Positions 1 through 64,000 of a stretch of DNA of 64,000 nt are shown here, one piece after another. The position numbers and the translations under genes were made by a program. This DNA is from Pelagomonas calceolata (taxonomy: Eukaryota). The notes beneath the pieces are model-generated. The model saw nothing but the letters and a program-made list of their open reading frames with translations, was not told the origin of the DNA and did no database searches. Position 1 is the first letter of the stretch; the number at the start of each line of letters is the position of its first letter. The stretch lies in contig CAKKNE010000001.1 in assembly GCA_918797485.1 (NCBI GenBank), positions 2,604,001 to 2,668,000 on the forward strand, in the 5' to 3' direction.

Positions 1-2729
1 CGTCGAAACGGCCCCGGCCGCGCTCGGGGCGGCGCGGCGGCGCGCCCTCTGCGCGCGGGGCGCGCCCGGCGCGGCGGCCTGCGCGCGCGCCGCCGTCGTC
101 GTCGCGCCGGGGGCCGCGCGGCCGGGCGCCGATGCTGTCGTCGCGCTTTGCGCGGGCGCGGTCGACGCAGCCCCCGGCGCGTGCTTCGCCGCCGCGGCGC
201 GGCGCGCGGCGCCGGCTGCCTCCGCCTGCAGCGCGGCGCGCGACGGCGCGCCCGCGGCGTGCCTCGGCGCCATTTTAGGCGCGCGGCGTCTCGCCACCCG
301 CGACCGCGCCGCGGCGGCAGCGCTCTGCGCCGCGGCGCCGGGCGCGGTCGCCGCGTTAGCGCGCGCGCGCGTCGCCCGCGCGAACAGCAGACAGCCCGCG
401 CGCGCCGCTCCCGCGCTTGGCGCGTCCGCGCTTGGCGCGTCCGCGCCCGCCGCGGTGCCTCCGCCGCCGCCCGCCGGGACCGCGGCGCTGGACGCCGCGT
501 GCGTGGCGGCCGCCGCGCGTGCGCTCGGCCGGGACGCTGGTGCTGCCGTCGTCGTGATTTGCCGTGGCGCCGCTGCCGACGCGGGTGGCTGCGTCGCTCG
601 CGCGCCGCGCGGGCTCGTGGCGGCCGATCGCGTCCGCCTCTGCGGCTCGCTCGCCGCCGAACGGGTCGGCGTCATTGAACGCGACAGCTTCCACGTTTTC
701 CGCTTCTTCCTTCGCGGTGCGCAACTACGGAGAATGGCCACCGCACCCCCGACGCGCCGCAGGTCTTCGGCAGCCACGATTCACCCGCGGGCGGAACGAG
801 CGGCGGCGCCGCGGAGGATCGCGCCGCGTGCGCCACCGCCGGAGTCCGCGGCGGTGCCACCGCCGCCGGCGCGGCGCAGCTCTGCGCGGCGGCCACCGGC
901 GGCTCGCCGACCCATTGCGCCGCGACGGCGGCCGGCGGGCCGGCCGCGGCCGCAGCCGCCGCGCTCTGCGCCGCCGCGGCCCCCGCGGCGCCAGACGCGC
1001 CGGCCGTTTGCGCGCGCGCTATCGCGCGCGGTCTCGCGACGCGCGGTCGGCCGGCGTCGCCGCGCGATCTCGCCGCTCTCTGCGCCGGTGCCGGCACCGA
1101 CCTGTGGGGAACTCAAAGGCGCCTTCGATGTGGGTCGTTGTCCCGTTTGAGTGATTGTGGCTTTGCTCTCCATTGGTCGAGTGAGTCTCTACAGGGGAGC
1201 GAGCTCAGCCGGAAGCATGGCCGCGGTTCCAAGATAGCGAGACGCAAATAATTCCCAGGACAACCTGACTCGCTGGTCAATTTTCACGCAGGTGCCGAGT
1301 GGTTCGACGTCGCCGCGTGCGCCGTCGCCGCGCGTGCCGCCGGTGCACCGGCGACCGAGGCCGGCGCCGCGTGCGGCGGCGGAGGCGCGGCCGCCGCGCA
1401 AGCGTGCGGTGTGGCGGCGCGCGTCCGTGCGCCGCGCCTCGCCGCGCGCGCGCGAGCCGCGCTCTGCGCCGGCGCGCCCGCCGCGCGGCCTGAGGCGCCC
1501 GCCGTGTGCGCGGCGGAGCTCCTCGCCGCCGCCGCCGCCGCTGCCCGCGACGCCGTCACGGCATGCCGCGGCGCCACGTCGGTCGCGCCAGCGCGCTGTG
1601 CGCGTGGGTGCCTCGGCACGTCGCGCGCGGCGGCGGCCGCGTGCCGCGGCCGCCGCGGCCTCGAGGCTTGCCGGCGCGCGCCGCGGCGGGCTGCCGCGGC
1701 GCTGGCCATCGGCCGCGTCGAGCCCCCGGCGCCGACGGCCGGCGCGCCGTTCACGCTCACCGTCCGGGTCGTCGACGCGCGCGGGGCACCCGTCGGCGCG
1801 GAGGCCCCGGCCGCGGGACCGGTCGTTGCGATCGTCTCGGCGGCCGCCGTCGGTCCCGGTGGCCGCGGCGCGCCGCTGCTCGGCGCGCGCACCTCTGCCG
1901 CGCGGGGGGACGTCGCCACGTTCGCACCGCTCCGCGTCGATCGTCCCGGCACATACGTTCTGCGTGTCGCCGCCGCGGGCCTCGCGGCCGCGGCAGCCCG
2001 CGTGACGGTCGCACCGGACCCCCTGGACGCCGCTGTCGGCGCGTCGCCCGGCGGCCGCTGCGCGGCCGCGCTCGTCGACGCCGCGCGGTGCCCCCCCCGC
2101 GCGGCGCCGCCGCCGACGCCGCCGGGCGCCGCCGCCGCCGTCATCGCCCGCGTCCCGGCAGGCGCGCTCGTCGCGCGGGGGGCGGTCGCCGGCTGCGCAC
2201 CGCTGCTCACCGCCGCGGGCTTCCGCTGCGACGAGGCCTCCTGGGCTCCCCGGCCCTGGGTAGCCGCGCGCGCCGGCCTCCTCTGGCTCGAGGCGGCGGC
2301 ACTAGACCACGCGCGGCCCGCGCGCGCCGCCGCCGCCGCCGCCGACGGTGGCGGCGCTCGCGTTGTCCCGTCCGACGCCAACGCGCCCCTCGAGCGCCTC
2401 GGCCTCGCCACGCCGCCCGCGGACGCCGCGGCACTCCGCGCCGGCCCGCGTGGACGTCCGTGGTTCTCGAGCTTCGCGGACGACGAGTTACTCCGGTCGG
2501 CGCCCCCGCAGGTGCCGCCTACCGCTCGGCCGCTCGGTCGTGGCACCCCGACCGCTGGACCACAACGCGGCCGCGCTACCGCGCGGCCGCCGCGGAAAAC
2601 TTCGCCCGCGTCGGCGACGCGTACGCCCGCCTCCGGGACGACGCCCGTGTGCAGCGTATAAAGAAAGAAAGAAAGAAAGAAAGAAATATAAATAATAGGA
2701 GATTGAGAATTTGCTCTACCGTTTCTTGA
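1..2729 (+). CDS. 3' part of a spliced gene: Cys-repeat (LCxxA...PxxC) protein with an Ig-like domain and a C-terminal DnaJ J-domain; predicted exons <1-664, 763-1087, 1292-2437, 2512-2729
   Basis: Hand translation shows a recurring LCxGA/LCAAA...PxxC motif (ALCAGAVDAAPGAC, ALCAAAAPAAPDAPAVC, ALCAGAPAARPEAPAVC) that switches frame at lower-GC stretches bounded by splice dinucleotides. Intron phases are compatible (0, 1, 1). Splicing 1087/1292 rebuilds DLAALCAGAEWFDVAAC. Splicing 2437/2512 rebuilds LERLGL...ADAAALRAAYRSAARSWHPDRW...AAENFARVGDAYARL. Stop TGA at 2727-2729; the true 3' end is uncertain because the tail runs through an (AAAG)n tract. Confidence 0.7.
665..762 (+). other. predicted spliceosomal intron (GT-AG, 98 nt, phase 0)
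   Basis: cgg|gtcggc...gccgcag|gtcttc. Lower GC than the flanks. Removal joins the two Cys-repeat reading frames. The donor position is less certain than the acceptor. Confidence 0.55.
1088..1291 (+). other. predicted spliceosomal intron (GT-AG, 204 nt, phase 1)
   Basis: gccg|gtgccg...ttttcacgcag|gtgccg. Pyrimidine-rich acceptor and a sharp GC drop. Removal restores the LCAGA motif in frame. Confidence 0.75.
1699..2020 (+). other. Ig-like beta-sandwich domain (bacterial Ig-like/invasin-type pattern)
   Basis: Translation AGAPFTLTVRVVDARGAPV...LLGARTSAARGDVATFAPLRVDRPGTYVLRVAAAGLAAAAARVTV matches the remembered pattern AG..F.V.V.V.D..GN...G.ATF..L.I...G.Y.L.A...GL. Recognised by eye, not searched. 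Confidence 0.6.
2386..2632 (+). other. DnaJ J-domain (HPD motif at 2544-2552)
   Basis: LERLGL-x-AAALRAAYRSAARSWHPDRW-x-AAENFARVGDAYARL follows the canonical J-domain consensus (LGV...I.KAYR.LA..WHPD...A...F..I..AY..L). Confidence 0.8.
2438..2511 (+). other. predicted intron splitting the J-domain (GC-AG, 74 nt; alternative GT donor at 2450 gives the same frame)
   Basis: Acceptor cccccgcag|gt. J-domain helix I is in the frame of ORF 1411-2661 and the HPD motif is in the frame of ORF 1506-2729. Both candidate donors are phase 1. Confidence 0.65.
2660..2686. repeat. (AAAG)6-7 microsatellite
   Basis: aaagaaagaaagaaagaaagaaagaaa read directly. It marks an abrupt switch from GC-rich to AT-rich sequence. 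Confidence 0.95.
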
Positions 2730-2862
2730 CGTCTCTTTTTAGGCGCCGGCTGGGTATCCTAGCCGCGCAGGGAGAAGGCCTCTAGAGGCTTGGTGTATGT
2801 CCTTTTTCTTTAGGATATTTCTTCCTTAATACGACCCGTCGCGGGCGAAACAATTCTGGAAC

Positions 2863-3190
2863 GTGGTGTTCCAGAAAACGGCGAAAGACGTCCATCGCGC
2901 GATTGAGTTGTGGGCGAACGAACAGAAATCAGAGACAACTTCCGATCCGGTAGCCGTAGCGACGACGTTCCGCGACAATTACGAGAGAATCGGCGCCGAC
3001 ACACCGCCCCGCGGTAACACGTTCTGCGAGTCCGCGCGCAGACGTCAGGATGAATGCGTCGCCGAGATCGCGCGTCTACCGAGGCATAGAGGCCCCGCCG
3101 GCGGACGCATCAATACCGACGAACTTCGGATGCTCATCGGACGCCTGAAGTACGGGAAAGCGGCCGGCATTGACGCCATTACCATGGGGT
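2863..3190 (+). mobile_element. truncated non-LTR retrotransposon (LINE-like) ORF2 fragment
   Basis: RINTDELRMLIGRLKYGKAAGIDAIT resembles the IT..EV..AI..LK.GKAPGPDGI motif just upstream of the RT core in LINE ORF2 proteins. The similarity stops right after the motif and no RT core follows. Confidence 0.55.
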
Positions 3191-3814
3191 TTGTGACGGG
3201 GAATTGCGTCCGTCAATAAAAGTGACTCAGGATGATAATAGTTAGGAGTGAGAGGCGACTTCCCCCTACTAAGGGGATATCGGAGTACCCTAGGATGGGA
3301 AGTAGCCTAAGCGGGTAATACAAGTACGGGTTGTGCTTGGATACGTCTCAGTTGAACCTTGGGATCCTACTAGACGTGTATTTCCATTGCACTCAAACCA
3401 CGTGCGGCAGGGTGAATTACATACAGACGCTTAAGGGGCTCATTGTGATCTTCCACGAAAGCCTTGCATTCAAACAACGTGTGTTGGATCGTCTCCGAAT
3501 CACGGGAATCGCAACAACATAGCATGACATAGAGAGATGGAGATCAAGGGAAGAACATTACATTTCTGTTACGATTCTACGACTAGTGGACGGGTCCCCT
3601 GGGGGGAGACACCGCGCGTCGCCGATTCATCGGCGGCGGGCATGTGCCACGTCAGAGGTTGCGCAGTCAATGGCTTCCTCCCCATGTTCCCGGCCATGCA
3701 CCCGGTCTGCGTGATTGGTCTGTTGTACTAGACCACTGTGGATAGTCTAGTCTAGACCTAGTTCTGTTGAAAACCGCCAATATCTGTTGAAAACATTTAA
3801 ACATTCTTGCTACC

Positions 3815-4300
3815 TCAGTTTATTACCACAAAGCTAAGCGAATATGCAGTAGTGCAGGCATTTTGGCCAGCATTATAGACTACAATAGTTGCAGATCCGC
3901 CCGAAGTGCCAGGATTTGAACTAACAACCACAATGTGCCCGCCAGTGCATGTGGTCTTCACGTTGACAAAAACCAAGGATGTTGTTACTATTCGTGAATT
4001 AGTTAAAGTGATGGTTTGTGAGCTTCCGCTAGGAACCAAATCACTGCTATCTGAGGTAATTTTACCCGTCATTTTATTTAATGTGACTGCACCGCTTGAA
4101 ACAGTGCCCGAATCATACTCAAACCCATAGACGTAGCTAGAATCAAAGGTAACACCGTTGGAACCACCCTCTAAGGTAAGCGTTGTACCTGCCTCGACAG
4201 TAATTGTAGATGACGCAGCGATAGTGACAGTGCCGGTATCAACTATAAAGGATGTTGCGGATATTGTCAAAGTTGCAGCACCATTTGTTGGATTCTTTAC
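3815..4300 (-). other. non-repetitive C-terminal cap of the giant protein: 8-aa periodic beta segment plus ~100-aa beta-rich terminal domain
   Basis: ...TVTIAASS TITVEAGT TLTLEGGS... followed by GAVTLNKMTGKITSDSSDL...TITLTNSRIVTTSLVFVNV...GSATIVVYNAG...YSLSFVVIN*. Two Cys residues. Confidence 0.75.
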
Positions 4301-7300
4301 ATAGGTCGACCCCGTGGTGCCACCGGTTGATGCTCCGGCCTTGATCTCCACGTTCCCACCGGTGCCGACAGATGCACCGCCGCTGATATAAACCGCACCT
4401 CCGATGCCGCTCGTACCACTGCCTGCTGAAATGCTCACCAAGCCTCCACTACCACCTGTTGCTGTGCCACTACCTATTAGAATAGCGCCTGAGTTGCCCC
4501 CATTTGCGCTGCCCGAGCTAAAGACAAGCCGTCCACTTGAACCAGAGACGCCAGCATTTGCACTCACAAAGAAAATTGCACCACTCGATCCTTGCGTGCC
4601 TTCTCCGCTACATATTACAACTCTGCCACCGGAAGAATGTGTGGACCGTCCCGCCGTGAGAGCTATTGCGCCTCCGCTTCCGCTTGTCCCAGAACCAACC
4701 TCAAAATTAATATCTCCACCTCGGCCTCCCGTAGCAGCACCAGACCCTATAATGATTGCTCCGCTGTTTCCATCCTTTGAACTCCCTGAGCTGAAAATCA
4801 GCCGCCCAGTTGAGCCAGCAACGCCAGCATTTGCAGTCTTTACAATGATGGCACCACTTGATGTTGCTGTACCCTCTCCTGACTGCATGCATATTAGACC
4901 GCCTGTCGCAACAGTGCTTCTTCCTGAGCCGAAGGACAAATGACCACCGGTACCACTAGTACCACTACCCACTGCTATGCGAACGCTGCCACCACGACCA
5001 CCTGTCGCTGCGCCAGACCCCAGTAACAGGGCACCAGAATTTCCCTCTGCTGAACACCCAGAACTGAAGCTCAAGTGCCCACTCACTCCACTCGTTCCGC
5101 TATTTACGCTTCGTAGTACTACTTGCCCACTGCTCTTTCCTGTGCCTTCGCCCGACGCCATCACCATCATGCCACCAGTCTTTACAATACTACGGCCTGC
5201 TGCGAGTGAAATTGATCCACCAGAACCGCTACTTCCACTACCTACTGAAATGACTATCCCACCGCTCCGTCCTGTAGTTGCTGCTGCGCTTCCAATGAGA
5301 ATCGTGCCAGTATTGCCACCACAGGCAGAGCCCGAGCTAAAGACCAGTGCCCCACTTGTACCTTGGGCGCCAGAGTTAGCTGTTTGGATTACTATGGTTC
5401 CGCTGCTCGTCTGTGTACCCTCGCCACTGGCCAAAGAGAGCCCCCCCCCACTCGCAGCCGTGCTCCGGCCCGATTTAAAATGTAATTGACCACCAATCCC
5501 ACTTGTGCCGCTACCAACTGCGGCAGAAGCAGTTCCTCCGCTACCCCCCGTGGCTGTGCCAGAACCAAAAAGCAGGGCGCCGCTGTTGCCCATTTTTGAT
5601 GTACCAGAGCTAAATACCAGTCGGCCCGTTGTGCCTGTTGAACCACTGTTCGCAGAGAAAATCAAAACGGCACCACTGCTTGTAGCTTGTCCCTCCCCAC
5701 CTCTGATAAGGACAAGCCCACCCGTACCAGAAGTGCTTGATCCGCCACGCACAAATACAGCTCCGCCGATCCCGCCCGTAGAACTCGACCCTCCATTTAT
5801 GCATGCACTGCCACCAGTTGCTCCAGCTGCGGAAGTCTGACCTGCTGTCATCAATAGCATTCCACCCGTGCCACTATCACCAGCGCCAACAGTGAGTGAA
5901 ATTGCACCACCTCGACCTGCAGTCGCCACACCACTACTCAAGGTGATTGATCCACTATTACCCGAAGTTGAGCCACCAGTGGAGAGCAAAATACACCCAG
6001 ATGACCCTGTAGTGCCCGAGTTCGATGTTCTGATCGTAATTTGACCGCTGCTTCTTGCAGAGTTCTCTCCACTGTACATGTTGATAAGGCCTCCTGTAGC
6101 AACTGTACTACATCCTGCCTGAAGTTGCAACTTGCCACCCGTACCTGAAGTGCCGCTGCCAACAGCTACATGAACATCCCCACCACGACCTGCAGTGGCT
6201 GTTCCACTGCCGATGAGAATAGCTCCAGAGTTGCCGCTCTTAGTAGTGCCAGTGCTGAAAGCAAGACAACCACTGGTCCCGACGGCCCCACCATTTATCG
6301 TGGCGATTATGACTGCGCCACTTGACGACTGCGTACCTTTGCCACTGCTCAAAATGATAGAACCACCTGTCTTTTTCATCGACTGACCCCCTAATGTGGC
6401 TACCGCCCCCCCGGCGCCGCTCGTGCCGCTGCCGACCGAGATCGAGACCCCGCCGCCCCGCCCGGCGGTCGCGGCCCCGGTCCCGACGCGGATCGCGCCC
6501 GTGTTTCCGCCGCGGGCCGACCCGGAGCTGAAGACCAGCACGCCGCTCGCGCCGCTCGCGCCGGAGTTTGGCGTCGAGATCGCGACCGCTCCGCTGCTCG
6601 TCTGCGTGCCTTCGCCGCTCGTCGCCGAGACCGACCCGCCCGTCGCGATCGTGCTTCTCCCCGCGGCCACCGCCAGCTCCCCGCCGGCGCCGCTCGTGCC
6701 GCTGCCGACCGCCAGCCGGACGGAGCCGCCGCGGCCGGCCGTCGCCGCGCCGGACCCGACCAGCACGGCCCCGCCGTTGCCCGCCTTCGACGTCCCGCTG
6801 CTGAAGGCGAGCCGCCGCTCGCGCCCGAGGTTCCCGCGTTCGCCGTCGCCACCACGACCGCGCCGCTGCTCTTCGCCGAGCCGGCGCCGCCGCGGACGCT
6901 CAGCGCCCCGCCCGTGGCGCCGCTCGAGGACCCCGACTCCATCGCGAGCTCGCCGCCCGCGCCGCTCGTGCCGCTGCCGACGGCGAGGCTGATCGCGCCG
7001 CCGCGCCCGGCGGTCGCGGCCCCCGTGCCGATCTCGATCGCGCCGCTGTTGCCTGTCTTGGAGGTGCCGGTGCTGAAGACCAGCGTCCCGCTCGCGCCGC
7101 TCGCGCCGGCGTTTGCCGTGGCCAGCCTGACCGCCCCGCTCGACGTCTGCGTGCCCTCTCCGCCGCGGAGGGCGACCGCGCCGCCCGTCGCGACCGTGCT
7201 TCGTCCGCTGATTGCGCGAGAGCGCCGCCCGGCGCCGCTCGTGCCGCCGCCCGACGCCGGCGACAACGCGCGCCGCGCCCGCGGCCCGCGGTGGCGGCCC

Positions 7301-10300
7301 GGAGCCGAGCCGGAGCTCGCCAGAGTTGCCCGTCGTCGAGGAGCCGGAGCTAAAGCTCAGTCGTCCGCTCGTGCCGCCCGTTCCGCCGTTGGCGCTCCGC
7401 ACCGCGACCCGTCCGCCGCTCGTCGCCGCGCCCTCGCCCGACGCGACCGCCAGCGCGCCGCCCGTCTTCCCGGCGCTCCGTCCGCCGGCCGCGCTCAGGG
7501 CGCCGCCGGCGCCGCTCGTGCCGCTGCCGACCGAGATCGAGACCCCGCCGCCCCGCCCGGCGGTCGCGGCCCCGGTCCCGACGCGGATCGCGCCCGTGTT
7601 TCCGCCGCGGGCCGACCCGGAGCTGAAGACCAGCACGCCGCTCGCGCCGCTCGCGCCGGAGTTTGGCGTCGAGATCGCGACCGCTCCGCTGCTCGTCTGC
7701 GTGCCTTCGCCGCTCGTCGCCGAGACCGACCCGCCCGTCGCGATCGTGCTTCTCCCCGCGGCCACCGCCAGCTCCCCGCCGGCGCCGCTCGTGCCGCTGC
7801 CGACCGCCAGCCGGACGGAGCCGCCGCGGCCGGCCGTCGCCGCGCCGGACCCGACCAGCACGGCCCCGCCGTTGCCCGCCTTCGACGTCCCGCTGCTGAA
7901 GGCGAGCCGCCCGCTCGCGCCCGAGGTTCCCGCGTTCGCCGTCGCCACCACGACCGCGCCGCTGCTCTTCGCCGAGCCGGCGCCGCCGCGGACGCTCAGC
8001 GCCCCGCCCGTGGCGCCGCTCGAGGACCCCGACTCCATCGCGAGCTCGCCGCCCGCGCCGCTCGTGCCGCTGCCGACGGCGAGGCTGATCGCGCCGCCGC
8101 GCCCGGCGGTCGCGGCCCCCGTGCCGATCTCGATCGCGCCGCTGTTGCCTGTCTTGGAGGTGCCGGTGCTGAAGACCAGCGTCCCGCTCGCGCCGCTCGC
8201 GCCGGCGTTTGCCGTGGCCAGCCTGACCGCCCCGCTCGACGTCTGCGTGCCCTCTCCGCCGCGGAGGGCGACCGCGCCGCCCGTCGCGACCGTGCTTCGT
8301 CCGCTGATTGCCTCGAGAGCGCCGCCGGCGCCGCTCGTGCCGCCGCCGACGCCGACGACAACGCCGCCGCCGCGGCCCGCGGTGGCGGCCCCGGAGCCGA
8401 GCCGGAGCTCGCCAGAGTTGCCCGTCGTCGAGGAGCCGGAGCTAAAGCTCAGTCGTCCGCTCGTGCCGCCCGTTCCGCCGTTGGCGCTCCGCACCGCGAC
8501 CCGTCCGCCGCTCGTCGCCGCGCCCTCGCCCGACGCGACCGCCAGCGCGCCGCCCGTCTTCCCGGCGCTCCGTCCGCCGGCCGCGCTCAGGGCGCCGCCG
8601 GCGCCGCTCGTGCCGCTGCCGACCGAGATCGAGACCCCGCCGCCCCGCCCGGCGGTCGCGGCCCCGGTCCCGACGCGGATCGCGCCCGTGTTTCCGCCGC
8701 GGGCCGACCCGGAGCTGAAGACCAGCACGCCGCTCGCGCCGCTCGCGCCGGAGTTTGGCGTCGAGATCGCGACCGCTCCGCTGCTCGTCTGCGTGCCTTC
8801 GCCGCTTCGTCGCCGAGACCGACCCGCCCGTCGCGATCGTGCTTCTCCCGCGGCCACCGCCAGCTCCCCGCCGGCGCCGCTCGTGCCGCTGCCGACCGCC
8901 AGCCGGACGGAGCCGCCGCGGCCGGCCGTCGCCGCGCCGGACCCGACCAGCACGGCCCCGCCGTTGCCCGCCTTCGACGTCCCGCTGCTGAAGGCGAGCC
9001 GCCGCTTCGCGCCCGAGGTTCCCGCGTTCGCCGTCGCCACCACGACCGCGCCGCTGCTCTTCGCCGAGCCGGCGCCGCCGCGGACGCTCAGCGCCCCGCC
9101 CGTGGCGCCGCTCGAGGAGCCCGACTCCATCGCGAGCTCGCCGCCCGCGCCGCTCGTGCCGCTGCCGACGGCGAGGCTGATCGCGCCGCCGCGCCCGGCG
9201 GTCGCGGCCCCCGTGCCGATCTCGATCGCGCCGCTGTTGCCTGTCTTGGAGGTGCCGGTGCTGAAGACCAGCGTCCCGCTCGCGCCGCTCGCGCCGGCGT
9301 TTGCCGTGGCCAGCCTGACCGCCCCGCTCGACGTCTGCGTGCCCTCTCCGCCGCGGAGGGCGACCGCGCCGCCCGTCGCGACCGTGCTTCGTCCGCTGAT
9401 TGCCTCGAGAGCGCCGCCGGCGCCGCTCGTGCCGCCGCCCGACGCCGGCGACAACGCCGCCGCCCGCGGCCCGCGGTGGCGGCCCGGAGCCGAGCCGGAG
9501 CTCGCCAGAGTTGCCCGTCGTCGAGGAGCCGGAGCTAAAGCTCAGTCGTCCGCTCGTGCCGCCCGTTCCGCCGTTGGCGCTCCGCACCGCGACCCGTCCG
9601 CCGCTTCGTCGCCGCGCCCTCGCCCGACGCGACCGCCAGCGCGCCGCCCGTCTTCCCGGCGCTCCGTCCGCCGGCCGCGCTCAGGGCGCCGCCGGCGCCG
9701 CTCGTGCCGCTGCCGACCGAGATCGAGACCCCGCCGCCCCCGCCCGGCGGTCGCGGCCCGGTCCCGACGCGGATCGCGCCCGTGTTTCCGCCGCGGGCCG
9801 ACCCGGAGCTGAAGACCAGCACGCCGCTCGCGCCGCTCGCGCCGGAGTTTGGCGTCGAGATCGCGACCGCTCCGCTGCTCGTCTGCGTGCCTTCGCCGCT
9901 TCGTCGCCGAGACCGACCCGCCCGTCGCGATCGTGCTTCTCCCCGCGGCCACCGCCAGCTCCCCGCCGGCGCCGCTCGTGCCGCTGCCGACCGCCAGCCG
10001 GACGGAGCCGCCGCGGCCGGCCGTCGCCGCGCCGGACCCGACCAGCACGGCCCCGCCGTTGCCCGCCTTCGACGTCCCGCTGCTGAAGGCGAGCCGCCGC
10101 TTCGCGCCCGAGGTTCCCGCGTTCGCCGTCGCCACCACGACCGCGCCGCTGCTCTTCGCCGAGCCGGCGCCGCCGCGGACGCTCAGCGCCCCGCCCGTGG
10201 CGCCGCTTCGAGGAGCCCGACTCCATCGCGAGCTCGCCGCCCGCGCCGCTTCGTGCCGCTGCCGACGGCGAGGCTGATCGCGCCGCCGCGCCCGGCGGTC

Positions 10301-13300
10301 GCGGCCCCCGTGCCGATCTCGATCGCGCCGCTGTTGCCTGTCTTGGAGGTGCCGGTGCTGAAGACCAGCGTCCCGCTCGCGCCGCTCGCGCCGGCGTTTG
10401 CCGTGGCCAGCCTGACCGCCCCGCTCGACGTCTGCGTGCCCTCTCCGCCGCGGAGGGCGACCGCGCCGCCCGTCGCGACCGTGCTTCGTCCGCTGATTGC
10501 CTCGAGAGCGCCGCCGGCGCCGCTCGTGCCGCCGCCGACGCCGACGACGACGCCGCCGCCGCGGCCCGCGGTGGCGGCCCCGGAGCCGAGCCGGAGCTCG
10601 CCAGAGTTGCCCGTCGTCGAGGAGCCGGAGCTAAAGCTCAGTCGTCCGCTCGTGCCGCCCGTTCCGCCGTTGGCGCTCCGCACCGCGACCCGTCCGCCGC
10701 TCGTCGCCGCGCCCTCGCCCGACGCGACCGCCAGCGCGCCGCCCGTCTTCCCGGCGCTCCGTCCGCCGGCCGCGCTCAGGGCGCCGCCGGCGCCGCTCGT
10801 GCCGCTGCCGACCGAGATCGAGACCCCGCCGCCCCGCCCGGCGGTCGCGGCCCCGGTCCCGACGCGGATCGCGCCCGTGTTTCCGCCGCGGGCCGACCCG
10901 GAGCTGAAGACCAGCACGCCGCTCGCGCCGCTCGCGCCGGAGTTTGGCGTCGAGATCGCGACCGCTCCGCTGCTCGTCTGCGTGCCTTCGCCGCTCGTCG
11001 CCGAGACCGACCCGCCCGTCGCGATCGTGCTTCTCCCCGCGGCCACCGCCAGCTCCCCGCCGGCGCCGCTCGTGCCGCTGCCGACCGCCAGCCGGACGGA
11101 GCCGCCGCGGCCGGCCGTCGCCGCGCCGGACCCGACCAGCACGGCCCCGCCGTTGCCCGCCTTCGACGTCCCGCTGCTGAAGGCGAGCCGCCCGCTCGCG
11201 CCCGAGGTTCCCGCGTTCGCCGTCGCCACCACGACCGCGCCGCTGCTCTTCGCCGAGCCGGCGCCGCCGCGGACGCTCAGCGCCCCGCCCGTGGCGCCGC
11301 TCGAGGAGCCCGACTCCATCGCGAGCTCGCCGCCCGCGCCGCTCGTGCCGCTGCCGACGGCGAGGCTGATCGCGCCGCCGCGCCCGGCGGTCGCGGCCCC
11401 GTGCCGATCTCGATCGCGCCGCTGTTGCCTGTCTTGGAGGTGCCGGTGCTGAAGACCAGCGTCCCTTCGCGCCGCTCGCGCCCGGCGTTTGCCGTGGCCA
11501 GCCTGACCGCCCCGCTCGACGTCTGCGTGCCCTCTCCGCCGCGGAGGGCGACCGCGCCGCCCGTCGCGACCGTGCTTCGTCCGCTGATTGCCTCGAGAGC
11601 GCCGCCGGCGCCGCTCGTGCCGCCGCCGACGCCGACGACGACGCCGCCGCGCCGCGGCCAGCGGTGGCGGCCCCGAGCCGAGCCGGAGCTCGCCAGAGTT
11701 GCCCGTCGTCGAGGAGCCGGAGCTAAAGCTCAGTCGTCCGCTCGTGCCGCCCGTTCCGCCGTTGGCGCTCCGCACCGCGACCCGTCCGCCGCTTCGTCGC
11801 CGCGCCCTCGCCCGCGCGACCGCCAGCGCGCCGCCCGTCTTCCCGGCGCTCCGTCCGCCGGCCGCGCTCAGGGCGCCGCCGGCGCCGCTCGTGCCGCTGC
11901 CGACCGAGATCGAGACCCCGCCGCCCCGCCCGGCGGTCGCGGCCCGGTCCCGACGCGGATCGCGCCCGTGTTTCCGCCGCGGGCCGACCCGGAGCTGAAG
12001 ACCAGCACGCCGCTCGCGCCGCTCGCGCCGGAGTTTGGCGTCGAGATCGCGACCGCTCCGCTGCTCGTCTGCGTGCCTTCGCCGCTTCGTCGCCGAGACC
12101 GACCCGCCCGTCGCGATCGTGCTTCTCCCCGCGGCCACCGCCAGCTCCCCCGCCGGCGCCGCTCGTGCCGCTGCCGACCGCCAGCCGGACGGAGCCGCCG
12201 CGGCCGGCCGTCGCCGCGCCGGACCCGACCAGCACGGCCCGCCGTTGCCCGCCTTCGACGTCCGCTGCTGAAGGCGAGCCGCCCGCTCGCGCCCGAGGTT
12301 CCCGCGTTCGCCGTCGCCACCACGACCGCGCCGCTGCTCTTCGCCGAGCCGGCGCCGCCGCGGACGCTCAGCGCCCCGCCCGTGGCGCCGCTCGAGGAGC
12401 CCGACTCCATCGCGAGCTCGCCGCCCGCGCCGCTCGTGCCGCTGCCGACGGCGAGGCTGATCGCGCCGCCGCGCCCGGCGGTCGCGGCCCCGTGCCGATC
12501 TCGATCGCGCCGCTGTTGCCTGTCTTGAGGTGCCGGTGCTGAAGACCAGCGTCCCTTCGCGCCGCTCGCGCCGGCGTTTGCCGTGGCCAGCCTGACCGCC
12601 CGCTCGACGTCTGCGTGCCCTCTCCGCCGCGGAGGGCGACCGCGCCGCCCGTCGCGACCGTGCTTCGTCCGCTGATTGCCTCGAGAGCGCCGCCGGCGCC
12701 GCTCGTGCCGCCGCCGACGCCGACGACAACGCCGCCGCCGCGGCCCGCGGTGGCGGCCCCGGAGCCGAGCCGGAGCTCGCCAGAGTTGCCCGTCGTCGAG
12801 GAGCCGGAGCTAAAGCTCAGTCGTCCGCTCGTGCCGCCCGTTCCGCCGTTGGCGCTCCGCACCGCGACCCGTCCGCCGCTCGTCGCCGCGCCCTCGCCCG
12901 ACGCGACCGCCAGCGCGCCGCCCGTCTTCCCGGCGCTCCGTCCGCCGGCCGCGCTCAGGGCGCCGCCGGCGCCGCTCGTGCCGCTGCCGACCGAGATCGA
13001 GACCCCGCCGCCCCGCCCGGCGGTCGCGGCCCCGGTCCCGACGCGGATCGCGCCCGTGTTTCCGCCGCGGGCCGACCCGGAGCTGAAGACCAGCACGCCG
13101 CTCGCGCCGCTCGCGCCGGAGTTTGGCGTCGAGATCGCGACCGCTCCGCTGCTCGTCTGCGTGCCTTCGCCGCTCGTCGCCGAGACCGACCCGCCCGTCG
13201 CGATCGTGCTTCTCCCCGCGGCCACCGCCAGCTCCCCGCCGGCGCCGCTCGTGCCGCTGCCGACCGCCAGCCGGACGGAGCCGCCGCGGCCGGCCGTCGC

Positions 13301-16300
13301 CGCGCCGGACCCGACCAGCACGGCCCCGCCGTTGCCCGCCTTCGACGTCCCGCTGCTGAAGGCGAGCCGCCCGCTCGCGCCCGAGGTTCCCGCGTTCGCC
13401 GTCGCCACCACGACCGCGCCGCTGCTCTTCGCCGAGCCGGCGCCGCCGCGGACGCTCAGCGCCCCGCCCGTGGCGCCGCTCGAGGAGCCCGACTCCATCG
13501 CGAGCTCGCCGCCCGCGCCGCTTCGTGCCGCTGCCGACGGCGAGGCTGATCGCGCCGCCGCGCCCGGCGGTCGCGGCCCCGTGCCGATCTCGATCGCGCC
13601 GCTGTTGCCTGTCTTGGAGGTGCCGGTGCTGAAGACCAGCGTCCCTCGCGCCGCTCGGCGCTGGCGTTTGCCGTGGCCAGCCTGACCGCCCCGCTCGACG
13701 TCTGCGTGCCCTCTCCGCCGCGGAGGGCGACCGCGCCGCCCGTCGCGACCGTGCTTCGTCCGCTGATTGCCTCGAGAGCGCCGCCGGCGCTCGTGCCGCC
13801 CCCCGACGCCCGACGACAACGCCGCCGCCGCGCGCCCGCGGTGGCGGCCCGGAGCCGAGCCGGAGCTCGCCAGAGTTGCCAGTCGTCGAGGAGCCGGAGC
13901 TAAAGCTCAGTCGTCCGCTCGTGCCGCCCGTTCCGCCGTTGGCGCTCCGCACCGCGACCCGTCCGCCGCTCGTCGCCGCGCCCTCGCCCGCCCGACGCGA
14001 CCGCCAGCGCGCCGCCCGTCTTCCCGGCGCTCCGTCCGCCGGCCGCGCTCAGGGCGCCGCCGGCGCCGCTCGTGCCGCTGCCGACCGAGATCGAGACCCC
14101 GCCGCCCCGCCCGGCGGTCGCGGCCCGGTCCCGACGCGGATCGCGCCCGTGTTTCCGCCGCGGGCCGACCCGGAGCTGAAGACCAGCACGCCGCTCGCGC
14201 CGCTCGCGCCGGAGTTTGGCGTCGAGATCGCGACCGCTCCGCTGCTCGTCTGCGTGCCTTCGCCGCTCGTCGCCGAGACCGACCCGCCCGTCGCGATCGT
14301 GCTTCTCCCCGCGGCCACCGCCAGCTCCCCGCCGGCGCCGCTCGTGCCGCTGCCGACCGCCAGCCGGACGGAGCCGCCGCGGCCGGCCGTCGCCGCGCCG
14401 GACCCGACCAGCACGGCCCCGCCGTTGCCCGCCTTCGACGTCCCGCTGCTGAAGGCGAGCCGCCCGCTCGCGCCCGAGGTTCCCGCGTTCGCCGTCGCCA
14501 CCACGACCGCGCCGCTGCTCTTCGCCGAGCCGGCGCCGCCGCGGACGCTCAGCGCCCCGCCCGTGGCGCCGCTCGAGGAGCCCGACTCCATCGCGAGCTC
14601 GCCGCCCGCGCCGCTCGTGCCGCTGCCGACGGCGAGGCTGATCGCGCCGCCGCGCCCGGCGGTCGCGGCCCCCGTGCCGATCTCGATCGCGCCGCTGTTG
14701 CCTGTCTTGGAGGTGCCGGTGCTGAAGACCAGCGTCCCGCTCGCGCCGCTCGCGCCGGCGTTTGCCGTGGCCAGCCTGACCGCCCCGCTCGACGTCTGCG
14801 TGCCCTCTCCGCCGCGGAGGGCGACCGCGCCGCCCGTCGCGACCGTGCTTCGTCCGCTGATTGCCTCGAGAGCGCCGCCGGCGCCGCTCGTGCCGCCGCC
14901 GACGCCGACGACAACGCCGCCGCCGCGGCCCGCGGTGGCGGCCCCGGAGCCGAGCCGGAGCTCGCCAGAGTTGCCAGTCGTCGAGGAGCCGGAGCTAAAG
15001 CTCAGTCGTCCGCTCGTGCCGCCCGTTCCGCCGTTGGCGCTCCGCACCGCGACCCGTCCGCCGCTCGTCGCCGCGCCCTCGCCCGACGCGACCGCCAGCG
15101 CGCCGCCCGTCTTCCCGGCGCTCCGTCCGCCGGCCGCGCTCAGGGCGCCGCCGGCGCCGCTCGTGCCGCTGCCGACCGAGATCGAGACCCCGCCGCCCGC
15201 CCGGGGTCGCGGCCCGGTCCCGACGCGGATCGCGCCCGTGTTTCCGCCGCGGGCCGACCCGGAGCTGAAGACCAGCACGCCGCTCGCGCCGCTCGCGCCG
15301 GAGTTTGGCGTCGAGATCGCGACCGCTCCGCTGCTCGTCTGCGTGCCTTCGCCGCTTCGTCGCCCGAGACCGACCCGCCCGTCGCGATCGTGCTTCTCCC
15401 CGCGGCCACCGCCAGCTCCCCGCCGGCGCCGCTCGTGCCGCTGCCGACCGCCAGCCGGACGGAGCCGCCGCGGCCGGCCGTCGCCGCGCCGGACCCGACC
15501 AGCACGGCCCCCGCCGTTGCCCGCCTTCGACGTCCCGCTGCTGAAGGCGAGCCGCCCGCTCGCGCCCGAGGTTCCCGCGTTCGCCGTCGCCACCACGACC
15601 GCGCCGCTGCTCTTCGCCGAGCCGGCGCCGCCGCGGACGCTCAGCGCCCCGCCCGTGGCGCCGCTCGAGGAGCCCGACTCCATCGCGAGCTCGCCGCCCG
15701 CGCGCGCGTGCCGCTGCCGACGGCGAGGCTGATCGCGCCGCCGCGCCCGGCGGTCGCGGCCCCGTGCCGATCTCGATCGCGCCGCTGTTGCCTGTCTTGA
15801 GGTGCCGGTGCTGAAGACCAGCGTCCCTTCGCGCCGCCGCGCCGGCGTTTGCCGTGGCCAGCCTGACCGCCCCGCTCGACGTCTGCGTGCCCTCTCCGCC
15901 GCGGAGGGCGACCGCGCCGCCCGTCGCGACCGTGCTTCGTCCGCTGATTGCCTCGAGCGCCGCCGGCGCGCCGCTCGATGCCGCCGCCGCCCGACGCCGA
16001 CGACGACGCCGCCGCCCGCGGCCCGCGGTGGCGGCCCGGAGCCGAGCCGGAGCTCGCCAGAGTTGCCCGTCGTCGAGGAGCCGGAGCTAAAGCTCAGTCG
16101 TCCGCTCGTGCCGCCCGTTCCGCCGTTGGCGCTCCGCACCGCGACCCGTCCGCCGCTCGTCGCCGCGCCCTCGCCCGACGCGACCGCCAGCGCGCCGCCC
16201 GTCTTCCGGCGCTCCGTCCGCCGGCCGCGCTCAGGGCGCCGCCGGCGCCGCTCGTGCCGCTGCCGACCGAGATCGACCCCCCGCCCCCCGCCCGGGCGGT

Positions 16301-19300
16301 CGCGGCCCCGGTCCCGACGCGGATCGCGCCCGTGTTTCCGCCGCGGGCCGACCGGAGCTGAAGACCAGCACGCCGCTCGCGCCGCTCGCGCCGGAGTTTG
16401 GCGTCGAGATCGCGACCGCTCCGCTGCTCGTCTGCGTGCCTTCGCCGCTTCGTCGCCGAGACCGACCCGCCCGTCGCGATCGTGCTTCTCCCCGCGGCCA
16501 CCGCCAGCTCCCCCGCCGGCGCCGCTCGTGCCGCTGCCGACCGCCAGCCGGACGGAGCCGCCGCGGCCGGCCGTCGCCGCGCCGGACCCGACCAGCACGG
16601 CCCGCCGTTGCCCGCCTTCGACGTCCCGCTGCTGAAGGCGAGCCGCCCGCTCGCGCCCGAGGTTCCCGCGTTCGCCGTCGCCACCACGACCGCGCCGCTG
16701 CTCTTCGCCGAGCCGGCGCCGCCGCGGACGCTCAGCGCCCCGCCCGTGGGCGCCGCTCGAGGACCCGACTCCATCGCGAGCTCGCGCGCCCGCGCCGCTT
16801 CGTGCCGCTGCCGACGGCGAGGCTGATCGCGCCGCCGCGCCCGGCGGTCGCGGCCCCGTGCCGATCTCGATCGCGCCGCTGTTGCCTGTCTTGGAGGTGC
16901 CGGTGCTGAAGACCAGCGTCCCGCTCGCGCCGCTCGCGCCGGCGTTTGCCGTGGCCAGCCTGACCGCCCCGCTCGACGTCTGCGTGCCCTCTCCGCCGCG
17001 GAGGGCGACCGCGCCGCCCGTCGCGACCGTGCTTCGTCCGCTGATTGCCTCGAGAGCGCCGCCGGCGCCGCTCGTGCCGCCGCCGACGCCGACGACAACG
17101 CCGCCGCCGCGGCCCGCGGTGGCGGCCCCGGAGCCGAGCCGGAGCTCGCCAGAGTTGCCCGTCGTCGAGGAGCCGGAGCTAAAGCTCAGTCGTCCGCTCG
17201 TGCCGCCCGTTCCGCCGTTGGCGCTCCGCACCGCGACCCGTCCGCCGCTCGTCGCCGCGCCCTCGCCCGACGCGACCGCCAGCGCGCCGCCCGTCTTCCC
17301 GGCGCTCCGTCCGCCGGCCGCGCTCAGGGCGCCGCCGGCGCCGCTCGTGCCGCTGCCGACCGAGATCGAGACCCCGCCGCCCCGCCCGGCGGTCGCGGCC
17401 CCGGTCCCGACGCGGATCGCGCCCGTGTTTCCGCCGCGGGCCGACCCGGAGCTGAAGACCAGCACGCCGCTCGCGCCGCTCGCGCCGGAGTTTGGCGTCG
17501 AGATCGCGACCGCTCCGCTGCTCGTCTGCGTGCCTTCGCCGCTTCGTCGCCGAGACCGACCCGCCCGTCGCGATCGTGCTTCTCCCCGCGGCCACCGCCA
17601 GCTCCCCGCCGGCGCCGCTCGTGCCGCTGCCGACCGCCAGCCGGACGGAGCCGCCGCGGCCGGCCGTCGCCGCGCCGGACCCGACCAGCACGGCCCCGCC
17701 GTTGCCCGCCTTCGACGTCCCGCTGCTGAAGGCGAGCCGCCCGCTCGCGCCCGAGGTTCCCGCGTTCGCCGTCGCCACCACGACCGCGCCGCTGCTCTTC
17801 GCCGAGCCGGCGCCGCCGCGGACGCTCAGCGCCCCGCCCGTGGCGCCGCTCGAGGAGCCCGACTCCATCGCGAGCTCGCCGCCCGCGCCGCTCGTGCCGC
17901 TGCCGACGGCGAGGCTGATCGCGCCGCCGCGCCCGGCGGTCGCGGCCCCCGTGCCGATCTCGATCGCGCCGCTGTTGCCTGTCTTGGAGGTGCCGGTGCT
18001 GAAGACCAGCGTCCCGCTCGCGCCGCTCGCGCCGGCGTTTGCCGTGGCCAGCCTGACCGCCCCGCTCGACGTCTGCGTGCCCTCTCCGCCGCGGAGGGCG
18101 ACCGCGCCGCCCGTCGCGACCGTGCTTCGTCCGCTGATTGCCTCGAGAGCGCCGCCGGCGCCGCTCGTGCCGCCGCCGACGCCGACGACAACGCCGCCGC
18201 CGCGGCCCGCGGTGGCGGCCCCGGAGCCGAGCCGGAGCTCGCCAGAGTTGCCCGTCGTCGAGGAGCCGGAGCTAAAGCTCAGTCGTCCGCTCGTGCCGCC
18301 CGTTCCGCCGTTGGCGCTCCGCACCGCGACCCGTCCGCCGCTCGTCGCCGCGCCCTCGCCCGACGCGACCGCCAGCGCGCCGCCCGTCTTCCCGGCGCTC
18401 CGTCCGCCGGCCGCGCTCAGGGCGCCGCCGGCGCCGCTCGTGCCGCTGCCGACCGAGATCGAGACCCCGCCGCCCGCCCGGCGGTCGCGGCCCGGTCCCG
18501 ACGCGGATCGCGCCCGTGTTTCCGCCGCGGGCCGACCGGAGCTGAAGACCAGCACGCCGCTCGCGCCGCTCGCGCCGGAGTTTGGCGTCGAGATCGCGAC
18601 CGCTCCGCTGCTCGTCTGCGTGCCTTCGCCGCTTCGTCGCCGAGACCGACCCGCCCGTCGCGATCGTGCTTCTCCCCGCGGCCACCGCCAGCTCCCCGCC
18701 GGCGCCGCTCGTGCCGCTGCCGACCGCCAGCCGGACGGAGCCGCCGCGGCCGGCCGTCGCCGCGCCGGACCCGACCAGCACGGCCCCGCCGTTGCCCGCC
18801 TTCGACGTCCGCTGCTGAAGGCGAGCCGCCCGCTCGCGCCCGAGGTTCCCGCGTTCGCCGTCGCCACCACGACCGCGCCGCTGCTCTTCGCCGAGCCGGC
18901 GCCGCCGCGGACGCTCAGCGCCCCGCCCGTGGCGCCGCTCGAGGACCCCGACTCCATCGCGAGCTCGCCGCCCGCGCCGCTCGTGCCGCTGCCGACGGCG
19001 AGGCTGATCGCGCCGCCGCGCCCGGCGGTCGCGGCCCCCGTGCCGATCTCGATCGCGCCGCTGTTGCCTGTCTTGGAGGTGCCGGTGCTGAAGACCAGCG
19101 TCCCGCTCGCGCCGCTCGCGCCGGCGTTTGCCGTGGCCAGCCTGACCGCCCCGCTCGACGTCTGCGTGCCCTCTCCGCCGCGGAGGGCGACCGCGCCGCC
19201 CGTCGCGACCGTGCTTCGTCCGCTGATTGCCTCGAGAGCGCCGCTGGCGCCGCTCGATGCCGCCGCCCGACGCCGACGACAACGCCGCCGCCGCCGGCGC

Positions 19301-22300
19301 CAGCGGTGGCGGCCCGGAGCCGAGCCGGAGCTCGCCAGAGTTGCCCGTCGTCGAGGAGCCGGAGCTAAAGCTCAGTCGTCCGCTCGTGCCGCCCGTTCCG
19401 CCGTTGGCGCTCCGCACCGCGACCCGTCCGCCGCTTCGTCGCCGCGCCCTCGCCCGACGCGACCGCCAGCGCGCCGCCCGTCTTCCCGGCGCTCCGTCCG
19501 CCGGCCGCGCTCAGGGCGCCGCCGGCGCCGCTCGTGCCGCTGCCGACCGAGATCGAGACCCCGCCGCCCCGCCCCGGGCGGTCGCGGCCCCGGTCCCGAC
19601 GGATCGCGCCCGTGTTTCCGCCGCGGGCCGACCGGAGCTGAAGACCAGCACGCCGCTCGCGCCGCTCGCGCCGGAGTTTGGCGTCGAGATCGCGACCGCT
19701 CCGCTGCTCGTCTGCGTGCCTTCGCCGCTCGTCGCCGAGACCGACCCGCCCGTCGCGATCGTGCTTCTCCCCGCGGCCACCGCCAGCTCCCCGCCGGCGC
19801 CGCTCGTGCCGCTGCCGACCGCCAGCCGGACGGAGCCGCCGCGGCCGGCCGTCGCCGCGCCGGACCCGACCAGCACGGCCCGCCGTTGCCCGCCTTCGAC
19901 GTCCCGCTGCTGAAGGCGAGCCGCCCGCTCGCGCCCGAGGTTCCCGCGTTCGCCGTCGCCACCACGACCGCGCCGCTGCTCTTCGCCGAGCCGGCGCCGC
20001 CGCGGACGCTCAGCGCCCCGCCCGTGGCGCCGCTCGAGGACCCGACTCCATCGCGAGCTCGCCGCCCGCGCCGCTTCGTGCCGCTGCCGACGGCGAGGCT
20101 GATCGCGCCGCCGCGCCCGGCGGTCGCGGCCCCGTGCCGATCTCGATCGCGCCGCTGTTGCCTGTCTTGAGGTGCCGGTGCTGAAGACCAGCGTCCGCTC
20201 GCGCCGCTCGGCGCCCGGCGTTTGCCGTGGCCAGCCTGACCGCCCCGCTCGACGTCTGCGTGCCCTCTCCGCCGCGGAGGGCGACCGCGCCGCCCGTCGC
20301 GACCGTGCTTCGTCCGCTGATTGCCTCGAGAGCGCCGCCGGGCGCCGTCGATGCCGCCGCCGCCCGACGCCGGCGACGACGCGCCGCCGCCGCGGCCCGC
20401 GGTGGCGGCCCGGAGCCGAGCCGGAGCTCGCCAGAGTTGCCCGTCGTCGAGGAGCCGGAGCTAAAGCTCAGTCGTCCGCTCGTGCCGCCCGTTCCGCCGT
20501 TGGCGCTCCGCACCGCGACCCGTCCGCCGCTCGTCGCCGCGCCCTCGCCCGACGCGACCGCCAGCGCGCCGCCCGTCTTCCCGGCGCTCCGTCCGCCGGC
20601 CGCGCTCAGGGCGCCGCCGGCGCCGCTCGTGCCGCTGCCGACCGAGATCGAGACCCCGCCGCCCCGCCCGGCGGTCGCGGCCCCGGTCCCGACGCGGATC
20701 GCGCCCGTGTTTCCGCCGCGGGCCGACCCGGAGCTGAAGACCAGCACGCCGCTCGCGCCGCTCGCGCCGGAGTTTGGCGTCGAGATCGCGACCGCTCCGC
20801 TGCTCGTCTGCGTGCCTTCGCCGCTTCGTCGCCGAGACCGACCCGCCCGTCGCGATCGTGCTTCTCCCCGCGGCCACCGCCAGCTCCCCGCCGGCGCCGC
20901 TCGTGCCGCTGCCGACCGCCAGCCGGACGGAGCCGCCGCGGCCGGCCGTCGCCGCGCCGGACCCGACCAGCACGCCCCGCCGTTGCCCGCCTTCGACGTC
21001 CCGCTGCTGAAGGCGAGCCGCCCGCTCGCGCCCGAGGTTCCCGCGTTCGCCGTCGCCACCACGACCGCGCCGCTGCTCTTCGCCGAGCCGGCGCCGCCGC
21101 GGACGCTCAGCGCCCCGCCCGTGGCGCCGCTCGAGGACCCCGACTCCATCGCGAGCTCGCCGCCCGCGCCGCTCGTGCCGCTGCCGACGGCGAGGCTGAT
21201 CGCGCCGCCGCGCCCGGCGGTCGCGGCCCCCGTGCCGATCTCGATCGCGCCGCTGTTGCCTGTCTTGAGGTGCCGGTGCTGAAGACCAGCGTCCGCTCGC
21301 GCCGCTCGCGCCCGGCGTTTGCCGTGGCCAGCCTGACCGCCCCGCTCGACGTCTGCGTGCCCTCTCCGCCGCGGAGGGCGACCGCGCCGCCCGTCGCGAC
21401 CGTGCTTCGTCCGCTGATTGCCTCGAGAGCGCCGCCGGCGCCGCTCGTGCCGCCGCCGACGCCGACGACGACGCCGCCGCCGCGGCCCGCGGTGGCGGCC
21501 CCGGAGCCGAGCCGGAGCTCGCCAGAGTTGCCCGTCGTCGAGGAGCCGGAGCTAAAGCTCAGTCGTCCGCTCGTGCCGCCCGTTCCGCCGTTGGCGCTCC
21601 GCACCGCGACCCGTCCGCCGCTCGTCGCCGCGCCCTCGCCCGACGCGACCGCCAGCGCGCCGCCCGTCTTCCCGGCGCTCCGTCCGCCGGCCGCGCTCAG
21701 GGCGCCGCCGGCGCCGCTCGTGCCGCTGCCGACCGAGATCGAGACCCCGCCGCCCCGCCCGGCGGTCGCGGCCCCGGTCCCGACGCGGATCGCGCCCGTG
21801 TTTCCGCCGCGGGCCGACCCGGAGCTGAAGACCAGCACGCCGCTCGCGCCGCTCGCGCCGGAGTTTGGCGTCGAGATCGCGACCGCTCCGCTGCTCGTCT
21901 GCGTGCCTTCGCCGCTCGTCGCCGAGACCGACCCGCCCGTCGCGATCGTGCTTCTCCCCGCGGCCACCGCCAGCTCCCCGCCGGCGCCGCTCGTGCCGCT
22001 GCCGACCGCCAGCCGGACGGAGCCGCCGCGGCCGGCCGTCGCCGCGCCGGACCCGACCAGCACGGCCCCGCCGTTGCCCGCCTTCGACGTCCCGCTGCTG
22101 AAGGCGAGCCGCCCGCTCGCGCCCGAGGTTCCCGCGTTCGCCGTCGCCACCACGACCGCGCCGCTGCTCTTCGCCGAGCCGGCGCCGCCGCGGACGCTCA
22201 GCGCCCCGCCCGTGGCGCCGCTCGAGGAGCCCGACTCCATCGCGAGCTCGCCGCCCGCGCCGCTCGTGCCGCTGCCGACGGCGAGGCTGATCGCGCCGCC

Positions 22301-25300
22301 GCGCCCGGCGGTCGCGGCCCCGTGCCGATCTCGATCGCGCCGCTGTTGCCTGTCTTGAGGTGCCGGTGCTGAAGACCAGCGTCCCTTCGCGCCGCCGCGC
22401 CGGGGCGTTTGCCGTGGCCAGCCTGACCGCCCGCTCGACGTCTGCGTGCCCTCTCCGCCGCGGAGGGCGACCGCGCCGCCCGTCGCGACCGTGCTTCGTC
22501 CGCTGATTGCCTCGAGAGCGCCGCCGGCGCCGCTCGATGCCGCCGCCCGACGCCGACGACGACGCCGCGCCGCCGCGGCCGCGGTGGCGGCCCGGAGCCG
22601 AGCCGGAGCTCGCCAGAGTTGCCCGTCGTCGAGGAGCCGGAGCTAAAGCTCAGTCGTCCGCTCGTGCCGCCCGTTCCGCCGTTGGCGCTCCGCACCGCGA
22701 CCCGACCCGTCCGCCGCTCGTCGCCGCGCCCTCGCCCGACACGACCGCCAGCGCGCCGCCCGTCTTCCCGGCGCTCCGTCCGCCGGCCGCGCTCAGGGCG
22801 CCGCCGGCGCCGCTCGTGCCGCTGCCGACCGAGATCGAGACCCCGCCGCCCCGCCCGGGCGGTCGCGGCCCGGTCCCGACGCGGATCGCGCCCGTGTTTC
22901 CGCCGCGGGCCGACCCGGAGCTGAAGACCAGCACGCCGCTCGCGCCGCTCGCGCCGGAGTTTGGCGTCGAGATCGCGACCGCTCCGCTGCTCGTCTGCGT
23001 GCCTTCGCCGCTCGTCGCCGAGACCGACCCGCCCGTCGCGATCGTGCTTCTCCCCGCGGCCACCGCCAGCTCCCCGCCGGCGCCGCTCGTGCCGCTGCCG
23101 ACCGCCAGCCGGACGGAGCCGCCGCGGCCGGCCGTCGCCGCGCCGGACCCGACCAGCACGGCCCCGCCGTTGCCCGCCTTCGACGTCCCGCTGCTGAAGG
23201 CGAGCCGCCCGCTCGCGCCCGAGGTTCCCGCGTTCGCCGTCGCCACCACGACCGCGCCGCTGCTCTTCGCCGAGCCGGCGCCGCCGCGGACGCTCAGCGC
23301 CCCGCCCGTGGCGCCGCTCGAGGAGCCCGACTCCATCGCGAGCTCGCCGCCCGCGCCGCTCGTGCCGCTGCCGACGGCGAGGCTGATCGCGCCGCCGCGC
23401 CCGGCGGTCGCGGCCCCCGTGCCGATCTCGATCGCGCCGCTGTTGCCTGTCTTGGAGGTGCCGGTGCTGAAGACCAGCGTCCCGCTCGCGCCGCTCGCGC
23501 CGGCGTTTGCCGTGGCCAGCCTGACCGCCCCGCTCGACGTCTGCGTGCCCTCTCCGCCGCGGAGGGCGACCGCGCCGCCCGTCGCGACCGTGCTTCGTCC
23601 GCTGATTGCCTCGAGAGCGCCGCCGGCGCCGCTCGTGCCGCCGCCGACGCCGACGACGACGCCGCCGCCGCGGCCCGCGGTGGCGGCCCCGGAGCCGAGC
23701 CGGAGCTCGCCAGAGTTGCCCGTCGTCGAGGAGCCGGAGCTAAAGCTCAGTCGTCCGCTCGTGCCGCCCGTTCCGCCGTTGGCGCTCCGCACCGCGACCC
23801 GTCCGCCGCTCGTCGCCGCGCCCTCGCCCGACGCGACCGCCAGCGCGCCGCCCGTCTTCCCGGCGCTCCGTCCGCCGGCCGCGCTCAGGGCGCCGCCGGC
23901 GCCGCTCGTGCCGCTGCCGACCGAGATCGAGACCCCGCCGCCCCGCCCGGCGGTCGCGGCCCGGTCCCGACGCGGATCGCGCCCGTGTTTCCGCCGCGGG
24001 CCGACCCGGAGCTGAAGACCAGCACGCCGCTCGCGCCGCTCGCGCCGGAGTTTGGCGTCGAGATCGCGACCGCTCCGCTGCTCGTCTGCGTGCCTTCGCC
24101 GCTCGTCGCCGAGACCGACCCGCCCGTCGCGATCGTGCTTCTCCCCGCGGCCACCGCCAGCTCCCCGCCGGCGCCGCTCGTGCCGCTGCCGACCGCCAGC
24201 CGGACGGAGCCGCCGCGGCCGGCCGTCGCCGCGCCGGACCCGACCAGCACGGCCCCGCCGTTGCCCGCCTTCGACGTCCCGCTGCTGAAGGCGAGCCGCC
24301 CGCTCGCGCCCGAGGTTCCCGCGTTCGCCGTCGCCACCACGACCGCGCCGCTGCTCTTCGCCGAGCCGGCGCCGCCGCGGACGCTCAGCGCCCCGCCCGT
24401 GGCGCCGCTCGAGGACCCCGACTCCATCGCGAGCTCGCCGCCCGCGCCGCTCGTGCCGCTGCCGACGGCGAGGCTGATCGCGCCGCCGCGCCCGGCGGTC
24501 GCGGCCCCCGTGCCGATCTCGATCGCGCCGCTGTTGCCTGTCTTGGAGGTGCCGGTGCTGAAGACCAGCGTCCCGCTCGCGCCGCTCGCGCCGGCGTTTG
24601 CCGTGGCCAGCCTGACCGCCCCGCTCGACGTCTGCGTGCCCTCTCCGCCGCGGAGGGCGACCGCGCCGCCCGTCGCGACCGTGCTTCGTCCGCTGATTGC
24701 CTCGAGAGCGCCGCCGGCGCCGCTCGTGCCGCCGCCGACGCCGACGACGACGCCGCCGCCGCGGCCCGCGGTGGCGGCCCCGGAGCCGAGCCGGAGCTCG
24801 CCAGAGTTGCCCGTCGTCGAGGAGCCGGAGCTAAAGCTCAGTCGTCCGCTCGTGCCGCCCGTTCCGCCGTTGGCGCTCCGCACCGCGACCCGTCCGCCGC
24901 TCGTCGCCGCGCCCTCGCCCGACGCGACCGCCAGCGCGCCGCCCGTCTTCCCGGCGCTCCGTCCGCCGGCCGCGCTCAGGGCGCCGCCGGCGCCGCTCGT
25001 GCCGCTGCCGACCGAGATCGAGACCCCGCCGCCCCGCCCGGCGGTCGCGGCCCCGGTCCCGACGCGGATCGCCCGTGTTTCCGCCGCGGGCCGACCGGAG
25101 CTGAAGACCAGCACGCCGCTCGCGCCGCTCGCGCCGGAGTTTGGCGTCGAGATCGCGACCGCTCCGCTGCTCGTCTGCGTGCCTTCGCCGCTCGTCGCCG
25201 AGACCGACCCGCCCGTCGCGATCGTGCTTCTCCCCGCGGCCACCGCCAGCTCCCCGCCGGCGCCGCTCGTGCCGCTGCCGACCGCCAGCCGGACGGAGCC

Positions 25301-28300
25301 GCCGCGGCCGGCCGTCGCCGCGCCGGACCCGACCAGCACGGCCCCGCCGTTGCCCGCCTTCGACGTCCCGCTGCTGAAGGCGAGCCGCCCGCTCGCGCCC
25401 GAGGTTCCCGCGTTCGCCGTCGCCACCACGACCGCGCCGCTGCTCTTCGCCGAGCCGGCGCCGCCGCGGACGCTCAGCGCCCCGCCCGTGGCGCCGCTCG
25501 AGGACCCGACTCCATCGCGAGCTCGCCGCCCCGCGCCGCTCGTGCCGCTGCCGACGGCGAGGCTGATCGCGCCGCCGCGCCCGGCGGTCGCGGCCCCCGT
25601 GCCGATCTCGATCGCGCCGCTGTTGCCTGTCTTGGAGGTGCCGGTGCTGAAGACCAGCGTCCCGCTCGCGCCGCTCGCGCCGGCGTTTGCCGTGGCCAGC
25701 CTGACCGCCCGCTCGACGTCTGCGTGCCCTCTCCGCCGCGGAGGGCGACCGCGCCGCCCGTCGCGACCGTGCTTCGTCCGCTGATTGCCTCGAGAGCGCG
25801 CCGCCGGCGCCGCTCGTGCCGCCGCCCGCCGACGCCGACGCAACGCCGCCGCCGCCCGCGGCCCGCGGTGGCGGCCCGGAGCCGAGCCGGAGCTCGCCAG
25901 AGTTGCCCGTCGTCGAGGAGCCGGAGCTAAAGCTCAGTCGTCCGCTCGTGCCGCCCGTTCCGCCGTTGGCGCTCCGCACCGCGACCCGTCCGCCGCTTCG
26001 TCGCGCGCGCGCCCTCGCCCGACGCGACCGCCAGCGCGCCGCCCGTCTTCCCGGCGCTCCGTCCGCCGGCCGCGCTCAGGGCGCCGCCGGCGCCGCTCGT
26101 GCCGCTGCCGACCGAGATCGAGACCCCGCCGCCCCGCCCGGCGGTCGCGGCCCGGTCCCGACGCGGATCGCGCCCGTGTTTCCGCCGCGGGCCGACCCGG
26201 AGCTGAAGACCAGCACGCCGCTCGCGCCGCTCGCGCCGGAGTTTGGCGTCGAGATCGCGACCGCTCCGCTGCTCGTCTGCGTGCCTTCGCCGCTCGTCGC
26301 CGAGACCGACCCGCCCGTCGCGATCGTGCTTCTCCCGCGGCCACCGCCAGCTCCCCCGCCGGCGCCGCTCGTGCCGCTGCCGACCGCCAGCCGGACGGAG
26401 CCGCCGCGGCCGGCCGTCGCCGCGCCGGACCCGACCAGCACGGCCCCGCCGTTGCCCGCCTTCGACGTCCCGCTGCTGAAGGCGAGCCGCCCGCTCGCGC
26501 CCGAGGTTCCCGCGTTCGCCGTCGCCACCACGACCGCGCCGCTGCTCTTCGCCGAGCCGGCGCCGCCGCGGACGCTCAGCGCCCCGCCCGTGGCGCCGCT
26601 CGAGGACCCGACTCCATCGCGAGCTCGCCGCCCGCGCCGCTTCGTGCCGCTGCCGACGGCGAGGCTGATCGCGCCGCCGCGCCCGGCGGTCGCGGCCCCG
26701 TGCCGATCTCGATCGCGCCGCTGTTGCCTGTCTTGGAGGTGCCGGTGCTGAAGACCAGCGTCCCTTCGCGCCGCTCGCGCCCGGCGTTTGCCGTGGCCAG
26801 CCTGACCGCCCCGCTCGACGTCTGCGTGCCCTCTCCGCCGCGGAGGGCGACCGCGCCGCCCGTCGCGACCGTGCTTCGTCCGCTGATTGCCTCGAGCGCC
26901 GCCCGGCGCCGCTCGATGCCGCCGCCCGCCCGACGCCCGGACGACAACGCCGCCGCCGCGGCCCGCGGTGGCGGCCCCGGAGCCGAGCCGGAGCTCGCCA
27001 GAGTTGCCCGTCGTCGAGGAGCCGGGCTAAAGCTCAGTCGTCCGCTCGTGCCGCCCGTTCCGCCGTTGGCGCTCCGCACGCGCGACCCGTCCGCCGCTTC
27101 GTCGCCGCGCCCTCGCCCCCGACGCGACCGCCAGCGCGCCGCCCGTCTTCCCGGCGCTCCGTCCGCCGGCCGCGCTCAGGGCGCCGCCGGCGCCGCTCGT
27201 GCCGCTGCCGACCGAGATCGAGACCCCGCCGCCCCGCCCGGCGGTCGCGGCCCGGTCCCGACGCGGATCGCGCCCGTGTTTCCGCCGCGGGCCGACCGGA
27301 GCTGAAGACCAGCACGCCGCTCGCGCCGCTCGCGCCGGAGTTTGGCGTCGAGATCGCGACCGCTCCGCTGCTCGTCTGCGTGCCTTCGCCGCTTCGTCGC
27401 CGAGACCGACCCGCCCGTCGCGATCGTGCTTCTCCCCGCGGCCACCGCCAGCCCCCCGCCGGCGCCGCTCGTGCCGCTGCCGACCGCCAGCCGGACGGAG
27501 CCGCCGCGGCCGGCCGTCGCCGCGCCGGACCCGACCAGCACGGCCCCGCCGTTGCCCGCCTTCGACGTCCCGCTGCTGAAGGCGAGCCGCCCGCTCGCGC
27601 CCGAGGTTCCCGCGTTCGCCGTCGCCACCACGACCGCGCCGCTGCTCTTCGCCGAGCCGGCGCCGCCGCGGACGCTCAGCGCCCCGCCCGTGGCGCCGCT
27701 CGAGGACCCGACTCCATCGCGAGCTCGCCGCCCGCGCCGCTCGTGCCGCTGCCGACGGCGAGGCTGATCGCGCCGCCGCGCCCGGCGGTCGCGGCCCCGT
27801 GCCGATCTCGATCGCGCCGCTGTTGCCTGTCTTGGAGGTGCCGGTGCTGAAGACCAGCGTCCCTTCGCGCCGCTCGCGCCGGCGTTTGCCGTGGCCAGCC
27901 TGACCGCCCCGCTCGACGTCTGCGTGCCCTCTCCGCCGCGGAGGGCGACCGCGCCGCCCGTCGCGACCGTGCTTCGTCCGCTGATTGCCTCGAGAGCGCC
28001 GCCCCCGGCGCCGCTCGATGCCGCCGCCCGGCGCCCGGCGACAACGCGCGCCGCCCGCGGCCAGCGGTGGCGGCCCGGAGCCGAGCCGGAGCTCGCCAGA
28101 GTTGCCCGTCGTCGAGGGCCGGGCTAAAGCTCAGTCGTCCGCTCGTGCCGCCCGTTCCGCCGTTGGCGCTCCGCACCGCGACCCGTCCGCCGCTTCGTCG
28201 CCGCGCCCTCGCCCCGACGCGACCGCCAGCGCGCCGCCCGTCTTCCCGGCGCTCCGTCCGCCGGCCGCGCTCAGGGCGCCGCCGGCGCCGCTCGTGCCGC

Positions 28301-31300
28301 TGCCGACCGAGATCGAGACCCCGCCGCCCCGCCCGGCGGTCGCGGCCCGGTCCCGACGCGGATCGCGCCCGTGTTTCCGCCGCGGGCCGACCCGGAGCTG
28401 AAGACCAGCACGCCGCTCGCGCCGCTCGCGCCGGAGTTTGGCGTCGAGATCGCGACCGCTCCGCTGCTCGTCTGCGTGCCTTCGCCGCTCGTCGCCGAGA
28501 CCGACCCGCCCGTCGCGATCGTGCTTCTCCCCGCGGCCACCGCCAGCTCCCCGCCGGCGCCGCTCGTGCCGCTGCCGACCGCCAGCCGGACGGAGCCGCC
28601 GCGGCCGGCCGTCGCCGCGCCGGACCCGACCAGCACGGCCCCGCCGTTGCCCGCCTTCGACGTCCCGCTGCTGAAGGCGAGCCGCCCGCTCGCGCCCGAG
28701 GTTCCCGCGTTCGCCGTCGCCACCACGACCGCGCCGCTGCTCTTCGCCGAGCCGGCGCCGCCGCGGACGCTCAGCGCCCCGCCCGTGGCGCCGCTCGAGG
28801 AGCCCGACTCCATCGCGAGCTCGCCGCCCGCGCCGCTCGTGCCGCTGCCGACGGCGAGGCTGATCGCGCCGCCGCGCCCGGCGGTCGCGGCCCCCGTGCC
28901 GATCTCGATCGCGCCGCTGTTGCCTGTCTTGGAGGTGCCGGTGCTGAAGACCAGCGTCCCGCTCGCGCCGCTCGCGCCGGCGTTTGCCGTGGCCAGCCTG
29001 ACCGCCCCGCTCGACGTCTGCGTGCCCTCTCCGCCGCGGAGGGCGACCGCGCCGCCCGTCGCGACCGTGCTTCGTCCGCTGATTGCCTCGAGCGCCGCCG
29101 GCGCCGCTCGATGCCGCCCCGCCCGCCCGACGACAACGCCGCCGCCGCGGCCCGCGGTGGCGGCCCCGGAGCCGAGCCGGAGCTCGCCAGAGTTGCCCGT
29201 CGTCGAGGAGCCGGAGCTAAAGCTCAGTCGTCCGCTCGTGCCGCCCGTTCCGCCGTTGGCGCTCCGCACCGCGACCCGTCCGCCGCTCGTCGCCGCGCCC
29301 TCGCCCGACGCGACCGCCAGCGCGCCGCCCGTCTTCCCGGCGCTCCGTCCGCCGGCCGCGCTCAGGGCGCCGCCGGCGCCGCTCGTGCCGCTGCCGACCG
29401 AGATCGAGACCCCGCCGCCCCGCCCGGCGGTCGCGGCCCCGGTCCCGACGCGGATCGCGCCCGTGTTTCCGCCGCGGGCCGACCCGGAGCTGAAGACCAG
29501 CACGCCGCTCGCGCCGCTCGCGCCGGAGTTTGGCGTCGAGATCGCGACCGCTCCGCTGCTCGTCTGCGTGCCTTCGCCGCTTCGTCGCCGAGACCGACCC
29601 GCCCGTCGCGATCGTGCTTCTCCCGCGGCCACCGCCAGCTCCCCGCCGGCGCCGCTCGTGCCGCTGCCGACCGCCAGCCGGACGGAGCCGCCGCGGCCGG
29701 CCGTCGCCGCGCCGGACCCGACCAGCACGGCCCCGCCGTTGCCCGCCTTCGACGTCCGCTGCTGAAGGCGAGCCGCCCGCTCGCGCCCGAGGTTCCCGCG
29801 TTCGCCGTCGCCACCACGACCGCGCCGCTGCTCTTCGCCGAGCCGGCGCCGCCGCGGACGCTCAGCGCCCCGCCCGTGGCGCCGCTCGAGGAGCCCGACT
29901 CCATCGCGAGCTCGCCGCCCGCGCCGCTCGTGCCGCTGCCGACGGCGAGGCTGATCGCGCCGCCGCGGCCGGCGGTCGCGGCCCCGTGCCGATCTCGATC
30001 GCGCCGCTGTTGCCTGTCTTGGAGGTGCCGGTGCTGAAGACCAGCGTCCGCTCGCGCCGCTCGCGCCCGGCGTTTGCCGTGGCCAGCCTGACCGCCCCGC
30101 TCGACGTCTGCGTGCCCTCTCCGCCGCGGAGGGCGACCGCGCCGCCCGTCGCGACCGTGCTTCGTCCGCTGATTGCCTCGAGCGCCGCCGGCGCCGCTCG
30201 ATGCCGCCGCCCGCCCGCGCCCGCGACGCGACGCGCCGCCGCCGCGGCCGCGGTGGCGGCCCCGGAGCCGAGCCGGAGCTCGCCAGAGTTGCCCGTCGTC
30301 GAGCCGGGCTAAAGCTCAGTCGTCCGCTCGTGCCGCCCGTTCCGCCGTTGGCGCTCCGCACCGCGACCCGTCCGCCGCTTCGTCGCCGCGCCCTCGCCCG
30401 ACGCGACCGCCAGCGCGCCGCCCGTCTTCCCGGCGCTCCGTCCGCCGGCCGCGCTCAGGGCGCCGCCGGCGCCGCTCGTGCCGCTGCCGACCGAGATCGA
30501 GACCCCGCCGCCCCGCCCGGCGGTCGCGGCCCGGTCCCGACGCGGATCGCGCCCGTGTTTCCGCCGCGGGCCGACCCGGAGCTGAAGACCAGCACGCCGC
30601 TCGCGCCGCTCGCGCCGGAGTTTGGCGTCGAGATCGCGACCGCTCCGCTGCTCGTCTGCGTGCCTTCGCCGCTTCGTCGCCGAGACCGACCCGCCCGTCG
30701 CGATCGTGCTTCTCCCCGCGGCCACCGCCAGCTCCCCGCCGGCGCCGCTCGTGCCGCTGCCGACCGCCAGCCGGACGGAGCCGCCGCGGCCGGCCGTCGC
30801 CGCGCCGGACCCGACCAGCACGGCCCCGCCGTTGCCGCCTTCGACGTCCCGCTGCTGAAGGCGAGCCGCCCGCTCGCGCCCGAGGTTCCCGCGTTCGCCG
30901 TCGCCACCACGACCGCGCCGCTGCTCTTCGCCGAGCCGGCGCCGCCGCGGACGCTCAGCGCCCCGCCCGTGGCGCCGCTCGAGGAGCCCGACTCCATCGC
31001 GAGCTCGCCGCCCGCGCCGCTCGTGCCGCTGCCGACGGCGAGGCTGATCGCGCCGCCGCGCCCGGCGGTCGCGGCCCCGTGCCGATCTCGATCGCGCCGC
31101 TGTTGCCTGTCTTGAGGTGCCGGTGCTGAAGACCAGCGTCCCTTCGCGCCGCTCGCGCCCGGCGTTTGCCGTGGCCAGCCTGACCGCCCGCTCGACGTCT
31201 GCGTGCCCTCTCCGCCGCGGAGGGCGACCGCGCCGCCCGTCGCGACCGTGCTTCGTCCGCTGATTGCCTCGAGCGCGCCGCCGGCGCCGCTCGTGCCGCC

Positions 31301-34300
31301 GCCGGCCGACGCCCACCACAACGCCGCCGCCGCGCCCGCGGTGGTGGCGGCCCGGAGCCGAGCCGGAGCTCGCCAGAGTTGCCCGTCGTCGAGGAGCCGG
31401 AGCTAAAGCTCAGTCGTCCGCTCGTGCCGCCCGTTCCGCCGTTGGCGCTCCGCACCGCGACCCGTCCGCCGCTCGTCGCCGCGCCCTCGCCCGACGCGAC
31501 CGCCAGCGCGCCGCCCGTCTTCCCGGCGCTCCGTCCGCCGGCCGCGCTCAGGGCGCCGCCGGCGCCGCTCGTGCCGCTGCCGACCGAGATCGAGACCCCG
31601 CCGCCCCGCCCGGCGGTCGCGGCCCCGGTCCCGACGCGGATCGCGCCCGTGTTTCCGCCGCGGGCCGACCCGGAGCTGAAGACCAGCACGCCGCTCGCGC
31701 CGCTCGCGCCGGAGTTTGGCGTCGAGATCGCGACCGCTCCGCTGCTCGTCTGCGTGCCTTCGCCGCTTCGTCGCCGAGACCGACCCGCCCGTCGCGATCG
31801 TGCTTCTCCCCGCGGCCACCGCCAGCTCCCCGCCGGCGCCGCTCGTGCCGCTGCCGACCGCCAGCCGGACGGAGCCGCCGCGGCCGGCCGTCGCCGCGCC
31901 GGACCCGACCAGCACGGCCCCGCCGTTGCCGCCTTCGACGTCCGCTGCTGAAGGCGAGCCGCCCGCTCGCGCCCGAGGTTCCCGCGTTCGCCGTCGCCAC
32001 CACGACCGCGCCGCTGCTCTTCGCCGAGCCGGCGCCGCCGCGGACGCTCAGCGCCCCGCCCGTGGCGCCGCTCGAGGACCCGACTCCATCGCGAGCTCGC
32101 CGCCCGCGCCGCTCGTGCCGCTGCCGACGGCGAGGCTGATCGCGCCGCCGCGCCCGGCGGTCGCGGCCCCCGTGCCGATCTCGATCGCGCCGCTGTTGCC
32201 TGTCTTGGAGGTGCCGGTGCTGAAGACCAGCGTCCCGCTCGCGCCGCTCGGCGCCCGGCGTTTGCCGTGGCCAGCCTGACCGCCCCGCTCGACGTCTGCG
32301 TGCCCTCTCCGCCGCGGAGGGCGACCGCGCCGCCCGTCGCGACCGTGCTTCGTCCGCTGATTGCGCGAGAGCGCCGCGGCGCCGCTCGATGCCGCCGCCG
32401 ACGCCGACGACAACGCGCCCCCGGCCCGCGGTGGCGGCCCCGGAGCCGAGCCGGAGCTCGCCAGAGTTGCCCGTCGTCGAGGAGCCGGAGCTAAAGCTCA
32501 GTCGTCCGCTCGTGCCGCCCGTTCCGCCGTTGGCGCTCCGCACCGCGACCCGTCCGCCGCTCGTCGCCGCGCCCTCGCCCGACGCGACCGCCAGCGCGCC
32601 GCCCGTCTTCCCGGCGCTCCGTCCGCCGGCCGCGCTCAGGGCGCCGCCGGCGCCGCTCGTGCCGCTGCCGACCGAGATCGAGACCCCGCCGCCCCGCCCG
32701 GCGGTCGCGGCCCCGGTCCCGACGCGGATCGCGCCCGTGTTTCCGCCGCGGGCCGACCGGAGCTGAAGACCAGCACGCCGCTCGCGCCGCTCGCGCCGGA
32801 GTTTGGCGTCGAGATCGCGACCGCTCCGCTGCTCGTCTGCGTGCCTTCGCCGCTTCGTCGCCGAGACCGACCCGCCCCGTCGCGATCGTGCTTCTCCCCG
32901 CGGCCACCGCCAGCTCCCCGCCGGCGCCGCTCGTGCCGCTGCCGACCGCCAGCCGGACGGAGCCGCCGCGGCCGGCCGTCGCCGCGCCGGACCCGACCAG
33001 CACGGCCCGCCGTTGCCCGCCTTCGACGTCCCGCTGCTGAAGGCGAGCCGCCCGCTCGCGCCCGAGGTTCCCGCGTTCGCCGTCGCCACCACGACCGCGC
33101 CGCTGCTCTTCGCCGAGCCGGCGCCGCCGCGGACGCTCAGCGCCCCGCCCGTGGCGCCGCTCGAGGAGCCCGACTCCATCGCGAGCTCGCCGCCCGCGCC
33201 GCTCGTGCCGCTGCCGACGGCGAGGCTGATCGCGCCGCCGCGCCCGGCGGTCGCGGCCCCCGTGCCGATCTCGATCGCGCCGCTGTTGCCTGTCTTGGAG
33301 GTGCCGGTGCTGAAGACCAGCGTCCCGCTCGCGCCGCTCGCGCCGGCGTTTGCCGTGGCCAGCCTGACCGCCCCGCTCGACGTCTGCGTGCCCTCTCCGC
33401 CGCGGAGGGCGACCGCGCCGCCCGTCGCGACCGTGCTTCGTCCGCTGATTGCCTCGAGAGCGCCGCCGGCGCCGCTCGTGCCGCCGCCGACGCCCACCAC
33501 AACGCCGCCGCCGCGGCCCGCGGTGGCGGCCCCGGAGCCGAGCCGGAGCTCGCCAGAGTTGCCCGTCGTCGAGGAGCCGGAGCTAAAGCTCAGTCGTCCG
33601 CTCGTGCCGCCCGTTCCGCCGTTGGCGCTCCGCACCGCGACCCGTCCGCCGCTCGTCGCCGCGCCCTCGCCCGACGCGACCGCCAGCGCGCCGCCCGTCT
33701 TCCCGGCGCTCCGTCCGCCGGCCGCGCTCAGGGCGCCGCCGGCGCCGCTCGTGCCGCTGCCGACCGAGATCGAGACCCCGCCGCCCGCCCGGGCGGTCGC
33801 GGCCCCGGTCCCGACGCGGATCGCGCCCGTGTTTCCGCCGCGGGCCGACCCGGAGCTGAAGACCAGCACGCCGCTCGCGCCGCTCGCGCCGGAGTTTGGC
33901 GTCGAGATCGCGACCGCTCCGCTGCTCGTCTGCGTGCCTTCGCCGCTCGTCGCCGAGACCGACCCGCCCGTCGCGATCGTGCTTCTCCCCGCGGCCACCG
34001 CCAGCTCCCCGCCGGCGCCGCTCGTGCCGCTGCCGACCGCCAGCCGGACGGAGCCGCCGCGGCCGGCCGTCGCCGCGCCGGACCCGACCAGCACGGCCCC
34101 GCCGTTGCCCGCCTTCGACGTCCCGCTGCTGAAGGCGAGCCGCCCGCTCGCGCCCGAGGTTCCCGCGTTCGCCGTCGCCACCACGACCGCGCCGCTGCTC
34201 TTCGCCGAGCCGGCGCCGCCGCGGACGCTCAGCGCCCCGCCCGTGGCGCCGCTCGAGGACCCCGACTCCATCGCGAGCTCGCCGCCCGCGCCGCTCGTGC

Positions 34301-37300
34301 CGCTGCCGACGGCGAGGCTGATCGCGCCGCCGCGCCCGGCGGTCGCGGCCCCCGTGCCGATCTCGATCGCGCCGCTGTTGCCTGTCTTGAGGTGCCGGTG
34401 CTGAAGACCAGCGTCCCGCTCGCGCCGCTCGCGCCGGCGTTTGCCGTGGCCAGCCTGACCGCCCCGCTCGACGTCTGCGTGCCCTCTCCGCCGCGGAGGG
34501 CGACCGCGCCGCCCGTCGCGACCGTGCTTCGTCCGCTGATTGCCTCGAGAGCGCCGCCGGCGCCGCTCGTGCCGCCGCCGACGCCCACCACAACGCCGCC
34601 GCCGCGGCCCGCGGTGGCGGCCCCGGAGCCGAGCCGGAGCTCGCCAGAGTTGCCCGTCGTCGAGGAGCCGGAGCTAAAGCTCAGTCGTCCGCTCGTGCCG
34701 CCCGTTCCGCCGTTGGCGCTCCGCACCGCGACCCGTCCGCCACTCGTCGCCGCGCCCTCGCCCGACGCGACCGCCAGCGCGCCGCCCGTCTTCCCGGCGC
34801 TCCGTCCGCCGGCCGCGCTCAGGGCGCCGCCGGCGCCGCTCGTGCCGCTGCCGACCGAGATCGAGACCCCGCCGCCCCGCCCGGCGGTCGCGGCCCCGGT
34901 CCCGACGCGGATCGCGCCCGTGTTTCCGCCGCGGGCCGACCCGGAGCTGAAGACCAGCACGCCGCTCGCGCCGCTCGCGCCGGAGTTTGGCGTCGAGATC
35001 GCGACCGCTCCGCTGCTCGTCTGCGTGCCTTCGCCGCTCGTCGCCGAGACCGACCCGCCCGTCGCGATCGTGCTTCTCCCCGCGGCCACCGCCAGCTCCC
35101 CGCCGGCGCCGCTCGTGCCGCTGCCGACCGCCAGCCGGACGGAGCCGCCGCGGCCGGCCGTCGCCGCGCCGGACCCGACCAGCACGGCCCGCCGTTGCCC
35201 GCCTTCGACGTCCCGCTGCTGAAGGCGAGCCGCCCGCTCGCGCCCGAGGTTCCCGCGTTCGCCGTCGCCACCACGACCGCGCCGCTGCTCTTCGCCGAGC
35301 CGGCGCCGCCGCGGACGCTCAGCGCCCCGCCCGTGGCGCCGCTCGAGGAGCCCGACTCCATCGCGAGCTCGCCGCCCGCGCCGCTCGTGCCGCTGCCGAC
35401 GGCGAGGCTGATCGCGCCGCCGCGCCCGGCGGTCGCGGCCCCCGTGCCGATCTCGATCGCGCCGCTGTTGCCTGTCTTGGAGGTGCCGGTGCTGAAGACC
35501 AGCGTCCCGCTCGCGCCGCTCGCGCCGGCGTTTGCCGTGGCCAGCCTGACCGCCCCGCTCGACGTCTGCGTGCCCTCTCCGCCGCGGAGGGCGACCGCGC
35601 CGCCCGTCGCGACCGTGCTTCGTCCGCTGATTGCCTCGAGAGCGCCGCCGGCGCCGCTCGTGCCGCCGCCGACGCCCACCACAACGCCGCCGCCGCGGCC
35701 CGCGGTGCTCGCGCCGCTCCCGACGCAGATGGCGCCGGAGTTGCCGCCCCTGCTCGACCCGGAGCTAAACACGAGCCGACCGCTCGTCCCAGCGCCGCCG
35801 CCGTTTGCCGACGCCACGCTGACGGACCCGCTGCTCGTCTGCGTGCCCTCGCCGCTGCCGACCACCACGGCGCCGCCGCTCGCTGCCGTCGTGGCGCCGC
35901 CCTGCACCAGCACCATACCTCCGGATCCGCTCGTCCCGCTCCCCGCGCTCGCGACGACCGCGCCGCCGCGACCGCCGGTCGCCGCGCCCGAGCCAATCAA
36001 GATGGACCCGCTATTCCCCGCGTTCGCCGTCCCGGAGCTAAACGCCAGCAGCCCGCTCGAGCCCGATGCCCCTCCGTTTGCGCTTCCAACGCGCACCGCG
36101 CCGCTGCTCGTCTGCGTGCCCTCGCCGCTGGTCGCGACGAGCGTCCCGCCGGTCGCCGCGGTGCTCCGACCCGCGGCTGCGCTCAGCCTGCCGCCGGATC
36201 CGCTCGTCCCGCTCCCCGCGCTCACGACGACCGCGCCGCCGCGACCGCCGGTCGCTGCGCCGCTGCCGAGCAGCACCGCGCCGCTGTTTCCGCCGGCCGC
36301 GCTTCCCGAGCTAAACACGAGACGCCCGCTAGCCCCCGCCGACCCGCCATTGCTCGATTGGATCGCACAAGCGCCGCTGCTTGTTGCGGTGCCTTCGCCG
36401 CTCTTGATACGGACGGCGCCGCCACTCGCGACGGTGCTGCGACCGGATGCCATCGAGGCCGCACCCCCAGATCCGCTCGTCCCGCTTCCGACCGACATCA
36501 CAATGGCACCAGCACGTCCCCCAGTGGCCGCGCCCGTGCCCACGGTCAGACTCCCACTGTTCCCAGATACCGCAGACCCAGAACTAAACGCGACCGCTCG
36601 CGCCCGACGTTCCGCCATTCGCAGAGCCGACGACAACAGCGCCGCTGCTCGTCGCGGTGCCCTCCCCGGCCGCGAACGTGACGCTCCCGCCGGTCCTCGA
36701 CGTGCTGCGGCCAGCTCCAAAATACGCAGCGCCGCCAGATCCGCTCGTCCCGCTGCCCGCGCTGACGCTCACCGCCCCACCGCGACCGCCAGACGCCGCT
36801 CCGGAGCCGATCGAGATACCGCCGCCGTTCCCACTCTTGGCCGAGCCCGAGCTGAACGCCAGCAGCCCGCTCGCGCGGACGCACCGCCGTTGGCACTCGC
36901 GACGACCACCGCGCCCGAGCTCTTCTCCGTCGTCCTTCGCCAGCGCAGACCGCAACGTGACCTCCGTCGCCGCCGCGCTTCTGCCGGACGCAAACGACAA
37001 CGCCCCACCGGCGCTGCTCGTCCCGCTGCCGACCGCGACGCCACGTCGCCGCCCCCGCCCGCTTCGTCGCCGGCCCGGACCCTATCGTGACGGTCCGCTG
37101 TTGCCCGCCGACGAGCTTCCGGAGCTGAACGCCAGGCGGCCGCTCGCTCCCGACGCACCGCCGTTCGCGGCGCGGACGGCGACGATTCCGCTGCTCGTCT
37201 GCGTGCCCTCTCGGATGCGACGCCGGGTCCCGCCAGTCGCGACAGTACTGCGCCCAGACTGGAGACTCAATGCGCCACCGGCGCCGCTCGTTCCGCTTCC

Positions 37301-40300
37301 CGCGCTGATCCCAACGCCACCAGATCGGCCCGCCGTCGCGGCGCCAGATCCAACTAGAAGCAGCCCGCTGTTCCCCCCCTTAGACGAGCCGGAGCTGAAC
37401 GCCAGCTGACCGCTCGCGCCCGCCGCGCCGCCGTTCGCCGTACGAATCAATATCGCCCCGCCGCTCTTCTGCGTGCCCTCGCCACTTTCCGCCGACAGGC
37501 ACCCCCCACTCGCGCCGGCGCTGCGCCCAGAGGCCAGCGACACCAGGCCACCGGATCCGCTCGTGCCGCTTCCGACGCGCACGCGCACCGCGCCCCGCTT
37601 CCGCCGGTCGAGGCTCCAGATCCGAGGTCCAGCGCGCCGCTGTTTCCATCCGCCGACGAGCCGGGCTGAACGCGAGCCGTCCGCTCGAGCCGACGACGCC
37701 GCCGTTCGCGGACCGCAGCGAGATTCCGCCGCTGCTCGACGCCGTGCCCTCCCCTCCGGCTATAGCCGCGGTCCCTCCGGACGCCGGCGTGCTACGACCA
37801 GACTGAGGCGCACCGAGCCGCCAGTGCCGCTCGTCCCGCTCCCCGCGCTCACGACGACCGCGCCGCCGCGACCGCCGGTCGCCGCGCCGCTGCCGAGCAG
37901 CACCGCGCCGCTGTTGCCTCCCGAGGCAGACCGGAGCTAAATGCCAACGAGCCGCTCGACCCAGAGACGCCAGAGTTGCTTGTCTGGATAACCACGCCGC
38001 CGCTGCTCGTTTGCGTACCTTCGCCGCCGCCGACCACCACGGCGCCGCCCGTCTTTGCCGTGCTTCGCCCGCCGGCGAGACTCATCGCGCCGCCCGGCGC
38101 CGCTCGTCCGCTGCCGACGCTCAGCACAACGCCGCCGCCGCGGCCCGCGGTGCTCGCGCCGCTCCCGACGCAGATGGCGCCGGAGTTGCCGCCCCTGCTC
38201 GACCCGGAGCTAAACACGAGCCGACCGCTCGTCCCAGCGCCGCCGCCGTTTGCCGACGCCACGCTGACGGACCCGCTGCTCGTCTGCGTGCCCTCGCCGC
38301 TGCCGACCACCACGGCGCCGCCGCTCGCTGCCGTCGTGGCGCCGCCCTGCACCAGCACCATACCTCCGGATCCGCTCGTCCCGCTCCCCGCGCTCACGAC
38401 GACCGCGCCGCCGCGACCGCCGGTCGCCGCGCCCGAGCCAATCAAGATGGACCCGCTATTCCCCGCGTTCGCCGTCCCGGAGCTAAACGCCAGCAGCCCG
38501 CTCGAGCCCGATGCCCCTCCGTTTGCGCTTCCAACGCGCACCGCGCCGCTGCTCGTCTGCGTGCCCTCGCCGCTGGTTGCGACGAGCGTCCCGCCGGTCG
38601 CCGCGGTGCTCCGACCCGCGGCTGCGCTCAGCCTGCCGCCGGATCCGCTCGTCCCGCTCCCCGCGCTCACGACGACCGCGCCGCCGCGACCGCCGGTCGC
38701 CGCGCCGCTGCCGAGCAGCACCGCGCCGCTGTTGCCTCCCGAGGCAGACCCGGAGCTAAATGCCAACGAGCCGCTCGACCCAGAGACGCCAGAGTTGCTT
38801 GTCTGGATAACCACGCCGCCGCTGCTCGTTTGCGTACCTTCGCCGCCGCCGACCACCACGGCACCGCCCGTCTTTGCCGTGCTTCGCCCGCCGGCGAGAC
38901 TCATCGCGCCGCCGGCGCCGCTCGTCCCGCTGCCGACGCTCAGCACAACGCCGCCGCCGCGGCCCGCGGTGCTCGCGCCGCTCCCGACGCAGATGGCGCC
39001 GGAGTTGCCGCCCCTGCTCGACCCGGAGCTAAACACGAGCCGACCGCTCGTCCCAGCGCCGCCGCCGTTTGCCGACGCCACGCTGACGGACCCGCTGCTC
39101 GTCTGCGTGCCCTCGCCGCTGCCGACCACCACGGCGCCGCCGCTCGCTGCCGTCGTGGCGCCGCCCTGCACCAGCACCATACCTCCGGATCCGCTCGTCC
39201 CGCTCCCCGCGCTCGCGACGACCGCGCCGCCGCGACCGCCGGTCGCCGCGCCCGAGCCAATCAAGATGGACCCGCTATTCCCCGCGTTCGCCGTCCCGGA
39301 GCTAAACGCCAGCAGCCCGCTCGAGCCCGATGCCCCTCCGTTTGCGCTTCCAACGCGCACCGCGCCGCTGCTCGTCTGCGTGCCCTCGCCGCTGGTCGCG
39401 ACGAGCGTCCCGCCGGTCGCCGCGGTGCTCCGACCCGCGGCTGCGCTCAGCCTGCCGCCGGATCCGCTCGTCCCGCTCCCCGCGCTCACGACGACCGCGC
39501 CGCCGCGACCGCCGGTCGCTGCGCCGCTGCCGAGCAGCACCGCGCCGCTGTTTCCGCCGGCCGCGCTTCCCGAGCTAAACACGAGACGCCCGCTAGCCCC
39601 CGCCGACCCGCCATTGCTCGATCGGATCGCACAAGCGCCGCTGCTTGTTGCGGTGCCTTCGCCGCTCTTGATACGGACGGCGCCGCCACTCGCGACGGTG
39701 CTGCGACCGGATGCCATCGAGGCCGCACCCCCAGATCCGCTCGTCCCGCTTCCGACCGACATCACAATGGCACCAGCACGTCCCCCAGTGGCCGCGCCCG
39801 TGCCCACGGTCAGACTCCCACTGTTCCCAGATACCGCAGACCCAGAACTAAACGCGAGCGACCCGCTCGCGCCCGACGTTCCGCCATTCGCAGAGCCGAC
39901 GACAACAGCGCCGCTGCTCGTCGCGGTGCCCTCCCCGGCCGCGAACGTGACGCTCCCGCCGGTCCTCGACGTGCTGCGGCCAGCTCCAAAATACGCAGCG
40001 CCGCCAGATCCGCTCGTCCCGCTGCCCGCGCTGACGCTCACCGCCCCACCGCGACCGCCAGACGCCGCTCCGGAGCCGATCGAGATACCGCCGCCGTTCC
40101 CACTCTTGGCCGAGCCCGAGCTGAACGCCAGCAGCCCGCTCGCGCCGGACGCACCGCCGTTGGCACTCGCGGCGACCACGCGCCCGAGCTCTTCTCCGTC
40201 CCTTCGCCAGCGCAGACCGCAACGTGACCTCCGTCGCCGCCGCGCTTCTGCCGGACGCAAACGACAACGCCCCACCGGCGCTGCTCGTCCCGCTGCCGAC

Positions 40301-43300
40301 CGCGCGCTCACGCCGCCGCCCCGCCCGCTCGTCGCCGGCCCGGACCCTATCGTGACGGTCCCGCTGTTGCCCGCCGACGAGCTTCCGGAGCTGAACGCCA
40401 GGCGGCCGCTCGCTCCCGACGCACCGCCGTTCGCGGCGCGGACGGCGACGATTCCGCTGCTCGTCTGCGTGCCCTCTCCGGATGCGACGCGCCAGTCGCC
40501 GCCAGTCGCGACAGTACTGCGCCCAGACTGGAGACTCAATGCGCCACCGGCGCCGCTCGTTCCGCTTCCCGCGCTGATCCCAACGCCACCAGATCGGCCC
40601 GCCGTCGCGGCGCCAGATCCAACTAGAAGCAGCCCGCTGTTCCCCCCCTTAGACGAGCCGGAGCTGAACGCCAGCTGACCGCTCGCGCCCGCCGCGCCGC
40701 CGTTCGCCGTACGAATCAATATCGCCCCGCCGCTCTTCTGCGTGCCCTCGCCACTTTCCGCCGACAGGCACCCCCCACTCGCGCCGGCGCTGCGCCCAGA
40801 GGCCAGCGACACCAGGCCACCGGATCCGCTCGTGCCGCTTCCGACGCGCACGCGCACCGCGCCCCCGCTTCCGCCGGTCGAGGCTCCAGATCCGAGGTCC
40901 AGCGCGCCGCTGTTTCCATCCGCCCGACGAGCCGGGCTGAACGCGAGCCGTCCGCTCGAGCCGACGACGCCGCCGTTCGCGGACCGCAGCGAGATTCCGC
41001 CGCTGCTCGACGCCGTGCCCTCCCCTCCGGCTATAGCCGCGGTCCCTCCGGACGCCGACGTGCTACGACCAGACTGGAGGCGCACCGAGCCGCCAGTGCC
41101 GCTCGTCCCGCTCCCCGCGCTCACGACGACCGCGCCGCCGCGACCGCCGGTCGCCGCGCCGCTGCCGAGCAGCACCGCGCCGCTGTTGCCTCCCGAGGCA
41201 GACCCGGAGCTAAATGCCAACGAGCCGCTCGACCCAGAGACGCCAGAGTTGCTTGTCTGGATAACCACGCCGCCGCTGCTCGTTTGCGTACCTTCGCCGC
41301 CGCCGACCACCACGGCGCCGCCCGTCTTTGCCGTGCTTCGCCCGCCGGCGAGACTCATCGCGCCGCCGGCGCCGCTCGTCCCGCTGCCGACGCTCAGCAC
41401 AACGCCGCCGCCGCGGCCCGCGGTGCTCGCGCCGCTCCCGACGCAGATGGCGCCGGAGTTGCCGCCCCTGCTCGACCCGGAGCTAAACACGAGCCGACCG
41501 CTCGTCCCAGCGCCGCCGCCGTTTGCCGACGCCACGCTGACGGACCCGCTGCTCGTCTGCGTGCCCTCGCCGCTGCCGACCACCACGGCGCCGCCGCTCG
41601 CTGCCGTCGTGGCGCCGCCCTGCACCAGCACCATACCTCCGGATCCGCTCGTCCCGCTCCCCGCGCTCGCGACGACCGCGCCGCCGCGACCGCCGGTCGC
41701 CGCGCCCGAGCCAATCAAGATGGACCCGCTATTCCCCGCGTTCGCCGTCCCGGAGCTAAACGCCAGCAGCCCGCTCGAGCCCGATGCCCCTCCGTTTGCG
41801 CTTCCAACGCGCACCGCGCCGCTGCTCGTCTGCGTGCCCTCGCCGCTGGTCGCGACGAGCGTCCCGCCGGTCGCCGCGGTGCTCCGACCCGCGGCTGCGC
41901 TCAGCCTGCCGCCGGATCCGCTCGTCCCGCTCCCCGCGCTCACGACGACCGCGCCGCCGCGACCGCCGGTCGCTGCGCCGCTGCCGAGCAGCACCGCGCC
42001 GCTGTTTCCGCCGGCCGCGCTTCCCGAGCTAAACACGAGACGCCCGCTAGCCCCCGCCGACCCGCCATTGCTCGATCGGATCGCACAAGCGCCGCTGCTT
42101 GTTGCGGTGCCTTCGCCGCTCTTGATACGGACGGCGCCGCCACTCGCGACGGTGCTGCGACCGGATGCCATCGAGGCCGCACCCCAGATCCGCTCGTCCG
42201 CTTCCGACCGACATCACAATGGCACCAGCACGTCCCCAGTGGCCGCGCCCGTGCCCACGGTCAGACTCCCACTGTTCCCAGATACCGCAGACCCAGAACT
42301 AAACGCGAGCGACCCGCTCGCGCCCGACGTTCCGCCATTCGCAGAGCCGACGACAACAGCGCCGCTGCTCGTCGCGGTGCCCTCCCCGGCCGCGAACGTG
42401 ACGCTCCCGCCGGTCCTCGACGTGCTGCGGCCAGCTCCAAAATACGCAGCGCCGCCAGATCCGCTCGTCCCGCTGCCCGCGCTGACGCTCACCGCCCCAC
42501 CGCGACCGCCAGACGCCGCTCCGGAGCCGATCGAGATACCGCCGCCGTTCCCACTCTTGGCCGAGCCCGAGCTGAACGCCAGCAGCCCGCTCGCGCCGGA
42601 CGCACCGCCGTTGGCACTCGCGACGACCACCGCGCCCGAGCTCTTCTCCGTCCCTTCGCCAGCGCAGACCGCAACGTGACCTCCCGTCGCCGCCGCGCTT
42701 CTGCCGGACGCAAACGACAACGCCCCACCGGCGCTGCTCGTCCCGCTGCCGACCGCGACGCTCACGTCGCCGCCCCGCCCGCTCGTCGCCGGCCCGGACC
42801 CTATCGTGACGGTCCCGCTGTTGCCCGCCGACGAGCTTCCGGAGCTGAACGCCAGGCGGCCGCTCGCTCCCGACGCACCGCCGTTCGCGGCGCGGACGGC
42901 GACGATTCCGCTGCTCGTCTGCGTGCCCTCTCCGGATGCGACGCCGAGTCCTCCGCCAGTCGCGACAGTACTGCGCCCAGACTGGAGACTCAATGCGCCA
43001 CCGGCGCCGCTCGTTCCGCTTCCCGCGCTGATCCCAACGCCACCAGATCGGCCCGCCGTCGCGGCGCCAGATCCAACTAGAAGCAGCCCGCTGTTCCCCC
43101 CCTTAGACGAGCCGGAGCTGAACGCCAGCTGACCGCTCGCGCCCGCCGCGCCGCCGTTCGCCGTACGAATCAATATCGCCCCGCCGCTCTTCTGCGTGCC
43201 CTCGCCACTTTCCGCCGACAGGCACCCCCCACTCGCGCCGGCGCTGCGCCCAGAGGCCAGCGACACCAGGCCACCGGATCCGCTCGTGCCGCTTCCGACG

Positions 43301-46300
43301 CGCACGCGCACCGCGCCCCCGCTTCCGCCGGTCGAGGCTCCAGATCCGAGGTCCAGCGCGCCGCTGTTTCCATCCGCCGACGAGCCGGAGCTGAACGCGA
43401 GCCGTCCGCTCGAGCCGACGACGCCGCCGTTCGCGGACCGCAGCGAGATTCCGCCGCTGCTCGACGCCGTGCCCTCCCCTCCGGCTATAGCCGCGGTCCC
43501 TCCGGACGCCGACGTGCTACGACCAGACTGGAGGCGCACCGAGCCGCCAGTGCCGCTCGTCCCGCTCCCCGCGCTCACGACGACCGCGCCGCCGCGACCG
43601 CCGGTCGCCGCGCCGCTGCCGAGCAGCACCGCGCCGCTGTTGCCTCCCGAGGCAGACCCGGAGCTAAATGCCAACGAGCCGCTCGACCCAGAGACGCCAG
43701 AGTTGCTTGTCTGGATAACCACGCCGCCGCTGCTCGTTTGCGTACCTTCGCCGCCGCCGACCACCACGGCGCCGCCCGTCTTTGCCGTGCTTCGCCCGCC
43801 GGCGAGACTCATCGCGCCGCCGGCGCCGCTCGTCCCGCTGCCGACGCTCAGCACAACGCCGCCGCCGCGGCCCGCGGTGCTCGCGCCGCTCCCGACGCAG
43901 ATGGCGCCGGAGTTGCCGCCCCTGCTCGACCCGGAGCTAAACACGAGCCGACCGCTCGTCCCAGCGCCGCCGCCGTTTGCCGACGCCACGCTGACGGACC
44001 CGCTGCTCGTCTGCGTGCCCTCGCCGCTGCCGACCACCACGGCGCCGCCGCTCGCTGCCGTCGTGGCGCCGCCCTGCACCAGCACCATACCTCCGGATCC
44101 GCTCGTCCCGCTCCCCGCGCTCGCGACGACCGCGCCGCCGCGACCGCCGGTCGCCGCGCCCGAGCCAATCAAGATGGACCCGCTATTCCCCGCGTTCGCC
44201 GTCCCGGAGCTAAACGCCAGCAGCCCGCTCGAGCCCGATGCCCCTCCGTTTGCGCTTCCAACGCGCACCGCGCCGCTGCTCGTCTGCGTGCCCTCGCCGC
44301 TGGTCGCGACGAGCGTCCCGCCGGTCGCCGCGGTGCTCCGACCCGCGGCTGCGCTCAGCCTGCCGCCGGATCCGCTCGTCCCGCTCCCCGCGCTCACGAC
44401 GACCGCGCCGCCGCGACCGCCGGTCGCTGCGCCGCTGCCGAGCAGCACCGCGCCGCTGTTTCCGCCGGCCGCGCTTCCCGAGCTAAACACGAGACGCCCG
44501 CTAGCCCCCGCCGACCCGCCATTGCTCGATCGGATCGCACAAGCGCCGCTGCTTGTTGCGGTGCCTTCGCCGCTCTTGATACGGACGGCGCCGCCACTCG
44601 CGACGGTGCTGCGACCGGATGCCATCGAGGCCGCACCCCCAGATCCGCTCGTCCCGCTTCCGACCGACATCACAATGGCACCAGCACGTCCCCCAGTGGC
44701 CGCGCCCGTGCCCACGGTCAGACTCCCACTGTTCCCAGATACCGCAGACCCAGAACTAACGCGAGCGACCGCTCGCGCCCGACGTTCCGCCATTCGCAGA
44801 GCCGACGACAACAGCGCCGCTGCTCGTCGCGGTGCCCTCCCCGGCCGCGAACGTGACGCTCCCGCCGGTCCTCGACGTGCTGCGGCCAGCTCCAAAATAC
44901 GCAGCGCCGCCAGATCCGCTCGTCCCGCTGCCCGCGCTGACGCTCACCGCCCCACCGCGACCGCCAGACGCCGCTCCGGAGCCGATCGAGATACCGCCGC
45001 CGTTCCCACTCTTGGCCGAGCCCGAGCTGAACGCCAGCAGCCCGCTCGCGCCGGACGCACGCGCCGTTGGCACTCGCGGACGACCACCGCGCCCGAGCTC
45101 TTCTCCGTCCCTTCGCCAGCGCAGACCGCAACGTGACCTCCGTCGCCGCCGCGCTTCTGCCGGACGCAAACGACAACGCCCCACCGGCGCTGCTCGTCCC
45201 GCTGCCGACCGCGACGCTCACGTCGCCGCCCGCCCGCTCGTCGCCGGCCCGGACCCTATCGTGACGGTCCCGCTGTTGCCCGCCGACGAGCTTCCGGAGC
45301 TGAACGCCAGGCGGCCGCTCGCTCCCGACGCGCCGCCGTTCGCGGCGCGGACGGCGACGATTCCGCTGCTCGTCTGCGTGCCTCTCCGGATGCGACGCCG
45401 GGTCCTCCGCCAGTCGCGACAGTACTGCGCCCAGACTGGAGACTCAATGCGCCACCGGCGCCGCTCGTTCCGCTTCCCCGCTGATCCCAACGCCACCAGA
45501 TCGGCCCGCCGTCGCGGCGCCAGATCCAACTAGAAGCAGCCCGCTGTTCCCCCCCTTAGACGAGCCGGAGCTGAACGCCAGCTGACCGCTCGCGCCCGCC
45601 GCGCCGCCGTTCGCCGTACGAATCAATATCGCCCCGCCGCTCTTCTGCGTGCCCTCGCCACTTTCCGCCGACAGGCACCCCACTCGCGCCCGGCGCTGCG
45701 CCCAGAGGCCAGCGACACCAGGCCACCGGATCCGCTCGTGCCGCTTCCGACGCGCACGCGCACCGCGCCCCGCTTCCGCCGGTCGAGGCTCCAGATCCGA
45801 GGTCCAGCGCGCCGCTGTTTCCATCCGCCGACGAGCCGGAGCTGAACGCGAGCCGTCCGCTCGAGCCGACGACGCCGCCGTTCGCGGACCGCAGCGAGAT
45901 TCCGCCGCTGCTCGACGCCGTGCCCTCCCCTCCGGCTATAGCCGCGGTCCCTCCGGACGCCGACGTGCTACGACCAGACTGGAGGCGCACCGAGCCGCCA
46001 GTGCCGCTCGTCCCGCTCCCCGCGCTCACGACGACCGCGCCGCCGCGACCGCCGGTCGCCGCGCCGCTGCCGAGCAGCACCGCGCCGCTGTTGCCTCCCG
46101 AGGCAGACCCGGAGCTAAATGCCAACGAGCCGCTCGACCCAGAGACGCCAGAGTTGCTTGTCTGGATAACCACGCCGCCGCTGCTCGTTTGCGTACCTTC
46201 GCCGCCGCCGACCACCACGGCGCCGCCCGTCTTTGCCGTGCTTCGCCCGCCGGCGAGACTCATCGCGCCGCCGGCGCCGCTCGTCCCGCTGCCGACGCTC

Positions 46301-49300
46301 AGCACAACGCCGCCGCCGCGGCCCGCGGTGCTCGCGCCGCTCCCGACGCAGATGGCGCCGGAGTTGCCGCCCCTGCTCGACCCGGAGCTAAACACGAGCC
46401 GACCGCTCGTCCCAGCGCCGCCGCCGTTTGCCGACGCCACGCTGACGGACCCGCTGCTCGTCTGCGTGCCCTCGCCGCTGCCGACCACCACGGCGCCGCC
46501 GCTCGCTGCCGTCGTGGCGCCGCCCTGCACCAGCACCATACCTCCGGATCCGCTCGTCCCGCTCCCCGCGCTCGCGACGACCGCGCCGCCGCGACCGCCG
46601 GTCGCCGCGCCGCTGCCGAGCAGCACCGCGCCGCTGTTTCCGCCGGCCGCGCTTCCCGAGCTAAACACGAGACGCCCGCTAGCCCCCGCCGACCCGCCAT
46701 TGCTCGATCGGATCGCACAAGCGCCGCTGCTTGTTGCGGTGCCTTCGCCGCTCTTGATACGGACGGCGCCGCCACTCGCGACGGTGCTGCGACCGGATGC
46801 CATCGAGGCCGCACCCCCAGATCCGCTCGTCCCGCTTCCGACCGACATCACAATGGCACCAGCACGTCCCCAGTGGCGCGCCCGTGCCCACGGTCAGACT
46901 CCCACTGTTCCCAGATACCGCAGACCCAGAACTAACGCGGCGACCCGCTCGCGCCCGACGTTCCGCCATTCGCAGAGCCGACGACAACAGCGCCGCTGCT
47001 CGTCTCTGTGCCCTCCCCGCCGCGAACGTGACGCGCCTGCCGGTCCTCGACGTGCTGCGGCCAGCTCCAAAATACGCAGCGCCGCCAGATCCGCTCGTCC
47101 GCTGCCCGCGCTGACGCTCACCGCCCCACCGCGACCGCCAGACGCCGCTCGGGCCGATCGAGATACCGCCGCCGTTCCCACTCTTGGCCGAGCCCGAGCT
47201 GAACGCCAGCAGCCCGCTCGCGCCGGACGCACCGCCGTTGGCACTCGCGACGACCACCGCGCCCGAGCTCTTCTCCGTCCCTTCGCCAGCGCAGACCGCA
47301 ACGTGACCTCCCGTCGCCGCCGCGCTTCTGCCGGACGCAAACGACAACGCCCCACCGGCGCTGCTCGTCCCGCTGCCGACCGCGACGCTCACGTCGCCGC
47401 CCCGCCCGCTCGTCGCCGGCCCGGACCCTATCGTGACGGTCCCGCTGTTGCCCGCCGACGAGCTTCCGGAGCTGAACGCCAGGCGGCCGCTCGCTCCCGA
47501 CGCGCCGCCGTTCGCGGCGCGGACGGCGACGATTCCGCTGCTCGTCTGCGTGCCCTCTCCGGATGCGACGCCGAGTCCTCCGCCAGTCGCGACAGTACTG
47601 CGCCCAGACTGGAGACTCAATGCGCCACCGGCGCCGCTCGTTCCGCTTCCCGCGCTGATCCCAACGCCACCAGATCGGCCCGCCGTCGCGGCGCCAGATC
47701 CAACTAGAAGCAGCCCGCTGTTCCCCCCCTTAGACGAGCCGGAGCTGAACGCCAGCTGACCGCTCGCGCCCGCCGCGCCGCCGTTCGCCGTACGAATCAA
47801 TATCGCCCCGCCGCTCTTCTGCGTGCCCTCGCCACTTTCCGCCGACAGGCACCCCCCACTCGCGCCGGCGCTGCGCCCAGAGGCCAGCGACACCAGGCCA
47901 CCGGATCCGCTCGTGCCGCTTCCGACGCGCACGCGCACCGCGCCCCCGCTTCCGCCGGTCGAGGCTCCAGATCCGAGGTCCAGCGCGCCGCTGTTTCCAT
48001 CCGCCGACGAGCCGGAGCTGAACGCGAGCCGTCCGCTCGAGCCGACGACGCCGCCGTTCGCGGACCGCAGCGAGATTCCGCCGCTGCTCGACGCCGTGCC
48101 CTCCCCTCCGGCTATAGCCGCGGTCCCTCCGGACGCCGACGTGCTACGACCAGACTGGAGGCGCACCGAGCCGCCAGTGCCGCTCGTCCCGCTCCCCGCG
48201 CTCACGACGACCGCGCCGCCGCGACCGCCGGTCGCCGCGCCGCTGCCGAGCAGCACCGCGCCGCTGTTGCCTCCCGAGGCAGACCGAGCTAAATGCCAAC
48301 GAGCCGCTCGACCCAGAGACGCCAGAGTTGCTTGTCTGGATAACCACGCCGCCGCTGCTCGTTTGCGTACCTTCGCCGCCGCCGACCACCACGGCACCGC
48401 CCGTCTTTGCCGTGCTTCGCCCGCCGGCGAGACTCATCGCGCCGCCGGCGCCGCTCGTCCCGCTGCCGACGCTCAGCACAACGCCGCCGCCGCGGCCCGC
48501 GGTGCTCGCGCCGCTCCCGACGCAGATGGCGCCGGAGTTGCCGCCCCTGCTCGACCCGGAGCTAAACACGAGCCGACCGCTCGTCCCAGCGCCGCCGCCG
48601 CCGTTTGCCGACGCCACGCTGACGGACCCGCTGCTCGTCTGCGTGCCCTCGCCGCTGCCGACCACCACGGCGCCGCCGCTCGCTGCCGTCGTGGCGCCGC
48701 CCTGCACCAGCACCATACCTCCGGATCCGCTCGTCCCGCTCCCAGCGCTCGCGACGACCGCGCCCCGCGACCGCCGGTCGCCGCGCCCAGCCAATCAAGA
48801 TGGACCCGCTATTCCCCGCGTTCGCCGTCCCGGAGCTAAACGCCAGCAGCCCGCTCGAGCCCGATGCCCCTCCGTTTGCGCTTCCAACGCGCGCGCGCCG
48901 CTGCTCGTCTGCGTGCCCTCGCCGCTGGTCGCGAAGCGTCCCGCCGGTCGCCGCGGTGCTCCGACCCGCGGCTGCGCTCAGCCTGCCGCCGGATCCGCTC
49001 GTCCCGCTCCCCGCGCTCACGACGACCGCGCCGCCGCGACCGCCGGTCGCTGCGCCGCTGCCGAGCAGCACCGCGCCGCTGTTTCCGCCGGCCGCGCTTC
49101 CCGAGCTAAACACGAGACGCCCGCTAGCCCCCGCCGACCCGCCATTGCTCGATCGGATCGCACAAGCGCCGCTGCTTGTTGCGGTGCCTTCGCCGCTCTT
49201 GATACGGACGGCGCCGCCACTCGCGACGGTGCTGCGACCGGATGCCATCGAGGCCGCACCCCCAGATCCGCTCGTCCCGCTTCCGACCGACATCACAATG

Positions 49301-52300
49301 GCACCAGCACGTCCCCCAGTGGCCGCGCCCGTGCCCACGGTCAGACTCCCACTGTTCCCAGATACCGCAGACCCAGAACTAAACGCGAGCGACCCGCTCG
49401 CGCCCGACGTTCCGCCATTCGCAGAGCCGACGACAACAGCGCCGCTGCTCGTCGCGGTGCCCTCCCCGGCCGCGAACGTGACGCTCCCGCCGGTCCTCGA
49501 CGTGCTGCGGCCAGCTCCAAAATACGCAGCGCCGCCAGATCCGCTCGTCCCGCTGCCCGCGCTGACGCTCACCGCCCCACCGCGACCGCCAGACGCCGCT
49601 CCGGAGCCGATCGAGATACCGCCGCCGTTCCCACTCTTGGCCGAGCCCGAGCTGAACGCCAGCAGCCCGCTCGCGCCGGACGCACCGCCGTTGGCACTCG
49701 CGACGACCACCGCGCCCGAGCTCTTCTCCGTCCCTTCGCCAGCGCAGACCGCAACGTGACCTCCCGTCGCCGCCGCGCTTCTGCCGGACGCAAACGACAA
49801 CGCCCCACCGGCGCTGCTCGTCCCGCTGCCGACCGCGACGCTCACGTCGCCGCCCCGCCCGCTCGTCGCCGGCCCGGACCCTATCGTGACGGTCCCGCTG
49901 TTGCCCGCCGACGAGCTTCCGGAGCTGAACGCCAGGCGGCCGCTCGCTCCCGACGCGCCGCCGTTCGCGGCGCGGACGGCGACGATTCCGCTGCTCGTCT
50001 GCGTGCCCTCTCCGGATGCGACGCCGAGTCCTCCGCCAGTCGCGACAGTACTGCGCCCAGACTGGAGACTCAATGCGCCACCGGCGCCGCTCGTTCCGCT
50101 TCCCGCGCTGATCCCAACGCCACCAGATCGGCCCGCCCGCGGCGCCAGATCCAACTAGAAGCAGCCCGCTGTTCCCCCCCTTAGACGAGCCGGAGCTGAA
50201 CGCCAGCTGACCGCTCGCGCCCGCCGCGCCGCCGTTCGCCGTACGAATCAATATCGCCCCGCCGCTCTTCTGCGTGCCCTCGCCACTTTCCGCCGACAGG
50301 CACCCCCCACTCGCGCCGGCGCTGCGCCCAGAGGCCAGCGACACCAGGCCACTGGATCCGCTCGTGCCGCTTCCGACGCGCACGCGCACCGCGCCCCCGC
50401 TTCCGCCGGTCGAGGCTCCAGATCCGAGGTCCAGCGCGCCGCTGTTTCCATCCGCCGACGAGCCGGAGCTGAACGCGAGCCGTCCGCTCGAGCCGACGAC
50501 GCCGCCGTTCGCGGACCGCAGCGAGATTCCGCCGCTGCTCGACGCCGTGCCCTCCCCTCCGGCTATAGCCGCGGTCCCTCCGGACGCCGACGTGCTACGA
50601 CCAGACTGGAGGCGCACCGAGCCGCCAGTGCCGCTCGTCCCGCTCCCCGCGCTCACGACGACCGCGCCGCCGCGACCGCCGGTCGCCGCGCCGCTGCCGA
50701 GCAGCACCGCGCCGCTGTTGCCTCCCGAGGCAGACCCGGAGCTAAATGCCAACGAGCCGCTCGACCCAGAGACGCCAGAGTTGCTTGTCTGGATAACCAC
50801 GCCGCCGCTGCTCGTTTGCGTACCTTCGCCGCCGCCGACCACCACGGCGCCGCCCGTCTTTGCCGTGCTTCGCCCGCCGGCGAGACTCATCGCGCCGCCG
50901 GCGCCGCTCGTCCCGCTGCCGACGCTCAGCACAACGCCGCCGCCGCGGCCCGCGGTGCTCGCGCCGCTCCCGACGCAGATGGCGCCGGAGTTGCCGCCCC
51001 TGCTCGACCCGGAGCTAAACACGAGCCGACCGCTCGTCCCAGCGCCGCCGCCGTTTGCCGACGCCACGCTGACGGACCCGCTGCTCGTCTGCGTGCCCTC
51101 GCCGCTGCCGACCACCACGGCGCCGCCGCTCGCTGCCGTCGTGGCGCCGCCCTGCACCAGCACCATACCTCCGGATCCGCTCGTCCCGCTCCCCGCGCTC
51201 GCGACGACCGCGCCGCCGCGACCGCCGGTCGCCGCGCCGCTGCCGAGCAGCACCGCGCCGCTGTTTCCGCCGGCCGCGCTTCCCGAGCTAAACACGAGAC
51301 GCCCGCTAGCCCCCGCCGACCCGCCATTGCTCGATCGGATCGCACAAGCGCCGCTGCTTGTTGCGGTGCCTTCGCCGCTCTTGATACGGACGGCGCCGCC
51401 ACTCGCGACGGTGCTGCGACCGGATGCCATCGAGGCCGCACCCCCAGATCCGCTCGTCCCGCTTCCGACCGACATCACAATGGCACCAGCACGTCCCCCA
51501 GTGGCCGCGCCCGTGCCCACGGTCAGACTCCCACTGTTCCCAGATACCGCAGACCCAGAACTAAACGCGAGCGACCCGCTCGCGCCCGACGTCCGCCATT
51601 CGCAGAGCCGCGACAACAGCGCCGCTGCTCGTCGCTGTGCCCTCCCCGGCCGCGAACGTGACGCTCCCGCCGGTCCTCGACGTGCTGCGGCCAGCTCCAA
51701 AATACGCAGCGCCGCCAGATCCGCTCGTCCCGCTGCCCGCGCTGACGCTCACCGCCCCACCGCGACCGCCAGACGCCGCTCCGGAGCCGATCGAGATACC
51801 GCCGCCGTTCCCACTCTTGGCCGAGCCGAGCTGAACGCCAGCAGCCCGCTCGCGCGGACGCACCGCCGTTGGCACTCGCGGCGACCACCGCGCCCGAGCT
51901 CTTTCTCCGTCCCTTCGCCAGCGCAGACCGCCGCGTGACCTCCGTCGCCGCCGCGCTTCTGCCGGACGCAAACGACAACGCCCCACCGGCGCTGCTCGTC
52001 CCGCTGCCGACCGCGACGCTCACGTCGCCGCCCGCCCCCTTCGTCGCCCGGCCCGGACCCTATCGTGACGGTCCCGCTGTTGCCCGCCGACGAGCTTCCG
52101 GAGCTGAACGCCAGGCGGCCGCTCGCTCCCGACGCGCCGCCGTTCGCGGCGCGGACGGCGACGATTCCGCTGCTCGTCTGCGTGCCCTCTCCGGATGCGA
52201 CGCCGAGTCCTCCGCCAGTCGCGACAGTACTGCGCCCAGACTGGAGACTCAATGCGCCACCGGCGCCGCTCGTTCCGCTTCCCGCGCTGATCCCAACGCC

Positions 52301-55300
52301 ACCAGATCGGCCCGCCGTCGCGGCGCCAGATCCAACGAGAAGCAGCCCGCTGTTCCCCCTTAGACGAGCGGAGCTGAACGCCAGCTGACCGCTCGCGCCC
52401 GCCGCGCCGCCGTTCGCCGTACGAATCAATATCGCCCCGCCGCTCTTCTGCGTGCCCTCGCCACTTTCCGCCGACAGGCACCCCACTCGCGCCGGCGCTG
52501 CGCCCAGAGGCCAGCGACACCAGGCCACCGGATCCGCTCGTGCCGCTTCCGACGCGCACGCGCACCGCGCCCCGCTTCCGCCGGTCGAGGCTCCAGATCC
52601 GAGGTCCAGCGCGCCGCTGTTTCCATCCGCCCGACGAGCCGGGCTGAACGCGAGCCGTCCGCTCGAGCCGACGACGCCGCCGTTCGCGGACCGCAGCGAG
52701 ATTCCGCCGCTGCTCGACGCCGTGCCCTCCCCTCCGGCTATAGCCGCGGTCCCTCCGGACGCCGACGTGCTACGACCAGACTGGAGGCGCACCGAGCCGC
52801 CAGTGCCGCTCGTCCCGCTCCCCGCGCTCACGACGACCGCGCCGCCGCGACCGCCGGTCGCCGCGCCGCTGCCGAGCAGCACCGCGCCGCTGTTGCCTCC
52901 CGAGGCAGACCCGGAGCTAAATGTCAACGAGCCGCTCGACCCAGAGACGCCAGAGTTGCTTGTCTGGATAACCACGCCGCCGCTGCTCGTTTGCGTACCT
53001 TCGCCGCCGCCGACCACCACGGCGCCGCCCGTCTTTGCCGTGCTTCGCCCGCCGGCGAGACTCATCGCGCCGCCGGCGCCGCTCGTCCCGCTGCCGACGC
53101 TCAGCACAACGCCGCCGCCGCGGCCCGCGGTGCTCGCGCCGCTCCCGACGCAGATGGCGCCGGAGTTGCCGCCCCTGCTCGACCCGGAGCTAAACACGAG
53201 CCGACCGCTCGTCCCAGCGCCGCCGCCGTTTGCCGACGCCACGCTGACGGACCCGCTGCTCGTCTGCGTGCCCTCGCCGCTGCCGACCACCACGGCGCCG
53301 CCGCACTTGCATAATGATCTGCCTGACTGAATCTGCATATTTCCCCCTGACGCGCTTGTGCCACTTCCAACAGTTAACTTTACAATGCCACCTTGTCCAC
53401 GAGAAGCAACACCGGAACCAATGGAAATACTTCCACTGTTACCGCCCATGGCAGTACCAGAACTGAACGTAATTCTTCCGCTGCTTCCTGCTTCGCCGCT
53501 GTTTGAACTTCTCAACAACAGAGCACCGCTACTAGAAGCAGTTCCTTCGCCACCTGCTACAACAAGCTGACCGCCAGTCAAGGCAGAGCTTGCACCCGAG
53601 TGAAAGCAGCAATCCCCCCCTGTGCCGCTTGAGCCACTACCAACAGAAATATGTACCCGTCCGCCGCGACCGCCGGTCGCCGCGCCCGAGCCAATCAAGA
53701 TGGACCCGCTATTCCCCGCGTTCGCCGTCCCGGAGCTAAACGCCAGCAGCCCGCTCGAGCCCGATGCCCCTCCGTTTGCGCTTCCAACGCGCACCGCGCC
53801 GCTGCTCGTCTGCGTGCCCTCGCCGCTGGTCGCGACGAGCGTCCCGCCGGTCGCCGCGGTGCTCCGACCCGCGGCTGCGCTCAGCCTGCCGCCGGATCCG
53901 CTCGTCCCGCTCCCCGCGCTCACGACGACCGCGCCGCCGCGACCGCCGGTCGCTGCGCCGCTGCCGAGCAGCACCGCGCCGCTGTTTCCGCCGGCCGCGC
54001 TTCCCGAGCTAAACACGAGACGCCCGCTAGCCCCCGCCGACCCGCCATTGCTCGATCGGATCGCACAAGCGCCGCTGCTTGTTGCGGTGCCTTCGCCGCT
54101 CTTGATACGGACGGCGCCGCCACTCGCGACGGTGCTGCGACCGGATGCCATCGAGGCCGCACCCCCAGATCCGCTCGTCCCGCTTCCGACCGACATCACA
54201 ATGGCACCAGCACGTCCCCCAGTGGCCGCGCCCGTGCCCACGGTCAGACTCCCACTGTTCCCAGATACCGCAGACCCAGAACTAAACGCGAGCGACCCGC
54301 TCGCGCCCGACGTTCCGCCATTCGCAGAGCCGACGACAACAGCGCCGCTGCTCGTCGCGGTGCCCTCCCCGGCCGCGAACGTGACGCTCCCGCCGGTCCT
54401 CGACGTGCTGCGGCCAGCTCCAAAATACGCAGCGCCGCCAGATCCGCTCGTCCGCTGCCCGCGCTGGCGCTCACCGCCCCACCGCGACCGCCAGACGCCG
54501 CTCGGAGCCAATCGAGATACCGCCGCCGTTCCCACTCTTGGCCGAGCCGAGCTGAACGCCAGCAGCCCGCTCGCGCGGGACGCACCGCCGTTGGCACTCG
54601 CGGCGACCACCGCGCCCGAGCTAGCTTCTCCGTCCCTTCGCCAGCGCAGACCGCAACGTGACCTCCCGTCGCCGCCGCGCTTCTGCCGGACGCAAACGAC
54701 AACGCCCCACCGGCGCTGCTCGTCCCGCTGCCGACCGCGACGCTCACGTCGCCGCCCCGCCCGCTCGTCGCCGGCCCGGACCCTATCGTGACGGTCCCGC
54801 TGTTGCCCGCCGACGAGCTTCCGGAGCTGAACGCCAGGCGGCCGCTCGCTCCCGACGCGCCGCCGTTCGCGGCGCGGACGGCGACGATTCCGCTGCTCGT
54901 CTGCGTGCCCTCTCCGGATGCGACGCCGAGTCCTCCGCCAGTCGCGACAGTACTGCGCCCAGACTGGAGACTCAATGCGCCACCGGCGCCGCTCGTTCCG
55001 CTTCCCGCGCTGATCCCAACGCCACCAGATCGGCCCGCCGTCGCGGCGCCAGATCCAACTAGAAGCAGCCCGCTGTTCCCCCTTAGACGAGCGGAGCTGA
55101 ACGCCAGCTGACCGCTCGCGCCCGCCGCGCCGCCGTTCGCCGTACGAATCAATATCGCCCCGCCGCTCTTCTGCGTGCCCTCGCCACTTTCCGCCGACAG
55201 GCACCCCCCACTCGCGCCGGCGCTGCGCCCAGAGGCCAGCGACACCAGGCCACCGGATCCGCTCGTGCCGCTTCCGACGCGCACGCGCACCGCGCCCCCG

Positions 55301-58300
55301 CTTCCGCCGGTCGAGGCTCCAGATCCGAGGTCCAGCGCGCCGCTGTTTCCATCCGCCGACGAGCGGGCTGACGCGAGCCGTCCGCTCGAGCCGACGACGC
55401 CGCCGTTCGCGGACCGCAGCGAGATTCCGCCGCTGCTCGACGCCGTGCCCTCCCCTCCGGCTATAGCCGCGGTCCCTCCGGACGCCGACGTGCTACGACC
55501 AGACTGGAGGCGCACCGAGCCGCCAGTGCCGCTCGTCCCGCTCCCCGCGCTCACGACGACCGCGCCGCCGCGACCGCCGGTCGCCGCGCCGCTGCCGAGC
55601 AGCACCGCGCCGCTGTTGCCTCCCGAGGCAGACCCGGAGCTAAATGTCAACGAGCCGCTCGACCCAGAGACGCCAGAGTTGCTTGTCTGGATAACCACGC
55701 CGCCGCTGCTCGTTTGCGTACCTTCGCCGCCGCCGACCACCACGGCGCCGCCCGTCTTTGCCGTGCTTCGCCCACCGGCGAGACTCATCGCGCCGCCGGC
55801 GCCGCTCGTCCCGCTGCCGACGCTCAGCACAACGCCGCCGCCGCGGCCCGCGGTGCTCGCGCCGCTCCCGACGCAGATGGCGCCGGAGTTGCCGCCCCTG
55901 CTCGACCCGGAGCTAAACACGAGCCGACCGCTCGTCCCAGCGCCGCCGCCGTTTGCCGACGCCACGCTGACGGACCCGCTGCTCGTCTGCGTGCCCTCGC
56001 CGCTGCCGACCACCACGGCGCCGCCGCTCGCTGCCGTCGCGCGTCCGGACTGCACCTGAAGAACGCCCCCTGATCCACTTGTCCCACTGCCGATGTGCAA
56101 GTGTAAAGCCCCACCTCGTCCATCAGTAGCAGCACCAGTTCCAACTAGAAGGCTGCCGCTATTTCCACCCCTGCTTGACCCAGAACTGAAGATAAGCAAC
56201 CCGCTCGACCCATCTTCCCCGCTGTTGGTTGAGCAGAGAGTTATACTCCCGCTAGTGGAGCTGGTTCCCTCTCCTGAGCATATTGAAACCTGCCCGCCAC
56301 TTGACATCGTGCTTCGACCAGCATTCAAATTTAAGCTTCCACCCGCACCGCTCGTACCACGCCCAACATGTATGCCTACCAATCCACCTGCGCCACCACT
56401 CGAATAACCAGATCCAATTAAAACAGTGCCCGAATTACCAGACTTTGAGCTTCCCGAACTGAAGATGAGTCTGCCACTCGATCCAGCAATTCCACTATTG
56501 ACAGTCACAAGCGTGACCATCCCGCTGCTGGAACCCGTACCCTCCCCGCTACACACAACTACTCTGCCGCCGGTGTGTCTCGTTCCCCTGCCCGCCTGCA
56601 TTGCCAGGATACCACCTTCGCCACTCGTGCCACTTCCTACATGTAGCGAGATAGAACCGCCGCGACCAAATGTAGCTGGTCCGGTTCCAAAAGTCAAAGT
56701 GCCGCTATTGCCAGACGAAGAGGAGCCTGTGCTAAATAGGAGGTGGCCACTTGTTCCTAAGTCGCCACTATTGGCGGTAGACACTCTTATTGTGCCGCTG
56801 CTTGACGCTGTTCCCTCTCCGCTGTTCATGTAAATTGCTCCGCCGGTTCCTGCAACACTGCGGCCTGCCATAAGTTTAATGCAGCCCCCAGCTGAACTTG
56901 CGCCACTCCCTACTGTCATCATTATTGCCCCTCCAACACCACCCGTCGCTGATCCAGATCCAAGCAAAATTGACCCTGTGTTTCCGCCAGACGATGATCC
57001 AGTGCTGAAAATCAGTACCCCACTTGAGCCAGCAACGCCACCATTTCCGCTGAGAATAGTAACACTGCCGCTAGAGGTGGCAGTTCCTTCCCCTGTGAAG
57101 ATGCACACGGCGCCTCCAGTCCTTGAGGTGGATCTGCCACCAATTAAAATCATGCCACCGCCCCTTCCACTCGTGCCAGAGCCCAGGGCGACATTCAACA
57201 GTCCTGCCCGTCCGCACGAGGACGCACCAGTTCCAATAAGAACAGCCCCAGAATTTCCCCGTTTTGCTGTCCCACTGCTGAAAACTAGCTTGCCACTCCC
57301 ACCAGATGCACCGGTGTTGGGTGTGATTACAGTTATGGAGCCGCTGCTTGTCTGGGCACCTTGTCCACTTTGCAACGACATTAGACCACCTGTTGCCATG
57401 CCAAAACCTGCTGCCGCTCGCAACATACCCCCCTCTCCACTTGTCCCCGCACCAACCGTGATGAAAATAGCCCCACCGCTCCCACCCAAGGCACTACCGG
57501 TACCCATACTCAGAGCACCACTATTCCCCTCTTTGGCAGACCCAGAGCTAAAAACCAATTTCCCACTGACACCTGTGAGTCCGGAGTTTGCGGACCCAAA
57601 ATGGATTAAACCACTACTAGAAGCAGTGCCCTCACCAGATAGGGCGACAATAGCACCTCCCGTACAATGATTGCTCGAACCGGCCAAGAGCTCCACTTGA
57701 CCTCCCGAGCCGCTTGTGCCGCTACCAGCAGTCATGATTAAGCCACCTGCACGACCACCAGACGAAGCACCTGTTCCTAGCGATATTGCTCCACTATTTC
57801 CTCCGCATGCGGTTCCGGAGCTAAATATGAGCCGTCCACTACCTCCTCCGGTGCCGCTATTACTTGTTCTAGTAACTACAGTTCCACTGCTGGTTTGCTT
57901 ACCTTCGCCACTCGTAATTGTAATTAAACCTCCGCTGGCAAGCATGGATAGACCCGATTGAAGGATAAGCCTACCACCAGATCCGCTTGTTCCACTGCCG
58001 ACGCTACATATCAAATCGCCCGCTCGGCCATTACTTGCCGACCCAGACCCTAGAAGGAGTTGGCCACTATTTCCAGACTTAGAAGTGCCAGAGCTAAACA
58101 CAAGTGATCCGCTTGTGCCACTAATGCCGCCATTGGAACTCGTGATGATTATACTGCCACTGCTAGTGGCGGTGCCCTCGCCGCTTTGTACCGCAAACTC
58201 GCCGCCTGTCTTAGCACATCCACGGCCAGACAACATGCAAACAGCACCTCCCGATCCACTGGTGCCACTGCCTGTGCTCAGTATAATTTCACCACCTCGG

Positions 58301-61300
58301 CCGCCCGTTGCGGTCCCGGTGCCAATATGGATGGCGCCACTGTTCCCCTGCTTCGCACTACCGGAACTAAAAATGAGCCTACCGCTCTCTCCTCTCGATC
58401 CTGCATTAGGTGAGCAGGTCAGAATTGCACCGCTGCTCGACGCTGTACCTTCACCTGCCGCAACAGCTACAGATCCACCCGTGCTGGAGCTGCTTCGACC
58501 AGCCAGTATAAACACTGTACCACCTATCCCACTAGTCCCGCTTCCCACACTAGCCACAACAGCTCCACCCCGACCTCCAGTTGAAGCACCCGATCCAAGA
58601 GAAAGACTCCCACTATTTCCTCCGCCGACGGTTCCAGAGCTAAAAGTGAGCCTCCCACTCGCTCCCGCGCCGCCACCATTTGATGTCAAAACACTTAACA
58701 TCCCGCTGCTCGTGGTGGTCCCTTCACCAGAGCTCACAAGAATAAATCCACCAGTGCTCGCACTAGACGTGCTCCGACCGCCCATGAGTGCCACTGCCCC
58801 GCCAACACCGCTCGTGCCACTCCCAGAGCTTATAGTAATCTGTCCGGACCGACCACCTGTGGATGAACCAGTCCCAATACACAGTGCACCACTATTTCCA
58901 TATCTTGCGGTGCCTGAGCTGAACGACAGTTTTCCACTCGAGCCAGTGGCACCAGAATTTGCGGTTGATATAGATATTTTGCCAGAGCTGGTTGTTGTGC
59001 CTTCGCCACTGAGAACTAAAACTTCACCACCTGAAGACGGATTATTACGTCCGGCCTGCAGGCGCAAAAAGCCGCCGTAGCCGCTCGTACCACTACCAAC
59101 ACTAAACGTCATTGAACCCCCCCTGCCACATGAGGATGTGCCCGAGCCTAGAAATACCGAGCCACTATTCCCATTTTTTGCCGAGCCTGAGCTAAATACA
59201 AGTCGCCCACTTGACCCGGCCACTCCTGCATTACTGCTGCATATAATTACGTTCCCGCTGCTTGTTTGTGTGCCTTCGCCCGATTTGACGACAAGAGAAC
59301 CACCTGATGCAATTGCGCTTCGACCAGACGATAAGCCGACCTCACCGCCAGAGCCACTTGTGCCACGGCCCACGCTTATAAGTATTGCGCCACTGCGTCC
59401 AGATGTACTTGCGCCACTTCCAATAACGATAGTTCCTGAATTCCCCATAGCGCTCGTTCCGGAACTAAACGCGAGTTGCCCGCTGCTGCCGGTTACACCG
59501 CCATTTGCCGATGCAACACGAACTGACCCGCTGCTTGTTTGCGTGCCCTCGCCGCTACTGATTGCAATACTTCCACCACTAGATGCCGTCGAGCGCCCAG
59601 AGTGCACCTGGACGATACCGCCCGATCCGCTCGTCCCGCTACCGATACTCAAGCATACTGCACCGCCTCGACCAGCTGTTGCGCTCCCCGAACCAACTAA
59701 GACGTATCCACTGTTCCCTGCGTTTGCAGATCCCGAGCTAAAGACCAATAGTCCGCTAGAGCCAGAACCACCGGCGTCGGCGCTTGCTATGCACACCTCT
59801 CCACTACTAGAGGCGGTACCTTCCCCGCTTGACATGCAAAGTGCCCCGCCCGTGGCGTCAGTGGTTCGTCCCGAAAATAGGCACACTTGTCCACCAGCAC
59901 CACTTGTCCCACTACCAGAGCTCACCAGGATAGAGCCACTACGTCCGCCAGTAACAGAGCCTGATCCGAGCAAAATGGCCCCCGAATTCCCTGATTTTGC
60001 CGAGCCAGAACTGAAAACAAGCCGACCACTGGAGCCCGCGGATCCGGAGTTGGTACTTAAGAGGAGAATCGCGCCGCTGCTTGTAGTGATGCCTTCCCCA
60101 GATGCCATGATTACAGCTCCACCACTTTGAACCGCGCTGCGTCCGGCCCAGGTGCCAATAGAACCGCCGGTCCCACTCGTGCCTTTCCCAGCGCTGAGCC
60201 TTACAGCACCTCCGCGTCCACCACAGCTCGCCCCGGACCCAAGACTGATCATTCCAGAGTTCCCATCTTTGCTTGTACCAGAGCTAAAAGCGAGTCTGCC
60301 GCTACCCCCTCCTACACCACCATTTGCCGATGCCACTTGCACAGATCCACTGCTAGTTTGTGTGCCCTCCCCGCCTTTGACTGTCACGCTCCCGCCGCTA
60401 GACGTAGATGACCTCCCTGACTGAAGTCGCATCTGGCCGCCAGGACCACTTGTGCCGCTACCGACGCTTAGAGTGATGGCACCTCCACTTCCACCAGTTG
60501 AGGGTGCGGTACCGAGATATATGGATCCACTATTCCCATTTGCAGCTGATCCAGTGCTAAATACAAGCGCGCCACTTGTTCCAGCAAGGCCACTGTTGGC
60601 GGTGTGAATCAATGCGGCACCACTGCTTGTAGCAGTCCCTTCACCGCTTTGCACAACTAGCTTGCCGCCTGTAACTACAGAACCGCGTCCCGCCTGTAGA
60701 GTAAGTGCGCCACCAGTGCCGCTGGTTCCGCTCCCGACAGCCACAATGATAGCTCCACCCGCCCCGTCAGTGGCCGCCCCAGTCCCTAGGAGCAGCGCGC
60801 CACTGTTTCCCACTTTGCTAGTCCCCGAACTAAATGCAAGGCGCCCGCTAGTGCCCGCGGCTCCACCATTAGCAGTCCGAATAAATACTTTGCCACTGCT
60901 TGTTTGTGTACCCTCACCAGACTCAATAGCCACAAAACCACCAGAAGCAGCGCTGCTCCTGCCCGCATTCATACTGATTGAGGCACCGGCACCACTAGTG
61001 CCACTTCCAGCTGAAACGTGAATACCTCCTCCACTCCCTCCTGTCGCCGCTCCCGTCCCGAGAAAAAGCGCACCACTATTTCCAACGTTGGATGATCCTG
61101 AGCTAAAGGCAAGTCTACCGCTTGAACCAGAAACACCAGAGTTTGCTGTCGTCATGATCACTGCACCGCTACTGGCCATCGCCCCATCTCCTGTATGGAA
61201 CACCAGCGCGCCGCCGGTGAGAAACTCGCTGCGACCAGCCAAGATACTCACGAGGCCACCAGTGCCACTAGTTCCGCTGCCTACACTTACCATCACCTGG

Positions 61301-64000
61301 CCACCACGACCAGCTGTCATGGCACCAGTGCCAATGCTAAGTTGACCACTATTCCCTGCCGCAGCTGTTCCCGTGGAGAAGACGAGTCGACCGCTTGCGC
61401 CGATCGCCCCGGTGTTTGCCGTCGAGATATGAACACTACCTGAAGTCGCTAACGATCCTTCTCCGCTACAAATGCGTAACATGCCACCCGTCTGAACAGT
61501 ACTTCGTCCGGCTAGCAGACTGACTAAGCCGCCGACACCGCTGGTGCCACTACCGACGCTTACCCACACGGGCCCTCCCGCACCATCTGTAGCGGCGCCC
61601 GTACCCACGAATATGCTACCTGTGTTGCCAAAACTCGATGTTCCCGAAGAGAATATGAGACGGCCGCTAGCTCCGCTTGCGCCTGCATTTGCCGTGACAA
61701 TATTGAGGGTTCCGCTGCTTGTTGTAGTGCCTTCGCCAGTCGTAATCTCAACGCACCCCCCTGTCGTCGTGGTACTGCGCCCAGATAGGAGGCTAACAAT
61801 CCCACCATCACCGCTAGTCCCACTGCCTACGGTGATGCCGATGGCACCGCCCCTGCCATCGGTGGAGGCGCCTGAACCAAAGGACAACATGCCACTATTG
61901 CCACCTATCGCGATGCCGGAGCTAAAAAGGAGGAAGCCACTAGATCCCACATCACCCGCATTGGGAGTCGAAAAGAACAGACTACCACTCGATGAAGTTG
62001 AACCTTCGCCGCTAGCAACGATGATTGTTCCACCTGTTGATGTTGTACCGCGGCCTGACCGCAGGGTAAGCTCACCTCCAGCGCCGCTGGTGCCACTCCC
62101 GACTGCCAATGTCACCCACCCACCTTGTCCCTGCGTCGCTGCGCCCGAGCCGATGTATATTCCACCGCTGTTGCCACCCTTCGCCGTGCCTGAGCTAAAG
62201 GTTAGTACGCCCGAAGAGCCGTCGACCCCGCTATTAATTGTCGCCACGCATACAGACCCGCTACTTGTGTGCGTGCCCTCGCCGCTCCCCACATATATGA
62301 CCCCGCCAGTGGACTGTGTTGAGCGACCAGAGCACACGCTCACTCCACCCCCGCTACCCGAAGTGCCGCTGCCAACAACGAGGGAAAGACTCCCTGAACG
62401 ACCATTTGTCGCCGCGCCTGTTCCAATGTATATAGCCCCACTATTTGCATCTTTAGATGTTCCAGAGCTAAAAGCCAGACGGCCGCTACTACCCCCAATT
62501 CCGGAGTTTGCCGTGGTCAAGAGCACCGATCCGCTGCTGGTTGCCGTGCCTTCACCACTCATAATCGACATCTTCCCACCAGTTCTCATCTCACTGCGAC
62601 CTGCCTGCAGCGTCATCATACCGCCCTTACCGGATGTGCCACTTCCCACAGTCAGGACGAGCGAACCAGCGCGACCGTCCGTTGCCGCACCCGAACCCAT
62701 ACACATGTCGCCGCTATTCCCTCCACTTGCAGTACCAGATGAAAAGACAAGGCGACCACTTGCACCACTTGTGCCAGCATTTGGTACGCAAACGAAGATG
62801 GACCCGCTACTTGTCGCTGTCCCCTCACCACTTGCTGCAGACAACTCGCCACCAGTCTGGACGATAGACCCTCCTGCCATTATCCAAATCCCGCCTCCCA
62901 CTCCCGATGTGCCGCTCCCAGCAGTTATGCCGATGGCTCCACCTCGTCCGCCTGTCGCGGCGCCCGTACCCAAGAATAGCATGCCGGAATTGCCCGCCTT
63001 GCTAGATCCACTACTAAAAATAAGATATCCGCTCGCACCAGAAGCACCACCATTCGCAGAAAGAACTATTACCGTCCCACTGCTAGTTGCCGTACCTTCA
63101 CCGCTTGCGAGCACCACCGAACCGCCGGAGCATGTGCCACTCTGGCCGGCACAGAGCGAGATGTCTCCACCGCGACCGCTTGTGCCGCTACCCACCGTGA
63201 GAAACACCGCGCCGCCCTGTCCACCTGTCGTGGTGCTAGTACCAAGCAAAATATCGCCACTGTTACCGCTTTTCGCAGATCCAGAGGAAAAGATCAGACA
63301 ACCAGAGGAGCCTGTAGTGCCGGAATTACTAGTGCGGACAGTGATCAAGCCGCTGCTACTCGAAGCACCTACTCCGCTCTCAATTGCAACCGAGCCACCT
63401 GTCCTCGTGGTCGAGAGGCCAGCGTCTAGGACAAGCGCACCACCCGATCCACTTGTGCCGCTACCAACAGAAATATATATAGCACCGCCTCTTCCGCCTG
63501 TTGCCGCTCCGCTTCCCAAGAGCAAACTGCCACTATTTCCATTACTTGCTGTGCCAGAAGAAAACACGAGGTGTCCACTTGACCCAGCCACGCCACTGTT
63601 TCCGGTTCTGAATGTTATGCATCCGCTGCTTGTCGCTGTCCCTTCGCCGCTAAGAAGCGAGAGAACTCCACCGGTCGCGGCCAGAGCATTGCTCGATCCG
63701 CTCTGTAAACCCAGAACACCGCCGTCTCCGCTAGTGCCGCTACCCACCGTCATATACATGGCGCCACCACGCCCCCCCGTAGCGCTGCCGCTGCCCAATA
63801 GCAGGTTTCCAGTGTTTCCCGTTTTTGAGGTTCCCGAAGAAAACGACAAACGACCGCTCGTGCCTGCGGCGCCAGCGTTGGGCGTGCGTATGCTGACTGA
63901 TCCGGAGGAGGAGGCGGTGCCTTCTCCGGACTCGATTTTGATCAGCCCACCGGTGGAAACCGCGGACTGTCCAGCTAGTAAACTCATTGAGCCACCGGCC
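3815..64000 (-). CDS. giant Gly/Ser/Ala/Thr-rich beta-repeat protein, >20,000 aa, 5'-partial, frameshifted in this assembly
   Basis: The same 91-aa repeat is read on the minus strand continuously from the window edge to ~4300. The frame is open at the edge (...AGGS-MSLLAG, so Met 63987 is internal). TGA stop at 3815-3817. No splice-like interruptions were seen. Diverged units keep the protein consensus while third positions vary freely. Confidence 0.85.
4300..6402 (-). repeat. ~7.5 diverged 273-bp units (C-proximal, moderate GC, no frameshifts)
   Basis: Translation keeps the GEGTxTSSG, FSSG, GNSG and GSGTSG motifs at ~91-aa spacing. The nucleotide sequence is unique and A/T third positions are common. 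Confidence 0.9.
6403..35707 (-). repeat. coding tandem array A: ~27 near-identical copies of a 1092-bp (4 x 273 bp; 364 aa) unit
   Basis: The landmark cgactccatcgcgagc (ELAMESG) occurs 27 times at ~1092-bp spacing from ~6930 to ~35350. Shadow ORFs recur with the same spacing. GC is extremely high. Confidence 0.95.
35681..56039 (-). repeat. coding tandem array B: 8 copies of a basic 2457-bp (9 x 273 bp; 819 aa) unit with 8-, 10- and 12-unit variants
   Basis: The landmark gtgccctcgccactttccgccgacagg occurs at 37473, 40742, 43196, 45649, 47823, 50274, 52452 and 55175. Spacings of 3269, 2454, 2453, 2174, 2451, 2178 and 2723 correspond to about 12, 9, 9, 8, 9, 8 and 10 units. Confidence 0.92.
53305..53660 (-). 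other. single-copy lower-GC in-frame repeat island inside array B
   Basis: 356 bp of unique sequence encoding RVHISVGSGSSGTGGDCCFHSG...GRSLCK. It replaces ~83 bp of the standard copy, a net gain of 273 bp. Confidence 0.9.
56040..64000 (-). repeat. ~29 diverged 273-bp units (N-proximal, moderate GC, no frameshifts)
   Basis: About 8 kb of uninterrupted frame (part of ORF 54244-63987). Every unit is unique in nucleotide sequence but conserves the 91-aa consensus. Confidence 0.92.

Follow-up and report, generated by a model that had tools for sequence, protein, structure and literature searches.

Organization of the locus

The window, i.e., the complete stretch of 64,000 nucleotides of Pelagomonas calceolata DNA analyzed here, contains the 3' part of a giant coding sequence on the minus strand (3815..64000). 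It comprises about 20,080 codons when assembly frameshifts are allowed for (19,939 plus 145 codon steps), is free of in-frame stops and has RNA reads on the same strand. The stop codon resides at 3815-3817 (minus strand), and the reading leaves the window at 64000 and continues upstream. A likely 3' untranslated region (3600..3814, minus strand) adjoins a peak in RNA depth (814-1103 at 3578-3903), and depth drops below position ~3600. Between 63900 and ~4255, frameshift-aware alignment with a 91-column profile delineated 218 units of 91 residues, uninterrupted by in-frame stops and made up of 1,308 rungs, six per unit. An earlier sequence-only reading had arrived at about 218 units and some 1,300 rungs. 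The hierarchy of 15-residue rungs and 91-residue units that it proposed is real, as is evident not only from the profile alignment but also from residue autocorrelation, which in the diverged part of the array reaches 0.27 at lag 15, 0.50 at lag 91 and 0.21-0.27 at the rung multiples 30, 61 and 76, with most other lags at ~0.08-0.19. The motif G-x-h-x-h-x-x-G (h, hydrophobic) occurs 1032 times compared with 157 ± 10 in 50 shuffled versions. It had been ascribed to all rungs, and this holds for five of them (185/191 in rung 2, 177/181 in rung 3, 207/214 in rung 4, 195/206 in rung 5 and 212/212 in rung 6) but not for the 16-residue rung, where it fits 2 of 209 cases and x-N takes its place. The second half of each rung is devoid of conserved large hydrophobic residues.

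The array falls into four parts, all on the minus strand. The 29 units farthest upstream (55975..64000) are diverged, sharing 56-70% DNA identity with the nearest other unit, with a GC3 of ~0.49 and no frameshift; RNA depth is even here (13-42) without any supported splice joint, and four metagenome contigs (L002-L005) carry the same sequence. They are followed by an array of 8/9-unit super-units (35827..55974; GC3 ~0.80), in which classes E-M recur from 55974 to 35827 in five complete nine-unit copies, three copies of eight units and one remnant, together with two unique units at 53797-53252. Contig L002 crosses one of these copies in open frame, and the DNA contig depth is 916-1257 compared with 187 for single-copy sequence. 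The third part (6317..35826; GC3 ~0.93) is an array of four-unit super-units of 364 residues with a transitional unit at either end. Its classes B-A-C-D recur ~26 times from 35553 to 6590, with a DNA identity of 0.96 at a lag of four units versus 0.66-0.67 at other lags, and a contig depth of 2535-3614 versus 184 for single-copy sequence. Thus, the 364-residue super-unit postulated by the sequence-only reading exists, while the postulated 819-residue block proved irregular, with eight or nine units in each of eight copies. The fourth part (4307..6316) consists of seven diverged C-terminal units, one of them bearing a 33-residue insertion (two extra rungs), and then a few shorter rungs. It is colinear with the diverged relative L007 (72% DNA identity, dN 0.19, dS 1.17).

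Integrity, copy number and transcription of the gene

The frame of the assembly is broken 180 times; all breaks fall in units 29-210, and the 36 diverged units are free of them. Eight of the 180 frameshifts were examined, and reads or contigs restored the frame at 8/8 covered sites; the independent contig L002 likewise carries the corrected frame. As the frameshifts are confined to the near-identical arrays, no in-frame stop occurs and the frame was restored at every covered site, they are assembly errors wherever tested. A pseudogene was considered and rejected, as in-frame stops are absent and reads restore the frame. Contigs L001 (rearranged) and L006 (chimeric-looking) were left out of the analysis.

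Poly(A) RNA is present on the strand of the gene over both of its ends (raw RNA reads stem from one sample). This leaves the question whether one product of 23,000 residues is made, or whether the predicted fold is right but the arrays are mis-sized, mis-joined or spliced out, with the unique ends stemming from different fibre genes. RNA depth in the four-unit array is indeed low, amounting to 0.4-10% of the expectation per copy; it tracks GC content, although the trend is non-significant (r -0.59, p 0.22, 6 bins). Moreover, none of the reads and contigs examined spans an array, and the diverged relative L007 starts with 105 bases that are 99-100% identical to the B unit, so a second gene may share the four-unit array. 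On the other hand, DNA contig depth is 14-20x that of single-copy sequence in the four-unit array and 5-7x in the nine-unit array, which, even though such ratios do not equal true copy numbers, is near the assembled 26 and 8 copies given GC loss. Both unique ends are equally deep (184 and 187). In both arrays, the RNA reads match the strand of the gene and restore the frame, and RNA depth declines away from the 3' end until it reaches the upstream plateau of ~20. We therefore regard the absence of a single giant product as unlikely, albeit worth bearing in mind.

The gene is under strong purifying selection, with dN/dS values of 0.005/0.26 in the S74 region described below and 0.019/0.22 in the repeat exon. 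It is present in public runs from 11 studies at 97-100% word identity and can thus be looked for directly.

A Peptidase_S74 domain is encoded upstream of the array

Metagenome contigs that are 96-100% identical to the window extend the protein by 3,275 residues upstream through four introns. These introns, deduced from DNA, are of the GT/GC-AG type and connect an S74 exon to the frame of the window without a stop in all three contigs concerned; between L003 and L005 they are 66-80% identical, compared with 90-93% for the exons. Window and contigs together yield a protein of at least ~23,360 residues, the N-terminus of which, along with any signal peptide, would be encoded outside the 10 kb flank of L003-L005. 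In the sequenced parts, neither a signal peptide nor a membrane helix was seen (highest 19-residue hydropathy 1.47). The protein, encoded by a eukaryotic gene that is transcribed at both ends, is likely larger than 23,000 residues. At this size, the giant fibre protein ranks among the very large proteins; PKZILLA-1 comprises 45,212 residues according to the accessible part of its description (bioRxiv 10.1101/2024.01.29.577497).

Pfam Peptidase_S74 scores 40.3 and 39.4 bits in L003 and L005 (cut-off 22). All three contigs encode the Ser-Lys motif SDERIK ~3,030 residues upstream of the window, which fits SDxxxK, given as the S74 catalytic motif in the accessible text of PMC10769870. The structure of the intramolecular chaperone (ICA) of MYRF (7dc3) matches the S74 region with an E value of 7.7e-6, and tail-fibre families of PHROGs match down to E 2.5e-13; no homologue of the S74 region was found among proteins of 524-1668 residues. 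By inference from known S74 proteins, the ICA would trimerize three chains and fold the β-helix upstream of itself, and it would cut the chain just before the catalytic serine, freeing an N-terminal piece. Fibre assembly is thus likely, by analogy, to be aided by a phage-type self-cleaving S74 chaperone. Note that ~23,100 residues come after the SDERIK motif, so the S74 domain is neither at the end of the chain nor C-terminal to the array in the window. Because it is C-terminal to the helix in phages, Bdellovibrio and TLP-12 candidates but upstream of the array here, it may serve only an N-terminal part beyond the known sequence, for which alone the order would be the usual one. The internal position makes it a test case for whether an ICA can act as the template for a helix that comes after it in the chain.

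Predicted fold of the repeats

The repeats had originally been read as a β-solenoid rod, and modeling of a few units as monomer and trimer had been suggested as a check. In the models, the monomer remained modest, with a pLDDT of 64 for the best model and 32-57 for the four others, whereas the homotrimer of three units was confident (ipSAE 0.78, runs 0.76-0.79, compared with 0.00 for the best of three controls). Its pLDDT was 85 (at least 83 across runs), with ~2,260 inter-chain contacts and agreement between runs in at least 78% of contacts. In calibration, the ipSAE mark was reached by 21/30 proteins solved as one-chain pairs and 0/23 solved as single chains, and for eukaryotes by 17/29 pairs and 0/30 single chains, in both cases with two copies rather than three. 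Of the eukaryotic cases that had no previously solved relative, just 1/7 reached the mark. A pass may also reflect the predictor's memory of solved triple β-helices. In the trimer model, rung n is stacked on rung n+1 of the adjacent chain. The triple β-helix is further supported by the S74 trimerization chaperone encoded upstream, outside the window to which the sequence-only reading was limited.

A 15-residue period with alternating hydrophobics suits the coils of a solenoid, and the rungs of a 91-residue unit could be grouped 2 x 3 or 3 x 2. A single chain that coils around its own axis, each turn taking up one to three rungs, would also be compatible with the best monomer model and would make a rod 0.2 to 0.6 µm long. 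The low confidence of the remaining monomers, the inter-chain stacking in the much more confident trimer, and the presence in one gene of an S74 trimerization domain and of a neck and tip like those of trimeric phage proteins argue against it, and we give this arrangement only a slight chance. What stands of the original proposal is a long cross-β rod with one layer per rung, and the fold is probably an intertwined triple β-helix, as judged from the models, rather than a one-chain solenoid.

Another option is a triple β-helix of the TLP-12 kind, in which every rung would contain a pair of short strands. TLP-12 itself has two strands in 12 residues and a rise of 9.6 Å per repeat (bioRxiv 10.1101/2025.09.30.679562, accessible part), and with such a geometry the length of the fibre would double to ~1.3-1.4 µm. 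The second strand could come from the Ser/Thr-rich half of the rung, and half-rung offsets do occur. The 25 best-placed trimer contacts include 14 between residues i and i+14..17 and nine between i and i+7..10. However, two strands per rung would place half-rung and full-rung neighbors on different chains, and in 23/23 cases they lie on the same neighboring chain, which points to one strand per rung. Together with the lack of a conserved large hydrophobic residue in the second half of the rung, this renders the two-strand variant improbable. In the preferred one-strand triple helix, each 15-residue rung would form a single β-strand (G-x-h-x-h, with its hydrophobics facing a three-fold core), and its Gly/Ser/Thr loop would occupy a corner of the prism.

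All five VIA structure matches of the monomer model are β-helical tail-fibre or hyaluronidase proteins at low Z (2.8-4.5). The best of them, streptococcal phage hyaluronidase HylP1 (PDB 2c3f), is weak (Z 4.5, rmsd 4.4, 158 aligned residues). HylP1 is a triple-stranded β-helix. The Atlas cluster nearest to the bare repeat is annotated "Peptidase S74 domain-containing protein" (0.98) but has a recognition of 1001 and is thus weak. Foldseek against the PDB with the monomer model and a PDB sequence search with the repeat profile returned no matches and are uninformative on the fold; Pfam gave nothing above cut-off for the repeats or the tip in the window.

Gly, Ser, Ala and Thr account for 71% of all residues (Ser plus Thr 27%), and a single N-glycosylation sequon was found among 466 Asn. 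This composition, the 180 assembly frameshifts and the phage-like domains at both ends might suggest that the Gly/Ser/Thr chain is disordered and mucin-like, or that the locus is a viral insertion in decay. Either reading is very hard to reconcile with glycines that never vary and a hydrophobic pattern that is strictly kept among units only ~55% alike, with the confident trimer model and strong purifying selection, and with spliceosomal introns and poly(A) RNA, and we consider both highly improbable. Scans of viral contigs, species genomes and annotated phages, which detect close relatives only, confirmed no relative; within this scope, a viral or prokaryotic origin of the copy in the window was rejected.

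Neck and tip

Behind the last rungs, a neck of short β-strands without loops (4151..4306, minus strand) weakly resembles the β-helical end of the phiKZ spike gp164, its best sequence match (phmmer E 0.0045 to residues 234-284 of PDB 6orj; E 0.02 with a profile). In the accessible part of PMC13250141, gp164 is described as a trimeric spike bearing a β-helical domain. The C-terminus is a putative β-sandwich tip of ~89 residues (3818..4084, minus strand), the low-confidence model of which (pLDDT 46) resembles phage fibre tips and H-type lectin domains, with VIA Z scores of 6.1 for discoidin I (rmsd 3.0, 83 aligned), 5.7 for the R1 pyocin fibre and 5.2 for the Bd2133 tip. Its sequence matches phage and giant-virus proteins (E 3e-5 to 8e-4), the nearby Atlas clusters are viral hypothetical proteins (0.94-0.95), and phrog_16264 was the sole PHROGs hit for the tip (E 0.008) when sequences of the window were searched. 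HylP1 and gp164 are a few hundred residues long, and the likeness implies no enzyme site in the giant protein. Eight environmental fragments, 51-99% identical, matched the tip alone, and no homologue of the last rungs plus tip was found among longer proteins. Giant genes of this type get missed because of false frameshifts in arrays and short "hypothetical" database fragments for the tip.

Comparison with known systems

Among known systems, the TLP-12 glycofibril comes closest, along with its candidates in Amoebophrya and other alveolates (e.g., A0A8J1ZHD7, 19,853 residues), as far as the accessible part of the preprint extends (bioRxiv 10.1101/2025.09.30.679562). Shared features are eukaryotic origin, a size of ~20,000 residues, short Gly/Ser repeats, a triangular β prism of three chains (predicted here) and an ICA in the same chain. 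TLP-12 is described there with a 12-residue GSxxSx7 repeat, two strands and a C-terminal ICA, whereas the protein studied here has a 15-16-residue rung with one predicted strand, six rung types per 91-residue unit, an internal ICA that precedes the main array, and a chain end with phage-like neck and tip. Just one tandem GSxxSx7 pair occurs among 273 GSxxS, and with periods of 15 and 91 the protein lacks the TLP-12 dodecapeptide pattern. A further trait of TLP-12-type glycofibrils is dense O-glycosylation of the serines in their repeats.

S74/ICA-chaperoned phage tailspikes and fibres (K1F endosialidase, T5 pb1) and Bdellovibrio MAT fibres share the SDxxxK S74 domain, the intertwined trimeric β-helix and a β-sandwich tip (the latter two predicted here). 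According to the accessible text of PMC10769870, these fibres are short (550 Å for the full-length Bd3182 model), the S74 members have this domain at the end of the chain, and MAT fibres carry a signal peptide ahead of a conserved domain of ~130 residues. In contrast, we describe a spliced eukaryotic gene with a predicted rod more than ten times longer, in which an internal S74 domain is combined with a tip. In the phages, Bdellovibrio and the TLP-12 candidates, as far as these sources go, S74 is C-terminal to its client helix, whereas in the giant protein it precedes the array in the window. An internal position is also found in MYRF/MrfA, eukaryotic membrane transcription factors with an ICA that trimerizes and self-cleaves by a Ser-Lys dyad, and with much protein downstream (PMC8326128, accessible part); for the giant protein, cleavage would follow by analogy. 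The short stalk, DNA-binding domain and membrane helix of MYRF (same source) have no counterpart that was seen in the known parts of the giant protein. In the literature on S74 or triple β-helix giant proteins in algae and protists, to the extent accessible, only TLP-12, MYRF, phage fibres and mentions in algal viruses (PMC12906663) were found, and the accessible literature on stramenopile flagellar hairs provided no link.

Length and possible role of the predicted fibre

With a presumed rise of 0.48 nm, the number of rungs would set the length of the rod, and 1,308 rungs give 628 nm for the window, so that the ~0.6 µm put forward by the sequence-only reading survives at 0.63 µm. A cleaved product of ~23,100 residues would comprise the ICA, ~1,490 rungs, the neck and the lectin-like tip, and the same presumed rise gives about 0.72 µm for the whole fibre. 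Tandem amplification of the four-unit and nine-unit blocks (~11.5 and 26 nm each) would have given rise to 182 of the 218 units. Taken as a whole, it is quite probable that the window contains the 3'-terminal 60 kb of a eukaryotic gene that is transcribed and the 218 repeats of which would wind three identical chains into a triple β-helix fibre, likely ~0.7 µm long and likely extracellular. We infer that the rod may serve as a surface fibre whose length is set by the gene. Far more tentatively, the protein may be a self-processing fibre polyprotein, in which the internal chaperone would cut the giant chain into two triple β-helix fibres or free a 0.7-µm lectin-tipped fibre from its base, with a gene-encoded length multiplied several times in steps of 11.5 and 26 nm.

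To our knowledge, no protein is known for most of the sub-micron hairs and fibrils of marine microbial eukaryotes, and fibrils without a known gene are now emerging from environmental cryo-EM. The giant fibre gene offers a specific predicted object, namely a three-fold β prism with a rise of 4.8 Å, a six-rung period of 2.9 nm and a length near 0.7 µm. If this is true, the gene would be both the genetic blueprint and the ruler of a visible surface hair or tether in a widespread marine microbe.

Architecture of the predicted fibre gene

The minus strand of the window carries a single long repeat-coding frame, which enters at 64000 and ends at a stop at 3815-3817. A frameshift-aware alignment with a profile built from 27 clean units placed 218 units, each 91 residues long; it met no in-frame stop and required 180 single-base frame changes. 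A unit consists of six rungs, the first 16 residues long and the other five 15, just as the sequence-only reading had it. That reading also had every rung fit the pattern G-x-h-x-h-x-x-G (h, hydrophobic). This holds for rungs 2 to 6 (95-100% of scorable rungs) but not for rung 1 (2/209), because x-N stands where other rungs carry G; the shorter G-x-h-x-h is found there in 207 of 209 cases. In total, the full pattern was counted 1032 times versus 157 ± 10 in shuffled sequence. Asparagine occurs 466 times between 4300 and 64000, yet there is only one N-glycosylation sequon; x-G nearly always follows, a context that suggests a structural corner role for this residue.

Clustering at 93% DNA identity separated four zones on the minus strand. 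The first, 64000-55975, holds 29 diverged units and is followed by an array of 8/9-unit blocks at 55974-35827. A 4-unit block then recurs about 26 times (35553-6590), and 7 further diverged units lead into the C-terminal domains. GC3 is ~0.49 and ~0.40 at the gene ends as opposed to 0.80 in the 8/9-unit and 0.93 in the 4-unit array. This jump between diverged units and arrays (6300-56000 versus the ends) is as expected from GC-biased gene conversion in recombining repeats.

The frame changes in the window are assembly errors at all 8 of the 180 sites that reads or contigs covered. All 180 lie within units 29-210, leaving the 36 diverged units free of them; the eight fell inside the two stretches compared with reads. 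Poly(A) RNA reads of run X21 restore the frame at 54451 (73/93), 54502 (80/92), 54546 (98/105) and 54623 (56/56). At 6814, 8 of 12 RNA reads do so, as do 6 of 6 in run X22, while at 7297 the frame is restored by both RNA reads available and by contigs from both DNA runs. The correction at 7246 and 7268 comes from a single contig of run X9 only. Metagenome contig L002 contains a 3,612-residue open frame through the first 9-unit block, and the gaps between it and the window fall at the same sites as the window's frame changes.

An internal S74 domain

Seven matching loci were found in metagenome contigs. Three of them, L003, L004 and L005, whose identity to the query is 100, 100 and 96%, reach 10 kb past the window's upstream edge. 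Here, five exons joined by four introns (84-163 bases, deduced from contig DNA) extend the reading frame by 3,275 residues without a stop. Intron boundaries are GT-AG except for one GC-AG: the intron at L003:3082-3183, equivalent to L005:3078-3188, has the donor GC in L003 and L004 and GT in L005. L003 and L005 share 66-80% identity in their introns and 90-93% in their exons, with dN/dS of 0.02-0.09.

Apart from one globular region, the added residues again form rungs, which are more acidic and vary more in length. This region scores 40.3 bits with Pfam Peptidase_S74 (cut-off 22), resembles the structure of the self-cleaving trimerisation domain (ICA) of MYRF (7dc3, E 7.7e-6) and matches 15 PHROGs families, tail fibres for the most part. 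Its motif, SDERIK, agrees with the catalytic SDxxxK of S74 proteins (PMC10769870), and matches the Ser-Lys dyad of MYRF, which cleaves only as a trimer (PMC8326128). At least 244 residues, chiefly rungs, lie N-terminal to the motif, and the available sequence starts inside the protein, which is at least ~23,360 residues long and encoded by a gene of at least 70 kb. Upstream rungs in L003 are acidic (Asp + Glu ~8%) and those of the window basic (Arg + Lys 5.7%, Asp + Glu 2.3%); the rod would therefore bear a lengthwise charge gradient.

Transcription and copy number

The fibre gene is transcribed and eukaryotic. Nearly all poly(A) reads (runs X21-X23, one sample) are oriented as expected for minus-strand RNA. 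RNA depth reaches 1,100 near the stop, is ~20 by 6,300 and is even (13-42) over 56,000-64,000, where no splice joint is supported. The 3' stretch is present at 0.97-1.00 of its words in 20 of the 24 runs listed (11 studies), 7 of these 20 being recorded as environmental-sample RNA. Because RNA depth lies below the per-copy expectation in the arrays (0.4-10% of it in the 4-unit and 4-71% in the 9-unit array), we grade a continuous mRNA across both only as likely. Array RNA depth follows GC content, non-significantly. DNA contig depth is 14-20 times single-copy in the 4-unit and 5-7 times in the 9-unit array, in rough agreement with the assembly.

A diverged relative and neighbouring DNA

The relative on contig L007 differs from the window by a dS of 1.17 over the last 830 codons, and L007:1-105 matches array unit B of the window at 99-100% identity. 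Either two fibre genes have one common homogenised array, as by gene conversion, or the contig end is mis-joined. Downstream of its fibre gene, L007 carries genes for a G-protein beta subunit and a kinase-like protein (5243-6064 and 7989-11159); the neighbourhoods differ, because the G-beta gene is absent from the window. The window has a short plus-strand ORF (2863-3219) with G-K-A-A-G-I-D, a motif of non-LTR retrotransposon reverse transcriptases. Multi-copy pieces make up a patchwork over 2700-3740, where many read ends are loose and depth is very high between 3578 and 3740; Pfam gave no match for the ORF or the patchwork. Positions 1-2700 (plus strand) hold one or more genes of 80% GC, rich in Ala, Arg and Pro and interrupted near 700-780 and 1150-1290 by AT-rich gaps that resemble introns. 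One stretch resembles an Ig-type domain by reading, and Pfam found no match in this region.

Predicted fold and rod length

The repeats, for which a beta-solenoid rod had been proposed from the sequence, folded with modest confidence as a monomer and scored well as a trimer. AlphaFold2 models of three units as a single chain reached a pLDDT of 64 at best, Foldseek found nothing similar to this model in the PDB, and VIA retrieved five matches among 48,161 chains (Z 2.8-4.5), four hyaluronidases/hyaluronate lyases and one phage tailspike. A homotrimer of the same 273 residues scored an ipSAE of 0.78 (0.76-0.79) versus 0.00 for the best of three controls, with pLDDT 84-85, ~2,260 contacts and at least 78% contact agreement between runs. 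In calibration on microbial proteins, 21 of 30 that had been solved as pairs of one chain passed the ipSAE mark, compared with 0 of 23 single chains; the eukaryotic figures were 17 of 29 and 0 of 30. Only 1 of 7 eukaryotic cases without an older solved relative passed, so the score may owe something to triple beta-helices already known to the model.

Among the 25 best-placed contacts, 14 connect residue i with i+14..17, 9 with i+7..10, one with i and one with i+24. Two strands per rung would, by geometry, send full- and half-rung offsets to different chains, whereas all 14 and all 9 point to one and the same neighbour. The modelled contacts correspond to a fully swapped prism in which each rung contributes one strand and loops occupy the corners. 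Layer height was assumed to be 0.48 nm, half of the 9.6 Å measured for two strands in the known glycofibril TLP-12 (bioRxiv 10.1101/2025.09.30.679562). For this predicted prism, the 1,308 rungs of the window give a calculated 628 nm, in keeping with the ~0.6 micron first proposed; with the 178-192 rungs between ICA and window, the calculated total is 713-720 nm.

After the last rung, a neck bears weak likeness to the beta-helical end of phiKZ spike gp164 (E 0.0045 and 0.02). C-terminal to it lies a beta-sandwich of ~89 residues, poorly modelled (pLDDT 46). Its best VIA matches, all with Z-scores inside the range of common arrangements, were discoidin I (6.1) and the adhesin FdeC (6.0), followed by fibre tips of pyocin and phage (5.2-5.7) and by the tip of Bdellovibrio Bd2133 (5.2). 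A viral library gave six matches (E <0.001) to uncharacterised phage and giant-virus proteins, and the Atlas gave viral hypothetical clusters (0.94-0.95) and K1-lyase_C (0.90). We treat a sugar-binding function of the modelled tip as a lead, not a result.

Known systems and proposed assembly

The predicted fibre would work in the manner of S74-chaperoned phage and Bdellovibrio fibres, and TLP-12 is closest in this respect. The alveolate genes regarded as candidates for TLP-12 specify chains of ~20,000 residues that have the ICA at the C-terminus (bioRxiv 10.1101/2025.09.30.679562). The ICA of the fibre protein, in contrast, is internal, and the 12-residue motif of TLP-12 is absent; membership of TLP-12 was rejected on these two grounds. 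In the literature on giant S74/triple beta-helix proteins of algae and protists we found no description of this 91-residue repeat family, and database copies of the family are unnamed fragments.

We propose that the ICA would set three chains in register, fold the helix on its upstream side and then cleave itself off that piece. The remaining downstream 23,100 residues would zip up as a triple beta-helix in the predicted trimer geometry, with nucleation at the ICA, the tip or both. The fibre would be secreted, its Ser/Thr-rich loops (27% of residues) would probably be glycosylated, by analogy with TLP-12, and the tip may attach to a surface or partner. The two homogenised arrays hold 182 of the 218 units, and most of the rod length is therefore of recent origin. 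Unequal crossing-over could change rod length by 24 or 54 rungs at a time.
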